Origin: a virus
Lineage: Duplodnaviria > Caudoviricetes
Length of the DNA: 53,651 bases
Reading direction: 5' to 3' (one strand)
Virus record (IMG/VR): IMGVR_UViG_3300050343_000116
Span: 1-53,651 of that record
Part shown: positions 1 through 53,651 of the stretch, one piece after another
Layout: each line of letters opens with the position of its first letter
How positions within the stretch are numbered: position 1 is the stretch's first letter
Program-made: the position numbers and the translations under genes
Notes under the pieces: model-generated
Told to the model about the DNA's origin: nothing
Database searches by the model: none
What the model saw: the letters and a program-made list of their open reading frames with translations, nothing else

Positions 1-361
1 AATGGGTATCCCGTCTCGAGGAGCTGGGAGAGTCGGCAGAGAAGGACGCCGACAAACTGAGGGCCATCGAGGGGCTGTTCAAGGCTGAAGGCTGGCTTGC
101 TCCGGAACAGAAAGAAATTACGACCTTTGAGTCTTCTTTTTTGGCGGATTTGGAGCTTGACGACGAGGAAAATGGGCCGGGCTTGCGGGCGGACAATTTG
201 CTGGTGGTCGACTTTGGTAGCGATAACAACGACTTAGGCGATCAGGACTGAACCTTTGCTAGGTTCGACTCCTTGAATCCATCAGATCCAGAGGTCGTGC
301 GGTCGGGTATGGGGGGGGGATAGGCGTCAGGCGGGGGCGCTGTCAAACACTTGGTACCATG
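1..361. repeat. Direct terminal repeat, left copy
   Basis: 1-361 matches 53292-53651 except one G in a homopolymer (9 G vs 8 G); contains the 3' end of terS. Confidence 0.97.
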
Positions 362-530
362 TAGGCCTATGCGATGAGTAGAACGACATTTTCTATTTTT
401 GCGGGTACCCCCCACCCATCATATTTAGGGGGGGCGGTGCTTATGAGAGTACCGACGCTAAAAAACTTGCAATATATGCACGAGAATTAGACGATCTGCA
501 CCATAACTTCATGTAGAGGTTGAAAAAACG

Positions 531-785
531 ATGGCTACACCACGTAAAGGCAAGGCAAAAGTGAAGGTCACGGCCTCTGGGAAGAAGGTTTCCTATGGGC
601 AGGCAGGCAAAGCCAAGGGTGGCGGTCCTCGTGTTAAGGCCGGAACTAAAAAAGGTGACAGTTATTGCGCCAGATCGCTCGGCATTAAGAAGGGATTGTC
701 TAAAGACAAGCAGAATGATCCCAATACCCCTAACAATCTATCTAGGAAGCGCTGGAAATGCTCTGGCGCCAAATCGAGGAAGTAG
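531..785 (+). CDS. Small highly basic phage protein
   Basis: 84-aa Lys/Arg-rich ORF with SYCARS and RKRWKC motifs; GAGG RBS upstream. Confidence 0.75.
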   Translation: MATPRKGKAKVKVTASGKKVSYGQAGKAKGGGPRVKAGTKKGDSYCARSLGIKKGLSKDKQNDPNTPNNLSRKRWKCSGAKSRK

Positions 786-787
786 TA

Positions 788-982
788 ATGGATAAGTTAC
801 GACAAGCATTTAAATCTCGCACAGTGCAGTACGGGGCGGCTCTCGCGTGTCTTTCGGTGTTACAGGGTTTCGTAGGCTTTCTGCCGGCTAATCCTGCAAT
901 CCAAGCGATGTTCGGCTGCGCTATAGCCACCGGCATTGTGGTGTTGCGATTTATGACTACTCAGCCGGTTGGTAGCAAGTGA
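788..982 (+). CDS. Putative holin-like small membrane protein
   Basis: MDKLRQAFKSRT start, two hydrophobic segments, C-terminal LRFMTTQPV; close to a candidate endolysin. Confidence 0.55.
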   Translation: MDKLRQAFKSRTVQYGAALACLSVLQGFVGFLPANPAIQAMFGCAIATGIVVLRFMTTQPVGSK

Positions 983-1167
983 AAAAAGCTAAGCCCAAGT
1001 CGAAAGTAAATTCGGCGGGCAACTACACGAAGCCAACCATGAGGAAGCGTCTCTTTGAGAAGATCAAGGCCGGTAGTAAGGGTGGCAGCGCTGGGCAGTG
1101 GTCAGCAAGGAAGGCGCAGATGCTGGCTAAGGAGTACAAAGCTAACGGCGGAGGCTACAAAGACTGA
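979..1167 (+). CDS. DUF5872-like protein, N-terminal half
   Basis: YTKPTMRKRLF...KGGSAGQWSARKAQMLAKEYKANGGGY motif. Confidence 0.65.
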   Translation: MKKAKPKSKVNSAGNYTKPTMRKRLFEKIKAGSKGGSAGQWSARKAQMLAKEYKANGGGYKD

Positions 1168-1433
1168 TGAAGCGGATTCCTCTGGCTCTAATTCTGCTGG
1201 CTCAGGGTTGCACATGGTACGGAGAGTTTGAGCATATCTCGAGCATACCTAACGGCACTCCTTTTAATTCTCGGGGCGAAACTTCCACCGACCTTATTTG
1301 GACCGGCATAGAAGTTGAAAAGGATGGCTGGAGTGCGGACGTAGCTGTCGGATACGAGACTTCGTCAGAGCTAGATGGGCGCAATCCATACGGCAGGATC
1401 AAAGTGAAAAAGGATCTGAAGACATGGCCCTAA
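1167..1433 (+). CDS. Putative small lipoprotein
   Basis: MKR plus hydrophobic core plus AQGC lipobox-like site; beta-strand-like mature region. Confidence 0.55.
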   Translation: MKRIPLALILLAQGCTWYGEFEHISSIPNGTPFNSRGETSTDLIWTGIEVEKDGWSADVAVGYETSSELDGRNPYGRIKVKKDLKTWP

Positions 1434-1678
1434 AAAAATCCCAGAAGAGCCTGAAGAAGTGGACTGCTCAAAAGTGGAAAACTAAATCGGGAAAGCCGTC
1501 GACGCAAGGCTCCAACGCGACAGGCGAGCGGTACCTGCCTGAGAAGGCCATAAAAAGCCTCTCAACAAAAGAGTATGCCGCGACTACCCGTAAGAAGCGG
1601 GAGGACACCAAAGCCGGCAAGCAGCATTCTAAGCAGCCCAAGCGGGTTGCAAACAAAACCAAACAGCATAGGAAATAG
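1424..1678 (+). CDS. DUF5872-like protein, C-terminal half
   Basis: QKSLKKWT...GERYLPEKAIKSLS...TRKKR motif. Confidence 0.65.
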   Translation: MALKKSQKSLKKWTAQKWKTKSGKPSTQGSNATGERYLPEKAIKSLSTKEYAATTRKKREDTKAGKQHSKQPKRVANKTKQHRK

Positions 1679-1683
1679 CGACC

Positions 1684-1806
1684 ATGATGAAAACATGCAG
1701 CAGTTGCTCTACTGAGGCTAAGTGCAAGAAGGCCGGCAAGTGTATGAAGAAGGGTTTACCTAAGCGTGGCCGACGTGCCGCAAAAAACAAGGCTTATAAA
1801 AAGTAA
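1684..1806 (+). CDS. 40-aa Cys/Lys-rich peptide (not in ORF track)
   Basis: MMKTCSSCSTEAKCKKAGKCMKKGLPKRGRRAAKNKAYKK; fills the gap between neighbours; AGGA RBS upstream. Confidence 0.6.
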   Translation: MMKTCSSCSTEAKCKKAGKCMKKGLPKRGRRAAKNKAYKK

Positions 1807-1807
1807 G

Positions 1808-2215
1808 ATGGATATAACGATCGAACGCTTTTGCTATCACCCTAAGGGCACTCTCGGCGTCTGTACTGTCGCTGGCGAGACGTTCTACACAATAGAACGC
1901 CCTTGGTTAGATAACGCACCAAACGTCTCCTGTGTCCCTACAGGCAGTTACAGCATGACGTGGAGAGAAAGCCCCCGCTTCGGCTGGACTTGGATGCTCG
2001 AAGATGTCCCGGGCCGAACTTATATTTTAATACACGCAGCCAATTACGCGTCAGACGTACAGGGTTGCATCGGTCTTGGTACTAGCTTAATGGGAGATCG
2101 AGTAGCCGTTAGCAATAGCCGAAAAGCGGTTGCAGCGTTTGACGAGCTTACTCAGGGGGAGTCGTGTCAGATACACATAAGCGATGCATTACATGCCGCA
2201 TTGAAAAACCACTAG
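1808..2215 (+). CDS. DUF5675 family protein (L,D-transpeptidase-like, candidate endolysin)
   Basis: TLG...TIERPW...CVPTGSY...VPGRTYILIHAANY..DVQGCIGLG motifs. Confidence 0.75.
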   Translation: MDITIERFCYHPKGTLGVCTVAGETFYTIERPWLDNAPNVSCVPTGSYSMTWRESPRFGWTWMLEDVPGRTYILIHAANYASDVQGCIGLGTSLMGDRVAVSNSRKAVAAFDELTQGESCQIHISDALHAALKNH

Positions 2216-2655
2216 GCGAATTTGATGTCAGGAGAAATGCCTGTCAAAGCTGTCGAGTAATCCAAAGAAGAAGATCTGCGGTAAAGACGACGACGTCGTG
2301 GTTAAGGCAGAGGATCGTTGTTGCGAAGAAACGCGCCATAAAGCGCAGCATGGATTTTTCTGATGACGTGACAATAGATTATCTTATCAGCCTTCTCGCC
2401 CGTCAGGACGGATTGTGCGCGCTTACAGGGGTACATATGACTCACGGCGGAGGCATGGCGGACACGGCGATGAGCATTGACAGAATAGATAGCGGCATCG
2501 GCTACATACCCGGCAATTTACAGCTGGTATGCCACCGAGTAAACGTAATGAAAATGGATATGCCTGACGACCAGCTGTGGTGGTGGGCAAAAAATCTGGT
2601 GACCCATGACGAACGACGAGAAGATCATACAAGCAGCGAAGAAGCTGAAGACTAA
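2164..2655 (+). CDS. Zn-binding HNH-like endonuclease
   Basis: CxxC...CxxC, CALTG, SIDRIDSGIGYIPGNLQLVC...N motif; directly upstream of terL. Confidence 0.75.
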   Translation: MSDTHKRCITCRIEKPLGEFDVRRNACQSCRVIQRRRSAVKTTTSWLRQRIVVAKKRAIKRSMDFSDDVTIDYLISLLARQDGLCALTGVHMTHGGGMADTAMSIDRIDSGIGYIPGNLQLVCHRVNVMKMDMPDDQLWWWAKNLVTHDERREDHTSSEEAED

Positions 2656-4198
2656 CTTCCCGTTATATGCGAAAAATATCCTGCGAATTGTCAACAAAGA
2701 GGGAGCGATAACCCCTTTTGAGTTGAATGCAGGCCAGCGATGGATGCACCAAACCCTCGATAATCAGTTAGAAAAGCAGGGAAACATCCGCGCATTGGTT
2801 TTGAAAGCGCGCCAAACAGGCATATCCACCTACACGCAGGGCAGAAACTTCTGGAAAGTGACGCAAAATCGAAACGCTAACGCGTTTGTACTGTCGCACC
2901 TCGCAGAATCAACTAACGCTATTTTTAATATGGTGCGCTACTTCTATGACAACGTCCCACATCCGGCATTCAAACCGCCGCTGGCTAGTCAGTCGGCGTC
3001 AACTCTCGTCTTCGATGAAATCAACTCGCGCTACAGGGTTGGTACGGCACGGTCTACACAGACAGGACGAGGACAAACAAACAGATTCGTCCATGGATCA
3101 GAGGTCGCCTTCTACCCCCAAGGATCAGACATAGTCGCTGGTCTACTTCAGACGGTGGGAGGCAAGAACACTGAAGTTATCTTAGAGAGCACAGCCAACG
3201 GTGCTGGGGGCTGGTTTTACGATCAGGTGATGAAGTCTCTTCGCGGTGAGTCAGAGTGGATTACCTGCTTCATACCTTGGTATTGGATGCCAGAGTATAG
3301 AAAGAAGCCCTCGCCATACTTCGTCGCGACCCCAGAAGAGTATGAGCTTGCGCAAAAATACAATCTCGATGATGCCCAGCTCTCTTTTAGGCGCGCCAAA
3401 TTAGACGAATTAGGCGGAACTGATTTGTTCGGCAGGAGTATCCCAGCACCCCGCTCGAAGCATTTTTGACCTCCGGAAGATGTTTCGTAGAAGAGAGCGC
3501 AATATCTCAATGCGAGACTAATTGCTACACCGCAGACTTCAAGGGAGACATCATCGATGGCAACCTGATTGAGCGAGAGCATGGCAACTATCAAGAGTGG
3601 TATCCGCCACTTCGAGAAGAGAACTACGTTATCGGGGTGGATGTTGCGGAAGGTCTCGCCTACGGCGACTACAGCTGCGCTCAAGTCCTAGACTCAATGG
3701 GAAATCAGGTGGCGTGCTGGCACGGACACATTGATCCTTTCGATTACGGCGCCTTAGTGGCAATGCTCGGGAAGCGATTTAACAGTGCATATGTAGTAGT
3801 AGAGCGGAACAACCACGGTTTAGGCTACCTTGAGAAAGATGCAAGACTTAGGCTACTCCAATCTATTCGTAGAAAGCTCTGTCGATGGCGCTTATGGCGA
3901 CAGGCTGACTAAGCGGGGCGGATTCTTAACTACCAGCAAGACTAAACCTCTGATCGTTGACAACCTCGCAACCCTTTTAAGACAGGGCGAAAGTGGCGTT
4001 GCTGACATTGAATTGTTAAATGAGTTGCGTACTTACATCATTGATGATAAAGGAAGTTACAATTCTCAGAATGGATGTTATGATGACAGGGTGATGGCTT
4101 ATGCTATTGCCTTGCATGGACTTGCTTCTATGCCGAGACCTCGGCACCGGACTATACAGAAACGTTTTAAATCGTTAGATCCTGTGACGGGTTATTAA
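2606..4198 (+). CDS. terL: Terminase large subunit (split by two apparent indels near 3430 and 3825)
   Basis: LKARQTGIST Walker A, HGSEVAF Walker B, ESTANG, GVDVAEG...DYS, VERNNHG, DDRVMA across three consecutive ORFs. Confidence 0.93.
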
Positions 4199-4201
4199 TC
4201 T

Positions 4202-6187
4202 ATGCATGAGCTAGAGTACGAAGGCGAAGAAGAGCAGCTTGAAAAGGAGCCAGACGGCTTGCAGGCGCAAAGCATGCAGAGTCTGGGGTCTCGGCTCGCC
4301 GGAACCTTTCAAGAATATAAAGACGCTCGTAAGGAAACTGAGAACGAGTGGCTGAAAGACTTGCGCCAGTATCAAGGGATCTATGAGCCTGAGGTTCTTG
4401 CGCGACTAAACGAAGCGTCTGGTGCTCGATCTAAAGTTTTTGTCGGCTTAACCCGAACCAAGGTTATGGCTGCCTATTCGAGAATCATTGACCTCCTTTT
4501 TCAGCACGGCGATGTTTTCTTCTCTGTAGACCCTACCCCGATCCCGCAGATCGATCCTCTCAAGGCGATGCAAATGCGCCAGATGGCTATGGATCAGATC
4601 ATGATGGCTAGTGGACAAGACCCGATGATGAATCAGGACTTGGTCGAGCGCATGGAGGAGCTTGAAGAAGAGTTCTTAGAAGTTAGAGAAAGAGATAGCG
4701 AAGAAGCTGCTGAGTCTATGACTGTAGATCCAAGATCAGCTGATAGAGACAAACGCGGAGATGAAACTCAAGGAAGCATTCCTAGAGGCATGCATCTTTG
4801 GGTCGGGCGCAGTTAAAGCTGGGACAGTCCGGATAGATAGAAAGCAAAGCTACTCGAAGATGCTGGACCCTCAGACGGGTGAGCAGGCTTTTGGCACTTA
4901 GCTTGGTTGAGACGGTCGCTCCAGACGTAGAGAGCGTTAGCATTTTCGATCTGTATCCAGATCCATACTGCACTACGCTAGATGACTGCGATGGATTGTT
5001 CCGTCGTCACGTACTAACTCGCCGTCAGATGCGAGATCTAGCCGACTTACCGCAGTTTGATGCTGACATGGTCAAGTACCTGCTCAAGATTCACCGCAGT
5101 GGTAATCATACAGAAGAGGATCACGAGACAACTCGCCGCCGTATAGCTGGCATTCATGAGAACTCGGAGTCCAACCGCTTCGTTGTTATGGAGTACTGGG
5201 GCATGTAGATGGGTACGAGCTTGAAGAGCACGGAATAGAGCTAGAGGAAGATGCGGATTTATCTGACGACTACTCTGCCTGCGTTTGGATCTGCGACGGC
5301 AAAAGTGCTGAAGGTTATGCTAAACCCGATCACTGGCTACAAGATTCCATACCACATCTTCCCGTATGAGCGAGCACCACATCAATTCTGGGGTACTGGT
5401 GTGCCTCGAATGATGCGTGACTCTCAGGGAACCATGAATACCGCAACAAGAATCTGGCTAGACAACATGGCGTTGTCATCCGGTCCTATGGTTGAGGTAA
5501 ATACAGACTTGCTAGCAGCAGGAGAAGACCCGACAGACATCCACCCTTGGCGAGTATTTCTCCGAGAGGGTGGAGACGGATCTATGCCTGCTGTTCGATG
5601 GTATCAGCCGGTGGCGAATGCCAATGGCTTGAACCAGATTGTGGAGATATTCCGACGATTTGCAGATGAGACTACGTCTCTACCTAGCTACACGCACGGC
5701 GAGCAGACCCAAGGGCTTAACAAGACAGCCACAGGAATGTCGATGCTTATGGGCGCAGCAAATATCGCCCTAAAAAGCACGATAAAGAACATTGACGACT
5801 TCCTCATTGAGCCAATGATTGAGGCGCTGTTTCACTTCAACATGGAGTTCGGAACAAACGAGAAGTCTAAGGGTGACCTGCGGATTGTAGCGCGAGGAAG
5901 TACCGCTCTTAGTACAGAAGGAAGTGCAAAGTCAGCGCTTACTTCAGTTCTTGTCTCTTGTTGGCGAGGATCCCAATGGAGCAGTTAAGCGAACTCAATT
6001 ACTGCGTGACATCGCCCAAAGCATGGACATTGATCCCGACGAAATTATTAAGACTGAGGAGCAATTAGCTCTTGAACAGCAGCAACAACAACAGTTACTC
6101 CAAGCTCAAATGCAACAGGCAGCAATCGCAGGCGATCCTGCGGCTCAGGGCAACGCCGGAATGGGAACTCCTGCAGGATTTAATTAA
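4202..6187 (+). CDS. Portal protein (several apparent indels)
   Basis: Position after terL; PYHIFPYE..PHQFWGTGV, DETTSLPSY...KTATGMSMLMGAA, Gln-rich tail. Confidence 0.85.
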
Positions 6188-6357
6188 AGCCCGCTATGAG
6201 AGTGCCCAAGCATTATTAGAGAGAGCAGACGAAACGACATTTTAGGTTTGAGCAAGGACGGCTCCTAGAGCTTAGATTCATGCTTGAACTTGAAGAAGCG
6301 GCAAAAGCCGTTCTAGACAAAGCGCGGACCCCTAAGAGGATATCCGCAATAGACTAA
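6102..6357 (+). CDS. Small post-portal head protein overlapping the portal 3' end (start uncertain, one indel)
   Basis: Alternate frame reads ...QAILRLRATPEWELLQDLIKARY...FEQGRLLELRFMLELEEAAKAVL; typical position between portal and scaffold. Confidence 0.4.
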
Positions 6358-6391
6358 CGAATATCCCCTTGTGGGACTCGAAGGAAAAACG

Positions 6392-7311
6392 ATGTCAAAG
6401 AGAAATGACCCAGCGCGACTGGAAGCTGAAGCGAAAGAACTGTACGAGCAAATGACTAAAAGCAGGACTGAAACCCCAGAGGTCGATCAACCTCAAGAGG
6501 ACACTTCAGAAGAGCCGGAAGCGTTGCAAGTAGAAGCCCCCGAGCCTACGGACACGGTTGAAGTTCAAGCGGATGAGGACGCAGTAGAAGAGTCAGAACG
6601 CAGCGAGGACTCGGAACTGAAGTTGGCTTTGGAAAAAGCCGAGAAAGCTATGAAGGGCGCACAGGCGAGAATGACCAAAGCGACTCAAGAAGCAGCTGAC
6701 TTGAAGCGTTAAATTCGGATTTGATGCAAGCTGTTGGCGATCTTAAAGGTCAACTGTAGAGAGACAAAAAGACAATGAGCAACTGGCAGAAAATCCGGGA
6801 GGATTATCCCGACATAGCTGGCCCGCTCCTTGACGAGTTAAGTCGAACCCAAGCAGAAGTTTCAAGCACCAAAGATGCCTTGGCAGCTGAAGAACGCAGA
6901 AGTACAGGAAGTTGCAACACAAGCGCAGGCCGAGCATTTCGACCGAATCCGAGCGATTCATCCCTGATGTAGATCAACTGATCGAAACCGCGGACTGGAT
7001 TAATTGGCTGGAGGTTCAAGATCCTCGAGACGCAAGACTTGGATGGAACGCGGATCTTCTAACGATGTGAACATGCGTTCTTGACGCGGTTTAAGGTTGA
7101 TATGGGCATCAACCACCCACGCCGCAAGAGCAGGCTCTCGAGAAAGCAAGGAAGGTTGCAGAACCTAAGATGCCAAAAGCTCGGAAGTCACTAATACTGG
7201 TGGAAAGAAATACTTGGACTGTGGAAGAGATTAAGCGGATGCCGAACGAGACTTCGAGAAGCATCAATGAGATACTTAAAAGCCATGGAACAAGGATCGA
7301 TCCGCCGTTAA
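6392..7311 (+). CDS. Capsid scaffolding protein (fragmented by indels)
   Basis: Acidic N-terminus, coiled coil, REDYPDIA, ends KAMEQGSIRR; directly upstream of capsid. Confidence 0.7.
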
Positions 7312-7336
7312 TTAATACTCTTGTGAGGAATTAAAA

Positions 7337-8192
7337 ATGTCTTTTTCACAATTTTCAGCACGGGTGCTACATCTGAAGTAAACTTTATCCCAGAGGTGTT
7401 TTCAAAACTCCTTCAGGCTAAGTTTTACAAGCAGTCTGTACTGCCCGCAATTTCAAACACTGACTACGAAGGCGAGATCTCTGGTCAAGGCGACAAGATC
7501 GTTGTAATCCGAACCGTACCCGCTGTAACGATCAACGACTACGCTGGTACTGTGTCACTACTCAAGAGCTGACTACTGCCAAGGTCGAGATGTTGATCGA
7601 TAAGGCTAAGTACTACAGCTTCAAGGTAGACGACGTATTGGCAGCTCAGGCTGACATCAACATGCTCGAAGCTGCATCTACTGATGCTGCTGAAGGTATG
7701 CGTATTGCAGTTGAGACTGACGTAATGTCTTCTGTAACTGGTGCTACTACTATCGGTGCTCAGACTACAATTACTGCGGGCAACATCTTGGCGACATCTT
7801 GGGCTGTCTAAGACTCTGGATGACCTGAACATCCCAGAAGAAGGTCGATTCATCGTTTTACCTCCTCGATGATCAGCTTGCTCAAGCAGTCTGAGCTGCG
7901 TCAAGCGTACTTGACTGGCGACTCTACTTCTCCTCTGCGTAACGGTTGGTTGGAATGGTTGACCGCTTCAAGGTTTTCCAGAGCAACATGGTCTACACCC
8001 CAGCAGGGCGCAGACGCTGGCTACACCCACGTTCTTGCTGGTCACCCAAAGCGATGTCATTCGCGTCACAGTTCACTAACACTGAAACTGTCCGCCTTGA
8101 AAGTCACTTTCGGCGATCAGGTTCGTGGCTTGAAGGTGTACGGCTCTAAGGTCATTACTCCTGACGCATTGTGCGTTGGTAAGTGGACTTAA
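7337..8192 (+). CDS. Major capsid protein, P22-coat-like (fragmented by indels)
   Basis: NFIPEVFSK...ISNTDYEGEISGQGDK, LIDKAKYYSFKVDD, FGDQVRGLKVYGSKV; GAGGA RBS; followed by terminator. Confidence 0.88.
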
Positions 8193-8207
8193 GATCGACT
8201 AATGATT

Positions 8208-8232
8208 GGGGGAGGTTTTCCTCCCCCTTTTT
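8208..8232 (+). terminator. Rho-independent terminator after capsid gene
   Basis: GGGGGAGG-TTTT-CCTCCCCC then TTTTT. Confidence 0.85.
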
Positions 8233-8243
8233 AGCGAGACATT

Positions 8244-8564
8244 ATGAAAAAAGCTAACACGAAGAAAGACGAAGCTTTTTATTCAAGCCAAGGAGACTTT
8301 GGCGTGAAGCTGGATAGAAGGTTGACGTTGGCGCAGCTAGAAGAGCAGTTGCAGCAATTAGCTAAAAACAAGGCTAACCCACAGCCAGTCGAGAAAGAAC
8401 TAGTCCCAAAGCGGGTTAAGAATGTGATTACCGGCAATGAATTCGAGTACAACCCGATATTCAAAAACAACCCCGATTTACAAATAATTGAGTGGGAGAC
8501 TGACAATGGCGACAACAAAGGTAGTAGATATTTTAGATCGGGCTGCAATTATTCTTCAGGATAA
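8244..8564 (+). CDS. Hypothetical virion-associated protein
   Basis: ORF between capsid and adaptor gene. Confidence 0.55.
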   Translation: MKKANTKKDEAFYSSQGDFGVKLDRRLTLAQLEEQLQQLAKNKANPQPVEKELVPKRVKNVITGNEFEYNPIFKNNPDLQIIEWETDNGDNKGSRYFRSGCNYSSG

Positions 8565-9183
8565 TACGAACGTCCGGTTTCCAAACGACGAGCTTTTAAA
8601 GTTCTTTAACGATGCACAAAAGGAAGTAGTACTTCACCGACCAGACGCGAAGATGGTTAACACCACTTATGCGTGTGTTGACGGCAGTAAGCAGACTCTC
8701 CCGAGCGCAGCGTTACGACTAATTGAAGTGGTAAGAAATGTGGGTGGTCGAGCCATCACGCAGGTACAGCGCCGCATCCTAGATGAGACTCTACCTAACT
8801 GGCACGAGACAACAGCAGGGACAAACAAGATCGAGCACTTTGTTTATGACCCCGCCGACCCCAAGAATTTTTACGTTTACCCTAAGGGTGCAAGCGGAAC
8901 GCATTCTCTCGAGATTGTTTATAGCTCCGCTCCTCCTGAAATTTCAGTATCTAACTTCGCTACTGATGTTCAAGTGATTAGTCTGGATGACGTATACGCA
9001 AACTGTATATTGGACTATGTGCTGTACCGTTCATATCAGAAGGATTCTGAGTTCGCAGGAAACGCACAGCGAGCAATGATGCACTATCAAAGCTTTGCTA
9101 ACGCTCTAGGGGTTAAGACTCAGGCTGATGGCGCTACAACGCCAGTGCCAAATACTCCTGATAGGAACGCTGGGAGAGCTTAA
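8506..9183 (+). CDS. Head-tail adaptor-like protein (DUF6682-like)
   Basis: ILQDNTNVRFPNDELLKFFNDAQ...DYVLYRSYQKDSE; GGGAG RBS. Confidence 0.7.
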   Translation: MATTKVVDILDRAAIILQDNTNVRFPNDELLKFFNDAQKEVVLHRPDAKMVNTTYACVDGSKQTLPSAALRLIEVVRNVGGRAITQVQRRILDETLPNWHETTAGTNKIEHFVYDPADPKNFYVYPKGASGTHSLEIVYSSAPPEISVSNFATDVQVISLDDVYANCILDYVLYRSYQKDSEFAGNAQRAMMHYQSFANALGVKTQADGATTPVPNTPDRNAGRA

Positions 9184-9806
9184 TGAAATACTCAGACCTC
9201 AATGTTCACATCCGAACCGAAGTTCAGGGTTGCCCTGACTTCATCATAGAGCGTGCAGTTCGTGATTCAGCGATTGAATTCTGTCGTAGGACAGACGTTT
9301 ACATCCCTGAGCCAGAGTTCGTTATTGTGATCGGCGGGGTCAACGAGTATTCCGTTACTATCCCAACCGGGACCGAGCTTAATCACATCATCGACATCTT
9401 TGATAACCATAGGGCGTTGCAGCCAATTAGTTATAACGAGCTGCTGCGCCGTCTTGGCGATGAAACAGAAAGGGGCAAGCCTGCATATTACTCACAGCGT
9501 GATAACGCAGAGTTTTTTGTGGCACCCATACCTAATGACAGCGACTCCATTCGAGTCGTTTATTCTGTAAAGCCGACTTCAACCAGTACCAGCATCCCCG
9601 ACACTATCGGTAAAGAGTATCGAGAGGCTCTCGTTCATGGTGCGTTGTTTAGGCTGCAAATGATGGCTGGGCATCCGTTCACAAATCCCAACATGGCGTC
9701 GGTTAACAAGAACCTCTTCGAGCGTGAAGTGGGTCGCACTACCCGTCAAGTTAAGTATGGATTTTCTGGCGGCACGCTCACATGTAAAGCGAGGGCGTTT
9801 ATCTAA
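9183..9806 (+). CDS. Tail adaptor/connector protein
   Basis: VQGCPD...AVRDSAIEFCRRT...ALVHGALFRL; synteny. Confidence 0.6.
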   Translation: MKYSDLNVHIRTEVQGCPDFIIERAVRDSAIEFCRRTDVYIPEPEFVIVIGGVNEYSVTIPTGTELNHIIDIFDNHRALQPISYNELLRRLGDETERGKPAYYSQRDNAEFFVAPIPNDSDSIRVVYSVKPTSTSTSIPDTIGKEYREALVHGALFRLQMMAGHPFTNPNMASVNKNLFEREVGRTTRQVKYGFSGGTLTCKARAFI

Positions 9807-10180
9807 TGGCTTACATAACGACTATCGATCTTGTTCAGGGCGACCAGTTGCCCGAGATAGAGCTGACCTTAAAAGACTCTAACCAAGCCGCTGCGGGTCT
9901 AACTTTAGACACAGACGACCCGTCAACATTTGCGGCGCTTACTCTTTCTGGTGGCTCTGTAAGAATGCGTCTACGCAAGGTTGGCCAGACCGCATTGATT
10001 GACACGCTTGTTGGAACTATTACTGACGGCTCCGCCGGCAAGGTCACTTTTGTTTTTGACAGCGACACTCTAGATACAACAGGCGTCTTGGAGGGTGAAA
10101 TAGAATTTACTGACTCCGGGAGCAGAACTCAAACTGTGGTTGATCTAATTAAGTTTAAAGTTAGATCACAATTCGGGTAA
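9806..10180 (+). CDS. BppU N-terminal-like structural protein
   Basis: LVQGDQLP...GKVTF...GEIEFT pattern. Confidence 0.5.
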   Translation: MAYITTIDLVQGDQLPEIELTLKDSNQAAAGLTLDTDDPSTFAALTLSGGSVRMRLRKVGQTALIDTLVGTITDGSAGKVTFVFDSDTLDTTGVLEGEIEFTDSGSRTQTVVDLIKFKVRSQFG

Positions 10181-10186
10181 AGACAT

Positions 10187-11572
10187 ATGGCGATCCATGC
10201 CGAGGTTAGATTCCGAAGGCTGGTCGCGAGTGCTACAAGTCGAAAGATATACGTTCAAGCGTCTAAACGTACCTTTGCGGCAGTTGTCTCAGAGCGAAAT
10301 CTATACTTAGATACCAGCTATCGAGCATTAGCCCCCGAAATCAGCTATAGAAGACTACATGCGGCGCCAAACTGGCGCAGCCTTTTCTTGCACGACGTTC
10401 ACGTCAATCCAGAAAGAACTATCTACTTTTTTGCTGACCAGTTTTCTTTTGCAGATACACCGTTACTGTCTATAGAGCCCTCTTACACTGACTCTTTCGT
10501 GTTTTCTGACGATACATTCTTTGATATCGGCCGCTCTTTAAATGACCTAGAAGTATTGACGGATGCCGTTGTAAAGGCGATAGATAAAAACCCTACAGAT
10601 GCATCTACCCTGACAGATGTTTTGTCGCATGTCATGGACTTCAGTCGACTCCATAGTGACGACGTCAGTGTTTTAGACAGTCAGGTTTTTGATGTCTCAA
10701 GCTTTGCAACTGATACATACACCACTATAGATGCCGCTGAATTTAGTATTGGCAGCTCTTTAATTGATAGTACGTCTCTATCTGAGACCTCCTTAATCAG
10801 CACGTCTAAAGTTTCTGAAGATACAGTCAGTGTTACTGAAAGTATCCAAACCAGTCCAAGCCTTAACAGACTTAACACTATAAGTGTTACCGAAGTACTC
10901 ACAGCAACTAGAGATCCTTTTTCATTCGAGTTTACATTCGGCGATGGGTTCACCAACGTCTCTGGGTCTCCAGATGATCAGGTATCTTTTTCAGAAACGC
11001 AGTCATTTGACGTTGGGTTTGGTCTTCAAGACTTCTTTACCCTTGATGATTTCAACCAGATAGACAAAGAGGCAGGTGCCAACAAATCCAATGTTTACTC
11101 ATTGCAAGACGAGCAAGCTCTGGCATTTGGAAAGCTTTCTGATGATTCCTTTGTTTTATCTGATTCGCCGGTCGCCTCAGTAAGCTCAGAAAAATCTGAT
11201 ACCTTTGCCATTGCTGAAGATGCGGACATTAGCGTTTCTAAAAGCAACACCGACTCCTATTCTTTGTCAGAATTCAGCCTAAGATCAGTTGGAAAGCTGT
11301 TACAAGACTCAACTAACCCCTTGACAGATAACGCGATTTTTGCATTTACCAAGAGCGCTTCTGAGAATATAATTGTAAATGAAGTGCAAGCTTTTTCTGT
11401 GTCCAAGCTTGCGCTAGATGGTTTAAACATATCGGACACACCCGTGCTGTCTCCACGGAAAGGTACTTCGGACAGTGTAACTATGGGTGACGTATTAGTT
11501 GCCCAAAGATTGGTAGCCAGCTCAGTCCTCAATAAAGGGGATTTGGGTTTCGTGCTACTAAACGCTGACTAA
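10187..11572 (+). CDS. Ser/Asp-rich repetitive virion protein
   Basis: 461-aa ORF with quasi-periodic SD/TD motifs. Confidence 0.65.
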   Translation: MAIHAEVRFRRLVASATSRKIYVQASKRTFAAVVSERNLYLDTSYRALAPEISYRRLHAAPNWRSLFLHDVHVNPERTIYFFADQFSFADTPLLSIEPSYTDSFVFSDDTFFDIGRSLNDLEVLTDAVVKAIDKNPTDASTLTDVLSHVMDFSRLHSDDVSVLDSQVFDVSSFATDTYTTIDAAEFSIGSSLIDSTSLSETSLISTSKVSEDTVSVTESIQTSPSLNRLNTISVTEVLTATRDPFSFEFTFGDGFTNVSGSPDDQVSFSETQSFDVGFGLQDFFTLDDFNQIDKEAGANKSNVYSLQDEQALAFGKLSDDSFVLSDSPVASVSSEKSDTFAIAEDADISVSKSNTDSYSLSEFSLRSVGKLLQDSTNPLTDNAIFAFTKSASENIIVNEVQAFSVSKLALDGLNISDTPVLSPRKGTSDSVTMGDVLVAQRLVASSVLNKGDLGFVLLNAD

Positions 11573-11586
11573 AGTGGAGACTCACA

Positions 11587-12033
11587 ATGATCCAAGACGA
11601 TCTTAAACTAAAGGGGCGGCTGGATATTGTCGTCACCTCTCAGGATGGTGTAATAAAGCAAAAAGAATCTGTTGAAAACTTAGTTGTTACAGCAGGTAAA
11701 AGCTTTGTCGCATCAAGAATGGCCGGAAGCTCTGCCAGTGTAATGAGCCACATGGCAATTGGAACCGACAATACAGCTGCCTCTGCAAGCGACACGGCCC
11801 TTGGGTCCGAATCCGCACGCTCCGCGCTAACCAGCACTACCGTAAATAATAACGACGTAGTCTACGTTGCCAGCTTTGCAGCTGGAGTTCCGTCGACCTC
11901 CGCAGTTATTACCGAGGCCGGAATATTTAACGCGAGCAGTAGCGGTACCATGCTTTGCCATACTGTATTTGGATCAATTTCAAAAGGTACTAGCGACAGT
12001 TTGACTATCACTTGGACGGTATCTGCCTCCTAA
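11587..12033 (+). CDS. Tail-associated structural protein
   Basis: NLVVTAG...HMAIGT...ITEAGIFNASSSGTML motif common in phage tail regions. Confidence 0.65.
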   Translation: MIQDDLKLKGRLDIVVTSQDGVIKQKESVENLVVTAGKSFVASRMAGSSASVMSHMAIGTDNTAASASDTALGSESARSALTSTTVNNNDVVYVASFAAGVPSTSAVITEAGIFNASSSGTMLCHTVFGSISKGTSDSLTITWTVSAS

Positions 12034-12058
12034 GTCATTGATCTAAAGAGGTTTATAT

Positions 12059-15000
12059 ATGGCTGTCAAGTTTGCCAACCTCGCCAGCACCACGCTCGCG
12101 AGTGCTACTACAAATTCTGCTACTTCAATAACGGTATCGGATGCTTCGTCGTTCCCCTCTCTTGGGGGGAGCGATTATTTCTACGCCTCTATTGGCGAAG
12201 GAGCTGCTTCGGAGATCGTTAAGGTAACAGGCGTTTCGTCTAATACACTTACTGCAACTAGGGGCCAAGATGGCACCACTGCGGTGGCGCATTCTTCCGG
12301 AACTGTAATAGCACTTCGTGTAGTCGCTGCGGCACTTGATGACATAGCCTCGCAAGCCCAAACAGCCGCCGACACCGAATCGGTCTCCATCGCTGGGGAT
12401 ACGATGACGGGTGGTCTGACTCTGGAGAGCACCTTGCTTTCCAAGGGACACAGTTCAGGCGACAACTGGATGCCGTACATAGACGGCAACTTCTACATCA
12501 GAGCGCCACTAACGACTTTTGACAATAACGTACGTTTTTCCGATGGGAGCGGGGTCTTAGAGGTTTCTGGTGATAACAGCGGCAATCATTATTTAGAGGC
12601 TGGCAGCGGGCAGATCCGCATTCGCCCAAATGGCACCACCACCAATAAGATTGTTCTAGATTCTGCGTACATTAACGCCCCCGCGTATCAGGTGGCTGGC
12701 ACAACCGTCATCGACTCTGATCGCGAAGGCTCTTTTGCAACGCGCGCTTCATTCGGAGGTATTGACTCCGATGGCAACAATGCTGCCTCAGCCAACGAGC
12801 TGGTAGCTAGCGGTTATGGGTTGATGGGTAACCGTGCCACTCTGTATATAACCAACGCCAACGCTGAAGGCGTCATAAAATTTGGTATTGGTGGCGTTCA
12901 CAACGCGACCGGTACTGTCGCATTAACAATCACAGACACTCAAATAGATGCAGGGTCAAGCACAATCAGTAGCGGACCCATAAACAGCGGCACAATCTCT
13001 AGTGGGGCTATTACAAGCACCGGTGCTATTACCGTTAATCAAAACGGGGACGCGCTAAATCTCAGATCAACGACTAACGCCCAGCCTGTACGAATCACAT
13101 TTAGCTCAGACGTTCCAGCGGCTCAAATTGGCTACGTTGAATACGTCCACTCCGATGCTGATTCTTATGGGTCAGGCGAAGCATTAATTATAGGCGGCAA
13201 CCAATCCAGCACAAGCATTCTTGCTGACGGCAAGCTGATGTTCCGAGATGGAATCTACAGCAAGCCAGCTTCGGGAACTGGCGCGGGAACATTGCTTATT
13301 AGCTCATCAGGCAATTTGACCAACATCGGCACAATCTCTAGCGGTTCCATTACTACCAGTGGCCTTTTAAATTTCACGGCGAACCCCGCCTACATTCGCA
13401 ATGACCAAGACAACGCCGCTCAAATTATTATTAGCGTCAAAAACTCATCTGGCGTAGCTCAACAGGTTAGATGGGATGCGGCCAATAATACTGATGGAGC
13501 ATTCCGTCCAGACGTTACTGATGCAAGCAACTTAGGTCTGACCAACCGTGTTTGGAAAACCCTGTACGTCAACAATATCCGCGTGGGTGCTGGCAATACT
13601 TTGTTTGCAGATGCGAGCCGCAATATTACAGCAGGCACTATCTCTAGTGGGGCTATCACTAGCACAGGCACCTCGACGTTTGGTGGGGTTCAAATTGGCG
13701 GCACTACTGTCATTAGCTCTAGCCGCAACCTAACCAACATCGGCACGATCACGTCATCTAGCGCAACTTTGGGCTCGGTAGCGGCAAGTGCAAACGTTGC
13801 ATTACAAGTAAGTCCTGCAACTGGAAGTAATCAAAGCGGACTAAAAGTAACCAACACTGATGGCGGTGCGCATACTTGGCTTGGCTATTATGATGGAAAC
13901 AACTACCTCACCGGAGATGCGGACGTATCTAATGGCGGTATAACTTATATTCGCTCTGAATCTGGAGGAGCGTACTCAAGTATTGCAAGCTTCTCTCCTA
14001 CTAGCATAGTTTTCAATAAATCCATTACGAGTGGGGCTATCACTAGCACAGGCACAGGTACTTTCGACGAACTAACGTTAACAGGCGGGTACCGACAATC
14101 TCACGTTTACTGAGGCGAGCGGAGACTGGTCAATAACCAATGCACAACAAGGCAATGGTTTAAAAATTTATGACGGTGCAAGTGGCGTTGAAATTAATTA
14201 TAACAACGCGCGGCTTGCTAGTTTTAGCGATACTGGTGTTCACATAGGCGACGCTGTGGCGGTAAATAGCTATGGCGAGCTTCAATTAAATCAAACTGCA
14301 AACAACGATGAGTCTGGAATAGCCGTTCTTGATTCAACGAACGCTCGGTCTATGCGGTTGTGGTGTGACACGACCACGGCCTATATCAATAGCGGTAACG
14401 GTGGCTCTGGCGACTTAAAATTTAATCAGGCGCTAACCGTTTCGGCTGCTGGTAATTTGTCAGGCGTGGGCACTGTTACCTCAAGCCACGCTCAAAACGA
14501 TGGCTTTAAAATAACAGCTACAGATAGCACTGCTAACGCCGCTTTCAGCGCAATGAAGCTTGATTACAATTTATCAGGGACTGATGCGTGTACTACAGAT
14601 AGAAATCATATTGGAATTCATCTAGACATTGACTCATCTGCAAGTGGCGGTCTGACAAATCACGAGCATAGAATTTATGGAATATTTGGCGATGTAAGGG
14701 CTAGCGGCGACTCTGATCTCGTTTGGGGGGCTCAATTTAATGCGCGCGTAGATGATTTTGGAGCTGGTAACCAAATTACCCAGATGGGAGGTGTATACGG
14801 GCAAAGTAACGCACACAATGCGGATGGCATAGTCGCCACGAACTATGGCTCGTATGGCTATGGTTTAAATAACAGCAGTGGCACAGGGCAAGTAAGTAAT
14901 ACTCGAGGCGCTACCAATCTTGCCTATGCTGCAAGCACCTCTACTTATAACGGCGCGACATATATTGGCAGCCATAATATGGCTCAAGTTAGCGCTGCTC

Positions 15001-17297
15001 AAACAGCTAATATAAGTCAAGTTGTCGGAGTTTGGGGTGAAGTACAGTTCGATAACGACGCAGCCGCAGACCACGACGTAACAGTCCTCAATGCGTTTGT
15101 TTTTCGTGCTGAGTACGATGAAAATGACAGTGACGATTCGTACACCGTAAACACTGGGTATTTGTACTACGGAAACTACGCAGGCACGCAACCCACTACC
15201 GCCTATGGCGTGTACATTGCTGACGGCGTTCGTAACTACTTTGGAGGCTCTTTGACCGCCGGTCTGGGGTCAACAACCACAGCGTCGTATGGTTTTAATG
15301 GCGACATCAATACAGGGATGTACGCGCCAGCAAACCACGAAGTAGCATTTCTGTCTAATGGGCAGCAGAAGCTAAGAGTTTCAGGATCAGGCGTTGACGT
15401 AACTGGCGCTATTACTACCAGTGGGCGAATAGACATAGTCACAAACGGAACTGTGAGCGAACCTTACGCAGCATTTGGAGTCACCCAAACCTCATCGACT
15501 AGTTCCGCAGGACTTTTTCTTGACGCCGCTGGTGGCAGAAAGTATGAAATACAGTCAAACGCTGGGAATGAATTAATTTTTTACGACAGAGACAGCTCTG
15601 CTTACCGCTTACGGATAATGGCGAACGGTAATTTGAAGATTGAAAGCGGTAATCTTCAGATGTCAGGAACTACCGTTATCGATTCTAGCCGCAACCTAAC
15701 GAACATTGGAACCATCTCTAGTGGTGCTATTACAGCAAGAGCCAATGGAGGAGCTTTAAAAGTATACTCCGCTACTACACAAGCAGGAGCAAGAGTTGAG
15801 TTTAGCGATTTATTGCCAAATGAAACTCAAAAAGGTTATCTAACTTATTACCATGCAGATTCCGCATCTTATGGAGCAGGGAATTCGTTTGTTTTTAGTG
15901 GCACAGAAAGCAGTTTAAGTGTATTTGTTGACGGGCAGGTGTTATCTAAAAATGGTTTTTATATAGGACCAGCAAGCGGCACCGGCGCAGGAACGCAGGT
16001 TATTGATAGCAGTCGCAACCTAACCAATATTGGCACAATCTCCTCCGGCGGTATTACAACTATCGGTGCAAGTGTATTCAACGGCACCAGCGCAACTGAC
16101 CCTGATGCAACTTCAAGAACGCGCTATCCTGCGGCAAATATGTTTACACATACAAGTCAAGCCAATGGCGTTTCTATTATTGGCGGTCAAGGTAGTTATA
16201 CAGGGTGTAGCTTAACCATAGGTGAAGAGACGGGTCGTTCAGCCAATTTTAAGTTTATCAAAGGAATATCTGATACCAATGGGGCGCAGGGTGAAGAGTT
16301 CTCTATAGATGGCTTAGGTAACGCAACCTTCGCAGGAACCATCTCTAGTGGGGCTATTACAAGCAGTGCTAAATCAACCTTTTCAGGTGGTCTTGATACA
16401 AACAACAGCCAATATCGCGTCAAAATCAGCCCGTGGACAGGAACGACTTACGGCTATGGCATGAAAAGCGGCATGACGTTTGGAGGTCTGGCGAACAACT
16501 ATGCACTGACGTTCCAAATGAACTCTTCTACAGGTCGCGGGTTCTGGTGGGGGCAGGATGCCCATAGCGATGCTCAAGGTGCTATGGCTCTTACCAATGA
16601 CGGCAAGCTAACAGTAAGTCACTCTTTGCGTCTTGGACATGGAGTCAGTGACACCACAACCCCCGGAGCGACTCATGCTTTAGATGTGAGCGGGTCTATT
16701 GCTAGCACTGGCGCTGTTCAAGGCAGTAGATTTGCCGATGCTTCAAACCCCACCAATTACTTTGTTCATCCAGCCTCGGTCAGTTATGTCCATGAAATAC
16801 GTGTGGATGACTATATTCGCCACAATGGCGACACGAACACACATATGTTGTTCACTGCCGATAGAATTAAGCTCACCGCTGGAAACATTCTCATGCTCGA
16901 CTGCGTTGAGGGTGGAACAGACTACATTGACATTATTAATCGGGTTCGTGTTACGGCTGGTGGTGATTTGGAGTGCGAAGGAAATATAACGGCCTACACA
17001 ACAACCAGTATTTCGGACATCAACCAAAAAGAAAATATCCAGCAAATTAGCGACCCCATTGAAAAGGTTAAGCAAATCTCTGGCTATACATTCGACTGGA
17101 AGAACTCAGGCGAGCATTCAGGCGGCGTAATAGCTCAAGAGGTCGAGCAAATCATGCCAGACGTGGTCAAAGAGGTAAGTATCCGCGACGGCGATGAAAT
17201 GAAGGCAGTGGATTACCAAGCCATAATCGGGCTATTGGTTGAGACTGTTAAAGACTTAAACAAACGGATAGAGGATTTAGAAAATGGCAATAACTAA
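12059..17297 (+). CDS. Long tail fibre with C-terminal peptidase S74 chaperone (one apparent indel near 14088)
   Basis: Frame continues without a stop from ~14090 into the 14256 ORF; C-terminal SDINQKENI...GYTFDWK...GVIAQEVE...coiled coil. Confidence 0.85.
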
Positions 17298-17553
17298 CAC
17301 ACGTACAGTCCAACGTTGCGAAGTGTACCCAGCAATGAGTGCCGACGATCATGCAACTATGATGGTGGTATACACGCATACCTTTGACGACACAGATGAC
17401 GCAGAGCTTCCAGTCACCACAGATAAGATTGCCAACTTGACGCGCTACGTTGTGACTATGGCTGACGATGGTACAGAAACTTCTACGGCTACAGACATGA
17501 CCAGTCACGACCAGATGGTTCAAGACATTGCGGCGGCTGTTTGGACTGACTAA
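17284..17553 (+). CDS. Small tail-fibre-associated protein
   Basis: 89-aa acidic ORF coupled to fibre gene. Confidence 0.6.
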   Translation: MAITNTRTVQRCEVYPAMSADDHATMMVVYTHTFDDTDDAELPVTTDKIANLTRYVVTMADDGTETSTATDMTSHDQMVQDIAAAVWTD

Positions 17554-18365
17554 TGGCTCTTCAAACCTCGGGTGCTATTAGTCTCAACCAGATTCACATC
17601 GAAGCCGGTGGGACTAGTGGCACCACAGTTTCTTTGAATGATGCTGACATCAGAGGTTTGACCCCCGCTAGCGGAAAAACGATTAGCACTGTGTCGGGTT
17701 CGGCGATTGACTTTGCTGACTTTTATGGCGCGTCAGATGTTCTTAATCTGTTTAACTCCTTCAGCTATGCTGCGGAACGAGCGGATCAAACAGACAGGTC
17801 ACTTACTCAAGTTTCGGCTGCCTCTAGTAGCTATTTCGCAAGCGTCATCGGCACACTAGGTTTTAGACTCAGGTTAGACAGTAATGTTTTACATTTTGAG
17901 GTCAAGAGAATAGCTGGCTCAAGTGCCGTTCGATATGACGGGAATACATCTGGAGTGCAAGACGGGACGACTACATTAGTCAGCACCTCTTATGTGTCCC
18001 TCGGCACCCTTTCGGTTCCTTCTCCTGTAGATGTAAAGGTTGATTGGGCTTACTTTATATCAGGGACAGGGGGTACAGGGTCTATCAATGGCAACACCGC
18101 TGGTACGGGCGCAACATATTCGCTGTCAGATAACACTTTTCAAACCTTAACGAACGGTCAATCTGCTGGATTTATGACAACCGCCAGTAACTCACGTGGT
18201 TATTCTGGAAGCCAGTCAAGATATTTAACGATCACTCAGATGAAACTGTCGCTACAAAAAACAGGGTACACAACAGCCGAGGTCGCAGATTTTGACGCCT
18301 TCATCACAGCTATTGCTCAAGTTACTAGCGGCGGCGGCGGTGGCGGTGGCGGGTTTGAACCATGA
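17553..18365 (+). CDS. Tail fibre tip/adhesin-like protein
   Basis: MALQTSGAISL...DFYG N-terminal attachment motif, variable body, Gly-rich end. Confidence 0.6.
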   Translation: MALQTSGAISLNQIHIEAGGTSGTTVSLNDADIRGLTPASGKTISTVSGSAIDFADFYGASDVLNLFNSFSYAAERADQTDRSLTQVSAASSSYFASVIGTLGFRLRLDSNVLHFEVKRIAGSSAVRYDGNTSGVQDGTTTLVSTSYVSLGTLSVPSPVDVKVDWAYFISGTGGTGSINGNTAGTGATYSLSDNTFQTLTNGQSAGFMTTASNSRGYSGSQSRYLTITQMKLSLQKTGYTTAEVADFDAFITAIAQVTSGGGGGGGGFEP

Positions 18366-18676
18366 TCATCAATATTTTTAATACGGAACTAACAGCCGTT
18401 CGTGACGACAGCGGTATTACGGTAGCGGTTGAGGTAGTCACTAGCCGCTATTCTCAAGAACCGACACCAGCTGGTGATCCCGTTGAGACTACTGATGAGC
18501 ATGGAATTACAAGTCTAGTTCAGCCTGTTGAATACCTTGATGAACACATAATTGAGTCTGATGCGTTTACATATAGCGTGCCGTCAGAAGATCAAGCGGA
18601 GGGGAAGATAGCCAGTGATTACTGGGCTGATATAGAGAGCCAAAGCTCGTACACAAGATTTATCGGAAATGATTGA
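18362..18676 (+). CDS. Hypothetical protein
   Basis: ATGA-coupled 104-aa ORF. Confidence 0.55.
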   Translation: MIINIFNTELTAVRDDSGITVAVEVVTSRYSQEPTPAGDPVETTDEHGITSLVQPVEYLDEHIIESDAFTYSVPSEDQAEGKIASDYWADIESQSSYTRFIGND

Positions 18677-19124
18677 CCCTATCACCGCCATCGCTGGAGC
18701 CACCAAGGCTTTCACGCTCGTAAAAGCTATGGTGGAAGTGGGGAAGTCTGCTGAAGATACTATGATGCAGATCGGAGTATGGTACGGGCACGCCTCAGAT
18801 GTGCTTTATGCTGACAAAAAAGCTAAGAACATCAGCCCGTTCAGGCGAGTGGTGTTTAGAAGAAGCGCGCAGCAAGAGGCTATTCAAGCTTTTGCAGCTA
18901 AGAAAAAACTGGAGAGTCAGCAGCGTGAGCTGATATCTATGATTAATCTTGTTTACGGAGCACAAGGGTTACAGGAGTTCCGTGAGATACGAAAGCAAAT
19001 AATTCAAGAGCGGGAAGATACGGTGTATCGGCAGCAAGAAATGAAGGAGGCTATGGTTAACAGCTTTTCAATAATGGTTCTTGTCGCCGTTCTATCTGGT
19101 CTGCTGATGTTTATGTTCTCATAA
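18669..19124 (+). CDS. Coiled-coil protein with C-terminal membrane anchor
   Basis: MIDPITAIA start, hydrophobic C-terminus. Confidence 0.65.
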   Translation: MIDPITAIAGATKAFTLVKAMVEVGKSAEDTMMQIGVWYGHASDVLYADKKAKNISPFRRVVFRRSAQQEAIQAFAAKKKLESQQRELISMINLVYGAQGLQEFREIRKQIIQEREDTVYRQQEMKEAMVNSFSIMVLVAVLSGLLMFMFS

Positions 19125-19200
19125 TTAGTGAACAAACCTTGCCAGTGATATATTGGCACTACAAATCAACTGCACGGACAGCATAACTACGGAGAGGATC

Positions 19201-19584
19201 ATGAGTATTCTCGGTTCTGTGCTGGGCAGTCTGGGCGGAAAAGTTGTTGAGGCAATTGATAGCCGCGGCCAACGAAAGCACGAGCAATCAGTTCAAAAGA
19301 TTGAGCTAGAAAAGCTACGACACACAAAGCAAATCGAAATGATCCAGCAGGGTCAGCAGATGGACAATGCGTGGGAGCTTCAGCAAATCAAAAACTCAGG
19401 ATGGAAGGACGAATTTGTTCTTCTACTTCTCAGCATACCTCTCGTTATGTCTTTCATTCCCCAGATGCAGCCTTATGTTGTCGATGGCTTTGTGGCCCTA
19501 TCAACAACGCCCGATTGGTATCAGTGGCTGATTTTATCTGTATTTGCTGCGATCTATGGAATCCGTATCTGGAGGCGCAAATGA
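19201..19584 (+). CDS. Putative holin (3TM/GTA-holin-like)
   Basis: NSGWKDEF followed by two TM segments, TPDWYQW, basic C-terminus; GGAGAGG RBS. Confidence 0.65.
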   Translation: MSILGSVLGSLGGKVVEAIDSRGQRKHEQSVQKIELEKLRHTKQIEMIQQGQQMDNAWELQQIKNSGWKDEFVLLLLSIPLVMSFIPQMQPYVVDGFVALSTTPDWYQWLILSVFAAIYGIRIWRRK

Positions 19585-21227
19585 CAGGTTTTAGACTCAG
19601 GACGTTTGGCGGTAAAGCACCAAAGGTTTTTGCTAGATTGCTACCGGAGGACATGGCGCAAACAGCAACTAATGTACGTTTAGACTCTGGCCGATTAGAG
19701 CCTTGGAAAGGTAATGCGTCTGCGACAATCACCCCTGTTGGTTCTTATGGTATTACTGGTTCAACTAAGACGCTATTTAAATTCAACTCTTCCATATGGA
19801 TTGGCAGCCATTCTGTCTTGGACATTGTCCGCTCTCCTCTGGCTGAAGATTCTCATGAGCGCATTTATATTTCTGGTATAGGTGGGAGTACTGGCTATCC
19901 AAGGATGACAACCAGCGCAATTATTGGGAACAACACTTACTATCGCTTAGGTATACCAAAACCAAATAACATAACCACTGTTGCAACTGATGTTGCGACC
20001 GCGAAAACAGACGAAGAAATACCTCAGTCTAGAGCATACGTTTTCACGTACGTTTCTGCGTACGGAGAAGAAGGTCAGCCTTGCGATGCTTTAGCGAGTC
20101 AAGTAATCGCCGTTTACAGTGACCAGAATGTGGTTGTAACTTTCCCTACAAACATCACCGGTAATCACAATCTAACAAAGAAGCGCCTTTACCGCACCGA
20201 CGCCAGCGGCACGCTTCGATTTGTTGCTGACGTCACACTAGCGACAGCTTCTTACACCGATTCAAAAACAGACTCGCAACTAGGCGAGGCAATCACCTCT
20301 TCAAACTTTGATCCTCCGCCAGATGATATTTCAGCGGACCATCCTGACGGCCCTCTTCTCGGTCTCACTGCTATGCCTAATGGCGTTTTTGCAGGATTCT
20401 CTGGACGAACAGTCTGCTTTAGTGAAGCTTACTTGCCTCATGCTTTCCCAGATGAGTATAAGCTGGGTGTGAAGTCTGACATCGTGGCGCTTGCTCCTAT
20501 GCAGACAGGCTTGTTGATCTTAACAGCAGAAAAGCCTTACATGGCCTCAGGCTTAGACCCTGCATCTGTTGCTCTTACGGAAATAGACTCGACGCTATCA
20601 TGCGTTGCAGGCCGCTCAGTTGTAGACATGGGGTCGTCTATTATGTATGCCAGTCCTGACGGATTAGTGATGGCTACAGACAACGGGTTACGACTAGTCA
20701 CTGAGGATCTGCTTACTAGGGATCAGTGGCAGGCACTTGTCCCCTCTTCTATTGTGGGGTTTATGTGGGAAGGCCATTACATTGGGTTCTACAACACCGG
20801 CTCTGATCAGAAAGGATTTATTTTTGATCCGCGGGGAGAAAAAAATTCCCTCACCGACCTAGACTTTTATGCTACCGCAGGCTTCAACGACCTAGAAGAA
20901 GATGAGTTATACCTAGTAGTAGGTGGAGCGGTTAAGAAGTTTGCGGCTGGAAGTGCTCTTGCCTATACGTGGAAGTCCAAAAAGTTTTATAACAGCAGGC
21001 CCATAAACCCCGGCGTCGCTAAGGTACAGGCAGACAGCTATGGGTCTGGCATTACCTTTAAGCTCTATGCGGATGGGACATTGCAGCACACTCAAGTGGT
21101 GACCAGCGACGAACTGTTCCGACTTCCTTCAGGATACAAAGCAAAAGAGTTTGAGGTAGAGCTGACTGGATCTGATGCCATCAACGAGGTTTGTGTGTAC
21201 GAATCGGCTGGAGAAATAAATGGCTAA
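19581..21227 (+). CDS. Tail nozzle/stabilisation protein
   Basis: FGGKAPK..RLLP..AQTATN, RAYVFTYVSAYGEEG, CFSEAYLPHAFP, YASPDGLV, YTWKSKKF. Confidence 0.75.
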   Translation: MTGFRLRTFGGKAPKVFARLLPEDMAQTATNVRLDSGRLEPWKGNASATITPVGSYGITGSTKTLFKFNSSIWIGSHSVLDIVRSPLAEDSHERIYISGIGGSTGYPRMTTSAIIGNNTYYRLGIPKPNNITTVATDVATAKTDEEIPQSRAYVFTYVSAYGEEGQPCDALASQVIAVYSDQNVVVTFPTNITGNHNLTKKRLYRTDASGTLRFVADVTLATASYTDSKTDSQLGEAITSSNFDPPPDDISADHPDGPLLGLTAMPNGVFAGFSGRTVCFSEAYLPHAFPDEYKLGVKSDIVALAPMQTGLLILTAEKPYMASGLDPASVALTEIDSTLSCVAGRSVVDMGSSIMYASPDGLVMATDNGLRLVTEDLLTRDQWQALVPSSIVGFMWEGHYIGFYNTGSDQKGFIFDPRGEKNSLTDLDFYATAGFNDLEEDELYLVVGGAVKKFAAGSALAYTWKSKKFYNSRPINPGVAKVQADSYGSGITFKLYADGTLQHTQVVTSDELFRLPSGYKAKEFEVELTGSDAINEVCVYESAGEING

Positions 21228-24200
21228 AAAGAAGGCCGTGATGGCCGTCCCTCCGAGCTGGGGGGCACAAGATAAGCGCTTTGGCGAGACTGTAAAGGAA
21301 GGTCTTGACGTGTTACTTGGTCATCGAGGACGGCCTCTTGAGCGGGCGGTTACTTTTCAGGATTTGCTAGACACCAACGTCCTAAAGCTTGCCGGCAACA
21401 TCTCGCTTTCTACAGTCATCGATTCACCATCAAGCTTTGAGCCTGTAAGTGATGACACTGGAGTACAGCAGCCCCCTGCTCCGACAAGCCTCGTGGCTTC
21501 CGGTGCCTTCCAAAACATCATCTTGACGTGGGATTTGAGATACTACGTAGGACATGCCTTTGTTGAGGTGTTCCGTCACACAAGCGACAGCATTTCTGAT
21601 GCAACGCTCTTGGCGCGTGTATCTGGGTTTACTGGCATCTTTTCGGACCCGGTTGGAACCGGTGCGAGCTTTTACTATTGGGTAAGAGCTGTAAACATTC
21701 TGGATGATATCGGCCCGTTCAATAGCTCCATAGGTGTTAACGGAACTACGCAGCCAGACGTTGAATTAATCCTAGAACTCCTTGAGGAGCAGATCACTTC
21801 GAGCGAGCTAGCTCTGAGTTTGGCAACTCCGATTGGGCAAATCGACACAATTAACGCTCTGACCACGTCACTCGAAACATATACTGGCTTCATAGAATCC
21901 TATACCGGTGACAACCTAGTTACTCGGATAGGTAGCATCGACACTTCGGTGGGCACAATTAATACCGCCATTGCAACGATCAATACCTCTCTCGGCACTC
22001 TAAATACAGCGACGAGCAATCTGCAAACGTCGCTATCAGATCTGTCAGCAAATACGGCAGACGTCTACATATCACAGACTCAGCCAGTCGGCACTGCTAA
22101 CGATCCAATCGCGGATAACTCGCGTTGGTATGACACGTCAGATAACAACACCTTACACATTTACTTTGATGGAGACGGTGACGGAGATAAAGAGTGGGTT
22201 AGCATTGAAGACCCCCGGATCGGTGACAGCGAAAGCGCAATAAGCACTTTAAATTCCGCTGTTTTTAACGCTGACAACTCCTTAAAGCTTGCAACCTCTA
22301 CCGCACTAGGTGCAACAAATACTACGGTTACTAACATCAACGGGACTGTGAGCAGTCTTTCAAGCGCGGTCACATCTCTACAGGGCGTTGTTTTTAATAG
22401 CGAAGATCAAGTGGTAGTTGCGACGACGGAAGCCCTCACTGCTCTTACTAATGATGTTACTGCGATCTATGACGGGGACGGGGAGCCCAGCTTAATAACA
22501 ACAGTGCAATCGTCTGTCACAGACCTTAATGCTGCCGTCTTTGACGGTAATAATGTCAAGCTCGCTGAGACGAGTGTTACCGACACGCTAACTAGCTCAG
22601 TTACAACTCAAGGTGAGTCCATAGGAACTCTTCAGGGGCAAGTTACATCACTTAACGCGCAAGTATTTGATGATGAAAGTCAGCTTGCACTCGCAACAAC
22701 TTCAACCGTGTCTGGTCTGACAGACAGGATAGAAGTAAATGAAGACGATATCGGAACCGCTCAAGGTCAGATTACGACCCTTAATTCTGCCGTCTTTGAC
22801 GGTAACGGTCTAAAGCTCGCCGAGACATCTGCGGTTGATACGCTGACTCAGGAAGTTGAGGCTATCTATAACGGAACAGAAAACCCAAGCCTTGTAAAAA
22901 CAATACAAACAAGTGTTACCGACCTTAACGCTGCTGTCTTTGATGGTGATGATGTAAAGCTCGCCGAGACATCTGCGCTTGATGCGCTGACTCAAGAAGT
23001 TGAGGCTATCTATGACGGAACAGAAAACCCAAGCCTTGTAAAAACGATACAGACGAGCGTTACCAGTCTTAATTCTGCTGTCTTTGACGAAAACGGCCCA
23101 AAGCTCGCCGAGACATCTGTGCTTAATGCGCTGACTCAGGAAGTTGAGGCTATCTATGACGGAACAGAAAACCCAAGCCTTGTAAAAACGATACAGGCGA
23201 GCGTTACCAGTCTTAATTCTGCCGTCTTTGACGGTAATAATGTCAAGCTCGCCGAGACGAGTGTTACCGACGGAATAAGCAGCACGGTAGAGACTCAAGG
23301 TGAGTCCATAGAAACGATACAGGGGCTTGTTACCAGCCTTAATTCCGAGGTGTTTGATGAGCAAGACCAACTTAAGCTTGCTCAGGGATCAGCTCTAGAA
23401 ACCCTGACCAATCAGGTCTCCGCCATTTATGACCCGAATTCGAATACCACTGTGATTGGCACTGTTCAGGCCGACATAACGACTCTTAACGGCGCGATAT
23501 TTGATTCAAGTAACCAAGTTAAGTTAGCAAGCTCGACCGCAGTTTCGGCTCTAACCAATGAGGTTTGGGGTGACGGAGTAAACCCTACCAGCGCAACGTC
23601 GTCTCGGATTGACGTGCTTAACTCAAGCCTCTTTGACAATGACACGGGATTAGAGGCTGTTGGTAATGCAGTTGACTTTGTAACAACAGAGGTTTTTCCA
23701 AATGGCGTCGCTAGCAGTAGCGCAATCACAAATCTTAACGCGGCAGTATTTGACGATAATAATAACGTAAAACTTGCTTCGTCCGATGCTATAGCTGTTC
23801 TGAACACTGAAGTATTTGGTCCAAACAGTGCTTCAGCAAGCCGAATAGATGCGTTGTTTACCGAGGTGTTTGTTCCGGGCGGTAGTCGACTAGCGACAGC
23901 TAGTGCATTGGAAACACTAGATGCCACTGTCAATGGTGACGGGGCAATAGCCGATAAGGTTTCTAACATTGCCGCGTCGATGTTTGTTAATGGAGACACC
24001 GAGGGAGATCTTAATTTAGCTTCGGCCGCAGCCATGGAAACGGTCACAGCCGAGGTGTTCCCTGACGGTACAAGCAATGCGTCTAGCATTGAGCAAATAT
24101 CATCGGCAGTATTTGACGATCAAGGAGATTTAAAACTTGCTTCGGCCGATGTTTTGAGGACCATTCAAACTGAGGTGTTCCCTAACGGAACTGCAAGCGC

Positions 24201-25494
24201 CTCTTCGGTTGACACGGTTCAGGCTACAGTTGACGGGCAAGCGTCTTCTATTGAAACATTGCAAACGGTAGTCGGTGATGAAAACGGCGGCCTCTCTAGC
24301 CAGTACACAGTAAAGCTGGACAATGCCGGTCACGTATCTGGGTTTGGCCTGTCAAATACAGTCAATAACGGAACGCCAACGTCTGCATTCATTATTCGGG
24401 CAGATAGGTTTGCAATCGTAAATCCGAGCGCAAGCAGTCAACAAACAAACAGCCCCGGCAACACCAGCAGCCTAATCGTTCCCTTTGTGGTTCAGTCTAA
24501 CGCTACAGAAATTAACGGTGAGCAAGTCCCTGCCGGCGTCTACATGGACACCGGGTTCCTTAAGAATGGCTCGATTACAAATGCGTTTATAGGTGAAGCA
24601 GCGATCGACGACGCGAAGATCGCTAACATTGACGCTGGAAAAATCAATGCGGGAACAATAAGCACCTCTCGTCTAAATATCGATTCCACTACCTTGACGT
24701 CTGGGCCGAACGGAGAGTTGCAAGTAGGCAGCATTAATGCCAACGCGATTACAGCCGGGGCAATAGGCGCCAACGTAATGGTTGGTACAGAGGTTTATGC
24801 TGATAATTTGATTGGCGACGTTGCTGTTCTGCTGCCTTTTAGGTCAACGCAAACTATTGCGTTTAGGGGTAACACTGCCACAGGTGGCGGCACGAAACAG
24901 GTGATCACGCAGCAGCTATCAAGCACGACACACCAAACCAACGGCCACAAGCCTTTTGCGTCAATCACTGGTTGGTATGACTCGACGGCAAACAAGACCT
25001 ATAGATTTCGGCTGTACATGCAAGATCTGGATGCCGGAAACGAATCCTTGGGAGGAGTGGTCAGCGTCTTTAATCAGTACGGAACATACGTTGCAAGCTT
25101 TTATGGCAACAAAACCAACTTGGTTACAGTTGGTCAGACAATCATTGCGACAGGGAAATCTCACACAGTAACAAGTGTGAATTATCAGTCATCCAGCAAC
25201 AAGACTAATGTTCAGTACACGCTAGTTTCAGGATCTGCGTTTATTGTAAGCAATACCGTTACAGCTACATCTACCAGCGCATATCAATTAGTCGGTGAAA
25301 CTCGATTCAAGGCCAACACGAATCTTTACGCTCAATTTGCAGTGAGCGGTTCTTTATCAAGCAAAACACTAGGCGCAGTAAACATGAAGCTGGAGGTAAC
25401 GCGAACAGGATCATCCGGCATTAATGACAGTGATAATTCAACTGCAAGCGACTATATCCACGAAGTCTCCGGTTTTATTATGGGAGCAAGATAA
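21220..25494 (+). CDS. Host-specificity/tail tip protein with DUF1983-like domain and coiled-coil repeats
   Basis: FN3-like YYWVRAVN; SQYTVKLD...VSGFGL...FIIRADRFAI...PFVV...VYMD. Confidence 0.78.
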   Translation: MAKKKAVMAVPPSWGAQDKRFGETVKEGLDVLLGHRGRPLERAVTFQDLLDTNVLKLAGNISLSTVIDSPSSFEPVSDDTGVQQPPAPTSLVASGAFQNIILTWDLRYYVGHAFVEVFRHTSDSISDATLLARVSGFTGIFSDPVGTGASFYYWVRAVNILDDIGPFNSSIGVNGTTQPDVELILELLEEQITSSELALSLATPIGQIDTINALTTSLETYTGFIESYTGDNLVTRIGSIDTSVGTINTAIATINTSLGTLNTATSNLQTSLSDLSANTADVYISQTQPVGTANDPIADNSRWYDTSDNNTLHIYFDGDGDGDKEWVSIEDPRIGDSESAISTLNSAVFNADNSLKLATSTALGATNTTVTNINGTVSSLSSAVTSLQGVVFNSEDQVVVATTEALTALTNDVTAIYDGDGEPSLITTVQSSVTDLNAAVFDGNNVKLAETSVTDTLTSSVTTQGESIGTLQGQVTSLNAQVFDDESQLALATTSTVSGLTDRIEVNEDDIGTAQGQITTLNSAVFDGNGLKLAETSAVDTLTQEVEAIYNGTENPSLVKTIQTSVTDLNAAVFDGDDVKLAETSALDALTQEVEAIYDGTENPSLVKTIQTSVTSLNSAVFDENGPKLAETSVLNALTQEVEAIYDGTENPSLVKTIQASVTSLNSAVFDGNNVKLAETSVTDGISSTVETQGESIETIQGLVTSLNSEVFDEQDQLKLAQGSALETLTNQVSAIYDPNSNTTVIGTVQADITTLNGAIFDSSNQVKLASSTAVSALTNEVWGDGVNPTSATSSRIDVLNSSLFDNDTGLEAVGNAVDFVTTEVFPNGVASSSAITNLNAAVFDDNNNVKLASSDAIAVLNTEVFGPNSASASRIDALFTEVFVPGGSRLATASALETLDATVNGDGAIADKVSNIAASMFVNGDTEGDLNLASAAAMETVTAEVFPDGTSNASSIEQISSAVFDDQGDLKLASADVLRTIQTEVFPNGTASASSVDTVQATVDGQASSIETLQTVVGDENGGLSSQYTVKLDNAGHVSGFGLSNTVNNGTPTSAFIIRADRFAIVNPSASSQQTNSPGNTSSLIVPFVVQSNATEINGEQVPAGVYMDTGFLKNGSITNAFIGEAAIDDAKIANIDAGKINAGTISTSRLNIDSTTLTSGPNGELQVGSINANAITAGAIGANVMVGTEVYADNLIGDVAVLLPFRSTQTIAFRGNTATGGGTKQVITQQLSSTTHQTNGHKPFASITGWYDSTANKTYRFRLYMQDLDAGNESLGGVVSVFNQYGTYVASFYGNKTNLVTVGQTIIATGKSHTVTSVNYQSSSNKTNVQYTLVSGSAFIVSNTVTATSTSAYQLVGETRFKANTNLYAQFAVSGSLSSKTLGAVNMKLEVTRTGSSGINDSDNSTASDYIHEVSGFIMGAR
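22780..23300 (+). repeat. 144-bp (48-aa) tandem repeat inside tail tip gene
   Basis: AAGCTCGCCGAGAC recurs at 22813, 22957, 23101 and 23245. Confidence 0.9.
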
Positions 25495-25853
25495 TGCAGA
25501 TGTATGTTCAGTGGGATCAAGAAAATGAAACCATTTTATTTGGACCGCAAGGAATTAAAGGCGAAGGCGATAACTGGTATCCGTACAATGAAATCGGTGA
25601 GATCGAAAATCCTAGAACTCAATTCCGACGCTACGTTTACGCAGAAGAGGTAGAGACTGTTTTTGGGATAGCTGAAGGATCTACAGATCAAACGTGGTTT
25701 CAGTCTCGGCACTCTGGTTATGGCGGCTTAGAAGATCAGCTCGATATGCTGTGGCATGACATACATTCGGGAACTCTCGACAAAACAGGCACCTTTTACA
25801 ACTTCATCAAGGCGGTTAAGGACGCCAATCCAAAGCCGGAAGATTTGCTTTAG
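25494..25853 (+). CDS. Tail fibre assembly/chaperone-like protein
   Basis: YGGLEDQLDMLWHDI...IKAVKDANPKP motif. Confidence 0.6.
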   Translation: MQMYVQWDQENETILFGPQGIKGEGDNWYPYNEIGEIENPRTQFRRYVYAEEVETVFGIAEGSTDQTWFQSRHSGYGGLEDQLDMLWHDIHSGTLDKTGTFYNFIKAVKDANPKPEDLL

Positions 25854-25903
25854 AACACCTTAATAGTTGATTTCTTTAGATTTTTATGTATTGGTGATAT
25901 AAA

Positions 25904-26308
25904 ATGGCGTTAGAGTTTGCTGACATCCGAGAGCATTGGGATGTTGTTCAAACTGGTCTGCTGGCTATCCACGAAGATGTGGCCCCAGATTGGAGACCAG
26001 AAGACGTTTACGCTTCATGTGTAAACGGTGATAGCTACCTTATGGTAGACCCCGCACGGACGACTACTGGGTTTTGCGTACTTCAAAGCGTTCCGATTCC
26101 ATTTCGGAAAGCTAACAAGTTGCTGATCTGGATAGCATACGACCCTATTCCAGAAAGCGCAGCTGTTTACGCTGAAGAACTTGAAACCTTAGCCCGCAAC
26201 ACAGGGCATCAATCGATTGAGATTTGGACTCCCCATGAGGGGTTGGTCAACCTAGCAAAAGGCTTTGGTTACCAGTGCAAATACAGTGTAGTTAATAAAC
26301 GATTATAG
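25904..26308 (+). CDS. Putative GNAT-like virion morphogenesis protein
   Basis: 134 aa; LLIWIAY...LARNTGHQSIE; position before ejection genes. Confidence 0.45.
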   Translation: MALEFADIREHWDVVQTGLLAIHEDVAPDWRPEDVYASCVNGDSYLMVDPARTTTGFCVLQSVPIPFRKANKLLIWIAYDPIPESAAVYAEELETLARNTGHQSIEIWTPHEGLVNLAKGFGYQCKYSVVNKRL

Positions 26309-26315
26309 GTGAGAT

Positions 26316-26897
26316 ATGAGCGGCGGCGGAAGCGGAAAGATAGATGAGATGGAGAGCAAGAAGGCGCTCGCAGAACAGGCGGCGATATCACTTCAGCGCT
26401 ACGGAGAAGTCTTTGTTCCCTTAGAAAACTCTTACATCCAAAGCACTCTAAATCAATTTGGCGATCAAGCATATCAGGGCAGCATGGGCCGTGCGGCCAC
26501 TCAAGCAACCGGTGTTTACGAAGCCGGTATTGGTGACATGCAGAACGCTGCCGTAATGAATCGCGGTTTAGATCCTTCGATGGGTGCGTTCCAAGAAGAG
26601 TCAGCGGCATTGAGAACGGCTCAAGCTAGAGGTGTTGGTCAGGCTATGAGTGATGCGGGTCTAACCAACACTGATCAGGCTTATCAAGGGCTATCCAACA
26701 TCGTAAAGATGGGCCAAGGACTTGCCACTGACAGTATGGCCGGACAGATGGATCTTGCTCAAAATCAGGCCGATAGAGTAAGCGCTCAAGCTCAGCAAGA
26801 CTTTGGCGCATCTAGCAGTCTTCGCAACTTGGCTGGAACAGTTACGGGCGCAGGCGCTGGTACTGCATTTGGTCTTAGAAATAATTACGGAGGTTAG
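26316..26897 (+). CDS. Internal virion/ejection protein
   Basis: MSGGGSG start, Ala/Gln/Gly-rich helical sequence. Confidence 0.6.
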   Translation: MSGGGSGKIDEMESKKALAEQAAISLQRYGEVFVPLENSYIQSTLNQFGDQAYQGSMGRAATQATGVYEAGIGDMQNAAVMNRGLDPSMGAFQEESAALRTAQARGVGQAMSDAGLTNTDQAYQGLSNIVKMGQGLATDSMAGQMDLAQNQADRVSAQAQQDFGASSSLRNLAGTVTGAGAGTAFGLRNNYGG

Positions 26898-26899
26898 TT

Positions 26900-27445
26900 A
26901 TGTTTCGAGATTATTTAGATCAGTTGTATCAGTCTGGCAACCCTAGCTTCCAGAATGTTCAGGACTTCTTTTTCCCCAATCCGGATTCTGCCTACCGTGG
27001 CGCTCCAACGTATGCCGGTGGAACAAGCAACCCGTATGCGCAAATCAACCCATACCAATACTCAGGAATGGACCCTAAAGAAAATCCCGGCGACAAGCTT
27101 TTTGCTGACCTTATTAGAGCGCAAACACAAGACTATATGACGCGCTTTGCCCCGATTGAGAATTTTTTAGCAAGTGAGATTACTGCGACTGGAACAAAAG
27201 CCTTAGAGGGAGACCTCCAGCGGACGAGGGACGCAGTGGCAACCTCCTCTGCCAATGTTCAGGGAACAATGAACAGAGATGCAGCGCGTTACGGCGTGGA
27301 TGCACAGCAACTAGATAACAATGCAATGACTTCAGCTTTGGTTGGCGGTCTCAATGCAACGAGGTTGCGTGACTCTGATCGCAGGCTGGCGCTTTTAAGT
27401 GGTATGGGTGGAATTACATCTAAAGCACAACAGGTGGGTAGATAA
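26900..27445 (+). CDS. Internal virion/ejection protein
   Basis: GGAGG RBS; synteny. Confidence 0.55.
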   Translation: MFRDYLDQLYQSGNPSFQNVQDFFFPNPDSAYRGAPTYAGGTSNPYAQINPYQYSGMDPKENPGDKLFADLIRAQTQDYMTRFAPIENFLASEITATGTKALEGDLQRTRDAVATSSANVQGTMNRDAARYGVDAQQLDNNAMTSALVGGLNATRLRDSDRRLALLSGMGGITSKAQQVGR

Positions 27446-28167
27446 ATGAGCATTATTGGCACCGGATTTGGCTTGCGTCGCCGAGCGCAAGAAGGCATGT
27501 CGGCAGTTGCAAAGCTTGAGGCGCAGGAAAATCAGCAGCGCATGGGCCTCGATCAGGCCAGACAGGCTCAGAAGATGCAAATGTACGGAAGCTTTGCGGT
27601 ATCGGCGCATCAGTCGGGACTCCAAAAGCTATTGCTGCATATAACGCTGCAAAACCCGCAGGAGCAGAAGCTGTTAAGACACTTGCAACCCAGCAAGCAA
27701 GCAACAACGCGATTGTTCAGCAAGGGCTACAAACTCAAATTGACAATGTGATTGGTGAGCAGCTGGGTCAAAAAATTGCCGAACAGACGGCCGGGCAAGT
27801 TGGCGGAGCGGCAGGAGGTGCAGCAGGCGGAGCGGCAGGTGGTGCAGCAGGCGGAGCGGCAGGTGGTGCAGCAGGTGGCGCAGCAGGCGGAGCGGCAGGT
27901 GGTGCAGCAGGTGGCGCAGCAGGAGGTGCAGCCGCAGGCGGAGCAGCTGGCGGAGCAGCAGGAGCTGGAGCTGGAGCAGCCGCAGGCGGAGCAGCAGGCG
28001 GAGCAGCTGGCGGAGCAGCAGGTGGCGCAGCTGGAGCTGGAGCAGCAGGAGCAGCAGGAGCAGGAGCAAGTGGCGGATCAGCTCTTATGGCTGGTGTCGG
28101 TGCGCTTGCCGCACCAGTGGCGATAGGTCTTGGCGTTGCGTTCTTGCTCAACAAGTTATTCGATTAA
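27446..28167 (+). CDS. Gly/Ala-rich ejection (pilot-like) protein with C-terminal TM (fragmented by indels)
   Basis: 27446 and 27748 ORFs join; (GGAA)n tract followed by hydrophobic helix. Confidence 0.55.
27801..28075 (+). repeat. Degenerate 12-nt tandem repeat encoding (Gly-Gly-Ala-Ala)n
   Basis: GGCGGAGCGGCA/GGTGGTGCAGCA units. Confidence 0.9.
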
Positions 28168-28176
28168 GGGGGAAGC

Positions 28177-29863
28177 ATGGCAGTTAATTACGATGGGTTC
28201 GCACAGGGCTTCCAAGGTGGTTTTGGTCTCATGCAAGGCGCAATCAATGATCAGCGCCAAACTGAATTAGAGCAAAGCAGGCTAGATGAGACTAAGCGCC
28301 AGAACAATCTTAGCTATGACCTAAAGCAAAGACAGCTTGGCATTGAACAGCAGCTCGCTGATGTAAGAAAACTGCTTGGAACATCTCAAGCGGCAAACGT
28401 TGACGCGGACACGCTAGAAATTGCAGATAACGCTGCGGCAACCCGGGAGTTACAAGGATCCCAAGCCGATAACCTTGACGGAAGAACGGCCGAGATACCG
28501 GCGGACTCTCTCTCCAAACGAACCTTACAAGGGGCGCAAGCCGATCAGATCGTCGCAGAAACTAAAGAGATCCCAGCGAACGCTAAATCGAAACGAGACT
28601 TACAGGGCTCTCAAGCCGATAACATTGACGCAGATACAGAAGTAACAACAGAAACGGGCGTCGCCGATGCCCAGTCGCAAATTGCCCTCAGAGAATCTCA
28701 AGGGGGAAAACTTGATGCGGACGCTGCATCAGTCACCCAAGCCACTGAGATTGCAGGAAGAATAGATACACAGGTTCAGGGTGCCGAAGCAATGACCCAG
28801 ATGATGGGCATGGCTGAAGACGTTATTAATGGAAACGCAACTCCGGACCAGTTTTCACAGCTTCTTGAACTCAACAAAGACACAATCACAGAAGCTGGTC
28901 TTGTTTTTAATCCGTCGTTTGATATCAGCCTTGAGAGCTTTAAATCAGATTTAGATAACGGGAATTATGAGGGATCTTCCGGCGTTGACCTTCTTAATGC
29001 CGTGGCCAAGTCATCAAATCAATTCAACATCGGCGCAATGGTTGACGAGACGTTTGTGAATGCGCCAGAAGAAATGAGATCCGGGGGTTACAAGGTTGTC
29101 TCCTCTGAGTTTATCGACTTTAGAGAGGTTGAGGGAGGAGTTACAGGGACAGTGTTAAACGTCGTTGAGGATACTCAAGGCAATCAGTTCATGTATACCT
29201 CTCCCAACACGGCGGGCAGAAATACCTCTGACGGAGCCCCTTTAGTACTTGCTGTTGATGATCTTATGGCGGGCTTGGGTGCTGTAACTAAAATGCGAAA
29301 TGATATGGGGGGTATGAAAGCTCAGATGAAAGAAGCGGCCCAGATCGCTAAGTATGGGAAAGGACCGGAAGGTCAAAATAAATTCATGGCTGAAGTGCAA
29401 GACGAAGTTAATCGTTACGATGCAATTGCGACGGCAGACGGTACCCCGCCCTTCTCCCATTCCCAACATGACCATGCAGCAGTTTGTAGACAACCCAACA
29501 ATCATGAATGACTTTATTGAAGTTGAAATCTTATTTGACTACGAGTCTCAGACCTTCGGTAAAGACAACTACATGATGCTTATGGAGGCCACTCGACAAA
29601 CCAAAGAGGCAAAAGAAATTCAGACCGCCTTGGGACAAACGGTGCCTTTAACTCCAAAAGAGCTACAAGAAATACAGGTCATTAGAAGCGACTCCAGACC
29701 CAAAGCAGAAGCTATGCGTCTGCAACGTAAGGTATTAGAAAGAATTGCGAATAGGCGAAGAGAAAACGATATCGATATTGACTCGACCTCGAGAAGAGGA
29801 TCACCAGTTGTAGTCACGCCTAAAGGCGGAATTGTCGCAGCGCCATACGTTTATGGCAACTAG
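28177..29863 (+). CDS. Ejection/DNA transfer protein (apparent indel near 29445)
   Basis: GFAQGFQGGFGL start, repeated LQGSQADN units; continues in the 29354 ORF frame. Confidence 0.6.
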
Positions 29864-29874
29864 GAGCGAAATAA

Positions 29875-32800
29875 ATGCCAAGTTTACAAGAGGCACTAGG
29901 CTATTCTCCAATTTCATCTCGCCGGAAAAGACAATCAGACAAGCGGGATGATTTAAACCCGCTTCAGAACTTCACCGCTGGAGTCTCCGCTGGTATTGAT
30001 CAAACACTGGGGCTGGCTGGTGGCCTTAAAGCTTGGTATGGAGAGACCATTGGTGACGACGATATGGTCACTGAAGGTCTTGCCTACTATCAAGAAAAAA
30101 TGCAGGAGGCATCAGAGAGTCGTGGCGACGTAATGTCCTACGAGGACATTGAAGGCATTGGTGACTTCGCTGACTATGCCGCTTATATGGTTGGAAACCT
30201 TCTTCCAACTATAGGATCTGTTGTCGGAACAGGTGGCCTTGCTGGAGCCGCTGGCCAGATTGGTGGGCGCTCTGCGGTAAATTATCAGGTTAAAAAGAAA
30301 GCAAAAGAAGCTGTAGATAAGAGAGTCAAGAACACCGCTCAAAAGCTCGATAAAGATGCAATGGTTAAAAACTACGCGTCCAATCTAAAAGGTAGGTCGG
30401 CAGTCAAAGGACTGTCAGACAAAGCCGCCTCTCGTGCTGGCTCTCTTGGTCAGACTATTGGCGGCGTTGGTGGAAGTATTGGTCTGTCGACAGGAGATAC
30501 CTTTGCCGCCATCTATCAAGAGACCGGAGAGCTGCAAGCTGGAACGGCTTTAGGTGCTGGAATTATTTCTGGTAGCTTGGATGCCTTAACAGGAATGAGA
30601 GCCCTGAAGCGTGTTCTTCCGGCTGACAAGTTTAAAAAAGCTCGAGATGAGGTAGGCGAAAAGGTTATTAAGCAGCGCAAGATTGGCCAAAGAATGCTGG
30701 AGGAGGGATTAAAAAGCTCCGGCATCGAAGGTGTTACTGAGGCGATGCAGGAATTTGTTCAGGAAACAGCAGTTAAGTTAGTGGACAATGATTACTCTTC
30801 GCTGTCTGACGCAATGTACGAGGCCGTGGCACAAGAAGGCGCCAAGTCACTATATATAAATTCAGCATTGGCTGGAGCGTTAGGCGGCTTTGTTATTGGT
30901 GGCGCCAGTGGCATTAAGTCAGACCCGGCCCCGACAAAAGTGCAAGAACCTCCATCAGAAGATGGCCCGGAAATAGCTCCGGTATCTGACGAGCCAAGCG
31001 GCCCGATCATTCCGCAAGATCTACAGATCGAGCGCAATCTAAGAGCGCGAGAAGAAGCTCGCAGAATTATGATGGAAGCTCAGCAAGAGTTGGATCTTGG
31101 CGAGCCCGTGGTTGCTAACGAACCACGAGAGACGGTCACGGACTTGATCGGACAAGAAGTAAGTTATGGCGATGCAACTGGAATACTGACTGAAAGAGAT
31201 GAGGGCGTTTTTGTCGTTACTCCAGACGAAGATGTCTTTGTAGAGTCAGGACAAAACAGAGGCCTAGCCGCTGATAGCCTAGGAATAACAAGGTCTAACG
31301 CGCCACAAGATCTTGAGTTTGAGAACGAGGTGGAGTTTGACACTGCCACCTCTGAATTTTTTGTGCGCGGGAAAAAATATCAATACACCAAATCCAACAC
31401 CAACGATCAAGGTGAGGTTATCTCTGTTACTGCTATAGGGGATAACGGTCAAGAGGTTACCTTCCGTAACAGGGAGATCATAGACAGGATCGTTAGGGGT
31501 GTAGAGCAAGGCGAAAGACGGTTCGATTCTGAGCAGATGGTTCTTATGGACGAGCTGCCTATGTCTGTTCAGCGTCAGATAATGACCGATCAGATGGAGG
31601 CTGGTGAAACATCCATGCCGGATCAGCTGACGGAAGCTCAGGCTATGGATATAGCTCAGAGGCTTCCTGATCAGGATCAAGACCAGCTGACCATGGAGAT
31701 CGGTGAAGCAGTCAGAAGATCAGCTACATTCTTCTCAGCGAATGCTGAGTCTGCTCCCGCGGTCCAAGGTATGCAGAGCCGGGTCGACGAGACTTGGAGT
31801 TCAATGGATCGCACTAATGACAACGTCGATTCAAGCGTGGCTATGGAGCGTCATAACCGTTTGGTAGGTTTAAACATACCTATCAAGGGGACCAACGACA
31901 CATACGTTGTTGAGGAAATGAACCCGGAAGTACTTAGTGGAGCTGAGTCAGGCCTCTCATACAGTAGGAATCAGGGCGGCGTTCAGTACGAAGCCCAGCC
32001 TTTAAGCTCGCGAGAAGAGTTAGAGCCATTTAAGTTAGCTCTTATGGACATTGCTAGCTCAGGTTTCCCTCAAAGCATCATTGATTCGATCGCGGGATTT
32101 GGCATTCATAACGATAGCCGGGGGGAAATGCTTGAGGGTGTAGGGGGTTTTCATGACTTTGTACAGCAGTACATTAGCGTTGGGGAAAACACCGCAAAGA
32201 ATCCAAAACTACTCCGCAACACGCTTGCTCATGAGCTTAGTCATCGTCTTGACCGGGCAGAGGGCGTTACTGAAAGAGAAGAGTTTCGCGCCGTTGTTTC
32301 GGAAGGAACAGAAGGCACTACATCAATTGGAAGCATTAAAGCTCCTATCGAAATCGATATGGGCGATGTCTTGTTTGAGATATACGAAGCGTACAGAACT
32401 GACACACCCATAGGTAACTACTTCAATTACCCTTTCGCTTCTCTCTGGTCGGAGTTTGACAAGATTAGTAAGGCGTTTGATGCCGGCGAAATATCAAAGC
32501 CAAAGCGTGACAAGCAACACAGAGCAGTTTTGAAAGAGCTTAAGAGTGAGGCTTTTGCTCAAAGCTCTGCTCTCTACTTTGCTGAGCCTGAAATGCTGGC
32601 CAAACACGCTCCTCAGATGTATCAATTTATGCGAGACTTAACGTCTCCTGCACAGGACGTAGAGAATGAAAGTTCAATTAGAGAAGAAGGCGATCAGCCC
32701 CAATCTGGACAAGTATCTGGAGAAATTCAGCCACCTGCCCCCGTCGCACCTGTTCAGGTCGAAGACGGTTCAGGAGCTGGACGAGATGGCGGAGTTAGCA

Positions 32801-35800
32801 GTGTTCAAGAACAAGCCGATCAAAGAATGGGAGGCGTGGAAGGACAAGACACTGATCAACTTCCTCTAAACCTCAAAGAAGTATCGACCCTATTCCCGAC
32901 CGCTGTCAGTCGAGAGGTAGACCCAGTTGAAAATGTCATCGTTAGCAACTACGAGGGCTACCAAAACAACAGCAAGTTCGAGCAGAACTCTGAGCTGATA
33001 GCGGGCTATAACAACCTGACTAGAAACGAGCGTCGTCGCGCACCTAAAGCGAGGACAGAGTCTCTTATCGGCCATGTCGTTGATAACCTGCTTCACATTT
33101 ACGATCAGGTTCCTCAAGAAATCAGAGACGTTTCAAAGCTTTGGTATGTTGGGGCAAACAAAATAGCCAATCAATTTTCCAACGAGTACGGGATATCCCT
33201 ATCTCAAGCTTCCGGCGTCATAGCCAACCTGTCTCCACAAAAAGACTGGTACATGAATGCAAGTCTGGCCGAACGTGCCATTGACGTTTACACAAACCAT
33301 CGCACAGATCCTTGGACCGACGCGATGCAGGCTAAAGCAGAAAAGCTATTCATGGAAAACAAAGACCTGAGCAAAAGTGCGGTCGAGAAAAACAAGGTGA
33401 TGCTTGAGAACGTAAAGAACAAGAGCCTTCAGCAGTTAATAGATGAAGGAGCCTCTAATCCTGAGCTTGGCATGTGGACTCGAACTTGGGATCAAACCTT
33501 CAACAACAGTAAGTATCGACTGGTTTCTCCTGATGGAACTTTGCTTGGTTTTGTTAAGACCAAAAAAGGTGAAGATGCCTCAATGGCTTGGGGCAGTAAC
33601 ATAGAAATTGGCAAGGCGTTGTCAGTCTTAGTTGATGGTAGCGATGCCAATATTTCTAAATCACTTGGTCAAGCAAACAAGGTACGAAACTTCTACAACA
33701 ATATCTTTGGTCCGATGAGTGACAAGGGCTTTGTAACCATCGACACTCATGCGGTAGCGGCAGGCTTAATGAAGCCTCTTTCAGGAACATCGAAAGAGGT
33801 CAATCACAACTTTGGTACTGGTAAGGGCGTAGGAAACTCCAGCGTTACCGGATATCGTGGAACGTATGCGGTGTTTGAAGAGGCGTATCGTCGTGCCGGA
33901 AGAGAACGCGGTATTCTTCCTCGTGAGATGCAGTCCATAACATGGGAAGCAGTTCGCGGTCTGTTTACAGACACCTACAAAAACAATGCTCAGAACACGC
34001 TTTTCGCAGAAGGCGTGTGGAACCAATACAGTAGTGGTAAACTCACATTAGACGAGGCTAGACAAAAGGTAAGTAATCATGCAGGAGGATTCAACAGACC
34101 CGACTGGTCTGAATCAGGACGCTCTAAAGATGTTCAGCCGGCTGGGACTTCAACCTTCGAGAGAGGCGTATCTGGAACTGATATATCCAGAAAGGAACTT
34201 GAAGACGGACCCACTGACGGGGGAAGAGGAGTCGATGCTCCCACCGATGTTCAGCGAAAACGAGTAGACTCTCGCTTTGAACCGCCACCCCCATCAGATA
34301 ATCAAGATCTAAACAGAGCTATAAGAGAAGAGGACAAGACCCTTCTCGATTCTGTTAAGACTCAGCTCCGTCGTTATTTGCTTCCGCAGGGTCTGCTCCC
34401 TGATTCCGTGTTCAAGCTAAAGATCGAGCGAGACTCAGAGCTGGGCGCCGTTGAAATTGACATCGGTCAGCTTGTTACAGCCTATGATCGAGCGGTTGAG
34501 AAGCATCACACACAGCTTACTGACGAGCAGAAAAAGCTACATCACGAAGCGCTTGGTGAGAAGTTTAGTGAGATTGAATCTTTAGGTCTTGAACCCGAGA
34601 TAAAAGATGCCATCGTCACGATGCGTAGATATATCGATAAGATGTCGGCAGACTACGCAATCGTTGTGGCTAAAGATGCTCAGCGCATTGCTCTTGACGG
34701 AGACCCCGACAAAGCAGAAGCCAAAATAGATCTAATAAATACGCTCGTGGAGAACATAGGAAGCTATGTCCATAGATCATATCGTGCGTTTGATGACCCT
34801 AACTGGCCAAAGAATGTCCCGGATGCCGTCTTGGATCGGGCTAGAAGTTACCTTGAGGAATCAGGGGCGACAAACGTAGAGAACGTAATCAATACCATTC
34901 TTAAGGACGGTACTGCATACGACTCTATGGAGGCTATGATTCGAGAGTCTAATCTAGGCGCAAAAGATCTGTCGATCTTAAAGGCAAGAAAAGACATTGC
35001 TCCACAAATCAGAGAACTATTAGGCGAGTATCAAGAGCCCCGGATTAACTTTGGTAAAACCGTTACCAAGATGTCTCGGCTTCTGTTTAACGACAGATTC
35101 CTGACCAAGGTTATGCAGGACGGTATGGGCGTCTACCTTTTTGAGGCTGATGATGCCCCGCCACAGGCATTCACTACTCTGGCAGCAGAGAGTTCTGACG
35201 CCATGGCTCCGCTAAACGGCCTGAAGACTACGCCTGAGATATCTCAAGCATTCCAAGATGCGCTTGGAAAAGAGCAGATGGCCGACTGGTACCGCATGAT
35301 TGTTCAGGCAAACGGCTTGGTAAAGTACGGCAAGACTGTCTTGTCTCCAACTACCGTTGCAAGAAACTACATGTCCGCATACTTCTTCACGCTGGCTAAC
35401 GGTCACTTCAACATCAGCAAAGCATCAGAGGCTTGGGCTACCAAGCAGGCTTTCTTTACTCGTGAAGGCGATCGAGTCGCTTACATGAGAAGGCTTAAAG
35501 AGCTTGGTGTTGTTTATGACTCTCCGTACACCGGAGAGATGATGAAATTACTTGAGGAATCGCGTCTGGAGTTTACTTACCAGAACCGGTTCGAAGGTAA
35601 TAACATTGCAGACAACACGAAGAAGCTTGCTGATCGGGCGACTAAGTTTTATCAGTACGGCGATGACTTCTGGAAGATCATTGGTTTTGAGAATGAGATC
35701 GACATCCTCATGGAAGCCAAGTCCTTAACTCGAGAAGAGGCTGAGCCACTAGCAGCCGAAAGGATCAGAAACACTTACCCAACCTATTCGATGGTAGGCA

Positions 35801-36921
35801 AAGGCGGACAGTGGCTAAGACGATTCCCTCTTGCTGGTACGTTTGTTTCTTTCCCGGCAGAAATCATTAGAACGTCATTCAACATGCTTCGATACCTTAA
35901 GCAGGATATGAATGACCCAGACATGTCGAGTGTTGTGCCAAAGAGAGTAGCCGGGTTGGCAATGGCCTCTGGTGGAGCGTTCGGATTGTCTGAGTTCTTA
36001 AAGTCATCTCTTGATATCGATGATGACGAAGAGGAAGCAATCAAGCTGTTAGCCCCACCTTGGTCTAAAAACTCAGACCTTGCATACGTTTCACGTAAAG
36101 ACGGGAACATCCAGTACATAGATCTTTCATCTCTTGATCCGTATTCATACTGGAAGCGTCCGATCAACGCCTTACTTCGTGACCAGCCCATGGATGATGC
36201 AATTGTTCAGGCTGCTGCTGAGCTACTGACGCCATTCTTTGGTAAGGATATTGGTGCTGGAGCGGTTGAAGAAGTCTGGTTCAATAAGAAAGAAACCGGC
36301 TCTCAAGTTTATAACCCGACAGAGCCTGCGGTTGACCAGCTTGCAGATATTACAGGTCACTTGTTCAAGCAACTCTCACCGGGCCTAGTTAACAACGCAA
36401 ATAGAATGATGAAAGCTATCGACGATGATGTCAGTGCTACAGGCAGACGTTATAAAGTAGGAGATGAGATTGCAGCTTTGGCTGGATTCCGAGTAAGCAC
36501 CTTAGACCCGAAGGTCTCTTTGTATTACAAGTCCTTTGAGTTTAACGAGAGCAAGCGCAACGCGACCAAGACTCTGACAGACGCATTCCGCAGTGTGAAT
36601 GACGTTTCTAATTCTGATCTTGAGGGTGCCTTCCGAAGCTCTTCTCGGGCAAGACGTAGAGCCTTTGATGACATGATCAAAATGGTTGGTGCTGCCAGAA
36701 GCTCAGGGCTCAATGAGGCAATGATACTTCGAGTTCTTAAGAATGGCGGTGTCAGCACTAAGGACGCAAAAGCTATTGCGAAGGGTGACTTTTCTTCCTA
36801 TCAGATCTCAGACAGCTCTCTAAAGCGTTACATAAGACGCGCCGAGTTCTTAACTGGTGAGGCCAAAGGGTCAGAGTACGAGCGCAGATTTAGGTTCCTA
36901 CAGTCGCTGGAGGAAGAGTAA
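29875..36921 (+). CDS. Giant internal virion/polyvalent protein (zincin metallopeptidase plus DNA-glycosylase-like domain)
   Basis: 2348 aa; EGVTEAMQE, LAHELSH...EAFAQ, WY...IANLSPQKDW...KVRNFYNNI...VTIDTHA...MQSITW, FVSFPAE. Confidence 0.8.
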   Translation: MPSLQEALGYSPISSRRKRQSDKRDDLNPLQNFTAGVSAGIDQTLGLAGGLKAWYGETIGDDDMVTEGLAYYQEKMQEASESRGDVMSYEDIEGIGDFADYAAYMVGNLLPTIGSVVGTGGLAGAAGQIGGRSAVNYQVKKKAKEAVDKRVKNTAQKLDKDAMVKNYASNLKGRSAVKGLSDKAASRAGSLGQTIGGVGGSIGLSTGDTFAAIYQETGELQAGTALGAGIISGSLDALTGMRALKRVLPADKFKKARDEVGEKVIKQRKIGQRMLEEGLKSSGIEGVTEAMQEFVQETAVKLVDNDYSSLSDAMYEAVAQEGAKSLYINSALAGALGGFVIGGASGIKSDPAPTKVQEPPSEDGPEIAPVSDEPSGPIIPQDLQIERNLRAREEARRIMMEAQQELDLGEPVVANEPRETVTDLIGQEVSYGDATGILTERDEGVFVVTPDEDVFVESGQNRGLAADSLGITRSNAPQDLEFENEVEFDTATSEFFVRGKKYQYTKSNTNDQGEVISVTAIGDNGQEVTFRNREIIDRIVRGVEQGERRFDSEQMVLMDELPMSVQRQIMTDQMEAGETSMPDQLTEAQAMDIAQRLPDQDQDQLTMEIGEAVRRSATFFSANAESAPAVQGMQSRVDETWSSMDRTNDNVDSSVAMERHNRLVGLNIPIKGTNDTYVVEEMNPEVLSGAESGLSYSRNQGGVQYEAQPLSSREELEPFKLALMDIASSGFPQSIIDSIAGFGIHNDSRGEMLEGVGGFHDFVQQYISVGENTAKNPKLLRNTLAHELSHRLDRAEGVTEREEFRAVVSEGTEGTTSIGSIKAPIEIDMGDVLFEIYEAYRTDTPIGNYFNYPFASLWSEFDKISKAFDAGEISKPKRDKQHRAVLKELKSEAFAQSSALYFAEPEMLAKHAPQMYQFMRDLTSPAQDVENESSIREEGDQPQSGQVSGEIQPPAPVAPVQVEDGSGAGRDGGVSSVQEQADQRMGGVEGQDTDQLPLNLKEVSTLFPTAVSREVDPVENVIVSNYEGYQNNSKFEQNSELIAGYNNLTRNERRRAPKARTESLIGHVVDNLLHIYDQVPQEIRDVSKLWYVGANKIANQFSNEYGISLSQASGVIANLSPQKDWYMNASLAERAIDVYTNHRTDPWTDAMQAKAEKLFMENKDLSKSAVEKNKVMLENVKNKSLQQLIDEGASNPELGMWTRTWDQTFNNSKYRLVSPDGTLLGFVKTKKGEDASMAWGSNIEIGKALSVLVDGSDANISKSLGQANKVRNFYNNIFGPMSDKGFVTIDTHAVAAGLMKPLSGTSKEVNHNFGTGKGVGNSSVTGYRGTYAVFEEAYRRAGRERGILPREMQSITWEAVRGLFTDTYKNNAQNTLFAEGVWNQYSSGKLTLDEARQKVSNHAGGFNRPDWSESGRSKDVQPAGTSTFERGVSGTDISRKELEDGPTDGGRGVDAPTDVQRKRVDSRFEPPPPSDNQDLNRAIREEDKTLLDSVKTQLRRYLLPQGLLPDSVFKLKIERDSELGAVEIDIGQLVTAYDRAVEKHHTQLTDEQKKLHHEALGEKFSEIESLGLEPEIKDAIVTMRRYIDKMSADYAIVVAKDAQRIALDGDPDKAEAKIDLINTLVENIGSYVHRSYRAFDDPNWPKNVPDAVLDRARSYLEESGATNVENVINTILKDGTAYDSMEAMIRESNLGAKDLSILKARKDIAPQIRELLGEYQEPRINFGKTVTKMSRLLFNDRFLTKVMQDGMGVYLFEADDAPPQAFTTLAAESSDAMAPLNGLKTTPEISQAFQDALGKEQMADWYRMIVQANGLVKYGKTVLSPTTVARNYMSAYFFTLANGHFNISKASEAWATKQAFFTREGDRVAYMRRLKELGVVYDSPYTGEMMKLLEESRLEFTYQNRFEGNNIADNTKKLADRATKFYQYGDDFWKIIGFENEIDILMEAKSLTREEAEPLAAERIRNTYPTYSMVGKGGQWLRRFPLAGTFVSFPAEIIRTSFNMLRYLKQDMNDPDMSSVVPKRVAGLAMASGGAFGLSEFLKSSLDIDDDEEEAIKLLAPPWSKNSDLAYVSRKDGNIQYIDLSSLDPYSYWKRPINALLRDQPMDDAIVQAAAELLTPFFGKDIGAGAVEEVWFNKKETGSQVYNPTEPAVDQLADITGHLFKQLSPGLVNNANRMMKAIDDDVSATGRRYKVGDEIAALAGFRVSTLDPKVSLYYKSFEFNESKRNATKTLTDAFRSVNDVSNSDLEGAFRSSSRARRRAFDDMIKMVGAARSSGLNEAMILRVLKNGGVSTKDAKAIAKGDFSSYQISDSSLKRYIRRAEFLTGEAKGSEYERRFRFLQSLEEE
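32666..32869 (+). CDS. Nested +1-frame small protein behind the metallopeptidase domain
   Basis: 67 aa, globular-looking; CAGGA RBS; coincides with a low-complexity linker of the host frame. Confidence 0.45.
   Translation: MKVQLEKKAISPNLDKYLEKFSHLPPSHLFRSKTVQELDEMAELAVFKNKPIKEWEAWKDKTLINFL
34079..34267 (+). CDS. Nested +1-frame acidic protein behind the glycosylase-like domain
   Basis: 62 aa, LGLQPSREAYLELIYP...LTGEEESMLP; AAGGT RBS; coincides with a linker. Confidence 0.55.
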   Translation: MQEDSTDPTGLNQDALKMFSRLGLQPSREAYLELIYPERNLKTDPLTGEEESMLPPMFSENE

Positions 36922-36963
36922 GGTTCAACTCATTAGAGAAATCGTTGCGGCACGAGGCTTCTC

Positions 36964-36976
36964 TAAGCTATTGATT
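36964..36976 (-). promoter_or_regulatory. IHF-binding site in attP
   Basis: AATCAATAGCTTA matches WATCAANNNNTTR. Confidence 0.65.
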
Positions 36977-36996
36977 TATAAGGAAACCCGTAGGTT

Positions 36997-37045
36997 TACC
37001 TTGCCAAGGTACAGGTCGCCAGTTCGAATCTGGTTTCCCGCTCCA
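36997..37045 (+). other. attP: attP core: 3' half of tRNA-Gly(GCC)
   Basis: TACC-TTGCCAA-GGTA anticodon arm, GCCAG-TTCGAAT-CTGGT T arm, TCCCGCTCCA end; no D arm; next to integrase. Confidence 0.9.
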
Positions 37046-37053
37046 TTCACTCT

Positions 37054-37080
37054 AAGCCCCTGATTTATCAGGGGTTTTTT
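37054..37080 (+). terminator. Terminator after the tRNA fragment
   Basis: AAGCCCCTGAT-TT-ATCAGGGGTT then T-run. Confidence 0.75.
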
Positions 37081-37157
37081 GTTTCTGAATGGCTTGAACC
37101 CATCCAGTGTACAGCTTTGGCTTTTTTAGTTTTGAACGACGTACCCAAAATCAAGGT

Positions 37158-38045
37158 TCAGTCCGCTCTCAACTTGCCCTCAATTCGACTTGCAGCGTCC
37201 AACTTATGAAAGTTGTTCATGTGAGTATAGCGCTGTAACGAATTAAGCGAACGCCATCCACCAATCTCCATCAGCTCACGAGTGTCAGTCTGAGCTTGGA
37301 AGTGCCATGTCGCAAACGTGTGTCGCATTGTATGAAAGCTTGTGCCCTTAGGTAGTCCGGCTAAGTCCACAGCCTTCCGCCAAGTCTTATTACAGACCGC
37401 GCTACGACTGAACGGCTTGCCGTTATTCTGAACAAAGACGCCATCAATCTTGCCTCGCAAAAATGGCCTGCGCTTTACCAATTCCTCTTGAGCACGCTCA
37501 CGTCTTTTTAAGATGTCGCGTGCATCACCATTCAGAGGAATGAGTGCCGGCTTACCATTCTTTGTTTCGGTCGACTCAATCGACATGTACCTACCGTCCT
37601 TGCTTATCTGAGACCAGCGTAGTGTCCGTACGTTGTTGTTGCGTTGTCCGCAACTCAAAGCAAACTCCACCATGTCTGCTCTCAGCGGGTCTAGCCATCT
37701 CAGTAAAGATCTAACTTGACCCGGGTCTAAGTGCAACTCTCTCATCGCTTCCGGCAATGTCTCGATTTTTGGCACACCCTCAATGACTTCAAGCTTGTCC
37801 CGTGCGTAGCACAGTGTCAGCCGTAAGTACTTGAGGTACGTGTTCACAGTCGAGTTACTAAGGCCGTGCTCGTAAAGCAGCTCCTCTTGCAGATCGTTAA
37901 TGTCTTTAGCCCGGATAGTAGAAATGTTTCTATTACCCCAGCGCTTGACCATCTGCTTGATCGCTAGTTTTGCCGCACGACTCTTATCATTACCTCTGCG
38001 TGTTTTTATTTTTAAATACCGCTCTGCTACATCTTTGAACTTCAT
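37158..38045 (-). CDS. int: Tyrosine integrase
   Basis: GQR...K...FHTMRHTFATW...GGW...RY catalytic residues; start MKFKDV with GGAG RBS. Confidence 0.93.
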   Translation of the reverse strand: MKFKDVAERYLKIKTRRGNDKSRAAKLAIKQMVKRWGNRNISTIRAKDINDLQEELLYEHGLSNSTVNTYLKYLRLTLCYARDKLEVIEGVPKIETLPEAMRELHLDPGQVRSLLRWLDPLRADMVEFALSCGQRNNNVRTLRWSQISKDGRYMSIESTETKNGKPALIPLNGDARDILKRRERAQEELVKRRPFLRGKIDGVFVQNNGKPFSRSAVCNKTWRKAVDLAGLPKGTSFHTMRHTFATWHFQAQTDTRELMEIGGWRSLNSLQRYTHMNNFHKLDAASRIEGKLRAD

Positions 38046-38092
38046 ATGACTCTCCGTGTGTATGAAGCCCCGCACCGCAGCTATACCTTATC

Positions 38093-38118
38093 AAAAAAAG
38101 GGGGGCGTTTCCGCCCCC
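38093..38118 (-). terminator. Terminator between recombination operon and integrase
   Basis: GGGGGCG-GAAA-CGCCCCC then C and 7 T on minus strand. Confidence 0.85.
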
Positions 38119-38210
38119 AATCACAAGGAGCCACCTTTCGGGGCGGCACGTTTTTTAGTCACTGGTGTGCCAAGCCAGTCAGGAACTCGGGTACCTATCA
38201 GACCCGAGGA

Positions 38211-38450
38211 CTAATTAACAACCTCGCCTTCTGCCACTTCCTCTGCCTCTTGGGGGAGGGGTTCCGGCAGAAGCTTTTTAGCATCAGCCAAGGTTGCATC
38301 TGCGCCAGCTCGAGCTGCCTCGAGTAGGGGTGCAAGGATTTGTATTGCTTGGTTAGCTTGTTGAACGAGTGCCAGCATCTGGCGTGGTCGCTCTCCAATC
38401 TCTTGAAAGTTGTACGACTTACCGTCGATACTAATTGTTTGATCACTCAT
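38211..38450 (-). CDS. Hypothetical protein
   Basis: 79 aa, ISIDGKSYNF plus helix; ATGA-coupled to the upstream gene. Confidence 0.7.
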   Translation of the reverse strand: MSDQTISIDGKSYNFQEIGERPRQMLALVQQANQAIQILAPLLEAARAGADATLADAKKLLPEPLPQEAEEVAEGEVVN

Positions 38451-38845
38451 CTTTTATGCTTACTCCTAGCGTTGTTTCGTAAAAGTTCATATGACCTTGG
38501 CGCTTGCACCAAGATCCTTGCTTGTGGGACAACCCTATTCTTGCTGAGGTCACCTCGCCCACATATCTCACAGAAGTCATCAGGCGTGTACCAGTACTCC
38601 TGAATTCCTACGAGGGCTATTGAGACTGTGGGGCTGACCTCTAGGATCTCACCACCAACAGTCATAAGTTGTTCAACACAGCCGTCTTTGGAATACACAT
38701 TTAAGAGACAATCTTGCTTGCCCTTATGGTCCCTGACCCGTCGAACCCATATTTTGTGCTCGAACGTAGTCTCTGGACTTTGGGGGTCCATGTTCTTTCC
38801 CCCGTATAAGACACTATCGACAGCTCGTGTTAGCCGTAAACCCAT
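38447..38845 (-). CDS. Divergent tandem CsrA/RsmA-like RNA-binding protein
   Basis: LRLTRAVDSVLYGG, VGGEILEVSPTVSIALVGI and QARILVQAPRSYELLR align by eye to CsrA LILTRRVGETLMIG, VGETLMIGDEVTVTVLGV and QVRIGVNAPKEVSVHR. Confidence 0.65.
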   Translation of the reverse strand: MGLRLTRAVDSVLYGGKNMDPQSPETTFEHKIWVRRVRDHKGKQDCLLNVYSKDGCVEQLMTVGGEILEVSPTVSIALVGIQEYWYTPDDFCEICGRGDLSKNRVVPQARILVQAPRSYELLRNNARSKHKR

Positions 38846-38855
38846 ATCAATACCT

Positions 38856-39260
38856 TTAAAACGGAATGTCTTCCTCGGGAAAGTCAGCTTGCTGTGGTGC
38901 AGGCTGTGGTGCAGGCTGTGGGGCTGGCTTGTTTGCAGGTTTAGTAGGTAACCAGTACTCGACGTTCAGCTGAGAGACTGCGCCATCGCGCTTCTGTTCA
39001 GCAACATCTAGATTGTATTTAATGGCCTCACCGCCATTTATATCGAGTGCTCCCTGCATCTCATCGATCACGTCCTGATCGATCTTCAGCCAACCGTTGA
39101 AGCTTGGAATCTTCAGCGCTTGCTGCTCTTTACTAAGATCTGTAAACCAGCTGTACTGCTTGAGATGGTTGTACTTCTCAAGTTTTTTCTCTCGATCTAG
39201 CGGGTAAAGGCGCCCCTTACCAGCCTTAATTGCCTCGAAGGCAGTAGGTTTATTTTGCAT
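38856..39260 (-). CDS. Single-stranded DNA-binding protein-like
   Basis: (PAPQ)n linker and acidic DFPEEDIPF tail; in exo/Sak module. Confidence 0.65.
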   Translation of the reverse strand: MQNKPTAFEAIKAGKGRLYPLDREKKLEKYNHLKQYSWFTDLSKEQQALKIPSFNGWLKIDQDVIDEMQGALDINGGEAIKYNLDVAEQKRDGAVSQLNVEYWLPTKPANKPAPQPAPQPAPQQADFPEEDIPF

Positions 39261-40291
39261 TAGTCATCTCCGATTGATTTGATTGATGATTGCAGTGAAT
39301 TACTCTGCCGACGCCATTCGTCGATAGAGCTATCTTTCTCTAGCAGGGCTTGTTCCCCGCCAAGAAATTCAAATGCCCCGCGGAAATCCACCGGAGGAGT
39401 TTTCTTGATGACCTGTATAGACACGAATCCGTTGGTGATTGACCGCTCGTACTTTTTAACTAGCTCTTTCTTGAGTGCGTCACGGCTAGCCTTGAGGTGG
39501 TCTAGGTCTTGAAGTGCTTGATAGTTCATGACCTCAATCTCATTGATCTTGCCTTGAATGTCGGCAAGCTCAGACATCTGGTCATCTTGGATTTCATCGT
39601 AGTCAGGCTTCAGCGGATCAAGGTGCTTTTGAGCCCGTTCAGGATCGGCAGCCTCAGCTTGAATGAAGTCATACCAAGCCTTGAACAAATCAAGTCTAGT
39701 GACGGACCCCTTTTTTGGTGTTGGCAACAGCCTTCCTTCAAGCTCCTCGTCCAACCAATCCCAGTTGCGCTCTACTCTATCGATGTGCCATTGGCCTTCA
39801 GCCTGTGGATCGGTCGCTAAGTAGCACATGAAGTCACACCAATCTAGGTCACAGACCTCCATGACCATGTGGCACTGCCATAAATACATGATTCGCTTTT
39901 CGTCAAAGACAGAGTAAGGCGCCTTGGTCCACTTAGGATAGGGGCACTTGAACTCGGCACAGCCTTCAATACCAATCAGACCATCAGGCGATGCGGCTAG
40001 GAACGAGTGCTTTGAATGTACGACCAAGCCAGTCTCATCAACTTTGTACCGTTGAATTTGCTCAAGCTTGACGCGGGCATAGTCCTCCATCATGGAGCCA
40101 TGCTCTACTGCCGCGTTGGTTTGAAACTCAGACTCGGCACCAAGGATAGCCCTTACCTCTTGGCGGACAACTTCCTCGACCTTCATGTAAGGGTGCTTGT
40201 TCTCATAAGCAGCGCAGATACTTGCTTTGATCAGGCCAGCTCTGGCTTTTAGCCACCCCTCAGAACCTTGGGGGTGCATCATGCTGACCAC
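39260..40291 (-). CDS. YqaJ/lambda-type exonuclease
   Basis: QGSEGWLKARAG..KAS, HGSMME, LAASPDGL, EFKCP, WQCH.MEV. Confidence 0.9.
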   Translation of the reverse strand: MVSMMHPQGSEGWLKARAGLIKASICAAYENKHPYMKVEEVVRQEVRAILGAESEFQTNAAVEHGSMMEDYARVKLEQIQRYKVDETGLVVHSKHSFLAASPDGLIGIEGCAEFKCPYPKWTKAPYSVFDEKRIMYLWQCHMVMEVCDLDWCDFMCYLATDPQAEGQWHIDRVERNWDWLDEELEGRLLPTPKKGSVTRLDLFKAWYDFIQAEAADPERAQKHLDPLKPDYDEIQDDQMSELADIQGKINEIEVMNYQALQDLDHLKASRDALKKELVKKYERSITNGFVSIQVIKKTPPVDFRGAFEFLGGEQALLEKDSSIDEWRRQSNSLQSSIKSIGDD

Positions 40292-40950
40292 CCCTTCTTG
40301 CTACAGACCTCTTCCCACCGATTGAGACGGTAGTCTTCCAGACCGCGAGACTTCAGAGCCTTAACATATCGATCAAACATTTTTTGACCGGCAGTTTTTG
40401 TTCGCGCCTTTTGGATTTCTTCGAGGCTGGTCATCCAAAGCCTATCAATGCTGTTCCTGACTTTTGAGTCCGCTTCTGTGTCGTCCGTGGGTAAAACATC
40501 CCCAGAGGACTGGTCAGTGACTTCTTCTACAACTTCCGGCTCTTCTGCCGTTGGCTTCTTGAGCCACAGTTGATGGCCAAGGCCGAACTCAGCCATCGCC
40601 TTAACGCGACACCTTTGCTTGGCGGTGTTTATTTGAAAGCTGTTAGGGTTGCGTACAACATCACCGCCGTCTCTCACCATGTAAGAGGTGATCTGGGTGT
40701 GCCCTAAAACCGTCATGCGACACCTAACCTCGCAGGTACCGTCATTGAAGTAATGAACTTCCCGGCTTTCGGGGTCTTCGGTAAATTCCCATGTGTATTC
40801 TGGGAAGTTGTCCATCATGAGTACGTGCGCGTTCATCCAAGACACAGCGGGAAACTTTTCCCCGCTTATCGTTTCGGACTCAGTGCAGTGTGGTTTTATG
40901 TTTACAGCAGAAAGGGTTGCCCATATGTGGGCTTTAGAAGTCTTGTCCAT
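40279..40950 (-). CDS. Sak/Rad52-like single-strand annealing protein
   Basis: SWMNAH...FPEYTW...INTAKQRCRVKAMAEFGLG. Confidence 0.78.
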   Translation of the reverse strand: MDKTSKAHIWATLSAVNIKPHCTESETISGEKFPAVSWMNAHVLMMDNFPEYTWEFTEDPESREVHYFNDGTCEVRCRMTVLGHTQITSYMVRDGGDVVRNPNSFQINTAKQRCRVKAMAEFGLGHQLWLKKPTAEEPEVVEEVTDQSSGDVLPTDDTEADSKVRNSIDRLWMTSLEEIQKARTKTAGQKMFDRYVKALKSRGLEDYRLNRWEEVCSKKGWSA

Positions 40951-40989
40951 GTCGCATATCCGTGTAGTAAATCAATAGATTCACCACGA

Positions 40990-41017
40990 AGTTTACGCTT
41001 GCAAATGAGTTTGTCAA
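40990..41017 (-). promoter_or_regulatory. Sigma70 promoter of recombination/CsrA-like operon
   Basis: TTGACA-16 nt-TAAACT. Confidence 0.65.
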
Positions 41018-41160
41018 TTACTAGATGGATTTGGACTGTCTTTTCCTATTAATTTTGCGACCACATCGTCACATTCTTTTACATGTATCGATGGATTATC
41101 TTCAATAAATTTCCGGATTAGTTTGAATAAAGCCTCGTCCGTGAGTTTCTCTTTTCCCAT
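41014..41160 (-). CDS. 48-aa hypothetical protein downstream of repressor (not in ORF track)
   Basis: MGKEKLTDEALFKLIRKFIEDNPSIHVKECDDVVAKLIGKDSPNPSSN; AAGGA upstream. Confidence 0.5.
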   Translation of the reverse strand: MGKEKLTDEALFKLIRKFIEDNPSIHVKECDDVVAKLIGKDSPNPSSN

Positions 41161-41180
41161 TCTTCCGATCCTTGGTCTGG

Positions 41181-41588
41181 TTATTTAGCCAAAAAAGTCT
41201 TTAGATTTTCCATAAACGACTCAAGCGATTGCTCGTCAGACTCGCCCATTAGGACGAGAGCGGCCATCTGCTTAGCGCTCAAATCGATATTGTATTTATT
41301 TTCAAAGTTTTTACATCTGTGAATGAGTTCAGATAGTCTAGATTCTGAGATGAAAGCGCCTCTTGATTTTCCGGTCGACCATTCGTAGAAGTCTAAACCG
41401 AATTCATCTGCGAATTTTATTCCCGTTTGGATATTTTTTGGAAGGCTACCCTTCAGCCAAGCATCCGCGGTTGCGTTGCTACAGCCGGTCTTTCTAGCAA
41501 TTTCAGAGGCTCGCCCCCAAGCTGCGACTCCGCGTTTTGTTAGTTGTTCGTTTAGGTATTCCGATCGCTTCTGATTGTCATAGTGCAT
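41181..41588 (-). CDS. Xre-type HTH repressor candidate
   Basis: RASEIARKTGCSNATADAWLKGSLP HTH; divergent from replication genes; no S24 peptidase domain visible. Confidence 0.72.
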   Translation of the reverse strand: MHYDNQKRSEYLNEQLTKRGVAAWGRASEIARKTGCSNATADAWLKGSLPKNIQTGIKFADEFGLDFYEWSTGKSRGAFISESRLSELIHRCKNFENKYNIDLSAKQMAALVLMGESDEQSLESFMENLKTFLAK

Positions 41589-41678
41589 TTAGCTCATCCG
41601 TGTGAAGTTTTTTTAGTCTACTCGAAAAACTCTGTTAAATGCGAATTATTCTCATAAACTCGGTTATGATAATTAAAT

Positions 41679-41707
41679 TTGCACTATCAAAAGAATTTTC
41701 TTATCTT
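41679..41707 (+). promoter_or_regulatory. Rightward sigma70 promoter
   Basis: TTGCAC-17 nt-TATCTT in AT-rich divergent spacer. Confidence 0.55.
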
Positions 41708-41746
41708 TACATGCGCTTTACGGCGAACCACCACACGGAGTAGTTA

Positions 41747-42415
41747 ATGATTTTCAAACCTGCGGCTCACAAATCTCGGCACTACACCAAGCTGCCAAAC
41801 GATTTGCTGCGTGACCCAGACCTAACCCCGGAAGCCATAGGCATCCTAGCTTACCTTCTTACGCACGTTGACAACTGGCGTGTCACTCAGCGTCAGCTTA
41901 GTAACCACTTCAATTGCAGCCCCGGCCGGATTAAGAATATCGCCGATACCCTAGAGGCCTGCGGATACATACGAAGAGTTAGGTATATCGATCAGGGCAA
42001 GCATGTATTTGATTGGGAGGTATATGACGAAAAGCAAGATGTCGAAAATCGACATGTCGAAAATCAAGATGTCGAAAATCAGCACCTAAGAATAAACATA
42101 GTTACAGAAGAAACATCTACTAAGAAGAAACATTGGAAAGAAGAACTATCTGACTCCTGCCCTGAAGGCATTCCTAAACTGACGTGGCGTGAGTGGTGGG
42201 AGTACAAGGCTGGCACTCGCAAGCCGGGTAAGTCGACGATCACTAGGCAGACCCATGACTTCGAGACAATGGCCAAACACGGATTCGATTTATCAGAGCT
42301 AATCCCCTTCGCTATCAGTCGAGGATGGCAACGTATTGGGAGTCCAGACTGGGACTCGCTCAATCGATTTAAAAATAAACAAAGAACAGATGATTATCTT
42401 GCTGAGGTTAAGTAA
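41747..42415 (+). CDS. Replication initiator (winged HTH)
   Basis: YTKLPNDLLRDPDL..EAIGILAYLL...LEACGYI; C-terminal ISRGWQ; internal iterons. Confidence 0.8.
   Translation: MIFKPAAHKSRHYTKLPNDLLRDPDLTPEAIGILAYLLTHVDNWRVTQRQLSNHFNCSPGRIKNIADTLEACGYIRRVRYIDQGKHVFDWEVYDEKQDVENRHVENQDVENQHLRINIVTEETSTKKKHWKEELSDSCPEGIPKLTWREWWEYKAGTRKPGKSTITRQTHDFETMAKHGFDLSELIPFAISRGWQRIGSPDWDSLNRFKNKQRTDDYLAEVK
42039..42080 (+). repeat. Putative origin iterons
   Basis: ATGTCGAAAATC three times at 15-bp period (42039, 42054, 42069), followed by A-rich tract. Confidence 0.75.
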
Positions 42416-44256
42416 TGGATATACGTGTGCTCAAATCAGAGCTTGGGAGGTATGCCCATCAAATATGCCAAGAGTTGTTTCCCGAAGGGATCATAGAGTC
42501 GGGGTGTTACAAGGTAGGCAGCATCGAGGGGGACAAGGGACGGAGTTTTTCGTGCTACCTGCATGGCGATAAGGCTGGGAAGTGGATTGACTTTGCAACT
42601 GGCGATGGTGGCGACATGCTTGATCTCATCCAACATGGTCGAGGCATGTCACTTACTGAGGCCATGGAGTGGTCAGCTAAGCGCTACGGTATACGGGATT
42701 ACAGCCCCGCCCCAAAAATTTCGCAGTCGGCAAAGAAAAAATACTCCACCCCTGCCCCACCATCTAGAACCAGTAACAGCCTGATACATGAGTACATGCA
42801 GAAGCGTGGGTTCAGGGAGATGGGTGAGGTGTGCTTCCGGTACAAGATCTATGAGACGGAGACCCGTGGTGGGCTTGATGTCGTGTTCCCGTTCCATGAC
42901 GTCTCGGGTGACCTTGTATTCCTGAAGACAAAGCCGATGAATCATGATGGCAATCCGTCTACTCAGAAAGACCTCCGGCCGATACTGTTTGGTTGGCAGG
43001 CTATGCCGGCAAGTGCTCGCAAGGTGTGGATCACTGAGGGCGAGTGGGACGCGATTGCATGTGGTGAGCTTGGATTTCCAGCGTTGAGCGTGCCAATGGG
43101 CGGGGGGAAAGGCGCCAAGCAAACCAATTGGATCGCCAACGAATACGAGAACCTTGCCCGGTTTGAAGAGATCATCATTGCCACTGACATGGATGAGCAA
43201 GGAGATCTAGCGGCCCAAGAGATCATGAAGCGTTTAGGCGACCGGTGCTACCGGGTGAAGCTCCCAACAAAAGACATCAACGAGCTACTTCAAAAGCAGG
43301 GTTACGAGCAGTCTCGGCTGGTTCTCGAGGCGGCGTATGAAGAGGCCCGATGGCAAGATCCTGACACACTGCGCTCTGTCATGGAGTTTGAAAAAGACAT
43401 CGATGATTACTTCGATAAGTCGATCAATGACACGCAGGGGTTTGGCTCGGGGTGGAACAAAATAGACGAGGAAGACATACGGTTTCGGCCGGGCGAGATG
43501 TGGGGTATTACCGGCATCAACGGTCATGGCAAGAGCATGTGGCTAGGTCAGCTATGCCTGAATGCTGTTGAACAAGGGCAGAAGGTATTAATCGCTTCAT
43601 TCGAGATGAACCCAAAACAGACTCTTGGTCGCATGATGAAGCAGGCGGGAGGCAGCTCCGAGCCACCGAAGGACTACCGCCAAAAGCTGATGGAATGGAT
43701 GGGTGCAAACCTTTGGCTGTACGTCGACAACATAACGCCTAAGCCTGAAGACCTGATGAAGTGTTTCGAGTATGCGTACCGCCGCTACGGTGTTTCGGTG
43801 TTCGTCATTGACTCACTGACAAACATGGTTAGGCAGGACGACTTCGAGGGTCAGCAGAAATTTGTCGAGAAGGTCGTGAACTTCAAGATGACTACCGGCG
43901 CCACTGTGTTTTTGGTCACGCACTCCCGGAAGGGTGAGGACGAGCACAAAGCCCCGAACAAGTACGACGTCAAAGGTAGCGGATCGATTACCGATCTTGC
44001 CGATGGGTTTATGTCGTTGTGGAAAAACAAGCGAAAGGTCGAGCACCTCGAGCAGTGCCGAGTGTTAGGTGAAGAGCCAGACGAAAAGTTTACCAAGCAG
44101 TGGGACGTCTACCTCGAGATTCTGAAGAACCGTAACGGTGGATACGAGGGCAAGGTCGGTTTCGAGTTTGACAACCGCACCTGTCAGTACCTCGAGCGTC
44201 GATCAGGCCGGCCAAAGTATTACATCAAGTACTCCAAGGAGAATTCAAATGGATAA
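42415..44256 (+). CDS. Toprim primase-SF4 helicase
   Basis: WIDFATGDGGD, ITEGEWDAIA, ATDMDEQG, KDINE, GINGHGKS, VIDSL, LVTHSRK, KGSGSI, KNR. Confidence 0.92.
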   Translation: MDIRVLKSELGRYAHQICQELFPEGIIESGCYKVGSIEGDKGRSFSCYLHGDKAGKWIDFATGDGGDMLDLIQHGRGMSLTEAMEWSAKRYGIRDYSPAPKISQSAKKKYSTPAPPSRTSNSLIHEYMQKRGFREMGEVCFRYKIYETETRGGLDVVFPFHDVSGDLVFLKTKPMNHDGNPSTQKDLRPILFGWQAMPASARKVWITEGEWDAIACGELGFPALSVPMGGGKGAKQTNWIANEYENLARFEEIIIATDMDEQGDLAAQEIMKRLGDRCYRVKLPTKDINELLQKQGYEQSRLVLEAAYEEARWQDPDTLRSVMEFEKDIDDYFDKSINDTQGFGSGWNKIDEEDIRFRPGEMWGITGINGHGKSMWLGQLCLNAVEQGQKVLIASFEMNPKQTLGRMMKQAGGSSEPPKDYRQKLMEWMGANLWLYVDNITPKPEDLMKCFEYAYRRYGVSVFVIDSLTNMVRQDDFEGQQKFVEKVVNFKMTTGATVFLVTHSRKGEDEHKAPNKYDVKGSGSITDLADGFMSLWKNKRKVEHLEQCRVLGEEPDEKFTKQWDVYLEILKNRNGGYEGKVGFEFDNRTCQYLERRSGRPKYYIKYSKENSNG

Positions 44257-44584
44257 CGAAAGGTTTGCAAAAGCCATCCGCGATGCAGGTGCAACTGTGC
44301 AAAAAGCAGAGAGGGATCTGGGCCATGCCGAAGCTACTGAGAAAAGGGTTGCGGCTCAGCTAATGATGATGGCAGAGCATGCTCACGGGCAAAAGACCGT
44401 AGCGGCTCAGGCCAAGTGGGCCGACGAGCAGGACGAAATGTTCAATGCCCGCGTCAATCGGGGCACCGCCAAGGGCGCCCTCGCCTCCGCAAAAGCTAAC
44501 CTTCTTGCAGCCGAAGTCTCGTTTAAAACGTGGCAAACAGAGATGGCCACCAACCGAGCAGAAATGCGGACGTTGATGGGATGA
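44249..44584 (+). CDS. Helical hypothetical protein
   Basis: AAGGAG RBS; ends WQTEMATNRAE. Confidence 0.65.
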   Translation: MDNERFAKAIRDAGATVQKAERDLGHAEATEKRVAAQLMMMAEHAHGQKTVAAQAKWADEQDEMFNARVNRGTAKGALASAKANLLAAEVSFKTWQTEMATNRAEMRTLMG

Positions 44585-44931
44585 AGTCTCACTCTGCCAC
44601 CAAGGAAGAGAAAGAATGGATGGATGCCATCGTTCAGCTGGGGTGCATTGTTTGTCGCTTGCATCTTGGCGTGAAGTCGCCGGCCGAGGTCCATCATATT
44701 TCAGGAAAGGTAAAACCGGGGGCGCACTTAAACACAATACCACTATGCCCCAACCACCACCGGGCCGGCTTAGCTACGCCAATGTGCGTGTCTCGCCACC
44801 CTTACAAAGCTCAGTTCATTGAGCGTTACGGATCAGAGGAATATCTACATGAGCAAACATCATCACTTATCGTTGAACGACGCGACACCGGAAGACTGGG
44901 ACCGAGTCTCGAAGCCGAAGCACTACTCTAG
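44581..44931 (+). CDS. Ref-like HNH nuclease
   Basis: LGCIVC...AEVHH...TIPLCPNHH. Confidence 0.78.
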   Translation: MKSHSATKEEKEWMDAIVQLGCIVCRLHLGVKSPAEVHHISGKVKPGAHLNTIPLCPNHHRAGLATPMCVSRHPYKAQFIERYGSEEYLHEQTSSLIVERRDTGRLGPSLEAEALL

Positions 44932-45130
44932 TCAGAACGACAAGTTCCCTGACCTCGAGTGCATCGACTCCACCAAAGCGAGCATGTCTCCCGAAGGCTT
45001 TAAAGGCTACTTGAAGGGTTGTGTCCTCAAGTACATGTGGCGTTACGAGGACAAGGACGATCCGAAGCAAGATCTAGAAAAAGCGCAGGAGTATCTGCAA
45101 CGGTTACTGGAAGAAGTTTCCAATGGTTAA
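44849..45130 (+). CDS. DUF3310 (SaV-like) protein
   Basis: VSKPKHY...ECID...GYLKGCVLKYMWRY..K...DLEKA..YL. Confidence 0.85.
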   Translation: MSKHHHLSLNDATPEDWDRVSKPKHYSSQNDKFPDLECIDSTKASMSPEGFKGYLKGCVLKYMWRYEDKDDPKQDLEKAQEYLQRLLEEVSNG

Positions 45131-45527
45131 TTCAAGGACCAAGGGCGCCCAGTTTGAGCGTGAGATCGTGAACCTCATGCGTGATTGGCTGGGTGATGAG
45201 GCCACTCATGGCCTGCGTCGAAACCTGACGCAGTATCAGGTTGCAGATGAGGGAGACCTGAAGCTGGGCCCGTTCCTGATCGAGTGCAAGCGCTACGCAA
45301 AAGGCGATATCCACCAAGGCTGGTGGTGGGATCAAATTTTGAAGGCCGCGGGAAAAGAATATATCCCCCTCCTGATATATCGATTCGATAGACGCCCAAC
45401 CAGAATGGTCTTCCCTTTACATATAGTCGGAGACTACCCCGAGAACCTCGATTACACCTGCACGGTAGGTGTGGAGGAAGGAATTATGATCATCAGAGAG
45501 AAGCTCTGTGAGAGTTCCAGAGTTTAG
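45123..45527 (+). CDS. PD-(D/E)XK Holliday junction resolvase-like protein
   Basis: NSRTKGAQFERE...GDL...IECKR...WWDQ. Confidence 0.75.
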   Translation: MVNSRTKGAQFEREIVNLMRDWLGDEATHGLRRNLTQYQVADEGDLKLGPFLIECKRYAKGDIHQGWWWDQILKAAGKEYIPLLIYRFDRRPTRMVFPLHIVGDYPENLDYTCTVGVEEGIMIIREKLCESSRV

Positions 45528-45783
45528 GCGCCACTTAGAGCTAGCCGCAGTAAGGCTAGAGTACCCACTGGTTGCGGAATACGTGCGCGAGAATGTCCCG
45601 GAGGATTTCCACGACATGATGTACGCTTCGCTGTACCTCGAACTACCCCAGCACTACGCCAAGCAGGACGTGGACCGAATCAAGGAGCTGTTAGCCATGC
45701 TCCCGGAGGAAGAGCCAGTCCGAGACTTCAATGAGATCGTGACCTATTGGACGCGTCGGATATGGGCCAAGAATCATGGCTAG
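45508..45783 (+). CDS. Hypothetical protein
   Basis: 91-aa ORF coupled to both neighbours. Confidence 0.6.
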   Translation: MRVPEFRRHLELAAVRLEYPLVAEYVRENVPEDFHDMMYASLYLELPQHYAKQDVDRIKELLAMLPEEEPVRDFNEIVTYWTRRIWAKNHG

Positions 45784-46196
45784 ACCTATTTACGAAACAG
45801 CGAAGGACAGAACCAACGAGGAAGATATCGCCAATCAGATCGCTGAGCGATACAACGCAAAAGCTGTCAAGGCAAAACGCCTGTATGGGCTTGACTGGTT
45901 CTTTGAGCGCGATGGGTACGTTGTGGGGATGGTTGAGATCAAGGCTCGTAGGTGTGCTAGCTCGGACTACAAGTACTTACATGATCAGCGCTGACAAGAT
46001 TGCGCGCATCAGGATGCTGTCCAACGTCTCAGGCATTCCCTCGTTTCTGTTTGTGTCGTGGACCGATTGTATTGGCTACATCAATCTAGCTGATCAGCCG
46101 GACTTCACGGCTGTTGGTGGTCGCAGGGACCGGGGGGATGATCAGGACGTGGAAGCTGTGTTGCACTATCAGATCGATAGGTTCATTCGGGTATAA
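45776..46196 (+). CDS. PD-(D/E)XK nuclease-like protein (apparent indel near 45975)
   Basis: LDWFF...VEIKAR then YMISADK...GGRRDRGD..DVE in the adjacent frame. Confidence 0.6.
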
Positions 46197-46218
46197 AAAA
46201 ACCCTACGGTTGTAGGGT
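46195..46218 (-). terminator. Terminator at the end of the minus-strand early block
   Basis: ACCCTAC-AACC-GTAGGGT followed by T-run. Confidence 0.6.
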
Positions 46219-46389
46219 CATCACAAGTAGTTTCATGGCTGGCTCTGGCATCTTCCGGTAGCCTCTGGTTCCGGGTGATCGGGTCCAGTTGTAAACGCCC
46301 TCAACCTTCATCCCCAGCAGTTCAGCTATTTCTTTTGCTGACAACCCGCGCCTACGCATTATGAGCTTCAGTGCTTCGTTGTTATCCAT
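46204..46389 (-). CDS. Small HTH DNA-binding protein
   Basis: GLSAKEIAELLGMKVEGVYNW...RKMP. Confidence 0.75.
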   Translation of the reverse strand: MDNNEALKLIMRRRGLSAKEIAELLGMKVEGVYNWTRSPGTRGYRKMPEPAMKLLVMTLQP

Positions 46390-46576
46390 ACTTCCCCCGC
46401 TTGAAAAACTCAGGGTAGACAATCTCTAGGGCCGGCTCATCGTTGAGCCTTAGCAATACAGTCGAGTAGTCAAACAGAATGCAGACGGGCTCTTGAAAGC
46501 GTTTTGCCATTTGCTCAGCCGCCTGCATCGCCAGTACGGCGTCTTCACTGTCATTGCTCGCGAAGTTAAATTTCAC
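46382..46576 (-). CDS. Hypothetical protein
   Basis: Coupled ORF with GAGG RBS. Confidence 0.6.
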   Translation of the reverse strand: MKFNFASNDSEDAVLAMQAAEQMAKRFQEPVCILFDYSTVLLRLNDEPALEIVYPEFFKRGKYG

Positions 46577-46794
46577 GGGTAGACGACCTCGCTCAAATAG
46601 TTCTCAAGCTTTTTCTCGTCGTCTTCGTTCAGCTCGATGATTGTCCCTTGCCACTCCAGCCAATCCCACTCAACCTCGCAGAAAGGCGTCGACTCAATGA
46701 CCCCCCATGCCTCAGTGTCCTCTTTCCAGCGGTGGACCTTGGCATTGATGACGTCAATGTCCGCCAGCTTAATTTCAATATGCGCTGTGACCAT
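46573..46794 (-). CDS. Hypothetical protein
   Basis: TAATG coupling, GGAG RBS. Confidence 0.6.
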   Translation of the reverse strand: MVTAHIEIKLADIDVINAKVHRWKEDTEAWGVIESTPFCEVEWDWLEWQGTIIELNEDDEKKLENYLSEVVYP

Positions 46795-47231
46795 TACTGA
46801 AGCTCCCACTTATAAGCGATGTAGTCATTGTGCGACTGCTCTTTAAAGCCACACTCCCGGTGCAGTCGTACCGTGTAGCTTCCGTTGCTGAATCTAGCGC
46901 CAGCAATGTACGCGGGCTCAGCAAAGTAGCCGCTGACCGACAACTTGGTCTCAGGAAAGACTGAGTCGCAGATCTTGTGCAGGGTTTCTTCCTCGTCACC
47001 ATGAAACCCGTGCTCGTCGATGACTAGGTTTATCTCCAGAACCTCGTACCACTGGTCCTTTGCACCTTCCATGTTTTCCATATAGAACAGCCACTTGTGC
47101 GGTCCCAATGCTGACTGCTTCATGGTTCCGGAAATATCAATCAACCGGGGGTGATGTGGGTTGGAGATAAAGTGTTTTTCTCCCTCCAAAATGTCGATAT
47201 CCGCTTTGTCGCCAATCTCAAATCTGCTCAT
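46794..47231 (-). CDS. Hypothetical protein
   Basis: 145-aa ORF, GGGAG RBS. Confidence 0.65.
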   Translation of the reverse strand: MSRFEIGDKADIDILEGEKHFISNPHHPRLIDISGTMKQSALGPHKWLFYMENMEGAKDQWYEVLEINLVIDEHGFHGDEEETLHKICDSVFPETKLSVSGYFAEPAYIAGARFSNGSYTVRLHRECGFKEQSHNDYIAYKWELQ

Positions 47232-47445
47232 GGTTTAACTCCCTAGCGAGTAGGCTTTTGAGTGCTGTCAGGTCTGCCTTGTCGATGATGACCTCGCCAA
47301 GCGTTCGCTCGAGCGCAGTCATTAATTTGCGTCGCTTCAGCAGCTCCACAGCCATTGATTTCTGATAGTCTGCGCGGAGCTTCACTCCACTTCCGGCTGG
47401 AGACACCATCGTCTCCAAAATGTGCGTTGGTAGTTCATAGTGCAT
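47218..47445 (-). CDS. Hypothetical protein
   Basis: MHYELP start, GAGG RBS. Confidence 0.6.
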   Translation of the reverse strand: MHYELPTHILETMVSPAGSGVKLRADYQKSMAVELLKRRKLMTALERTLGEVIIDKADLTALKSLLARELNHEQI

Positions 47446-47626
47446 TTGCTTTTTGCCTCTTCTCGTTAAGCTTTCGGACCAGCTTGGGCAAGTCCTCAAC
47501 TTGGAACTCGTCGAACGTAAACTCGACGCATAGGATGGTGACTACCTCGTGCATCAGGTAGCCACCGTTTAACAGGTCAGTAGCCCTGTCGATCACTGTG
47601 TATCGGTAAGCTGGGCTGATCACCAC
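47435..47626 (-). CDS. Hypothetical protein
   Basis: GGGAGG RBS, GTG start. Confidence 0.55.
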   Translation of the reverse strand: MVISPAYRYTVIDRATDLLNGGYLMHEVVTILCVEFTFDEFQVEDLPKLVRKLNEKRQKANAL

Positions 47627-48060
47627 TGCCTCCCGGTTACAACTTTCTCAAAATTAATCCGATCCCAGCCCGTGAACTCAGAGTCGTCCTCGTCAGTTTC
47701 GAAGTGGTCGCTTACACGGTCATAGATATTGTTGATGATCGACTCACCTTGATCACTCCAAAAGTAATCAGAAATGCACACCATCGGATCGTGCTCTGAT
47801 CCATTGGCGTAGATCAGCCAGAAGCCACCCAGACGTTGCCATGTGCCATCGCTCCACTGCTCGTGGACAATGAGGTAGTCCTCTTCCGTAGCCGCCATAG
47901 ACTCCAGCACAGAGGCCATGTCGGTTGATTTGTGGAGCGTGTCCTCTTCTCCGTCGTTGACGGTGATTGCTAGCCGCATCAATTCCTGCGGCGCTAAGAT
48001 TTCCAGAACCAACTGGGCCACGCAGGCCCGGTCGGAGAAAGGTAAGGTGTTGAGATTCAT
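47620..48060 (-). CDS. Acidic early phage protein
   Basis: ITVNDGEE...LGGFWLIYANG...ISDY; GGAGG RBS. Confidence 0.7.
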   Translation of the reverse strand: MNLNTLPFSDRACVAQLVLEILAPQELMRLAITVNDGEEDTLHKSTDMASVLESMAATEEDYLIVHEQWSDGTWQRLGGFWLIYANGSEHDPMVCISDYFWSDQGESIINNIYDRVSDHFETDEDDSEFTGWDRINFEKVVTGRQW

Positions 48061-48362
48061 GACTGCACCTCCATGCTTTGCGTGTCGTTGTTCCAAGCAA
48101 GCTTGTGCTTTGACGTTGACTCGATGGTTTTGAGTAGATGCTTCAGCGCTGTAAGCTTCTCGTAGGCGGCAACCTGCGCGGAATCAATCGAGCTTGTGCA
48201 GATTGACACCCATTCGCGTTCGGCGTTGTTTCCCCAGTCACTCGCCAAAAGAACATCGATTGTGTCATCGACCCCCTCGAGCCTATCGATCTCGCGACTG
48301 AGTTGCGTGGTTAGTAAGTGCATTTGTGCATGATTGAGCTTGATGGTTAATACGTTCTTCAT
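48057..48362 (-). CDS. Hypothetical protein
   Basis: GGAGG RBS, ATGA coupling. Confidence 0.65.
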   Translation of the reverse strand: MKNVLTIKLNHAQMHLLTTQLSREIDRLEGVDDTIDVLLASDWGNNAEREWVSICTSSIDSAQVAAYEKLTALKHLLKTIESTSKHKLAWNNDTQSMEVQS

Positions 48363-48379
48363 GACTGTGCCTCCATGTC

Positions 48380-48418
48380 AAAAAAAATCGGGGCGGGGAA
48401 AGAAAACCCACCACCCCA
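48380..48418 (-). terminator. Rho-independent terminator
   Basis: GGGGTGGTGGG...CCCCGCCCC stem then GA and 8 T on minus strand. Confidence 0.7.
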
Positions 48419-48425
48419 GTGCCTG

Positions 48426-48695
48426 TTATTCGTAAGGGGTAAGACCACGGGGTAGAGAGCGACCCTGCTTGAGTAGACGCAAGAACTCCTTAACGGTGCC
48501 GGGGAATCCTGAGCCCTGCTCGTTGAACTTGGAGATGTCTCCAAACCAGCAGTGGTCGGGGTCGAGGATACCTCGCTGGAATGCCATGCCCTGCACCTCA
48601 GCCCAGTCTGCATCGTTTTGGTAAACCGATCGGCAGATACGGTCACCGATTGGTTGCTTCTTGAAGCCCTGAAGCTTCACGACTTTGTTGTTCAT
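48426..48695 (-). CDS. Early protein, paralog A
   Basis: Close paralog of 49034-49294; AGGAGG RBS. Confidence 0.8.
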   Translation of the reverse strand: MNNKVVKLQGFKKQPIGDRICRSVYQNDADWAEVQGMAFQRGILDPDHCWFGDISKFNEQGSGFPGTVKEFLRLLKQGRSLPRGLTPYE

Positions 48696-48729
48696 ACAGT
48701 CCTCCTGTTGGACGGTAGAGTGGTGAATT

Positions 48730-48785
48730 CCACAGACGCCTCACGGCGTTTCGGTCGGTATTCCTCCGACAGCTCGTCAGTGCGG
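48730..48785 (-). ncRNA. Type I hammerhead ribozyme (HHR-A)
   Basis: CCGCA CUGACGA G(CU)GUCGG AGGAAUA CCGACC GAAA CGCC GUGA GGCG UC/UGUGG; GUC cleavage predicted between 48735 and 48734. Confidence 0.88.
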
Positions 48786-48863
48786 GGTTAGTACAGCGGC
48801 GCATAAAGCGCCATGATGAAAACGAAATTTAGCGATACAGGATGAACACTTTCTGAATGTCGC

Positions 48864-49037
48864 TCATGATTTTTTCTCCTTAACGACTTCCGCGAACTCA
48901 CGCAGTCGGTTGTCGGTTGCCAACTTCTTGATGGCTTGCTTGTACACATGCTGTGCGCCCATGCGGCTGAGACCGATCTCTTTGCCGATGTCCGCAAAGG
49001 TCATCTCGATGCCTTCGGGCAGATTGTTCTTGCTCAT
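48864..49037 (-). CDS. 57-aa sigma70 region 4-like HTH protein (not in ORF track)
   Basis: MTFADIGKEIGLSRMGAQHVYKQAIKKL; AAGGAGG RBS; ATGA coupling. Confidence 0.65.
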   Translation of the reverse strand: MSKNNLPEGIEMTFADIGKEIGLSRMGAQHVYKQAIKKLATDNRLREFAEVVKEKKS

Positions 49038-49294
49038 GACTGGCTCCTCCTTTTGCCACTGCGCAGGATGGACAGGAACTCGGAGACTGTTCCGGCGAAA
49101 CCAGAACCTTGCTCGTTGAATTTTGCGATCTCACCGAACCAGCAGTGATCGGGGTCTAGGATTCCACTCTCGAACGCCATCCCCTGCACGACTGCCCAGT
49201 CGCGGTCATTTTGATAAACGGACCGGCATATGCGGTCACCGATAGGTTGCTTTTTGAAACCCGTGAGTTTCACGACATTGTTTTTCGTGCTCAT
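49034..49294 (-). CDS. Early protein, paralog B
   Basis: Close paralog of 48426-48695. Confidence 0.8.
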   Translation of the reverse strand: MSTKNNVVKLTGFKKQPIGDRICRSVYQNDRDWAVVQGMAFESGILDPDHCWFGEIAKFNEQGSGFAGTVSEFLSILRSGKRRSQS

Positions 49295-49521
49295 GACTCA
49301 TTCCTCATTGTTGAAGCGTTAAGCTCGTCGACCTCGCGCTGGTGACTGTCCGGCATCTCGTCCTCGTCTGCCCCACACAGACCACAAGACAGCTGAGTGG
49401 CTTTGTGTTTGATGTATTTATCTGGACCTCCCTCACACTCGCAGTCCCAGAAATTTGGATTAAGCTTGGGGCTGTACCAATCCTCCTCGCTGATATGTTC
49501 TGGTCTTGTATTCGAGTTCAT
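49291..49521 (-). CDS. Small Zn-binding protein
   Basis: FWDCEC...CGLCG...PDS. Confidence 0.7.
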   Translation of the reverse strand: MNSNTRPEHISEEDWYSPKLNPNFWDCECEGGPDKYIKHKATQLSCGLCGADEDEMPDSHQREVDELNASTMRNES

Positions 49522-50348
49522 GCGGCTTTCTCCTCGTGGGTAAATGAGGCCTTTGATGGCCTCTTGAAAAATGCAAATTTAGGGTCGTCTTGAGACACCG
49601 TGAGCGTTGCGGTAAAGGTGACGTGTGATCCTTTGCCTGCCTCGTTGAGGCTGTCCGGCTTGGTGCCCCAGACCTTGAACCCCCGGTCATCGAGAACAAG
49701 CATTTTGACGACCACTGAGTGGTATGAGTAATACCCGTCCTCGGCTCGGGTTCGGAGTATCTCGCCAGAGATCTCTACGCGGCCCTCAGGGGCATCCTCC
49801 GCCGCCTCGTACTCTGCCTGCTCGATTGCAATTCGCTGAGCTTCAGCGGCACGTTTGGGCGCTTCAATGTAGTCCTCGATCATGGTCACTACATCCTTGC
49901 AGACCGTGTCCAGATACAGATGACAGACCTGCCCATCGCGGCCGTCAAACACACTGCCGTGCCCGACAGGTAGCTCCTGCTGAAGCCCGCCCACAATTTC
50001 CTGAGCCAGATCAGCTGGGACGTAGGTGATGCGGCTGGTGTTGGACCCGCCGGAGCTTGGCTTGGGCTCGCCCGTCGGCAAGTACTCGCCACCCATCGCG
50101 ACCTTGTGGTGCTCGACAACGCCGGCCCCCGTTGGGTCTTCCACATACCAGACCCAGTCGTAATGATCGCAAGGTGCGTGGAGGCGCCAATCAGCCCCAA
50201 GAGTGGGCTCGATGCCATCATTAAGATCAGCGGCATTAGAGATCAGCCGGGTCATCCGACCTTTGCGGCCGGACTCCGACTTTGCGAGGTACGCGCGGTA
50301 CCGGTTGAGCACGTCAGTAATGAGTGCCTGAGTGTCTGAATGGATCAT
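49518..50348 (-). CDS. Early protein with C-terminal OB-fold-like region
   Basis: GRVEISGEI...KMLVLDDRGFKVWGT...VTFTAT...DDPKFAFFKRP; GGAGG RBS. Confidence 0.7.
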   Translation of the reverse strand: MIHSDTQALITDVLNRYRAYLAKSESGRKGRMTRLISNAADLNDGIEPTLGADWRLHAPCDHYDWVWYVEDPTGAGVVEHHKVAMGGEYLPTGEPKPSSGGSNTSRITYVPADLAQEIVGGLQQELPVGHGSVFDGRDGQVCHLYLDTVCKDVVTMIEDYIEAPKRAAEAQRIAIEQAEYEAAEDAPEGRVEISGEILRTRAEDGYYSYHSVVVKMLVLDDRGFKVWGTKPDSLNEAGKGSHVTFTATLTVSQDDPKFAFFKRPSKASFTHEEKAA

Positions 50349-50551
50349 GCCGCCACCTCCTCGCGTCGTCGCAATTCGCCTCTGCAATACCAGAACTCAT
50401 CCCAGTACTGCCCGGACTTCGGCCCATGCGGCATCGCCTCAAGTGCCCGCCAGCAGTCCATGGCGACGTACTCCAGAGAGTCGCTGGAGCGCTTCTTGCA
50501 GAGCGCCTGATACTCGCTGTGCCATTGGTGTTGCCCGTATGAGTAATTCAT
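50345..50551 (-). CDS. Hypothetical protein
   Basis: YWDEFWYC..ELRRR; GGAGG RBS and ATGA coupling. Confidence 0.7.
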   Translation of the reverse strand: MNYSYGQHQWHSEYQALCKKRSSDSLEYVAMDCWRALEAMPHGPKSGQYWDEFWYCRGELRRREEVAA

Positions 50552-50829
50552 GCCGCCACCTCCTGCTTCGCCTTGAGACGGTTGTGCGCTTCCTGCACGT
50601 CAATGCCGATAGATGCCAGCTTGCGCTCTACGGTAAAGACTCGCTGTGCGGCGGTGTCGACCCACTCATCGATGAACTCAGGCACAAAGCCGTCGAGCGT
50701 GTTGCTGTAATGTCGCTTGCGATCGAGCGCGTAACCACAGTCTCGACGGGCGTCTACAAGCTCTGCGATGTCGTCAGCGATAAGGCTGGCCAGAACAAGG
50801 CAAATTGGATTGTTGGTGATGTCGCTCAT
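50548..50829 (-). CDS. Hypothetical protein
   Basis: GGAGG RBS and ATGA coupling. Confidence 0.7.
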   Translation of the reverse strand: MSDITNNPICLVLASLIADDIAELVDARRDCGYALDRKRHYSNTLDGFVPEFIDEWVDTAAQRVFTVERKLASIGIDVQEAHNRLKAKQEVAA

Positions 50830-51068
50830 GCCGTCACCTCCCGGTACTCGTTGCCAGTGACCTGCACGTAGCGCTCAGTGGCGCCCATGTGGTGGCCGGT
50901 GAAGTCGTAGATTGGTGCACTGAGCTGAACCACCCCAGCGGCCCGGTCGTGCCACTTGGTGCTGAAGCTGGCCATGTTCTGGCCGAAGAACCGCAGGGTG
51001 TCCGCGGTGAAGAAATACGGACCAAGAACGCCGGCCTGTTTAATTTGTGCGGGTGTTGGTTTTCTCAT
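50826..51068 (-). CDS. Hypothetical early protein
   Basis: MRKPTPAQIK...PYFFTADTLRFFGQ; CAGGAG RBS. Confidence 0.7.
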   Translation of the reverse strand: MRKPTPAQIKQAGVLGPYFFTADTLRFFGQNMASFSTKWHDRAAGVVQLSAPIYDFTGHHMGATERYVQVTGNEYREVTA

Positions 51069-51102
51069 GTTGATCTCCTGTTGATCAGCAGTCGGGTGGA
51101 TT

Positions 51103-51159
51103 CCCGTGACGCCCCGGAGGACGTTTCGGCTCGTGTCCAGCGAGCCATCATCAGACGGG
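51103..51159 (-). ncRNA. Type I hammerhead ribozyme (HHR-B)
   Basis: CCCGU CUGAUGA (U)GGCUCG CUGGACA CGAGCC GAAA CGUCC UCCG GGGCG UC/ACGGG; cleavage predicted between 51108 and 51107. Confidence 0.88.
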
Positions 51160-51375
51160 CTAAAAAATGAGATTGCTGACATCGGTCTTGCAGAGCTTGC
51201 CTCCCTCAACCCGGTACACATCAATCGAGTCGAGTGCCCTGATTTTTGCCCGAGTCCGAACCATCCACTCAGAACCCTCAACTGCGTTGAGATCTGTTCG
51301 GGTGAAGTCGGAGAGGCGCTTGCACTTGCGTGCCAAGCCGAGCCCGTTGGGATTGTTAGCTGAGATGTAATACAT
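51160..51375 (-). CDS. 71-aa protein flanked by two hammerheads
   Basis: AGGAGG RBS; stop codon abuts stem I of HHR-B. Confidence 0.7.
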   Translation of the reverse strand: MYYISANNPNGLGLARKCKRLSDFTRTDLNAVEGSEWMVRTRAKIRALDSIDVYRVEGGKLCKTDVSNLIF

Positions 51376-51408
51376 GGTGACCTCCTGTTGGTCGTAAGCG
51401 GTGGATTT

Positions 51409-51465
51409 CCGCAGACACCCCGAAGGGTGTTTCGGCCGGTTTCCCTCCGGCTCTCGTCAGTGCGG
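51409..51465 (-). ncRNA. Type I hammerhead ribozyme (HHR-C)
   Basis: CCGCA CUGACGA G(A)GCCGG AGGGAAA CCGGCC GAAA CACCC UUCG GGGUG UC/UGCGG; cleavage predicted between 51414 and 51413. Confidence 0.9.
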
Positions 51466-51660
51466 TGCCTTGCTCAGGCAGGCCTTGCAGTCGGTCATGT
51501 GGGGAGACTCTCCCTCGACCTCGAACCCGTCCCCATAGCTGGGGATGGCTCGACCGCAAAGCGTCGTTGTCTCGTCGTCGGTCAAGTGGACCTTGGACAC
51601 GGGACCAAGTCGGTCCCGATAAATCCCAATCCACTGACTCCACCTCACTGCCTCCCTCAT
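51457..51660 (-). CDS. Small Zn-binding-like protein
   Basis: VHL...TLCG...DCKAC; CAGGAG RBS; stop codon lies in the HHR-C core. Confidence 0.65.
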   Translation of the reverse strand: MREAVRWSQWIGIYRDRLGPVSKVHLTDDETTTLCGRAIPSYGDGFEVEGESPHMTDCKACLSKAPH

Positions 51661-52220
51661 GCTGTCAGCTCCTGTTGATCGCGAAGCTCCATGACGCACT
51701 GGCAAACCATCTCTCGATCGCAAGTGTCACCGTCGAATGGAAAGTCTGGCCTACTTACCAGACGCATCAGGTAGCCTTGATAGGCCTCGTCCCAAGTCAT
51801 GGGCTCATGTCTCCCGTCGTCGTAAATTCCGCCGGGTCCGTAGAAATCCATGCAGTAGTCAATAAACTCGTTCACGTCCGCGGGGAGATAACTCTTCATG
51901 CTGTCACCCCCCCAAGCGGCTGAGCCGTCCTCGATGGCCAGCTCCTCGCGCCAGACCTCAAGCTGGACCTCTGACCCGCTTTTCTTGAGTAGCGCATGAG
52001 CCTCGTCATGAATCTGGTCGAGCTGATCAGCGGTCCAAGTGATGGATTCGCAGTGCGCGTGCTGGCCTGCCTTGGATAGCTCAGCCTCAGCCTGCTCGAG
52101 CGCGATCAGGGATTTGCGTAATGCGGCAAATTCGGTCTGTCGGCCTACATGCACTTGGACGGCCTGACGGGTCCACTCTGAGTACTGCTCGATGTCGTGC
52201 TTCATTGTTAGGTCAAACAT
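51657..52220 (-). CDS. Hypothetical ORF, probably two genes (second starts at 51899) fused by a homopolymer indel
   Basis: Internal G-run-TGACAGCATGA junction like neighbouring gene junctions; FYGPGGIY...FDGDTCDRE motif in the second half. Confidence 0.55.
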   Translation of the reverse strand: MFDLTMKHDIEQYSEWTRQAVQVHVGRQTEFAALRKSLIALEQAEAELSKAGQHAHCESITWTADQLDQIHDEAHALLKKSGSEVQLEVWREELAIEDGSAAWGGDSMKSYLPADVNEFIDYCMDFYGPGGIYDDGRHEPMTWDEAYQGYLMRLVSRPDFPFDGDTCDREMVCQCVMELRDQQELTA

Positions 52221-52249
52221 AGTTATCTCTCCGTGTGGTTTGGTCTGGG

Positions 52250-52534
52250 TTAGACGAGGTAAGGCGTGTAGCCGTGGAATGACTTGTAGGCCTTGCCGAA
52301 TGCGTCCAGCTCACGCTGGGGCAGATCCCAGACGTAGGCATCCTGATACCGGTCGTACAGCTCACTCTCCTTGTCCTCCTGCCGCATGGCGACGTCGTGG
52401 TACCGGTCGCTGTCGGGATCGAGTGCGTCCAGCTTGAGCTGGTGCTTATCGACCACGGCGCAGTAGCGGCGGTCTGCCTCGTACAGGTGGTTGAGTGCTC
52501 GCTGGTGCTTGGCGTTGATTGCTGTGTGGTTCAT
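52250..52534 (-). CDS. First early gene, hypothetical protein
   Basis: ACCACACGGAG RBS; 94 aa. Confidence 0.7.
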   Translation of the reverse strand: MNHTAINAKHQRALNHLYEADRRYCAVVDKHQLKLDALDPDSDRYHDVAMRQEDKESELYDRYQDAYVWDLPQRELDAFGKAYKSFHGYTPYLV

Positions 52535-52594
52535 GTCTAGCTCTCCGTGTGGTTTGTCACAATTGACACATGCCGGTCAGCGACCGGGCACGTA

Positions 52595-52625
52595 ATTATA
52601 AAACACAAGAGATTTTGCATGTCCA
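52595..52625 (-). promoter_or_regulatory. Probable early promoter
   Basis: Perfect TATAAT at 52600-52595, TGGACA upstream at a non-ideal 19-nt spacing; AT-rich divergent region. Confidence 0.45.
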
Positions 52626-52724
52626 CATGTTTTTATAAAAAGATTCGAAATAAGTCTTTTAAAAGGTTAAAATTGAGAGACAGATCAGCAACTTAGGCCT
52701 TACACAGTGGAGAGCGCACAAGCA

Positions 52725-53012
52725 ATGGATTTACAGCAGACCTTGTCAAGTATTGACGGCAAGCTCGACCGCTTGTCTGCGGACGTTGCGGCCCTCTCAA
52801 ATCAGGCCAGTAGGATAGATGAGCGAATGATTGGACAGGATGCGCGGCTCAAGCGGCACGAGATGAGACTCGACCAAATGGAGTTCGATCAGCGTGAGAT
52901 CCAGCTGGCAGTAGCGAAGGCTCACGGCCGTGGCGCGATGATGGAACGAGCGGCTTGGATAGTGTTTGCGGCGGCCCTTACCCTAGGCCAAAAATTTATT
53001 GCCGCGGGATAA
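52725..53012 (+). CDS. XhlA-like coiled-coil membrane protein
   Basis: Coiled coil followed by WIVFAAALTLG TM segment. Confidence 0.55.
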   Translation: MDLQQTLSSIDGKLDRLSADVAALSNQASRIDERMIGQDARLKRHEMRLDQMEFDQREIQLAVAKAHGRGAMMERAAWIVFAAALTLGQKFIAAG

Positions 53013-53071
53013 AAAACAACCCACCCCACTGCCGGTCTCTCCTGTATGTGAGTAAGGCAAGGACGTATGTA

Positions 53072-53542
53072 ATGACAGAACGAAAGCTGACCATCAAACA
53101 AGAACGATTCATTGACGAGTATCTGCTCACCGGCAACGGAACAGACGCCTGTCGTCGGGCTGGGTACAGTCAGAAGAGCCAGAACTGCCTCAGGGTGCAG
53201 TCAACTGAGAACCTAGCCAAACCTAACGTAAAAGCAGAGATCGAGCGCAGGAGGGCCGTTATGGCTGAAGAAACACAGGACAGACGTGCGAAATGGGTAT
53301 CCCGTCTCGAGGAGCTGGGAGAGTCGGCAGAGAAGGACGCCGACAAACTGAGGGCCATCGAGGGGCTGTTCAAGGCTGAAGGCTGGCTTGCTCCGGAACA
53401 GAAAGAAATTACGACCTTTGAGTCTTCTTTTTTGGCGGATTTGGAGCTTGACGACGAGGAAAATGGGCCGGGCTTGCGGGCGGACAATTTGCTGGTGGTC
53501 GACTTTGGTAGCGATAACAACGACTTAGGCGATCAGGACTGA
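53072..53542 (+). CDS. terS: Terminase small subunit
   Basis: LTIKQERFIDEYL..GNGTDACRRAGYS...ENLAKPNV. Confidence 0.9.
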   Translation: MTERKLTIKQERFIDEYLLTGNGTDACRRAGYSQKSQNCLRVQSTENLAKPNVKAEIERRRAVMAEETQDRRAKWVSRLEELGESAEKDADKLRAIEGLFKAEGWLAPEQKEITTFESSFLADLELDDEENGPGLRADNLLVVDFGSDNNDLGDQD

Positions 53543-53651
53543 ACCTTTGCTAGGTTCGACTCCTTGAATCCATCAGATCCAGAGGTCGTGCGGTCGGGTA
53601 TGGGGGGGGATAGGCGTCAGGCGGGGGCGCTGTCAAACACTTGGTACCATG
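53292..53651. repeat. Direct terminal repeat, right copy
   Basis: Matches 1-361. Confidence 0.97.

Follow-up and report, generated by a model that had tools for sequence, protein, structure and literature searches.

Organization of the locus

The window, the whole 53,651-nucleotide stretch of the IMG/VR virus record IMGVR_UViG_3300050343_000116 (Caudoviricetes) analysed here, contains a giant open reading frame encoding a polyvalent-type virion protein. An initial annotation had claimed two +1-frame ORFs within it, each preceded by a ribosome-binding-site-like motif and each starting behind an enzyme-like domain. Both are present, their motifs lie 8 nt before the respective ATG (the second being partial), and the features of the region are as follows.

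29875..36921, + strand: giant ORF, 2348 aa, polyvalent-type virion protein; main frame open across both small genes
32017..32664, + strand: zincin-like HExxH metallopeptidase (MPTase) domain, assigned by motif invariance and fold matches
32230-32244, + strand: HELSH motif of the MPTase, aa 786-790
32545, + strand: start of the SEAFAQ glutamate helix of the MPTase
32654..32657, + strand: AGGA Shine-Dalgarno core, 8 nt before the ORF-A ATG
32666..32869, + strand: ORF-A, nested gene, +1 frame, ATG start, 67 aa, basic, over main-frame linker aa 931-999
32872..34110, + strand: DUF7178 domain with HhH-GPD glycosylase-like fold (Pfam DUF7178, E 3e-27, and fold matches)
33679-33681, + strand: invariant K1269 of the DUF7178 domain
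33742-33744, + strand: invariant D1290 of the DUF7178 domain
34066..34070, + strand: AAGGT, partial Shine-Dalgarno motif, 8 nt before the ORF-B ATG
34079..34267, + strand: ORF-B, nested gene, +1 frame, ATG start, 62 aa, acidic (net charge -8), over main-frame aa 1402-1465
34627..36792, + strand: C-terminal virion-structural part of the giant protein (phrog_22602 match)

The C-terminal match covers aa 1585-2306 (phrog_22602, 'virion structural protein', E 2.8e-76), and structural proteins of Cellulophaga phages are tblastn matches of the giant ORF, which is retained at full length in the relatives L081 and L082. The main frame over the small ORFs had been described as a G/E/S/Q/P-rich linker, and the combined share of G/E/S/Q/P/D/T/A indeed reaches 0.76 over ORF-A and 0.65 over ORF-B, against 0.54 for the whole protein.

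Evidence that the nested frames are genes

Judged on the window sequence alone, both ORFs are no more than chance would give. In synonymous shuffles, which keep protein and codon usage, the +1 frame stayed stop-free in 700 of 2000 cases (35%) over span A and in 919 of 2000 (46%) over span B, and three +1 ATG-ORFs of at least 60 aa were observed vs a shuffle mean of 2.06.

A comparison with homologues had been proposed as one check, with interrupted +1 frames counting against the genes. ORF-A and ORF-B are both uninterrupted in two close relatives of the window, 84% and 93% identical to it (L081 and L082), whereas control +1 ORFs at 32153 (86 aa), 33443 and 31703 have stops in one or other of them. 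We scanned a codon alignment of the window, L081 and L082 over 2348 codons in segments of 60 codons. The variable share of main-frame third positions was 0.40-0.89 in every segment except two troughs, one at 32602-32900 (minimum 0.08; 2 of 60 third positions variable; binomial probability 8e-18) and one at 34069-34280 (0.23-0.35). Third-position variation thus collapses solely at the places of ORF-A and ORF-B. At sites where a change is silent in the main frame but alters the +1-frame amino acid, the distance between the window and L081 is 0.042 in A and 0.044 in B vs 0.71-0.75 in two control stretches (Fisher p 6e-21 and 1e-22). The greatest nucleotide change falls at codon position 3 of the +1 frame, and the +1-frame peptides retain more identity than the main frame that covers them, with mean pairwise identities of 0.479 vs 0.348 for ORF-B (44 sequences) and 0.454 vs 0.344 for ORF-A (12 sequences). 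Profile searches recovered 530 called proteins of the ORF-B family and 76 of the ORF-A family; none of those listed belongs to a Pfam family.

Start signals are enriched as well. A strict Shine-Dalgarno core was located between -17 and -4 in 11 of 12 members of the ORF-A family, compared with 0.138 at random positions, and in 32 of 49 ORF-B family members, compared with a background of 0.108. ORF-B of the window itself has a partial core alone.

Because synonymous sites are suppressed, homologues are intact and free-standing copies exist, ORF-A and ORF-B are each almost certainly real coding genes, as judged by comparative sequence analysis.

Linkage to the upstream domains

ORF-B follows DUF7178 in 156 of 160 loci, and the four misses reach a contig edge. 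Conversely, when loci were found via ORF-B alone, DUF7178 lay upstream in 80 of 80 and was adjacent in 78. Where at least 1500 nt follow ORF-B (127 loci), the window-type C-terminal part is present there in only 16. Across these loci ORF-B moves with DUF7178 while its downstream partner varies, in agreement with the proposal that domain and small gene form one cassette. ORF-A is present in 22 of the 160 loci, which are all 22 that have the peptidase region, and is nested behind the HExxH domain. Among 101 distinct copies of ORF-B, 94 are nested, five overlap at the start only and two are free-standing; locus L194 holds another free-standing copy. Among 28 distinct contigs, none showed ORF-A as a free-standing gene.

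Among 30 usable loci that were picked from bacterial genome bins by DUF7178 alone, only 14 have an ORF-B profile match (E <= 1e-4), and none was found beside gp40 of Roseobacter phage CRP-738, a DUF7178 protein. Ten loci of distant homologues in which ORF-B is not recognisable retain K270, D291 and H293 of DUF7178, and therefore an obligate immunity protein is not needed wherever the domain looks intact.

The two upstream domains

In an alignment of 14 MPTase sequences, the H, E, H and D of the HExxHxxD motif are invariant, together with E196 and E253. The best fold matches of the MPTase model (pLDDT 69.5) are zincin peptidases: the first seven VIA matches, at Z 9.4-8.7, comprise lethal-factor-like domains, PPEP and a putative metal-dependent hydrolase (3dl1), and the Pfam ATLF and M90 matches of the region fall below their cut-offs. 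A zincin MPTase with HExxH and an Asp three residues downstream is a widespread phage type according to the main text of Iyer et al. 2017 (PMC5512222), and the giant multi-domain phage protein described here, with its invariant HExxHxxD, appears to resemble the polyvalent proteins of that account. Neither 'overlapping' nor 'glycosylase' appears in that main text, and the nested genes and the HhH-GPD-like domain would therefore be additions to it.

Pfam DUF7178 is matched by all 43 of the aligned members of the second domain, and ORF-B starts at its end. The DUF7178 model (pLDDT 94.5) resembles HhH-GPD DNA glycosylases, which is a likeness by fold alone. Its top 21 VIA matches are HhH-GPD glycosylases or DUF2419, at Z 8.8-4.2, the best of which is under the tool's safe level for helical proteins. 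No sequence-level support for the glycosylase likeness was found.

A predicted complex of ORF-B with DUF7178

Modelling each small protein with its preceding domain had been suggested, and the complex model of ORF-B with DUF7178 gave ipSAE values of 0.92, 0.92 and 0.93, against 0.00 for the best of three controls. In the tool's calibration, 58 of 80 solved complexes reached this mark, as did 2 of 110 mismatched pairs; these counts are rough here because our own alignments were used for the complex model. The runs had at least 95% of contacts in common, the partner pLDDT was at least 86, and no solved relative that the model could have memorised was found. The predicted interface is very large, comprising about 70 domain residues and 45 of the 62 residues of ORF-B with 139-159 contacts. 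Residues 263-271 and 291-292 belong to it, and it shows no enrichment in invariant residues (11 of 62 vs about 10 expected). The ORF-B family has a median pI of 4.4. From this model, the acidic 62-aa product of ORF-B probably binds DUF7178, wrapping the face that carries the helix-hairpin-helix-like K1269 loop and D1290.

Relation to known systems

One comparable layout is the classic effector-immunity arrangement, in which a small cognate gene directly follows an effector domain and moves with it. It is found in the effector-immunity cassettes of polymorphic toxin systems, reportedly treated by Zhang et al. in 2012. Phage MuF-type toxins belong among the related systems. Immunity genes of polymorphic toxins sit past the stop codon of the toxin. 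Here, too, a small gene stands at once behind an effector-like domain, the pair moves among architectures and binding is predicted. In contrast to those systems, the large ORF continues across the small gene in another frame, ORF-B is absent beside some intact-looking DUF7178 domains, and toxicity and neutralisation are putative.

In phage lambda, Rz1 lies wholly in the +1 frame of Rz, the other spanin gene, and has its own start; its product, a secreted lipoprotein of the lysis machinery, binds the Rz product. In the present locus, too, a bigger phage gene holds small genes in its +1 frame, each begins at a start of its own, and ORF-B is predicted to bind the product of the gene around it. 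However, the host gene here encodes a 2348-aa virion polyvalent protein and holds two nested genes, each in the linker behind an enzyme-like domain. Inspection by eye revealed no signal peptide in ORF-A or ORF-B, and no homology of either to Rz1 was found.

Ugi and p56 are small acidic phage inhibitors of uracil-DNA glycosylase, a host enzyme. ORF-B is similarly a small acidic phage protein, predicted to lie on the DNA-binding face of a glycosylase-fold domain, but the target of Ugi and p56 is a host enzyme of another fold, whereas the putative target of ORF-B is a domain of the phage itself. No sequence relation of ORF-B to Ugi or p56 was found.

Interpretation

The idea that each domain carries its own overprinted inhibitor is upheld in part: the genes are conserved and tied to their domains, and ORF-B is predicted to bind, while strict immunity does not agree with the DUF7178-chosen loci and the motif-intact homologues described above. 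A substantial minority possibility is that both ORFs are real, that ORF-B binds DUF7178 as a permanent subunit, a folding or packaging chaperone, or an activator, and that ORF-A likewise aids the peptidase domain or helps the giant protein to assemble. A wrap-around interface of this size resembles that of an integral subunit, and a very large, unenriched interface is as compatible with a permanent subunit as with an inhibitor; the homologues with an intact motif and no recognisable ORF-B are also easier to accommodate with an accessory factor than with an antidote. On the other side, the acidic ORF-B is modelled over the hairpin-Lys and Asp region, which binds DNA in glycosylases of this fold, and a small gene right behind an effector domain and moving with it is the effector-immunity layout.

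It is improbable that the ORFs are real genes with functions of their own, such as anti-defence or host takeover, unrelated to the neighbouring domains, at a site that merely tolerates overprinting. Linkers easily bear a second frame, as the main-frame identity of only about 0.35 in the overlaps illustrates, and a known family was found for neither small protein. Against this stand the strict two-way linkage despite a changing downstream context and the separation of the complex model from its best control.

Programmed ribosomal frameshifting into the +1 frames, which would yield shortened forms of the giant protein that end in alternative C-terminal tails, is very unlikely. Such a tail could bind its own domain in cis, and ahead of the ATG the +1 frame runs without a stop over 69-118 codons in 8 of 49 ORF-B loci and, in 1 of 12 ORF-A loci, over 51 codons. 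Yet in 16 of 49 ORF-B and 6 of 12 ORF-A loci the ATG is preceded by an in-frame stop no more than five codons away (3 and 2 codons upstream of the two nested ATGs in the window), an ATG at the homologous position is available in all 49 and 12 aligned copies, with Shine-Dalgarno cores enriched before them, and free-standing copies sit past the stop of the upstream gene. None of 27 longer database matches (117-220 aa) is a DUF7178 fusion, which the tool rates as weak evidence.

Least probable of all is that there are no genes and that an RNA or DNA element constrains the synonymous sites, the open frames being a by-product of hydrophobic-poor linkers: +1 stops need NTA or NTG codons, which are absent from L/I/V/M-poor linkers (LIVMF residues 12/69 and 9/64 over the two overlaps), and the shuffles often stay open, but this reading is contradicted by the +1 periodicity of change, the free-standing homologues found by profile, the decay of the three control ORFs and the gene-caller predictions.

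We favour, with the balance about even, a reading in which both +1-frame genes are real and ORF-B may be an immunity-like inhibitor of DUF7178. On this reading ORF-A and ORF-B are separate small genes, each with a start of its own and each placed in the +1 frame of a linker of the polyvalent virion protein. ORF-B may, at somewhat below even probability, hold DUF7178 off DNA in the producing cell and be lost on packaging or ejection of the giant protein; we infer both the inhibition and the release. By analogy, and more tentatively, ORF-A might have a matching role for the autoprocessing-type zincin peptidase.

Overprinting usually means that a new small protein arises inside an old gene. The locus shares with viral overprinting that one stretch of DNA encodes two proteins, one frame being ordered and conserved and the other of low complexity. 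For ORF-B, however, the evidence points the opposite way, to an older small gene, because free-standing copies exist and the frame of the large gene is poorly conserved. We infer an order of events in which the small genes came first and the large ORF was later extended across them in another frame, and this read-through may have given rise to the low-complexity linkers of the giant protein.

The giant gene and its two inner reading frames

The virus record that makes up the window is complete at 53.6 kb, and its rightward structural block closes with a giant gene preceded by internal-virion and tail-fibre genes. The features on which our analysis turns are the following.

29875-36921, + strand: giant ORF, encoding a protein of 2348 aa
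aa 1062-1174 of the giant protein, + strand: DUF7178 match (Pfam, E 3e-27)
aa 1585-2306 of the giant protein, + strand: virion structural family (PHROGs, E 2.8e-76)
32666-32869, + strand: ORF-A, 67 aa, +1 frame, over main-frame residues 931-999 (low-complexity linker)
34079-34267, + strand: ORF-B, 62 aa, +1 frame, over main-frame residues 1402-1465 (low-complexity linker)

ORF-A follows an HExxH peptidase domain, with Pfam zincin matches below threshold near aa 875-921, and ORF-B follows the DUF7178 domain. By tblastn, the C-terminal third of the giant protein resembles structural proteins of Cellulophaga phages and also a protein of Pseudoalteromonas phage vB_Pun_Y3. A DNA search of GenBank phages returned no match to the giant gene. 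Inspection of the translation by eye showed several Gly/Ala-rich, hydrophobic-looking stretches within aa 1-460 (29875-31250), for example at about aa 105-130, 190-240 and 330-345, and an ejected protein might use these to insert into a membrane.

A survey of 32000-35000 turned up 20 holders from 15 studies in all; in 16 of them, seawater, marine or viral metagenome runs, the DNA is near-identical (at least half of the sampled words), indicating that the phage is widespread in marine samples. In run X10, the match of one metagenome contig (record 3) to 32850-34235 is confined to short conserved blocks in the DUF7178 region, and the stretches between these are replaced by others of similar length. 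This suggests that a relative, mosaic or strongly diverged, occurs together with the near-identical phage. RNA-library contigs of a relative, 90-95% alike, cover 32707-33035 (part of ORF-A) and 33984-34437 (all of ORF-B); because DNA can occur in such libraries, they say nothing on the expression of either ORF.

Constraint on the +1 frame

On the window sequence alone, the openness of ORF-A and ORF-B is not beyond chance. In synonymous shuffles that kept the protein and the codon usage, the +1 frame stayed open in 700 of 2000 cases over span A and in 919 of 2000 over span B, and the giant gene holds three +1 ORFs of at least 60 aa against 2.06 expected. Because only NTA and NTG codons can give rise to a stop in the +1 frame, linkers poor in hydrophobic residues stay open in it.

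A metagenome scan gave two close relatives, L081 and L082, whose giant proteins are 84% and 93% identical to that of the window. Both ORFs are intact in the two relatives, with the same start, the same stop and no internal stop. Across the whole giant gene, variable sites among the three genomes fall at codon positions 1, 2 and 3 in the numbers 435, 226 and 1279, and the third-position share is 0.40-0.89 in all 60-codon windows of the 2348 codons outside two troughs. The first trough spans 32602-32900, with a minimum share of 0.08 (2 of 60 third positions variable), and the second spans 34069-34280, with a share of 0.23-0.35. An OLGenie-style count was made of sites where a change is synonymous in the main frame but alters the amino acid read in the +1 frame. 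Between the window and L081 the distance at such sites is 0.042 for ORF-A and 0.044 for ORF-B; two control stretches (about 2.5 kb) give 0.71 and 0.75. The suppression of main-frame synonymous change over the overlaps has a Fisher p of about 1e-21, and dNN/dNS in the +1 frame is 0-0.63 across six pairwise comparisons, with small counts. In sequence terms, the close relatives settle ORF-A and ORF-B as real nested genes, as the initial annotation had claimed.

Three control +1 ORFs of 86, 53 and 54 aa have stops in L081 or L082 and show normal, third-position-rich change. The longest of them (32153-32413, ATG start), which is also the longest +1 ORF in the giant gene and was not among the two ORFs initially annotated, carries four stops in L081 and is a chance ORF that serves as a useful negative control. 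A third nested gene was considered at about 31222-31520, where a weaker dip (share 0.40-0.50) occurs, and was rejected since none of the six frames is open in all three genomes; the dip looks like locally raised amino-acid change.

Two families of small proteins

Homologous loci, 160 in all, comprised the 80 top-ranked candidates out of 503 on viral contigs and the 80 top-ranked out of 540 in metagenomes. By tblastn, +1-frame homologues of ORF-A (36-47% identity) were found in 22 of the 160 loci and those of ORF-B in 107 (E <= 0.05). ORF-A is intact in all 22 loci (11 distinct peptides) and in six further viral loci. Because the peptidase domain of the window is only 22-30% identical to its counterparts in distant loci, ORF-A is better kept there than the domain that precedes it. 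ORF-B is 52-72 aa long in 97 of 101 distinct copies, the outliers having 36, 43, 45 and 132 aa.

In both families most nucleotide change falls at the third codon position of the +1 frame. Mean identity is higher in that frame than in the main frame, at 0.479 versus 0.348 for ORF-B (44 nested sequences) and 0.454 versus 0.344 for ORF-A (12 sequences). When the ATG closest to the homologous position was taken as the start of each copy, Shine-Dalgarno cores lay 4-17 nt ahead of it in 32 of 49 ORF-B copies and 11 of 12 ORF-A copies, compared with frequencies of 0.108 and 0.138 at positions drawn at random from these loci.

Profiles built from 49 ORF-B sequences and 12 ORF-A sequences retrieved 530 ORF-B and 76 ORF-A proteins from a large protein collection at E <= 0.001. 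No Pfam family appears among the database proteins listed, which are named only 'hypothetical protein' or by a bare gene-call descriptor. Pfam, PHROGs and a protein atlas gave nothing credible for either ORF (best Pfam E 0.022-0.071, below cut-offs; atlas scores 0.76). A relationship between the two families was rejected (profile comparison probability 0.5%). ORF-B is acidic, with a median pI of 4.4 and a net charge of -8 in the window, and ORF-A is basic, with a median pI of 9.3.

Linkage to the upstream domains

With the profiles, ORF-B was recovered in 156 of the 160 loci, the four misses ending within 10 nt of the domain match, and ORF-A in 22, exactly those with the peptidase region. In the reverse direction, a scan of viral contigs with the ORF-B pattern alone, which used a narrower alignment, sampled one subfamily and returned many repeats of earlier contigs, found DUF7178 upstream in 80 of 80 loci and directly adjacent in 78. 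The C-terminal part of the window's protein lies downstream of ORF-B in only 16 of the 127 loci that extend far enough (1500 nt or more) to hold it, so ORF-B goes with DUF7178 and not with the downstream part. The earlier proposal that effector and small gene move as a cassette agrees with these counts for both ORFs.

We also collected loci from bacterial genome bins of many phyla through DUF7178 alone (32 loci, two of them fragments). ORF-B matched at E <= 1e-4 in 14 of the 30 usable loci, in the +1 frame in every case except one free-standing copy (L194), and visual inspection shows a diverged ORF-B-like peptide in at least three others (L198, L199 and L200). Ten of the 30 have no recognisable ORF-B. 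All 30 aligned rows, these ten included, keep the DUF7178 residues K270, D291 and H293 without change, which argues against a strict immunity reading in which an antidote stands beside each intact effector.

Among annotated phages, gp40 of Roseobacter phage CRP-738, a DUF7178 protein encoded just past the portal gene, gave no ORF-B match. Rhodobacteraceae phage LS06-2018-MD07 has a giant DUF7178 coding sequence annotated 'methyltransferase', with a weak +1-frame ORF-B match (E 9e-4). A nested gene is annotated in neither record; both families are invisible in the phage records examined because gene finders call no genes inside genes.

Predicted folds of the two domains

The DUF7178 model, built from a 43-sequence alignment, has a pLDDT of 94.5 and a pTM of 0.92. 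In a VIA search of 48,161 representative chains, its 21 best matches were all HhH-GPD DNA glycosylases or DUF2419, a queuine-salvage enzyme related to HhH-GPD glycosylases. The best of these (3n0u, Z 8.8, rmsd 3.8, 184 residues aligned; 7u07, Z 8.1; 1xqp, Z 7.2; 2abk, Z 6.2) have Z scores below the level advised for helical proteins, where such values can be common. Foldseek matches were weak (1xqp, E 0.14, probability 0.75), the DUF7178 profile found no PDB chain at E <= 10, and Pfam HhH-GPD is absent among the 25 families listed, of 30 matched, for the 43 members. Since Foldseek is weak and sequence profiles find nothing, the likeness to glycosylases is one of fold only. K270 and D291 of the domain, at aa 1269 and 1290 of the giant protein and 21 residues apart in the motif LGxxxKVRNF...VTIDTHAV, are invariant in 43 of 43 sequences, as in the 30 from genome bins, and are reminiscent of the hairpin Lys120 and catalytic Asp138 of endonuclease III. 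In a viral structure library, DUF7178 occurs in uncharacterised proteins of uncultured phages, some annotated with polyvalent-protein domains.

For the peptidase domain, the model reached a pLDDT of only 69.5. Its seven best VIA matches (Z 9.4-8.7) were lethal-factor-like domains, PPEP or a putative metal-dependent hydrolase (3dl1), Foldseek was weak (E 0.09-0.3), and Pfam scores stayed below cut-offs (ATLF 19.6 bits, M90 18.7 bits). PDB sequence and profile searches gave nothing useful for this region or for DUF7178. Six residues, H147, E148, H151, D154, E196 and E253, are invariant in 14 sequences and form HExxHxxD plus two glutamates. The HExxH with a downstream Glu and an Asp three residues on matches the phage-type MPTase of polyvalent proteins as described by Iyer et al. 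2017 (PMC5512222), who propose that this peptidase processes the large protein.

Predicted binding of ORF-B to DUF7178

Complex predictions for DUF7178 and ORF-B, made with their own family alignments, gave ipSAE values of 0.92, 0.92 and 0.93, and the best of three controls gave 0.00. At least 95% of contacts are shared between the runs, and partner pLDDT is 86 or higher. In calibration, 58 of the 80 solved complexes reached the ipSAE mark, as did 2 of the 110 mismatched pairs, a yardstick only roughly valid for the custom alignments used here. Because no solved relative exists, the pass is unlikely to come from model memory. The predictions support binding of ORF-B to DUF7178; for the initial idea that each domain is paired with its own inhibitor, the check was run for ORF-B, and the contact is supported in silico.

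The modelled interface takes in DUF7178 residues 263-271 and 291-292, that is, the Lys and the Asp, and is very large, with no enrichment in invariant residues (11 of 62). Its size would equally suit the main rival to inhibition, in which ORF-B does not inhibit DUF7178 but partners it in another way, for instance as a subunit or chaperone, and the intact-looking DUF7178 domains without ORF-B also favour this alternative. On the main reading, ORF-B would act as an inhibitor, masking the DNA-facing cleft of DUF7178 in the producing cell and being shed at packaging or ejection, and ORF-A would play the same masking-and-shedding role for the peptidase.

Topology and origin of the overlaps

Arrangement of ORF-B relative to the DUF7178 gene (101 distinct copies)
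Nested near the end of a 640-720-aa DUF7178 protein: 50 (main-frame stop 38 nt past ORF-B in 45)
Nested, main frame continuing for more than 150 nt: 24
Nested, main frame open up to the locus end: 20
Overlapping at the first codons only: 5
Free-standing: 2

Free-standing ORF-B was found in L028, L150 and L194, and a start-only overlap in L029, L071, L072, L120, L157/158, L182, L186 and L191. The gene order in L028 is a 682-aa DUF7178 gene, its stop, ORF-B, a 69-aa gene and a large gene. A gene of 69-70 aa follows free-standing or barely overlapping ORF-B at 2998-3207 in L028, 4325-4537 in L029, 1401-1613 in L071 and 2798-3007 in L120; next comes a gene of about 620 aa in L071 and L120, and, in L028 and L029, one that is cut off where the locus ends. 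No constraint trough was seen in the window for a counterpart of this small gene. ORF-A is nested in all loci examined, that is, the 22 loci and six new viral contigs from a scan that returned 12, the other six being repeats.

From the free-standing forms, the conserved +1 protein and the low-complexity main frame, we infer that ORF-B is probably the older gene, engulfed when the large ORF was extended through it. The apparent source of the overlap is a gene fusion that crossed an old gene, not the birth of a new one.

It is unlikely that ORF-A and ORF-B are products of programmed frameshifting: a stop lies within five codons of the ATG in 16 of 49 ORF-B and 6 of 12 ORF-A loci, no slippery run is seen by eye in the two to three codons available in the window, free-standing copies of ORF-B exist, and no fused forms were found. 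As for an in-frame fusion of ORF-B to DUF7178, only 27 longer database matches turned up, all of 117-220 aa and none of them such a fusion, and the idea was dropped; evidence of this kind is rated as weak.

Significance for polyvalent virion proteins

We show that the two nested genes are real and that each is tied to its upstream domain, a well-supported same-strand nested gene pair in a dsDNA phage. Nested phage genes and effector-immunity pairs are known already; we found no published example of a conserved partner gene that is overprinted in a polyvalent virion protein's linker. The term 'DUF7178' was not found in the literature, titles and abstract openings yielded nothing on nested genes in polyvalent or ejection proteins, and the main text of PMC5512222 uses neither 'overlapping' nor 'glycosylase'.

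The arrangements of ORF-B form an evolutionary series from free-standing through slight overlap to full engulfment. The uncharacterised DUF7178 domain gains a predicted glycosylase-like fold and a predicted partner, and there is now a testable idea of how phages might carry dangerous enzymes in their virions without harm to their own DNA. A search for synonymous-site suppression in other polyvalent-protein linkers could reveal more such partners.

As a tentative and, on balance, doubtful generalisation, giant ejected proteins may grow by swallowing cassettes of effector and antidote, the antidote being kept overprinted in the linker and made from the same message, where it would mask its domain until stripped off as the protein is threaded out of the virion. 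If this is true, the linkers of polyvalent proteins would be a systematic hiding place of unannotated inhibitor genes.

Follow-up and report, generated by a model that had tools for sequence, protein, structure and literature searches.

An ACA triplet beside a short Shine–Dalgarno core precedes most independently initiated early and lysogeny genes of a Caudoviricetes phage

The early and lysogeny genes of this phage carry a recurrent element at their ribosome-binding sites (RBS), in which an ACA triplet lies just upstream of a short Shine–Dalgarno (SD) core. We tentatively read this element, at a little under an even chance, as a start-associated RBS whose short SD is adjoined by an ACA triplet of the translation-enhancing sort known from yifK and dppA of Salmonella. 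One form, ACACGGA, stands on the coding strand 7–9 nt 5′ of an ATG in six of the eight copies found in the window (the whole 53,651-nt stretch analyzed, IMG/VR virus record IMGVR_UViG_3300050343_000116, Duplodnaviria; Caudoviricetes); these six copies precede integrase, Sak, a repressor-like gene, the replication initiator and the early genes e1 and e2 (Table 1). The first-pass annotation had all six positions right, as it did the extension of three copies (e1, e2 and initiator) to ACCACACGGAG and the replacement of GGAG by GGAT at two others (repressor and Sak).

Gene calls were made with our own scripts, without curated annotation and with heuristic start choices; the phage itself is marine and temperate. 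The integrase assignment derives from a PF00589 match (E=3.6e-27), and a terminator-like hairpin (38118–38101) precedes the ACACGGA of this gene; the Sak product matches SSAP_Sak (PF06378, E=4.5e-15), with a 63-nt gap separating the gene from the ORF upstream. The repressor-like gene (phrog_8 transcriptional regulator, E=2.7e-4) and the initiator (HTH_36 and replication-initiator PHROGs) are, respectively, the first leftward and first rightward genes of a divergent region. The first two leftward early genes are e1 and e2, with e2 starting 29 nt past the e1 stop.

Table 1. Copies of ACACGGA and of the wider ACA(N)GGA form in the window. Distances run from the end of GGA to the ATG.
Motif	Context	Position	Strand	Distance and remarks
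ACACGGA(G)	Integrase leader	38053..38059	-	7 nt; ATG 38045-38043
ACACGGA(T)	Sak leader	40959..40965	-	8 nt; ATG 40950-40948
ACACGGA(TGA)	Leader of repressor-like gene 41181-41588	41597..41603	-	8 nt
ACACGGA(G)	Leader of replication initiator 41747-42415	41733..41739	+	7 nt
AACCACACGGAGAG	Leader of first leftward early gene e1 (52250-52534)	52544..52550	-	9 nt
AACCACACGGAGAG	Leader of second early gene e2 (51657-52220)	52230..52236	-	9 nt
CAACAGGAG	Leader of ORF 51457-51660	51670..51675	-	ACA adjoins GGA, zero spacer
CAACAGGAGG	Leader of ORF 51160-51375	51383..51388	-	3′ of hammerhead-like core 51414-51460
CAACAGGAG	Leader of ORF 50826-51068	51076..51081	-	3′ of hammerhead-like core 51108-51154
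CAACAGGAGG	Leader of ORF 48426-48695	48703..48708	-	3′ of hammerhead-like core 48735-48780
ACATGGA(GG)	Leader of ORF 48057-48362	48372..48378	-	ACA-N-GGA form; 63-nt gap upstream
ACACGGA	Within initiator gene	42277..42283	+	Away from starts, background
ACACGGA	Antisense to 2348-aa tail gene	34405..34411	-	Away from starts, background

The signal is one of position, not of abundance. Over the whole window the count of ACACGGA is ordinary (8 against 5.59 ± 2.39 expected, with 19 of 100 shuffles reaching 8), whereas ACAC precedes 6 of the 86 RBS-like GGA sites and 2 of the 1298 others (0.17 expected; Fisher P=1.2e-6). The earlier suggestion that the motif exceeds a plain SD is supported. Its reported absence from structural gene starts is likewise upheld: the motif marks 6/31 early and lysogeny genes and 0/36 late genes (P=0.007), and the 37-kb late region (positions 1–37000) contains no coding-strand ACACGGA, its sole copy being antisense. 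The late genes, too, use GGAG.

Relaxing the core to ACA(N)GGA brings the total to 11 cases, the six ACACGGA leaders included. Spacing is flexible, in that both ACA-GGA and ACA-N-GGA occur; in none of the 11 does more than 1 nt separate ACA from GGA. Three of the added cases belong to hammerhead-like cores, each of which is followed by a leader with CAACAGGAG(G) at its end; in this sense the earlier observation of ACAGGA in ribozyme leaders stands. The wider form distinguishes leaders by how their genes are initiated: of the 14 early leaders classed as independently initiated (opening a unit, or behind a gap of at least 20 nt), 10 have it, each with the triplet directly 5′ of the SD in a G-poor stretch, as against a single one of the 21 coupled early genes (P=5e-5). 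None of the 18 late leaders with gaps has it.

Comparison with related phages shows where the element is kept. In relatives whose primase-helicase is 93% identical, the letters of ACA and GGA are retained at the six leaders as the flanks change (3/90 versus 36/269 as counted, the rows being three near-identical relatives and the 3 motif changes a gap-placement artefact of the initiator alignment). Two relatives (L006 and L008) retain the e1–e2 leader with a different gene behind it. Further out, the motif occurs in 11/39 unique orthologous leaders of the initiator, 9/18 of orf134 and 8/37 of the repressor, and orthologues with 34–45% protein identity bear ACA-N-GGA in leaders that are otherwise unalignable. 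This apparent conservation is partly coding-driven: the orf134 leader overlaps the end of the exonuclease gene, where it falls on His-Gly-Glu codons (CAY GGA GAR). Over the group as a whole, the trinucleotide seen most often at −4 to −2 of RBS-like GGAG sites is ACA (31 of 239 after de-duplication; ACAC 14, ACAA 11, ACAT 5). Five whole relatives at ~71% primase-helicase identity show a weak pattern that is not significant (early independent 10/100, early coupled 4/58, late 7/137), with exact ACACGGA no commoner than a reversed control.

The motif is no general host feature and is rare in gammaproteobacterial genomes. A candidate host-type genome (287 kb) has ACAN at 1 of 74 RBS-like GGAG sites, and each of 301 gammaproteobacterial genomes contains 0–19 instances of ACACGGAG-N5–9-ATG; the phage has 4 in 53.7 kb.

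Repeats at gene starts are known from one mycobacteriophage group, where they are still unexplained, and this phage would provide a second, unrelated case, in an abundant marine phage whose putative host is an uncultured gammaproteobacterium. The start-associated sequence (SAS) of Cluster K mycobacteriophages is described in PMC3203893 as the 13-bp GGGATAGGAGCCC, present in 11–19 copies, about half of them with 17-bp inverted repeats upstream. By that description, both it and the present motif are asymmetric repeats that contain the SD core and sit a few nucleotides before the start in a single orientation; both keep to the non-structural half of the genome, before unrelated gene families; in both, some conserved positions are unable to pair with 16S rRNA; both are rare in host genomes; and the function of either is unproven. 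The present core is shorter (7–9 nt, CACACGGAG), occurs in 6 copies (11 with ACA(N)GGA) and has no common upstream repeat; the hosts differ in phylum, there is no sequence relation, and the Cluster K consensus is not matched by the motif. From its sequence and placement we class the motif as the same kind of element as SAS, and not as a member of the same family. Unlike SAS, it coincides with a triplet of measured translational effect in Salmonella, and the case could thus reveal what start-associated sequences do. In practical terms, gene annotation in this phage group gains a marker for true starts and for independent translation units.

How such a triplet might act is suggested by the Salmonella work. 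According to PMC3879156, each base of the ACA just 5′ of the yifK SD raises translation, replacements by G being the worst and triple replacements costing up to ~90%; the loss in dppA, with all four ACAs replaced, exceeded 100-fold. The authors' proposal is that ACA serves to anchor the 30S subunit, S1 being one possibility, and the enhancer as they present it has no strict position relative to the SD. By analogy, the phage leaders would represent an RBS form specific to this lineage, in which a short SD core (GGAG, or GGA alone in two cases) lies 6–9 nt from the ATG, directly preceded by ACA in a C/A-rich, G-poor stretch (CACAC). The triplet is unable to extend pairing with 16S rRNA, and is most likely a cis-acting translation enhancer that aids landing of the 30S subunit, perhaps via protein S1. 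The leaders concerned would be those that need ribosome recruitment of their own, namely those of genes that open a unit or that follow a gap, a terminator or a ribozyme. Overlapping, translationally coupled genes dispense with the ACA element. Because some leaders are near-identical beyond the core (e1 with e2; Sak with the repressor), the data further suggest that duplication or recombination spread the cassette through the mosaic early region.

The likeness to the Salmonella enhancers extends from the ACA immediately 5′ of the SD, in a C/A-rich and G-poor stretch, to the use of the motif with an SD that is short or poorly positioned and to host class (Gammaproteobacteria, here that of the candidate hosts). 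The differences are that the Salmonella cases are two cellular genes with measured function and loose positioning, whereas here the triplet recurs across a phage gene set at a fixed 0–1 nt from GGA and is known from sequence. That fixed spacing counts against an enhancer, being more like one bipartite recognized unit or a set of copied cassettes, as does predicted accessibility of ACAC, which is high in only 4 of 6 leaders. Even so, an ACA enhancer would account for the leaders at least as well as CsrA would, by a simpler and documented mechanism.

CsrA had been the first-pass explanation, in which a translational regulon read by host CsrA and/or a CsrA-like phage protein would tie the life-cycle decision to host carbon status. 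The phage protein is not supported: a six-frame search of the window gave no PF02599 match at E≤1 and phmmer gave a best E of 4.3, and 1.08 Mb of related phage DNA yielded no CsrA-like protein either (phmmer best E=0.76). There remains the host protein, which might bind ACA-N-GGA over the SD and repress translation of the early and lysogeny genes, a possibility that we regard as unlikely. Restriction of the motif to early and lysogeny genes, with the orientation and distance of a translation signal, agrees with the first-pass account, and all six leaders have ACA-N-GGA, whose ACA and GGA are given in PMC4347634 as the blocks 100% conserved in the CsrA SELEX consensus RUACARGGAUGU; the strict 0–1 nt between them would suit a bipartite protein site. 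A(N)GGA at or overlapping the SD is likewise found in 6/6 leaders (and in 26/67 genes overall). PMC4066749 lists ACGGA and ATGGA as primary CsrA/RsmA sites and reports in vitro binding of RsmA to a single-site RBS oligonucleotide with AACGGAGA. The strongest site is that of the repressor, which is also the best match among the leaders to a CsrA-type consensus: it holds CACGGATG, which, as the first-pass annotation had it, fits CANGGANG in full. The tRNA-Gly fragment at attP matches only genomes labeled as gammaproteobacterial (bar two MAG bins labeled Halobacteria), and PF02599 is present in 5 of 5 candidate host-type gammaproteobacterial genomes.

The architecture of the leaders speaks against CsrA. 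By the account in PMC4066749, all validated targets share at least three sites and at least two site pairs 10–60 nt apart, a combination found in 0/6 leaders and in 3/67 genes overall, none of them a motif gene. Between −80 and +40 the leaders contain 1, 2, 1, 1, 2 and 1 sites, with one 10–60 nt pair (in Sak), rather than clusters. GGA falls in a predicted hairpin loop in one leader of six, that of integrase (minimum free energy and pair probabilities on 72-nt pieces), and in relatives the SD of Sak and integrase falls in a predicted hairpin stem. SELEX gave a purine as spacer where the present sites have C or T (C in the six ACACGGA leaders), and the 3′ half of the site is mostly missing: the 3′ side is mostly GGAGA instead of GGA-N-G, and UG comes next in 1/6. 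Nor does the window contain a CsrB-like cluster of GGA (the maximum is 6 per 120 nt).

Taken further, the host-CsrA reading would make CsrA operators of the SELEX blocks (ACA, spacer, GGA) that overlie the SD in nearly all independently initiated early or lysogeny cistrons, and free CsrA, as a readout of carbon and growth, would through them gate the early programme and tilt lysis versus lysogeny with no phage CsrA involved; to this we likewise assign a low probability. The motif is found on repressor and lytic genes alike, so by itself it gives the life-cycle decision no bias. Were a CsrA reading true, a global post-transcriptional regulator of the host would be tied to the early programme and lysogeny decision of the phage.

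The idea that the leaders are a copied cassette, functional solely as an SD and left by duplication or recombination, with short homologies that may serve gene exchange, appears doubtful. It would explain why the e1 and e2 leaders have 16 identical letters within a 42-nt repeat (D2, 71%), why those of Sak and the repressor lie in a 21-nt repeat (76%), why L006 and L008 keep the e1–e2 junction where the gene behind has been replaced, and why a strong pattern is seen in no lineage but that of the window and gives way to a weak one at ~71% identity. Against this, the leaders of integrase, initiator, repressor and Sak, whose flanks are unrelated, have just the core in common, its letters are kept where flanks have diverged, ACA-N-GGA recurs at the distant, unalignable orthologous leaders, and passive homology does not predict the link to independent initiation.

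Improbable, in our estimation, is recognition of the motif by another factor in trans. Such a factor could be encoded by the phage, as an RNA-binding protein or a nuclease acting on GGAG-type SDs to silence early mRNAs, or it could be a GcvB-like small RNA, rich in GU, with CACAC as its pairing partner. In T4, GGAG SDs of early genes are sensitive to RegB, and the early-gene SD class is distinct in sequence from the late one, as here. The present phage differs in having GGAG at its late genes too and GGAT at two motif sites, and Pfam and PHROG scans found no RegB-like protein in it. The class-specificity of the motif (early, not late) would suit such a factor, and an unknown one is conceivable in that Pfam leaves 20 of 30 scanned early/lysogeny proteins unmatched at E≤0.01; the same Pfam scan of the 30 found no RNA-binding or nuclease families, bar YqaJ and PDDEXK DNA nucleases. 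As for a small RNA, GcvB is reported in PMC3879156 to silence ACA enhancers by pairing just 5′ of the SD, but GcvB (RF00022) was not found in 5 candidate host-type genomes, nor a complementary CTCCGTGT stretch in the window beyond the sites themselves.

Finally, a DNA-level site (operator, initiator iteron or promoter element) that lies near starts by chance is very improbable, for all that an extra copy falls inside the initiator gene and the copies at repressor and initiator are inverted with respect to each other (I1, 127 nt apart), given that the motif is asymmetric, includes the SD core and at starts is always on the coding strand with an SD distance of 7–9 nt from the ATG; the regulatory regions offer better operator candidates in their palindromes, the TGCACTAT repeats and TGTCAATTGTGACA.

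ACACGGA occurs eight times in the window, both strands counted, a total no higher than chance since 19 of 100 shuffles reach at least eight (expected 5.59 ± 2.39). Six of these copies lie on the coding strand 7–9 nt 5′ of an ATG, that of integrase, Sak, the repressor-like gene, the initiator and the first two genes of the leftward early operon (e2 and e1), at exactly the positions assigned to them in the first-pass annotation, whose reading of three copies as extended to ACCACACGGAG and of two as continuing into GGAT likewise agrees with the sequence; CACACGGA is common to five of the six. Taking all GGAs in the window, and treating as RBS-like those with an ATG or GTG 5–10 nt downstream that opens an ORF of at least 60 aa, we find ACAC 5′ of 6/86 RBS-like sites versus 2/1298 others (expected 0.17; Fisher P=1.2e-6), an enrichment beyond that expected of Shine–Dalgarno (SD) sequences. 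By gene class, ACACGGA is present at 6 of 31 early/lysogeny genes versus 0 of 36 late genes (P=0.007) and the looser CA-Y-GGA at 8 of 31 versus 0 of 36 (P=0.0012); within the 37-kb late region ACACGGA has no coding-strand copy, bearing out the earlier remark that the motif is missing from structural gene starts, and late-gene GGAG is preceded by G or T (e.g., TGGGAG, CTGGAG). The motif observation is thus confirmed and is not due to chance. Among the literature matches listed for ACACGGAG, none concerns this motif.

When the 3′ tail of 16S rRNA pairs with GGAG, only an A directly 5′ can extend the helix, and a C cannot; on this textbook pairing, ACAC as an extension of the 16S duplex is ruled out.

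Features of the window referred to in the text (coordinates in nt)
Feature	Position	Strand	Remark
Packaging, head and tail genes	1–36,921	+	late block
ACACGGA copy	34405		antisense to tail gene
tRNA-Gly(GCC)-like 3′ part	36998–37046	+	adjoins integrase; terminator hairpin after
Lysogeny–recombination block		−	integrase, small ORFs, YqaJ-type exonuclease, Sak, 48-aa ORF, repressor-like gene
Integrase	37158–38045	−
Sak	40279–40950	−
48-aa ORF	41014–41160	−	between repressor and Sak
Repressor-like gene	41181–41588	−
TGCACTAT-containing inverted repeats	41575–41587 / 41680–41692
HTH initiator	41747–42415	+	replication block
ACACGGA copy	42277		within initiator gene
Primase–helicase	42415–44256	+	replication block
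Early operon	52534 down to 46204	leftward
GGAAATCCACC	48731–48721, 51101–51091, 51406–51396	−	3′ of each hammerhead-like core
Hammerhead-like cores	48735–48780, 51108–51154, 51414–51460	−	CTGAnGA, stem, CGAAAC, stem, GTC
TGTCAATTGTGACA palindrome	52558–52571

The record (53,651 bp, 49% G+C, rated 100% complete in IMG/VR) was searched over its whole length and gave no tRNA gene and no Rfam family that reaches the gathering score, and most early proteins lack a Pfam family match. Several late genes at about 2600–8200 (+) are frame-split relative to intact orthologues of relatives (a 529-aa protein of relative G006 aligns to the window in frames 2, 3, 1, 2, and a 517-aa protein in frames 2, 1, 2); the splits may reflect indel errors in the assembly or decay of this copy, and they make the late-gene calls in that stretch unreliable.

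Beyond the exact motif, CAACAGGAG(G) stands in four more early leaders and ACATGGAGG in one. We scored the wider pattern, ACA(N)GGA, as ACA, 0–1 nt and GGA at 4–11 nt from the start, and counted an early gene as independent when first in its unit (a status inferred from gene arrangement) or at least 20 nt behind the previous gene. The pattern precedes 10 of 14 independent early genes versus 1 of the 21 whose arrangement is overlapping or tightly coupled (P=5e-5), and, of 18 late genes lying behind gaps of this size, not one. The motif is thus a mark of leaders at which ribosomes have to bind unaided. A terminator-like hairpin lies 5′ of the integrase leader, the promoter scan places a TTGACA-16-TAAACT site 5′ of the Sak leader, and the early promoter, read by eye, has a 19-nt spacer and is missing from that scan. 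Two further elements are candidate operators: inverted repeats containing TGCACTAT flank the repressor–initiator region, one of them overlapping the first codons of the repressor, and the stretch from the early promoter region to e1 holds a TGTCAATTGTGACA palindrome.

The reading that we prefer, at a little short of an even chance, is that the motif forms a start-associated RBS peculiar to this lineage, in which an ACA enhancer triplet is fused to a short SD, a unit that would serve early and lysogeny cistrons with independent initiation and that leader copying may have partly spread; its function is throughout a matter of interpretation. In yifK, where an ACA triplet stands immediately 5′ of the SD, every one of its bases raises translation, G being the worst replacement and triple changes costing up to about 90% (Yang, Figueroa-Bossi, Bossi; PMC3879156). 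The same study also reports that dppA loses more than 100-fold when four ACAs are replaced and that the effect is independent of SD–AUG spacing, and proposes that ACA anchors the 30S subunit, possibly via S1. The phage motif is suited to such a role in that it sits where ribosomes bind de novo, in a G-poor context, with short SDs adjoining the ACA (GGAG, or GGA alone in Sak and the repressor) and ACAC mostly unpaired in four of six predicted folds; the strict adjacency of ACA and GGA, however, is unexplained by an enhancer alone. A search of five candidate host-type genomes did not find GcvB, described in the same source as silencing such ACA enhancers in enterics.

Relatives were recovered by primase–helicase as 80 viral loci (51–100% identity), which hold 89 copies of ACACGGA, 52 at RBS distance from an ORF of at least 40 aa, both crude counts that include near-identical records. 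Among distant orthologues (34–50% protein identity), ACA-N-GGA recurs in leaders that are otherwise unalignable, and in unique leaders it precedes the initiator in 11 of 39, orf134 in 9 of 18, the repressor in 8 of 37, integrase in 2 of 21 and Sak in 2 of 31; before coupled genes of relatives it is absent (exonuclease 0/30, primase–helicase 0/36, orf132 0/30, orf111 0/40). The orf134 leader lies within the last exonuclease codons (CAY GGA GAR), so that its C/T variation is synonymous. A looser CA-Y-GGAG-A, read by eye, is present in many integrase and initiator leaders of relatives, and across 239 de-duplicated RBS-like GGAG sites the top trinucleotide at −4 to −2 is ACA (31 sites: ACAC 14, ACAA 11, ACAT 5). 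We observe, then, partial retention of the motif in lysogeny and replication leaders. Five whole relatives at about 71% primase–helicase identity give no significant difference (early independent 10/100, early coupled 4/58, late 7/137), with exact ACACGGA no commoner than a reversed control; dense use of the motif therefore characterises the lineage of the window itself. Nor is it a host-wide RBS type: ACAN stands at 1 of 74 RBS-like GGAG sites in 287 kb of one candidate host-type genome, and ACACGGAG-N5-9-ATG occurs 0–19 times per genome in 301 genomes of the same class (the maximum being 19 in the 4.0 Mb of genome G293) as compared with four times in 53.7 kb of phage, a result independent of the three flagged unpublished genomes in the tally (G049, G151, G306). 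In the group at about 71% identity (e.g., loci L018, L010, L012 and L036), GTCTCC lies 9–10 nt 5′ of the Sak SD GGAGAC and GTCTC upstream of the integrase SD; read by eye, these would form SD-occluding hairpins.

The first-pass annotation had proposed a translational regulon read by host CsrA and/or a phage CsrA-like protein. Binding of the motif leaders by host CsrA would be the most interesting outcome, and, judged from sequence, is unlikely while still deserving weight. Both 100% conserved blocks of the CsrA SELEX consensus RUACARGGAUGU, ACA and GGA, are present in the motif (PMC4347634), and its fixed 0–1 nt ACA–GGA spacing is what a bipartite site would call for. The primary CsrA/RsmA sites listed include ACGGA and ATGGA, and RsmA bound a short RBS RNA that has a single site and contains AACGGAGA (PMC4066749). 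CsrA is also encoded in 5/5 candidate host-type genomes. The 3′ half of the consensus, however, is found in the repressor site only, and the features that, according to PMC4066749, all validated targets share (one site at the SD, three or more sites, two or more pairs 10–60 nt apart) are combined in 0/6 motif leaders versus 3/67 genes overall. Moreover, GGA, for which the review PMC4347634 gives a preference for hairpin loops, falls in a predicted loop in one of six leaders, and the same motif stands on the repressor and on lytic genes. The phage CsrA-like protein drops out, no such ORF being present in the window or in 1.08 Mb of relatives; prophage-encoded csrA-like genes are reported in other phages (PMC7546807, PMC11295528). 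Predicted folds gave no hairpin common to the six leaders, the window has no dense GGA cluster of the CsrB-like sponge type, and the passages and listings covered on CsrA, prophages and lysis–lysogeny contained no report of CsrA sites on phage early leaders. Binding by CsrA and action as an enhancer are not mutually exclusive; the authors of PMC3879156 remark that ACA is part of the CsrA consensus. No early gene other than the 48-aa ORF, which has five A(N)GGA-type sites in −80 to +40, passes the sequence criteria published for CsrA targets.

Three of the related loci, L006–L008, share 93% primase–helicase identity with the window. In L006 and L008 the e1–e2 intergenic leader is kept (compared with window 52220–52260) and e2 is replaced by a homologue of ORF 50548–50829; gene exchange has taken place here behind a leader that is itself conserved. 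In all three loci ACA and GGA are kept in all six leaders and the flanks vary, letter changes numbering 3/90 in the motif versus 36/269 in the flanks (P=0.004), with the three motif changes arising from where gaps were placed when the initiator leaders were aligned and, the loci being nearly identical to each other, an effective sample of six leaders; the spacer letter shows a single change, C to T, in the integrase leader.

Of the phenomena described, the closest comes from Cluster K mycobacteriophages, whose 13-bp start-associated sequence, an asymmetric repeat built on an SD core, occurs in 11–19 copies 3–7 bp before starts, is confined to the non-structural half and is rare in the host (PMC3203893); those who described it suggest that a factor of the host or the phage acts there. 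It is an element of the same kind as the present motif, which differs in sequence, has fewer copies and belongs to a different host phylum. Of the remaining readings of the present motif, we hold passive cassette homology to be distinctly unlikely and a trans factor other than CsrA more so, and a site acting at the DNA level deserves hardly any credence.

The tRNA-Gly(GCC)-like fragment beside integrase is probably the attP core; a weak Rfam rimP leader match (27.2 bits, E=0.024) also lies beside integrase. A search of 185,579 species genomes with the T-arm and acceptor end exact and the variable loop open matched 22 contigs, 20 of them labelled Gammaproteobacteria, Thiotrichales, Ectothiorhodospiraceae or Granulosicoccaceae and two MAG bins labelled Halobacteria; none of the 22 loci carries a prophage or phage homologue, and genome contigs searched with the primase–helicase gave no prophage. 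Megablast against cultured phages returned no match, and tblastn reached only about 39% identity to Pseudomonas, Vibrio and lambdoid phages, from which no host could be read. The host is probably an uncultured marine gammaproteobacterium. Among the sequencing runs listed, none is an RNA data set containing the phage; its DNA is present in seawater and viral metagenomes from 15 studies.

Three hammerhead-like cores lie each about 36 nt 5′ of an ATG with a CAACAGGAG(G) leader, and the pattern search gave five matches versus 0.34 expected; in Rfam the cores score below threshold only (RAGATH-1-hammerhead 21.1 bits, cutoff 56.3; Hammerhead_II 16.4 bits). The CTGA box of the core at 51460 contains the TGA stop of the upstream ORF, and each core has a small hairpin 3′ of GTC in which the stems differ and complementarity is kept (GCGG/CCGC, CGGG/CCCG, GTGG/CCAC). 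A sequence similar to the GGAAATCCACC found 3′ of each core, (A/G)TGGAA(G/A)ATCC, is conserved in many relatives, where it stands 5–8 nt ahead of the repressor SD. Over the related loci L003–L082, CTGA directly 5′ of GGAG is the commonest RBS-like GGAG context (52 de-duplicated clusters versus 4.2 expected); these sites are probably further hammerhead cores, CTGAGGAG fitting CTGAnGA, and ribozymes would in that case be very frequent in this phage group.

What the first reader, a model, noticed from the sequence alone, without database searches (positions are those of the whole stretch)
38447..38845. Phage-encoded single-chain, tandem CsrA/RsmA-like protein with a CxxC insertion
Seen in sequence: the 132-aa protein reads as two fused CsrA-like repeats. 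The first is LRLTRAVDSVLYGG...HKIWVRRV...KGKQDCLLNV. The second is LMTVGGEILEVSPTVSIALVGI, an insert containing CEIC, then QARILVQAPRSYELLR, whose final Arg matches the RNA-binding Arg44 of CsrA. Established: CsrA is a homodimer of ~60-aa chains binding ANGGA with beta1 of one chain and beta5 of the other. Inference: a pseudo-dimer with one RNA-binding face that could regulate phage leaders, or compete with host CsrA or its sRNA sponges. The alignment is by eye only.
Basis: partly seen in the sequence, partly recalled or inferred. Interest (0 to 1): 0.78.

Follow-up and report, generated by a model that had tools for sequence, protein, structure and literature searches.

The report
Single-chain CsrA relative in marine phage
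A widespread marine temperate phage encodes a protein that looks like two copies of the bacterial RNA-binding regulator CsrA fused into one chain with only one intact RNA-binding face, which may let the phage control translation of its own early genes.

Summary
The ORF is real: 38447-38845, minus strand, 132 aa. Alone it matches nothing. It belongs to an unnamed family of about 130 aa (39 representatives), held in fixed synteny in the early operon of one marine temperate-phage lineage (51 loci).

An hhalign profile comparison links the family to CsrA in two pieces. Residues 65-132 match CsrA 9-53 (95% probability, E 1e-8), with the CxxC segment as a clean 23-residue insertion. Residues 1-19 match CsrA 1-18. 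Both beat reversed and shuffled controls. In the Pfam scan, 19 of 31 members hit CsrA (E <= 1) and one passes its threshold.

Two AlphaFold models give confident monomers with nine strands, as expected for a CsrA dimer fused beta4-to-beta1 and lacking one beta5/helix. Conservation peaks on beta1 and on beta4'-beta5', including the Arg44 equivalent. That is one RNA face.

I could not superpose the model on a CsrA dimer, so the 3D equivalence is inferred.

New lead: six non-structural gene leaders carry ACACGGA (an A-N-GGA core) 7-9 nt before ATG, against none of the structural genes.

RNA binding is untested. I rate this a new variant of a known kind.

The parts
38447..38845 (-). Gene for the 132-aa CsrA-derived protein (stop codon included)
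   Evidence: ORF listing. Family of about 130-aa homologs. Conserved synteny in 51 loci.
38789..38845 (-). Residues 1-19: CsrA beta1-beta2 match (MGLRLTRAVDSVLYGGKNM)
   Evidence: hhalign family 1-19 = CsrA 1-18, score 25.3, E 3.7e-5 (half alone) and 2.7e-4 (whole family), probability 71% and 41%. Reversed control 8.5; maximum of 30 shuffles 18.3. The PDB profile search aligns 3-19 to CsrA 2-18. L3, R7 and G16 are at least 90% conserved.
38654..38788 (-). Residues 20-64: middle segment with no detectable CsrA sequence signal. Predicted as a short helical turn and three strands (30-40, 43-52, 55-62). I read them as degenerate beta3, beta4 and beta1'.
   Evidence: Secondary structure of the model, repeated in the P0044 model. 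hhalign of residues 17-73 against CsrA gives E 0.14. The strand identities are inferred.
38450..38653 (-). Residues 65-132: CsrA beta2-beta5 plus start of helix, including A115-P116-R117 and R123 (= CsrA Arg44)
   Evidence: hhalign 65-132 = CsrA 9-53, probability 94.4-95.6%, E 8.6e-8 to 1.2e-8, score 41.7 against controls of at most 20.1. P116 and R123 are invariant and A115 is at least 90% conserved. The Pfam CsrA hit in member P0044 covers the equivalent region, 28.3 bits against a cut-off of 27.
38534..38602 (-). Residues 82-104: inserted segment with C92-x-x-C95-G-R-G, in place of the CsrA beta3-beta4 'KGN' turn
   Evidence: It is a 23-column gap in the CsrA profile in hhalign. CxxC is present in 24 of 31 members and absent in 7. 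Model confidence is lower here (pLDDT 76-86). It resembles the Cys half of C2H2 zinc fingers in the PDB profile search (PRDM9, E 1.4e-4), but many members have only two Cys in total.
41597..41603 (-). ACACGGA box 8 nt before the ATG of the repressor-like gene (41181-41588). The RNA reads ACACGGAUGA.
   Evidence: Conserved at this gene's leader in several clades of relatives (L002, L007, L010-12, L018, L020-21, L033, L041). Unpaired in the MFE fold.
40959..40965 (-). ACACGGA box 8 nt before the ATG of the Sak-like annealing gene (40279-40950)
   Evidence: Conserved in L002-L012. It lies just 3' of a stable hairpin (z -3.45).
41733..41739 (+). ACACGGA box 7 nt before the ATG of the first rightward replication gene (41747-42415)
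38053..38059 (-). ACACGGA box 7 nt before an internal ATG (38045) of the integrase ORF, probably its true start
   Evidence: The integrase PHROG match begins at residue 9 of the listed ORF. I chose this start after seeing the motif.
52230..52236 (-). ACACGGA box 9 nt before the ATG of ORF 51657-52220 (function unknown)
52544..52550 (-). ACACGGA box 9 nt before the ATG of ORF 52250-52534 (function unknown)
37158..41588 (-). Early leftward operon holding the gene: repressor-like gene, Sak-like annealing protein, RecE/YqeJ-type exonuclease, orf134, this gene, orf79, integrase
   Evidence: PHROG matches. The same order appears in 51 related loci: exonuclease 51/51, integrase 47/51, Sak 45/51, orf134 45/51, orf79 28/51. 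Most misses lie at contig ends.

Best explanation
The gene encodes a CsrA-derived RNA-binding protein in which two CsrA chains have become one polypeptide.

Architecture. The first half keeps a recognisable beta1-beta2, followed by two long strands, and has no beta5 or helix. The second half keeps beta2-beta5 and the start of the helix. A 23-residue CxxC-bearing arm replaces its beta3-beta4 turn. The chain is predicted to fold on its own into a nine-stranded structure equivalent to a CsrA dimer minus one beta5/helix.

Consequence (inferred). In CsrA each RNA site is built from beta1 of one chain and beta4/beta5 of the other. So this protein keeps exactly one canonical site: beta1 of half 1 (L3, L5, R7) with beta4'-beta5' of half 2 (A115-P116-R117, R123 = Arg44). 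The symmetric site is lost. The protein would then be a monovalent binder of A(N)GGA at ribosome-binding sites. It could block ribosome access, but it could not bridge two sites as a CsrA dimer does.

Most likely targets (inferred, less certain). The phage's own early and regulatory gene leaders carry ACACGGA 7-9 nt before the ATG. The protein is made from the early leftward operon and would feed back on translation of the repressor-like, recombination, replication and integrase genes.

Shown versus inferred. Shown: homology to CsrA in two pieces, the conservation pattern, the strand count, synteny, and motif placement. Inferred: the 3D equivalence to a CsrA dimer, monomeric state, RNA binding and target identity.
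For: Homology. hhalign against a profile of 27 chromosomal CsrA gives residues 65-132 = CsrA 9-53 (probability 94-96%, E about 1e-8, score 41.7) and residues 1-19 = CsrA 1-18 (score 25.3). Reversed profiles score at most 13.4 and 30 column shuffles per profile at most 20.1. In the Pfam scan, 19 of 31 family members hit PF02599 at E <= 1; the best, P0044, has E 1.7e-6 and 28.3 bits against a cut-off of 27. The family profile finds solved CsrA/RsmE/RsmN/RsmF chains at E 0.15-0.38, in the same two pieces.

Two copies. The CsrA 9-18 region matches both residues 10-19 and residues 65-74.

Fold. Two AF2 models give the same nine strands: the window protein (pLDDT 88.2, pTM 0.76) and the insert-less member P0044 (pLDDT 88.7, pTM 0.81). 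P0044 also has a short helix after the last strand. RsmA sheets are beta5A-beta2B-beta3B-beta4B-beta1A and beta5B-beta2A-beta3A-beta4A-beta1B (PMC3791407, passages). So a beta4A-to-beta1B hairpin is a natural fusion point, and the model has a 2-residue turn there (52 to 55).

Engineered precedent. Re-CsrA (CsrA 1-44, a linker, then full-length CsrA) folds, binds RNA and has one intact site built from beta1 of the first moiety and beta4/beta5/helix of the second. Only M1-P37 of its first moiety was ordered (PMC5864733, passages).

Conservation. Mean top-residue frequency is 0.69 for beta1, 0.64 for beta2, 0.85 for APR and 0.59 for beta5', against 0.35-0.54 elsewhere. P116 and R123 are invariant.

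Selection. The gene keeps its place in 51 of 51 related loci, down to 46% identity.

Targets. Six of the 8 ACACGGA sites lie 7-9 nt upstream of an ATG of non-structural genes. Six of 25 GGA-bearing starts are preceded by ACAC: 0 of 11 in the structural module and 6 of 14 elsewhere (binomial 8e-11). ACACGGA-N5-11-ATG occurs in 5 of 5 related phage records, 10 hits against 0 for the reversed control. ACGGAU is the RsmE-bound hcnA loop and A(N)GGAX is the consensus core (PMC4005645, passages).
Against: The window protein alone has no CsrA hit in Pfam, NCBIfam or the PDB sequence search.

Residues 20-64 have no sequence similarity to CsrA, and the two halves do not match each other (E 0.14). So calling the middle strands degenerate beta3/beta4/beta1' is an inference.

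No structural search retrieved CsrA, RsmN or YqeH convincingly. Foldseek's best rows are E 9e-3 and 3.3e-2 at low TM, and the best VIA score is Z 8.0, within the tool's stated background. I had no coordinates, so strand pairing and the position of beta1 next to beta5' are unverified.

The ACACGGA boxes are not in the hexaloop-on-stem form that gives the highest CsrA affinity. Generic GGA-loop hairpins are not enriched (177 against 190 +/- 14; near starts 7 against 5.8 +/- 2.6). The total ACACGGA count is not above chance (8 against 5.6 +/- 2.4). The box contains a GGA(G) Shine-Dalgarno element, so it could be a ribosome-level signal. I picked the integrase start after seeing the motif.

The gene's own leader has no GGA in the window clade.
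Confidence: 0.6

Rival explanations
1. The same monovalent CsrA-derived RNA binder, but its main targets are in the host. It would occupy host CsrA-regulated ribosome-binding sites, or bind GGA sites on Csr/Rsm sponge RNAs, and so shift the host Csr network during infection or lysogeny.
For: Canonical csrA genes on phages and plasmids are known and are thought to reprogram hosts: 30 of 2,517 phage genomes (PMC7366521, passages) and plasmid RsmQ (PMC9928087, abstract in the listing). CsrA is common in the one candidate host clade: 23 of 26 sampled genomes of the family of the MAG that holds locus L050, and 33 of 41 in its class (that tally includes one unpublished genome, G041). The conserved site residues are the generic CsrA ones.
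Against: The host is not established. The only cellular hits are two short MAG contigs with discordant taxonomy, and the one I examined (L050) has no recognisable bacterial flank. The lineage-conserved ACACGGA boxes on phage leaders point to phage targets. The two target sets are not mutually exclusive.
Confidence: 0.25
2. A CsrA-derived protein that still pairs up, for example through the exposed sheet edge left by the missing beta5, or by two CxxC arms sharing a metal ion. The working unit would then have two RNA faces and could bridge sites like ordinary CsrA.
For: Many members have exactly two Cys (CxxC), too few for an intramolecular four-ligand zinc site. The insert resembles the Cys knuckle of zinc fingers. 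A four-stranded sheet with a free edge could invite strand pairing (inference and PMC3791407).
Against: Seven of 31 members lack the CxxC altogether yet keep the rest of the protein, so any Cys-mediated pairing is not essential to the family. The monomer models are compact and confident on their own (pTM 0.76 and 0.81).
Confidence: 0.15
3. A CsrA-derived fold that no longer binds RNA and instead binds a protein or another ligand, for example as a decoy for a CsrA antagonist or as a recombination or integration accessory factor.
For: The CsrA RNA face is also a protein-binding face: CesT binds beta1'/beta4/beta5 (PMC5864733). The gene sits between recombination and integration genes.
Against: The residues kept best are the ones used for RNA recognition: the L-x-L-T-R of beta1, A-P-(K/R), and the Arg44 equivalent (their roles are described in PMC3791407).
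Confidence: 0.1
4. Not related to CsrA: a small all-beta phage protein whose termini resemble CsrA by chance.
For: No single-sequence hit. No structural match.
Against: Two collinear profile matches stand well above reversed and shuffled controls. Independent Pfam hits occur in 19 of 31 members, one above the curated threshold. Invariant residues coincide with CsrA's signature A-P-K...R44.
Confidence: 0.03

Closest known systems
CsrA/RsmA/RsmE (PF02599), the roughly 60-aa homodimeric translational repressor
   Same: The beta1 motif (M-x-L-x-L-T-R), the beta2-beta5 region, the A-P-(K/R) turn and the Arg44 equivalent all align. The predicted all-beta sandwich has the strand count of a dimer minus one strand. 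The inferred ligand is A(N)GGA at ribosome-binding sites.
   Different: One 132-aa chain instead of two 60-aa chains. The first copy lacks beta5 and the helix and is degenerate after beta2. Only one of the two RNA faces is conserved. A 23-residue CxxC arm sits at the beta3-beta4 turn. The window protein fails the Pfam model.
Re-CsrA, an engineered single-chain CsrA (CsrA 1-44, GGGGSGGGGS linker, full-length CsrA; PDB 5z38; PMC5864733)
   Same: The same design: a truncated first moiety and a complete second moiety, with one intact ligand site built from beta1 of the first and beta4/beta5/helix of the second. In the crystal only M1-P37 (beta1-beta4) of the first moiety is ordered.
   Different: Re-CsrA is man-made, with a flexible linker and two near-identical halves. 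The phage protein is natural, has a direct 2-residue turn at the junction in the model, a highly diverged first half, and the CxxC insert.
RsmN/RsmF of Pseudomonas aeruginosa (PDB 4kji, 4k59)
   Same: A rearranged CsrA relative that keeps the RNA face despite a changed chain topology. It has an insertion after beta2, and the phage protein also has a 13-residue loop with a helical turn after beta2.
   Different: RsmN is a 71-aa chain that still dimerises and has two faces, and its insert is a 16-residue helix (PMC3791407). The phage protein is twice as long and is predicted to be self-sufficient.
C-terminal domain of the YqeH GTPase (PDB 3ec1, 3h2y)
   Same: Described as a natural single chain of two repeats that forms a beta-sandwich with CsrA-dimer-like architecture (PMC2954204, passages).
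   Different: No sequence link was found here. The YqeH entry 3h2y appears only at Foldseek rank 21 (E 0.08, TM 0.20/0.10). YqeH repeats are compact and sit side by side rather than strand-swapped. It is a domain of a GTPase, not a free-standing phage protein.
Canonical csrA genes on phages and plasmids (RsmM-type in Pseudomonas phages; RsmQ on pQBR103)
   Same: A mobile element carrying a CsrA-family regulator (PMC7366521; PMC9928087, abstract in the listing).
   Different: Those are described as small dimeric CsrA homologs found by PSI-BLAST with E. coli CsrA. The words 'tandem' and 'fused' do not occur in PMC7366521. Its supplementary list of the 30 phage proteins could not be opened.
Phage T4 RegA (recalled, not checked in any call)
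   Same: A functional analogy only: a phage-encoded protein that represses translation of several phage early mRNAs by binding their initiation regions.
   Different: An unrelated fold and a different recognition sequence. The analogy depends on the untested target proposal.

Membership tests
CsrA/RsmA (Pfam PF02599) | Match to the family HMM at or above the curated threshold (27 bits) | tested here: not met
   The window protein has no PF02599 hit even at E <= 10 and no NCBIfam csrA hit. Within its family, 19 of 31 members hit at E <= 1 and one (P0044) reaches 28.3 bits.
CsrA/RsmA (Pfam PF02599) | Homology to CsrA detectable at profile level | tested here: met
   hhalign: residues 65-132 = CsrA 9-53 (94-96%, E about 1e-8) and residues 1-19 = CsrA 1-18 (E 3.7e-5). 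Reversed controls score at most 13.4 and shuffled controls at most 20.1.
CsrA/RsmA (Pfam PF02599) | Single short chain (about 55-75 aa) with beta1-beta2-beta3-beta4-beta5-alpha | tested here: not met
   132 aa. Nine predicted strands from two partial copies; the first copy has no beta5 or helix.
CsrA/RsmA (Pfam PF02599) | Domain-swapped homodimer with two identical RNA faces | not testable with these tools
   No coordinates and no dimer-aware superposition were available. The confident compact monomer models (pTM 0.76 and 0.81) suggest an intramolecular equivalent, but oligomeric state needs experiment.
CsrA/RsmA (Pfam PF02599) | RNA-contact residues: Leu2/Leu4/Arg6 on beta1, the Ala36-Pro37-Lys38 turn, Val42/Arg44 on beta5 | tested here: met
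   By alignment these are L3/L5/R7, A115-P116-R117, and L121/R123. P116 and R123 are invariant; L3, R7 and A115 are at least 90% conserved. The residues' roles are taken from PMC3791407 and PMC5864733. They are present once per chain; the second set is absent.
CsrA/RsmA (Pfam PF02599) | Specific binding to GGA-containing RNA | not testable with these tools
   Needs EMSA, ITC or CLIP. There is only a circumstantial lead: ACACGGA boxes on six leaders.
RsmN/RsmF subfamily | About 71-aa chain with a roughly 16-residue helix between beta2 and beta3, no C-terminal helix, and a dimer of compact monomers | tested here: not met
   The loop after beta2 is 13 residues with only a 4-residue helical turn (H24-27). 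The chain is 132 aa. P0044 has a C-terminal helix (definition from PMC3791407).
YqeH C-terminal CsrA-like domain | Structural match to the two-repeat beta-sandwich of YqeH | tested here: inconclusive
   3h2y appears at Foldseek rank 21, E 0.081, TM 0.20/0.10. It is not listed for the second model or in the VIA top 50.

The most novel reading that the evidence does not exclude
A lineage of marine temperate phages has turned CsrA into a natural single-chain, one-faced translational repressor by duplication, fusion and decay of one site. It uses the protein as a dedicated shut-off or feedback switch for its own early genes through ACACGGA boxes at their ribosome-binding sites. Because it is monovalent, the protein would escape the cooperative capture that lets host sponge RNAs neutralise dimeric CsrA, so the phage regulator would work whatever the state of the host Csr system.
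Probability: 0.25. Interest if true: 0.78.

Novelty: new variant of a known kind. Interest (0 to 1): 0.62.

Why it matters
CsrA is one of the best-studied bacterial post-transcriptional regulators. Its obligate two-faced dimer is central to how it bridges RNA sites and how sponge RNAs capture it.

One-faced versions have been made in the laboratory to dissect that geometry (Re-CsrA, PMC5864733). A natural, conserved one-faced single-chain form would show that evolution has explored the same solution. It would also offer a ready-made tool for separating site occupancy from bridging.

For phage biology, it would add a translational layer to early-gene control in an abundant, uncultured marine temperate phage group, with a short testable cis-element. 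In the literature searches I ran I found canonical phage and plasmid csrA genes, but no natural tandem or single-chain CsrA.

Tried and rejected
**Single-sequence searches**
- Pfam, PHROGs, PDB, NCBIfam and PADLOC gave nothing for the window protein.
- tblastn against GenBank phages gave 7 weak partial hits, best E 0.05.
- Megablast of 36000-46000 against phages gave no match.
- The ESM Atlas gave no hit above 0.79 and holds no model.

**Structure searches**
- Foldseek against the PDB, both models: no match at E <= 1e-3. The top rows are lipocalins, Pur-alpha and DUF1608 at low TM.
- VIA wide search: best Z 8.0 (class II fusion proteins, rmsd above 5 A), within the tool's stated background.
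- A miss is expected for a fused form of an intertwined dimer, so it is not counted against the model.

**Homodimer test.** Two copies plus zinc gave no verdict (score 0.02 against a mark of 0.42). It is not used as evidence either way.

**Half-versus-half and middle-segment comparisons.** Both gave no signal (E 0.14).

**Long beta-repeat proteins hit by phmmer** (P0027, P0037, P0039, P0041, P0043)
- Pfam shows unrelated families: FMN_bind, FG-GAP, SBBP and Ig_7.
- BLASTP shows only weak repeated hairpin matches, E 2e-4 to 3e-3 per stretch.
- I rejected them as homologs of the middle segment.

**Generic CsrA-site scan.** GGA in hairpin loops is not enriched.

**Crocagin paper (PMC10070186).** I followed it as a possible CsrA-like fold. 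It only says that crocagin inhibits CsrA.

**Host assignment**
- The two MAG loci have discordant taxonomy.
- The ORFs I examined beyond the integrase in L050 show no recognisable bacterial gene.
- The window has no tRNA.

**Expression**
- No RNA holder is listed.
- Three libraries labelled metatranscriptomic (two studies) have short contigs over the gene: 38377-38792, 38407-38725 and 38591-38785. The tool marks them 'probably DNA', so I do not count them as evidence of expression.

Full report
**Observation**

All quoted strings, including CEIC, are in the translation.

The window is a complete virus record of 53,651 bases, rated 100% by CheckV. The gene lies in a leftward early operon, with PHROG matches:
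- a repressor-like gene (41181-41588),
- a Sak-like annealing protein (40279-40950),
- a RecE-type exonuclease (39260-40291),
- orf134,
- this gene,
- orf79,
- the integrase (37158-38075).

Replication genes diverge rightward from 41747. A structural module of about 37 kb fills the left of the window.

**Single-sequence searches**

Pfam's only hit is an unrelated family at E 0.17, with no CsrA even at E <= 10. PHROGs gives nothing better than E 0.086. PDB sequences give E 1.2. NCBIfam and PADLOC give nothing. GenBank phages give seven weak partial tblastn hits.

**Family**

- The exhaustive representative search found 39 proteins at E <= 1e-3, 24 of them at E <= 1e-10. Nearly all are 113-139 aa.
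- The word-indexed searches found 6 and 20 proteins.
- None has a name other than 'hypothetical protein', and none has a precomputed Pfam domain.
- Forty-nine viral-contig loci and two short MAG contigs encode relatives.
- All 51 loci keep the same neighbourhood. The exonuclease is detected in 51 of 51, the integrase in 47, Sak in 45, orf134 in 45 and orf79 in 28, and most misses fall at contig ends. This holds down to 46% identity in the protein.
- The gene is therefore a stable, selected component of one temperate-phage lineage.
- Near-identical DNA occurs in seawater and marine viral metagenomes. Seventeen runs hold at least half of the sampled words, and the holders come from about 13 studies once possible source samples are set aside.

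**Relation to CsrA**

The 31-sequence alignment A1 has a conserved N-terminus (M-x-L-R-L-T-R-x-V-x-S-x-L-Y-G-G) and a conserved C-terminus (L-x-G-I ... P-Q-A-R-x-x-x-x-A-P-R-x-Y-x-I-x-R-x-D-A). P116 and R123 are invariant. L3, R7, G16 and A115 are at least 90% conserved.

- Pfam, each member scanned alone: 19 of 31 hit PF02599 at E <= 1. The best is P0044 at E 1.7e-6 and 28.3 bits, above the curated 27-bit threshold.
- PDB profile search: the family profile finds CsrA, RsmE, RsmN and RsmF chains at E 0.15-0.38, each in two pieces. Family 3-19 matches CsrA 2-18, and family 108-128 matches CsrA 29-49.
- hhalign: I built a CsrA profile from 27 chromosomal CsrA genes. These came from 29 loci tried, fetched from gammaproteobacterial genomes; one further locus from an unpublished genome was left out.
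  - Family residues 65-132 align to CsrA 9-53 with 94.4-95.6% probability, E 8.6e-8 to 1.2e-8, score 41.7.
  - Residues 82-104 form a clean 23-column insertion in place of the CsrA 'KGN' turn.
  - Residues 1-19 align to CsrA 1-18 with score 25.3 and E 3.7e-5.
- Controls: reversed family profiles score at most 13.4. Thirty column shuffles per profile score at most 14.7, 18.3 and 20.1.

A115-P116-R117 falls on Ala36-Pro37-Lys38, and L3/L5/R7 fall on Leu2/Leu4/Arg6.

**One chain with an insert, or two copies?**

The CsrA 9-18 region (the beta2 strand) is matched twice, by residues 10-19 and by residues 65-74. The protein therefore holds two partial CsrA copies, not one chain split by a foreign domain. 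Residues 20-64 show no CsrA signal, and the halves do not match each other (E 0.14).

AlphaFold2 with A1 gives a confident monomer (pLDDT 88.2, pTM 0.76) with strands 2-8, 12-16, 30-40, 43-52, 55-62, 68-71, 74-86, 104-114 and 120-123, plus a helical turn at 24-27.

An independent model of the most CsrA-like member, the insert-less P0044, gives the same nine strands plus a short helix after the last one (pLDDT 88.7, pTM 0.81).

The RsmN structure paper states that RsmA sheets are beta5A-beta2B-beta3B-beta4B-beta1A and beta5B-beta2A-beta3A-beta4A-beta1B (PMC3791407, passages seen). So beta4 of one chain lies next to beta1 of the other. A short hairpin from beta4A to beta1B would fuse two chains while dropping beta5A and its helix, leaving nine strands. 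The model has 2-residue turns at 40-43 and 52-55, which fits.

This step is inferred. I had no coordinates, and chain-based structure searches cannot align a fused form to half of an intertwined dimer. They returned only background.

**One RNA face**

In CsrA/RsmE each RNA site is the patch formed by beta1 of one protomer and beta4/beta5 of the other (PMC5864733, passages). In RsmN, Leu4/Leu6 on beta1 and the beta5 backbone with Arg62 (Arg44 in RsmA) contact the GGA (PMC3791407).

In the phage family, conservation is highest exactly on these parts. Mean top-residue frequency is 0.69 for beta1, 0.64 for beta2, 0.85 for A-P-R and 0.59 for beta5', against 0.35-0.54 elsewhere. The counterpart site is gone. 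The first copy has no beta5, and beta1' (G-C-V-E-Q-L-M-T) has lost the arginines.

The engineered Re-CsrA has the same layout: CsrA 1-44, a ten-residue linker, then full-length CsrA. It folds, binds RNA and has a single intact site. Only M1-P37 of its first moiety is ordered in the crystal (PMC5864733).

**The CxxC arm**

- It is present in 24 of 31 members and absent in 7.
- It sits at the tip of the lengthened beta3'-beta4' hairpin and has lower model confidence (pLDDT 76-86).
- It resembles the Cys knuckle of C2H2 fingers (PRDM9, E 1.4e-4) but lacks the His pair.
- Many members have only two Cys in total.
- I regard it as a lineage-specific embellishment next to the RNA face. A metal-sharing dimer is a rival reading that I could not test.

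**Candidate targets**

A generic scan for GGA in hairpin loops showed no enrichment. A specific box emerged instead. ACACGGA occurs 8 times in the window, against 5.6 +/- 2.4 expected. Six of those sites lie 7-9 nt upstream of an ATG, on the coding strand, of non-structural genes:
- Sak,
- the repressor-like gene,
- the first replication gene,
- two ORFs near 52 kb,
- an internal ATG of the integrase ORF at 38045, which I chose after seeing the motif.

Of 87 crude gene starts, 25 have GGA at -14 to -8, and six of those are preceded by ACAC. Every other preceding tetramer occurs once. The split is 0 of 11 in the structural module and 6 of 14 elsewhere (binomial 8e-11).

The box is conserved at the repressor-like gene's leader in several clades whose flanking sequence differs. 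ACACGGA-N5-11-ATG occurs in 5 of 5 related phage records searched, with 10 hits against 0 for the reversed control.

ACGGAU is the hexaloop of the hcnA ribosome-binding site bound by RsmE, and A(N)GGAX is the consensus core (PMC4005645, passages). The repressor-like and Sak leaders read ACGGAU. The others read ACGGAG. The base before GGA is C rather than the A that I recall from the canonical AGGAGG Shine-Dalgarno sequence, so the recognisable Shine-Dalgarno element is only GGA or GGAG.

In MFE folds the box is unpaired in four of the six leaders. It is partly paired in the leader of the ORF at 52220, and in the integrase leader it lies in the loop of a hairpin that pairs the start codon. None is a hexaloop on a stem.

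The link between the boxes and this protein is circumstantial. The box could instead be a ribosome-level signal or a site for host CsrA.

**Host**

The host is unknown. The two cellular hits are short MAG contigs labelled Porticoccaceae and Flavobacteriales. In L050, the one I examined, the ORFs beyond the integrase show no recognisable bacterial gene. Canonical CsrA is found in 23 of 26 sampled genomes of the first MAG's family, and in 33 of 41 of its class; that tally includes the unpublished genome G041.

**What is known**

- Phage and plasmid csrA genes are documented: 30 of 2,517 phage genomes (PMC7366521, passages). They are described as small dimeric homologs.
- A natural single-chain CsrA-like sandwich is described for the YqeH C-terminal domain (PMC2954204). 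I found no sequence link to it and only a very weak structural row.
- My searches for single-chain, tandem, fused or pseudodimer CsrA found only the engineered Re-CsrA.
- Supplementary tables were closed, so I cannot exclude a double-length protein in the supplementary list of PMC7366521.

**Verdict**

It is a new variant of a known kind: a natural, conserved, apparently one-faced single-chain CsrA derivative in an abundant marine temperate-phage lineage, with a short, testable candidate cis-element on its early-gene leaders.

Noticed in passing
window 38856-39260 (-), orf134; homologs in L001-L050: The protein next to the gene has P-A-P-Q repeats and ends in an acidic ...E-E-D-I-P-F tail. Its homologs in related phages, where detected, end D-D-[D/E]-[I/L/V/M]-P-F. 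As I recall it, this looks like the C-terminal tip of bacterial SSB. NCBIfam gives only a weak SSB hit (E 0.06, residues 62-134 = 98-172 of 172), and no Pfam or PHROG family matches. It sits beside the exonuclease and Sak genes, so it may be a divergent SSB or an SSB-tail mimic.
   Followed up: partly
window 38037-38087 (-): The integrase ORF is listed from GTG 38075. An ACACGGA box 7 nt before the ATG at 38045, and a PHROG match that begins at residue 9, suggest the true start is 38045. The leader can form a hairpin that pairs the start codon with the box in its loop (MFE -10.8 kcal/mol, not different from shuffles).
   Followed up: partly
window about 38093-38118 (-): A terminator-like hairpin (GGGGGCG, GAAA, CGCCCCC, then a T run) lies between orf79 and the integrase, and is conserved in the closest relatives. 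Integrase expression may need read-through or its own promoter.
   Followed up: no
window about 40965-40988 (-): A stable hairpin lies immediately upstream of the Sak ribosome-binding box (MFE -12.9 kcal/mol, z -3.45, 0 of 200 shuffles as stable). Its function is unknown.
   Followed up: no
window 51657-52534 (-): Two ORFs of unknown function (187 and 94 aa) head a second leftward gene block. They share an extended leader, AAACCACACGGAGAG, with each other, and CCACACGGAG with the replication gene. One matches only a PHROG of unknown function.
   Followed up: partly
window 29875-36921 (+): A very large ORF of 2,348 aa matches a PHROG virion structural protein (E 2.8e-76).
   Followed up: no
P0027, P0037, P0039, P0041, P0043: phmmer gave E down to 4.8e-12 for long beta-repeat proteins because 5-7 weak hairpin-like matches add up. 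Pfam and BLASTP show them to be unrelated families. This is a caution for reading multi-stretch phmmer E-values with small beta-rich queries.
   Followed up: yes
P0009 in alignment A1: One representative diverges sharply from the family over the CxxC and beta4' region while its termini stay alignable. This looks like a frameshifted or mis-assembled copy.
   Followed up: no

Follow-up and report, generated by a model that had tools for sequence, protein, structure and literature searches.

We identified three hammerhead ribozymes, A, B and C, on the minus strand of a phage genome, and conclude that they are a well-supported new example of the phage hammerhead clusters known since 2011 and not a new type. 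Their assignment is supported by an intact core, type I topology, covarying stems and a tertiary pseudoknot, all read from the sequence. The window was the whole 53,651-nt stretch of DNA that was analysed. We consider it probable that A, B and C are working type I hammerheads, each placed between a stop codon and the next start codon in one transcription unit of a temperate marine phage of ~53.3 kb. If so, each downstream message would receive a standard leader, uncoupling its stability and translation from the sequence upstream.

The hammerhead core comprises C3 U4 G5 A6 N7 G8 A9, G12 A13 A14, an A15.1-U16.1 pair and, at the position of the cut, H17 (any base except G). As an earlier note on this DNA had proposed, all three minus-strand elements have the complete core and three stems (Table 1). 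Stem I is open, with both RNA ends exiting there, and stems II and III are closed by loops, which is the type I topology. The stem sequences vary among the copies with pairing kept, as is most easily seen in stem I, and all three copies have a 7-nt loop II. A strict descriptor (core, GAAA, U-H and three stems), applied to both strands of the genome, gave three matches compared with a mean of 0.01 per dinucleotide-shuffled genome; one of 100 shuffles contained a single match. Scanning the whole window, filters off, with our own covariance model of 47 family members yielded strong matches at exactly A, B and C (67.8–85.3 bits), the next best match scoring 11.9 bits. Each copy also has 1–2 extra nucleotides at the foot of stem II, between A9 and the regular stem, which may affect activity.

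Table 1. Hammerheads, predicted leaders and neighbouring features in the window, listed in the direction of minus-strand transcription
Feature	Position	Strand	Description
Promoter-like site	52595..52625	-	Read by eye: TGGACA, 19-nt spacer, TATAAT; upstream of first minus-strand gene (AUG 52534)
ORF ending inside hammerhead C	51457..51723	-	Up to 88 codons, start uncertain; last gene of predicted segment 1
Hammerhead C, type I	51409..51465	-	79.4 bits with own covariance model; stem I 51465-51461 with 51413-51409, CCGCA/UGCGG; core CUGACGA, its UGA (51459-51457, in the CUGA box) doubling as stop codon of upstream ORF; stem II GCCGG/CCGGC plus G-C pair with 1-nt bulge; loop II AGGGAAA at 51446-51440; stem III CACCC/GGGUG, loop UUCG; GUC; predicted cut between C51414 and U51413; pseudoknot of tail 51408-51402 with loop II
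Leader C	51376..51413	-	38 nt; predicted first base 51413; 5′ hairpin 51412-51398 (GCGG/CCGC); SD hairpin 51393-51379, GACC/GGUC around AGGAGG; AUG 51375-51373
71-aa ORF	51160..51375	-	Sole gene between cuts C and B (predicted 306-nt segment)
Hammerhead B, type I	51103..51159	-	85.3 bits with own covariance model; stem I 51159-51155 with 51107-51103, CCCGU/ACGGG, adjoined by stop TAG (51162-51160) of upstream ORF; core CUGAUGA, one extra U; stem II GGCUCG/CGAGCC; loop II CUGGACA at 51140-51134; stem III CGUCC/GGGCG, loop UCCG; GUC; predicted cut between C51108 and A51107; pseudoknot of tail 51102-51097 with loop II (UGGA/UCCA)
Leader B	51069..51107	-	39 nt; predicted first base 51107; 5′ hairpin 51106-51093 (CGGG/CCCG); SD hairpin 51087-51071; AUG 51068-51066
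Seven ORFs	48864..51068	-	80, 93, 68, 276, 76, 86 and 57 aa; predicted 2,373-nt segment, cuts B to A
Hammerhead A, type I	48730..48785	-	67.8 bits with own covariance model; stem I 48785-48781 with 48734-48730, CCGCA/UGUGG, one G-U pair; core CUGACGA; stem II GUCGG/CCGAC closed by G-C pair with 2-nt bulge; loop II AGGAAUA at 48765-48759; GAAA; stem III CGCC/GGCG, loop GUGA; GUC; predicted cut between C48735 and U48734; pseudoknot of tail 48729-48724 with loop II (GAAU/AUUC)
Leader A	48696..48734	-	39 nt; predicted first base 48734; 5′ hairpin 48733-48720 (GUGG/CCAC); SD hairpin 48717-48695; AUG 48695-48693
89-aa ORF	48426..48695	-	Downstream of hammerhead A
Terminator-like hairpin	48380..48418	-	Directly after 89-aa ORF, then run of 8 U
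Terminator-like hairpin with T-run	46200..46219	-	End of minus-strand gene block; consensus scan

Relatives were sought in viral contigs using a tail-specific pattern in which GG of stem I, the tail itself and the CC behind it were fixed; each locus needed one element that fitted this pattern. A full hammerhead was present at 34 of the 36 loci recovered. The core was intact in 64 of 65 matches to our own model, the exception being cut off by the locus end; loss of the core in related phages, which the earlier note had named as an outcome that would refute it, was not seen among the 64 full-length relatives. Hammerheads of the same type occur in phages of Firmicutes, and a relative on a bacterial MAG contig (L056) has CCGAUGA where CUGAUGA is expected. 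The cleavage triplets of 47 distinct sequences are GUC (44), CUA (2) and GUA (1), all of them NUH. The covariation check in relatives, also suggested beforehand, revealed that all three stems covary across these 47 sequences. Two-sided changes were found at 4 of 5 pairs in stem I (up to five pair types, 100% pairing), 5 of 6 in stem II (87.6% pairing) and 4 of 6 in stem III (99.3% pairing); as the descriptor demanded the stems, the percentage paired is partly by construction, which does not apply to the variety of pair types. The covariation score for the whole structure was 0.459, versus 0.142 for shuffled alignments (reached in 0 of 500 shuffles) and 0.05–0.07 with the partners slid, in a biased family sample whose relatedness by descent causes shuffle controls, here and below, to overstate significance.

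Base pairing connects loop II with the 3′ tail immediately past stem I, an interaction that no search step had imposed and in which compensatory changes are present among the 47 relatives. Its core pairs are formed in 45/46, 45/47 (GC 36, AU 9) and 46/47 (AU 39, UA 4, CG 2, GC 1) sequences. A helix of at least 4 bp is available in 40 of 47 sequences (1000 loop-shuffled controls averaged 9.4 and never exceeded 18) and in all 12 elements that lay outside the search pattern. This predicted pseudoknot would supply the tertiary contact expected of a hammerhead. Pseudoknots of this kind in phage hammerheads were required for fast cleavage at 0.5 mM Mg2+, and compensatory mutations in them restored activity (PMC3088659).

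The phage genome carries an integrase, a small terminase subunit and tail genes. The likeness of its structural module to those of Vibrio and Stx-converting phages suggests a proteobacterial host, i.e. one with RNase E. All three hammerheads lie within 2.7 kb and share the orientation of the genes. They occupy the three largest measured ORF gaps (81, 91 and 168 nt) on the minus strand from 52534 to 48426; at the other junctions measured, the ORFs are separated by 29 nt or overlap by 4 nt (the junction from 51657 to the next gene was left out, its start being uncertain). The seven ORFs between B and A overlap their neighbours by 4 nt, the first junction being 50826/50829. The 57-aa protein has a weak likeness to sigma-70 region 4 (18.1 bits, below the Pfam cut-off), the 89-aa ORF is a paralogue of the 86-aa ORF at 49034-49294 (62 of 77 residues identical), and the ORF that ends inside hammerhead C gave no PHROG or Pfam match. 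From this arrangement, in which at least two same-sense hammerheads flank genes as in known phage clusters, and from the promoter-like and terminator-like sites around it, we infer that the three share a single transcription unit. A consensus promoter scan, which required a 16–18-nt spacer, found no minus-strand site near 52600, where a promoter-like site was read by eye. The unit possibly ends at the hairpin that follows the 89-aa ORF (-18.3 kcal/mol with 59 nt folded; z-score -0.88 versus shuffles), which the consensus scan missed.

A Shine-Dalgarno (SD) sequence and an AUG follow each window hammerhead. The leaders from the predicted cut to the next AUG are 39 (A), 39 (B) and 38 nt (C) long, and all contain CAACAGGAG, exactly as had been noted. 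The accompanying claim of a fixed distance holds for the 38–39 nt of the window copies and fails across the family, in which the distance is 26–61 nt (45 distinct members). The three hammerhead-plus-leader units have 74% mean column identity, and the seemingly fixed distance arises because they are homologous copies.

Folding predictions indicate that the RNA, once cleaved, can form a 5′-terminal hairpin from the stem I 3′ strand, and place the ribosome-binding site in a second small hairpin. Pairing of at least 4 bp between the stem I 3′ strand and a segment past the tail was found in 43 of 47 sequences; 1000 partner-swapped controls averaged 13.9 and never exceeded 23. Two of the pairs were free of the search pattern; they are paired in 35/47 and 43/47 sequences with 4–5 pair types each. 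In one relative (L013) and in window copy A the pairing is kept only via G-U (in copy A both CCGCA and CCAC pair with UGUGG), which argues that selection acts on the RNA rather than on a DNA repeat. The minimum-energy fold of the 3′ product contains the 5′ hairpin in all three window copies and in 39 of 45 family members, and by a loose criterion the SD lies inside a hairpin in 43 of 45. Folding of the SD region was more stable, with a median of -4.2 kcal/mol versus -2.1 kcal/mol for 378 other SD-ATG starts at the same loci (n = 31, one-sided Mann-Whitney p = 0.0007, related sequences included). In the uncut RNA the energy of the hammerhead fold exceeds the unconstrained minimum by 0 to 4.9 kcal/mol, as calculated from nearest-neighbour energies with the pseudoknot left out, so the hairpin could compete with the active fold before cleavage.

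Motifs, covariation, context and predicted folds together point to a course of events in which co-transcription, cleavage, refolding and an effect on stability are the predicted steps. Stems I (5 bp), II (5–6 bp) and III (4–5 bp plus A15.1-U16.1) would form while the polycistron is being synthesized, and loop II would pair with 3–5 nt past stem I, the pseudoknot keeping stems I and II side by side. The RNA would then cut itself after the C of GUC. The upstream piece would carry a 2′,3′-cyclic phosphate at a 3′ end structured by stems II and III, and the downstream piece would start with a 5′-OH. Stem I, by then only an intermolecular 5-bp helix, would dissociate, and its 3′ strand would find a new partner 6–7 nt downstream, where the stem I 5′ strand is repeated. 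The resulting 5′-terminal hairpin, with one unpaired base, would make the cut one-way and shield the new 5′ end, and the second small hairpin would present the SD. Four messages are predicted, of ~1.2 kb, 306 nt, 2,373 nt and ~355 nt. In the early polycistronic RNA of T7, host RNase III cuts double-stranded RNA and leaves 5′-phosphate and 3′-OH ends. The scheme proposed here likewise has a phage polycistron cut at structured intercistronic sites into defined mRNAs, except that the RNA would cut itself without protein to give 5′-OH and 2′,3′-cyclic phosphate ends. A 5′-OH is a poor entry point for decay in hosts with RNase E.

Stabilization by a 5′-OH is host-dependent and cannot be assumed in every host. 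As is predicted for the present elements, the glmS ribozyme cleaves itself within a bacterial mRNA leader and its 5′-OH product determines what becomes of the message, and in B. subtilis this ligand-dependent cleavage destabilizes the message because RNase J1 targets and degrades the product (PMC3328962). The window hammerheads differ in having no evident ligand pocket, and their predicted 3′ product bears a protective-looking hairpin. The glmS precedent nevertheless lends something to a reading that we regard as rather unlikely, namely that the ribozymes are active and serve mainly the upstream message or down-regulation, the standard leader being secondary. Cleavage might provide a defined, structured 3′ end after the stop codon independently of a terminator, or lower downstream expression through decay of the 5′-OH product or loss of translational coupling. 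The most constant feature of the context fits this reading, as the upstream open frame stops -9 to +6 nt from stem I in 42 of 46 family elements. In FP_Brigit the TAA adjoins stem I, and in the Flavonifractor phage Castelnaud the CUGA box contains the TGA and the ribozyme has neither an SD nor a start codon behind it, indicating that the link to a downstream gene is not universal. However, an SD and a start codon do occur within 61 nt after 45 of the 46 distinct elements. Moreover, blocks of homology between phages begin with the first base of stem I and reach the start codon (51466-51373 and 51159-51065), from which it follows that the ribozyme travels with the downstream leader, and a 3′ product destined for destruction would hardly be expected to carry a conserved 5′ hairpin.

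The same block boundaries bear on a second, quite improbable alternative, in which the ~95-nt units are mainly selfish or recombinational, as gene-exchange linkers or as parts of RNA that are excised and circularized, any effect on expression being incidental. Similarity to relatives starts exactly at stem I (at 51159 in five loci, 48785 in one and 51466 in two) and ends at the hairpin or start codon (at 48719 in two loci, 51065/51066 in two and 51364/51373 in four), and the same hammerhead and leader precede different genes in three relatives (L020, L030 and L032). Spliced or circular products were raised as a possibility by Perreault et al., although they report that none were detected (PMC3088659). 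Stem I strands of neighbouring window copies are mismatched (UGCGG of C versus CCCGU of B, and ACGGG of B versus CCGCA of A), such that excised segments could not rebuild a hammerhead for self-ligation. Strict purifying selection on the core and on the pseudoknot points to catalysis and not just to DNA homology, and the units always have the orientation of the genes and a position between stop codon and SD.

Database models recognize the elements poorly. The Rfam search suggested in the earlier note turned out negative, with no Rfam 15 match at the gathering score over the window. RF00163, RF02275 and RF02277 gave no match in the window at E ≤ 10, RF02276 scored 14 bits (cut-off 37) in the wrong register, and none of these models nor RF00008 reached its gathering score. 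The window copies share with Hammerhead_1 (RF00163) the core and a topology in which stem I is open and the other two stems are closed; they differ from it in the bases added at the stem II foot, in the 7-nt loop and in using the loop II/3′-tail pseudoknot as tertiary contact instead of a loop-bulge interaction. The best Rfam match to copy C, and to that copy only, was RAGATH-1-hammerhead (RF03152), a pseudoknot hammerhead, at sub-threshold scores of 21.1 and 23.0 bits. The stem II loop is engaged in a pseudoknot in both, but in the RAGATH-1 crystal structure its partner is an extra stem-loop 5′ of helix I and stem II is about one pair (PMC11300833). With scores below the cut-off of 56.3, a stem II of 5–6 bp and a single-stranded partner 3′ of stem I, the window copies were not assigned to RAGATH-1. 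The sub-threshold Rfam scores, the additional nucleotides below stem II and the altered core of L056 might suggest chance look-alikes or dead relics that have lost cleavage, which we consider highly implausible given three matches where shuffled genomes have almost none, compensatory changes in every stem and in the pseudoknot, and no core decay among 64 full-length relatives.

For working hammerheads, the reading we prefer, there is precedent. The earlier note was right that isolated phage hammerheads had been reported and understated the prior art: in 2011 Perreault et al. described several hammerheads flanking genes in prophages and proposed that long phage transcripts are processed by them into mRNAs the length of an operon or a gene (PMC3088659). 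Triple arrangements occur in Clostridium scindens, Azorhizobium caulinodans and Agrobacterium tumefaciens (flanking ardA); three tandem arrangements cleaved in vitro, and one set also cleaved in E. coli (PMC3088659). As in those clusters, the present hammerheads flank single genes or short blocks, the flanked genes vary and pseudoknots dock stems I and II; theirs cleaved in experiments (PMC3088659), whereas cleavage of the present ones is predicted. The available portion of that text does not mention a conserved 5′ hairpin reusing a stem I strand, an SD hairpin or a coincidence with mosaic joints (PMC3088659), and the supplementary alignments may already contain the present subfamily.

The proposed leader has an engineered counterpart in RiboJ, a synthetic insulator that combines the sTRSV hammerhead with a 23-nt hairpin before the ribosome-binding site and that raised mRNA about twofold and protein 2–10-fold, possibly, according to its authors, through the terminal hairpin (PMC6206723). 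In both cases a ribozyme strips, or would strip, the upstream RNA and leaves a standard hairpin-bearing leader before the ribosome-binding site; RiboJ sits behind promoters with its hairpin as a separate add-on, whereas the phage units sit between cistrons (PMC6206723). Unlike that of RiboJ, the predicted phage hairpin is made of the stem I 3′ strand and could form only once stem I opens.

Reading of the minus strand confirmed the three elements proposed in the earlier note (hammerheads A, B and C), with stems and loops placed as it had described and with 39, 39 and 38 nt between the predicted cut and the AUG (the leader). The predicted cuts fall at C48735/U48734 (A), C51108/A51107 (B) and C51414/U51413 (C). 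A strict descriptor gave 3 matches in the genome versus 0.01 per dinucleotide-shuffled genome, with only 1 of 100 shuffles containing a single match. A covariance model built from 47 family members (R1) and applied to both strands with filters off recovered exactly the three elements at 85.3, 79.4 and 67.8 bits; the next best match scored 11.9 bits. Judged from sequence, it is highly probable that these are genuine hammerheads, i.e. real ribozymes.

Comparison with Rfam models, a check suggested in the earlier note, yielded 0 matches at the gathering score (Rfam 15). When 4 kb and 396 nt were searched at E ≤ 10, only a sub-threshold RF03152 match and a mis-registered RF02276 match were obtained, and RF00163, RF02275 and RF02277 had no match in the genome. 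RF03152, the RAGATH-1-hammerhead model, scored 21–23 bits, for a single copy only, against a cut-off of 56.3. As the curated models omit this subfamily, the check was negative for a reason unrelated to motif quality, and we take these results as a gap in the models rather than as evidence against the motif. The RAGATH-1 or pseudoknot hammerhead has a different arrangement, its pseudoknot partner being a 5' stem-loop in the structure solved in 2024 (PMC11300833). It is very likely that the subfamily in the window lies outside Rfam coverage and that its arrangement is the one already described for prophages. Because Rfam 15 does not detect the subfamily, phage annotation pipelines will miss it.

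Features of the window and of two related phage elements
Feature	Coordinates	Strand	Remarks
Hammerhead A	48730–48785	minus	
Hammerhead B	51103–51159	minus	
Hammerhead C	51409–51465	minus	
Integrase	37158–38075		
Primase/helicase	42415–44256		
Small terminase subunit	52955–53542		
Promoter-like TGGACA-19-TATAAT	near 52600	minus	upstream of first gene; read by eye
Terminator-like hairpin + 8 U	48380–48418	minus	−18.3 kcal/mol (59 nt folded); z-score −0.88
Second terminator-like site	46219–46200	minus	consensus scan
FP_Brigit element	L068 1506–1571 = MG711465.1 52974–53039		
Castelnaud element	L067 1201–1271 = ON453903.1 1216–1286		

A 276-aa operon protein used as a query identified two near-identical contigs and no others. 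A DNA pattern consisting of the ribozyme 3' half and the tail (the single-stranded nucleotides directly 3' of stem I) matched 36 loci in viral contigs, and R1 found a full hammerhead in 34 of them; the other two (L005 and L026) are chance matches and were set aside. Altogether R1 gave 65 matches in 37 sources (393,741 nt), several loci having two or three. The core was intact in 64, the lone exception being clipped by the locus end, so that loss of the core in related phages, which the earlier note had named as grounds for abandoning its proposal, was not seen. Ten whole records carried 1, 2, 2, 1, 1, 1, 1, 2, 1 and 1 copies, which puts the three copies of the window among the highest counts. 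The tail pattern also matched 21 loci in 596 Gb of bacterial and archaeal genomes, approximately the chance expectation, and only one of these was a hammerhead; as sampled, the subfamily is a phage family. The single bacterial locus (L056, 180–248, minus strand, in an 8.9-kb contig of a Luminiphilus MAG) scored 81 bits and has the core CCGAUGA in place of CUGAUGA, a change that is either tolerated or marks a dead copy. It is a weak hint of a gammaproteobacterial host, short of a firm assignment.

When a 3.3-kb region was compared with named phages by blastn, only matches of 58–72 nt were obtained, all of them to the hammerhead, in three records representing two phages. Both are cultured gut phages, Faecalibacterium phage FP_Brigit and Flavonifractor phage Castelnaud, and carry the same hammerhead type (60 and 66 bits). 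In FP_Brigit stem I directly follows a TAA, loop and tail pair as UGGC/GCCA, and a GCGGG/CCCGC hairpin is followed by a Shine-Dalgarno (SD) sequence and ATG. The Castelnaud element terminates a plus-strand ORF, is followed by neither SD nor start, and is enclosed by a 'hypothetical protein' called on the minus strand. An annotated 'hypothetical protein' overlaps or encloses the element in two deposited phage records.

Covariation was assessed in an alignment of 47 distinct sequences extending from stem I through 17 nt beyond the cut. The covariation in related phages that the earlier note had looked to as a check was present, with changes on both sides of pairs in all three stems; the descriptor demanded the stems, so for them the evidence lies in the diversity of pair types alone. 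No search step demanded either of two further pairings. The first is a pseudoknot between positions 3–5 of loop II and the tail right after stem I, whose core pairs were formed in 45/46, 45/47 and 46/47 sequences. Pair types varied, with GC in 36 and AU in 9 sequences at one pair, and AU in 39, UA in 4, CG in 2 and GC in 1 at another; of the window copies, A has A-U as its middle pair, and B and C have G-C. The helix was at least 4 bp long in 40 of the 47 sequences, compared with a mean of 9.4 and a maximum of 18 in 1000 trials with shuffled loops, and in all 12 elements outside the search pattern. Experiments of Perreault et al. (PMC3088659) showed that such pseudoknots are required for fast cleavage at low Mg2+.

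The second pairing is an alternative hairpin: 6–7 nt downstream of the stem I 3' strand lies a second copy of the 5' strand (48723–48720 in copy A, 51096–51093 in B and 51401–51398 in C), with which the 3' strand can pair. This hairpin reached at least 4 bp in 43/47 sequences, whereas swapping of partners gave a mean of 13.9 and a maximum of 23 (1000 trials). The hairpin pairs free of the search pattern were formed in 35/47 and 43/47 sequences, with 4–5 pair types each. In L013, one of the related loci, and in copy A of the window, pairing is kept by G-U even though the strand 'copies' differ, which favours selection acting on RNA pairing over selection on a DNA direct repeat. A target-site duplication as the source of the repeated strand was rejected, as several copies pair only via G-U and are unlike when compared as direct repeats. 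The idea that segments between ribozymes circularise themselves was dropped because neighbouring copies have mismatched stem I strands. Formation of the 5' hairpin requires stem I to open first. For uncut RNA the hammerhead fold, computed without the pseudoknot, lay 0–4.9 kcal/mol above the unconstrained minimum; the two states differ little in energy, and before cleavage the balance may be tipped by the pseudoknot.

The surroundings of the ribozyme were regular across the family. An upstream open frame of at least 35 codons stopped −9 to +6 nt from stem I in 42 of 46 elements; in the −9 class the stop is the UGA within the CUGA box, and some of these cases are ambiguous. An SD and start codon followed the predicted cut by 26–61 nt in 45 of the 46 distinct elements with enough flank. 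The 'fixed distance' from the start codon described in the earlier note corresponds to 38–39 nt in the window, as against this wider range in the family; a 39-nt leader occurred in 14 elements, which are close relatives of the window sharing the CAACAGGAG leader. Minimum-energy folds of the 3' product had a 5'-terminal hairpin with 0–2 unpaired bases in 39/45 cases, and the SD lay inside a small hairpin in 43/45 by a loose criterion. The three window copies folded alike: a single unpaired base comes first, then a hairpin of 4 bp and, after a brief spacer, the SD hairpin and AUG. SD regions behind hammerheads had a median folding energy of −4.2 kcal/mol versus −2.1 kcal/mol at 378 other SD-ATG starts of the same loci (n = 31, p = 0.0007), a difference that is only suggestive as the sequences are related. 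The layout of the family is thus a ribozyme at the upstream stop codon, a covarying pseudoknot, a hairpin, an SD hairpin and the next start codon, and its regularity provides a testable setting for hammerhead function. As FP_Brigit has the same layout and is cultured, RNA-end mapping and core mutants are feasible in the laboratory.

The operon was also compared with nine related loci by blastn. Blocks of similarity often opened at the first base of stem I or closed at the hairpin or start codon. Block starts were found at 51159 (L002, L014, L017, L030, L032), 48785 (L002) and 51466 (L020, L032), and block ends at 48719 (L011, L036), 51065/51066 (L030, L032) and 51364/51373 (L002, L020, L030, L032). 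In L020, L030 and L032 the hammerhead-plus-leader unit adjoins other downstream genes. From these alignments the units look like mosaic joints between phages. L017, L020 and L032 share with the window the 28 nt that precede hammerhead A. On the minus strand a UGCCU/AGGCA hairpin (51466–51480) abuts stem I of hammerhead C and a GGCGC/GCGCC hairpin (48798–48812) lies 12 nt before stem I of hammerhead A; these were dropped as part of the motif because none precedes copy B.

The hammerheads lie in a minus-strand block of about 20 small ORFs (about 52534 to 46204), in which the junctions measured were 4-nt overlaps or 29-nt spacings. A consensus promoter scan gave no minus-strand site near the operon start, and no good minus-strand terminator was found between the promoter-like site read by eye and 48418. 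The terminator-like hairpin there, directly behind the gene after hammerhead A, was missed by the consensus scan and may split the block into two transcription units. A single transcript cut three times would yield a ~1.2-kb segment with three genes, a 306-nt segment with the 71-aa gene alone, a 2,373-nt segment with seven genes and a ~355-nt segment with the 89-aa gene alone. Hardly any of the ORFs could be assigned to a known family. PHROGs and Pfam searches with 20 operon proteins returned families of unknown function with only weak hints of HTH or sigma region 4, which leaves an 'early' or anti-defence role without support.

Several further features of the block were noted. Minus-strand ORFs 49034–49294 and 48426–48695, the latter directly behind hammerhead A, encode paralogous small proteins identical at 62 of 77 residues. 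The block opens with two genes that share a different duplicated leader, CAAACCACACGGAGAG (minus strand, 52201–52242 and 52515–52556), without a ribozyme. Between a 57-aa sigma-region-4-like gene and hammerhead A are 78 nt without a convincing ORF (48786–48863, minus strand); a frame with its TAA 2 nt 5' of stem I of hammerhead A is open for 69 codons and overlaps the 57-aa gene.

Processing of polycistrons, the mechanism advanced in the earlier note, is already in print (Perreault et al. 2011, PMC3088659) and is the standing hypothesis, to which the window adds new members. In a 2019 review (PMC6765202) the idea is restated with its purpose still undefined and in need of more work, and biological function is described as elusive for most genome-encoded hammerheads. 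A 2026 RNA-virus paper (PMC13725137) reports that type I hammerheads lie shortly before start codons and explicitly sets DNA phage matches aside as already described. We regard the chances as even that the hammerheads act as units that segment mRNA and standardise leaders, and we lean towards the combined statement that they are real ribozymes with this role. We do not regard the terms 'early', 'stabilised' or 'fixed distance' as established.

The closest functional analogue of the phage unit is the engineered RiboJ, a hammerhead and hairpin placed before the ribosome-binding site, which makes leaders uniform and increases mRNA and protein levels (PMC6206723). More tentatively, the ~95-nt unit could be a natural counterpart of RiboJ, i.e. 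a portable, self-insulating intercistronic expression cassette with a one-way switch that doubles as a joint for accessory genes; we consider this possible and rather unlikely. Besides the hammerhead it would contain the SD hairpin and a 5' hairpin that reuses the stem I 3' strand. The same five bases would complete the ribozyme and, after the cut, flip into the terminal hairpin, which would prevent re-ligation and cap the new mRNA. As the cassette is conserved and the surrounding genes are not, it would serve as a joint for swapping accessory genes in marine and gut phages, each acquired gene bringing its own processing site and ribosome-binding leader. Descriptions of the stem-I-reusing hairpin, the SD hairpin and the mosaic joints were not found in the literature searched, which excluded the supplements of PMC3088659; the refolding hairpin and the mosaicism at cassette edges are the new, testable parts.

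Other phage genes in the window encode a RecE-like exonuclease, tail-fibre proteins and internal-virion proteins. Among the matches listed, an internal-virion protein was 31–34% identical to Vibrio and Achromobacter phage proteins, and it likewise matched records of Stx-converting phages. The associated sequencing runs give seawater as the setting of the record. No RNA run containing its sequence was listed, and the three runs shown contained almost none of its sequence words. The window is a complete virus record of 53,651 nt. Bases 1–361 are repeated at 53292–53651 (300 identical nt followed, after a 1-nt difference in length near a G-run, by another 50), representing either a terminal repeat or the overlap of a circular assembly, and because of this duplication the unique genome is ~53.3 kb. 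IMG/VR labels the record 'linear'. A tandem array of ~22–33 units with a 12-nt period (27738–28130) lies within a 139-aa ORF (27748–28167), and 144-nt repeats (22772–23258) lie within a 1,424-aa tail protein.
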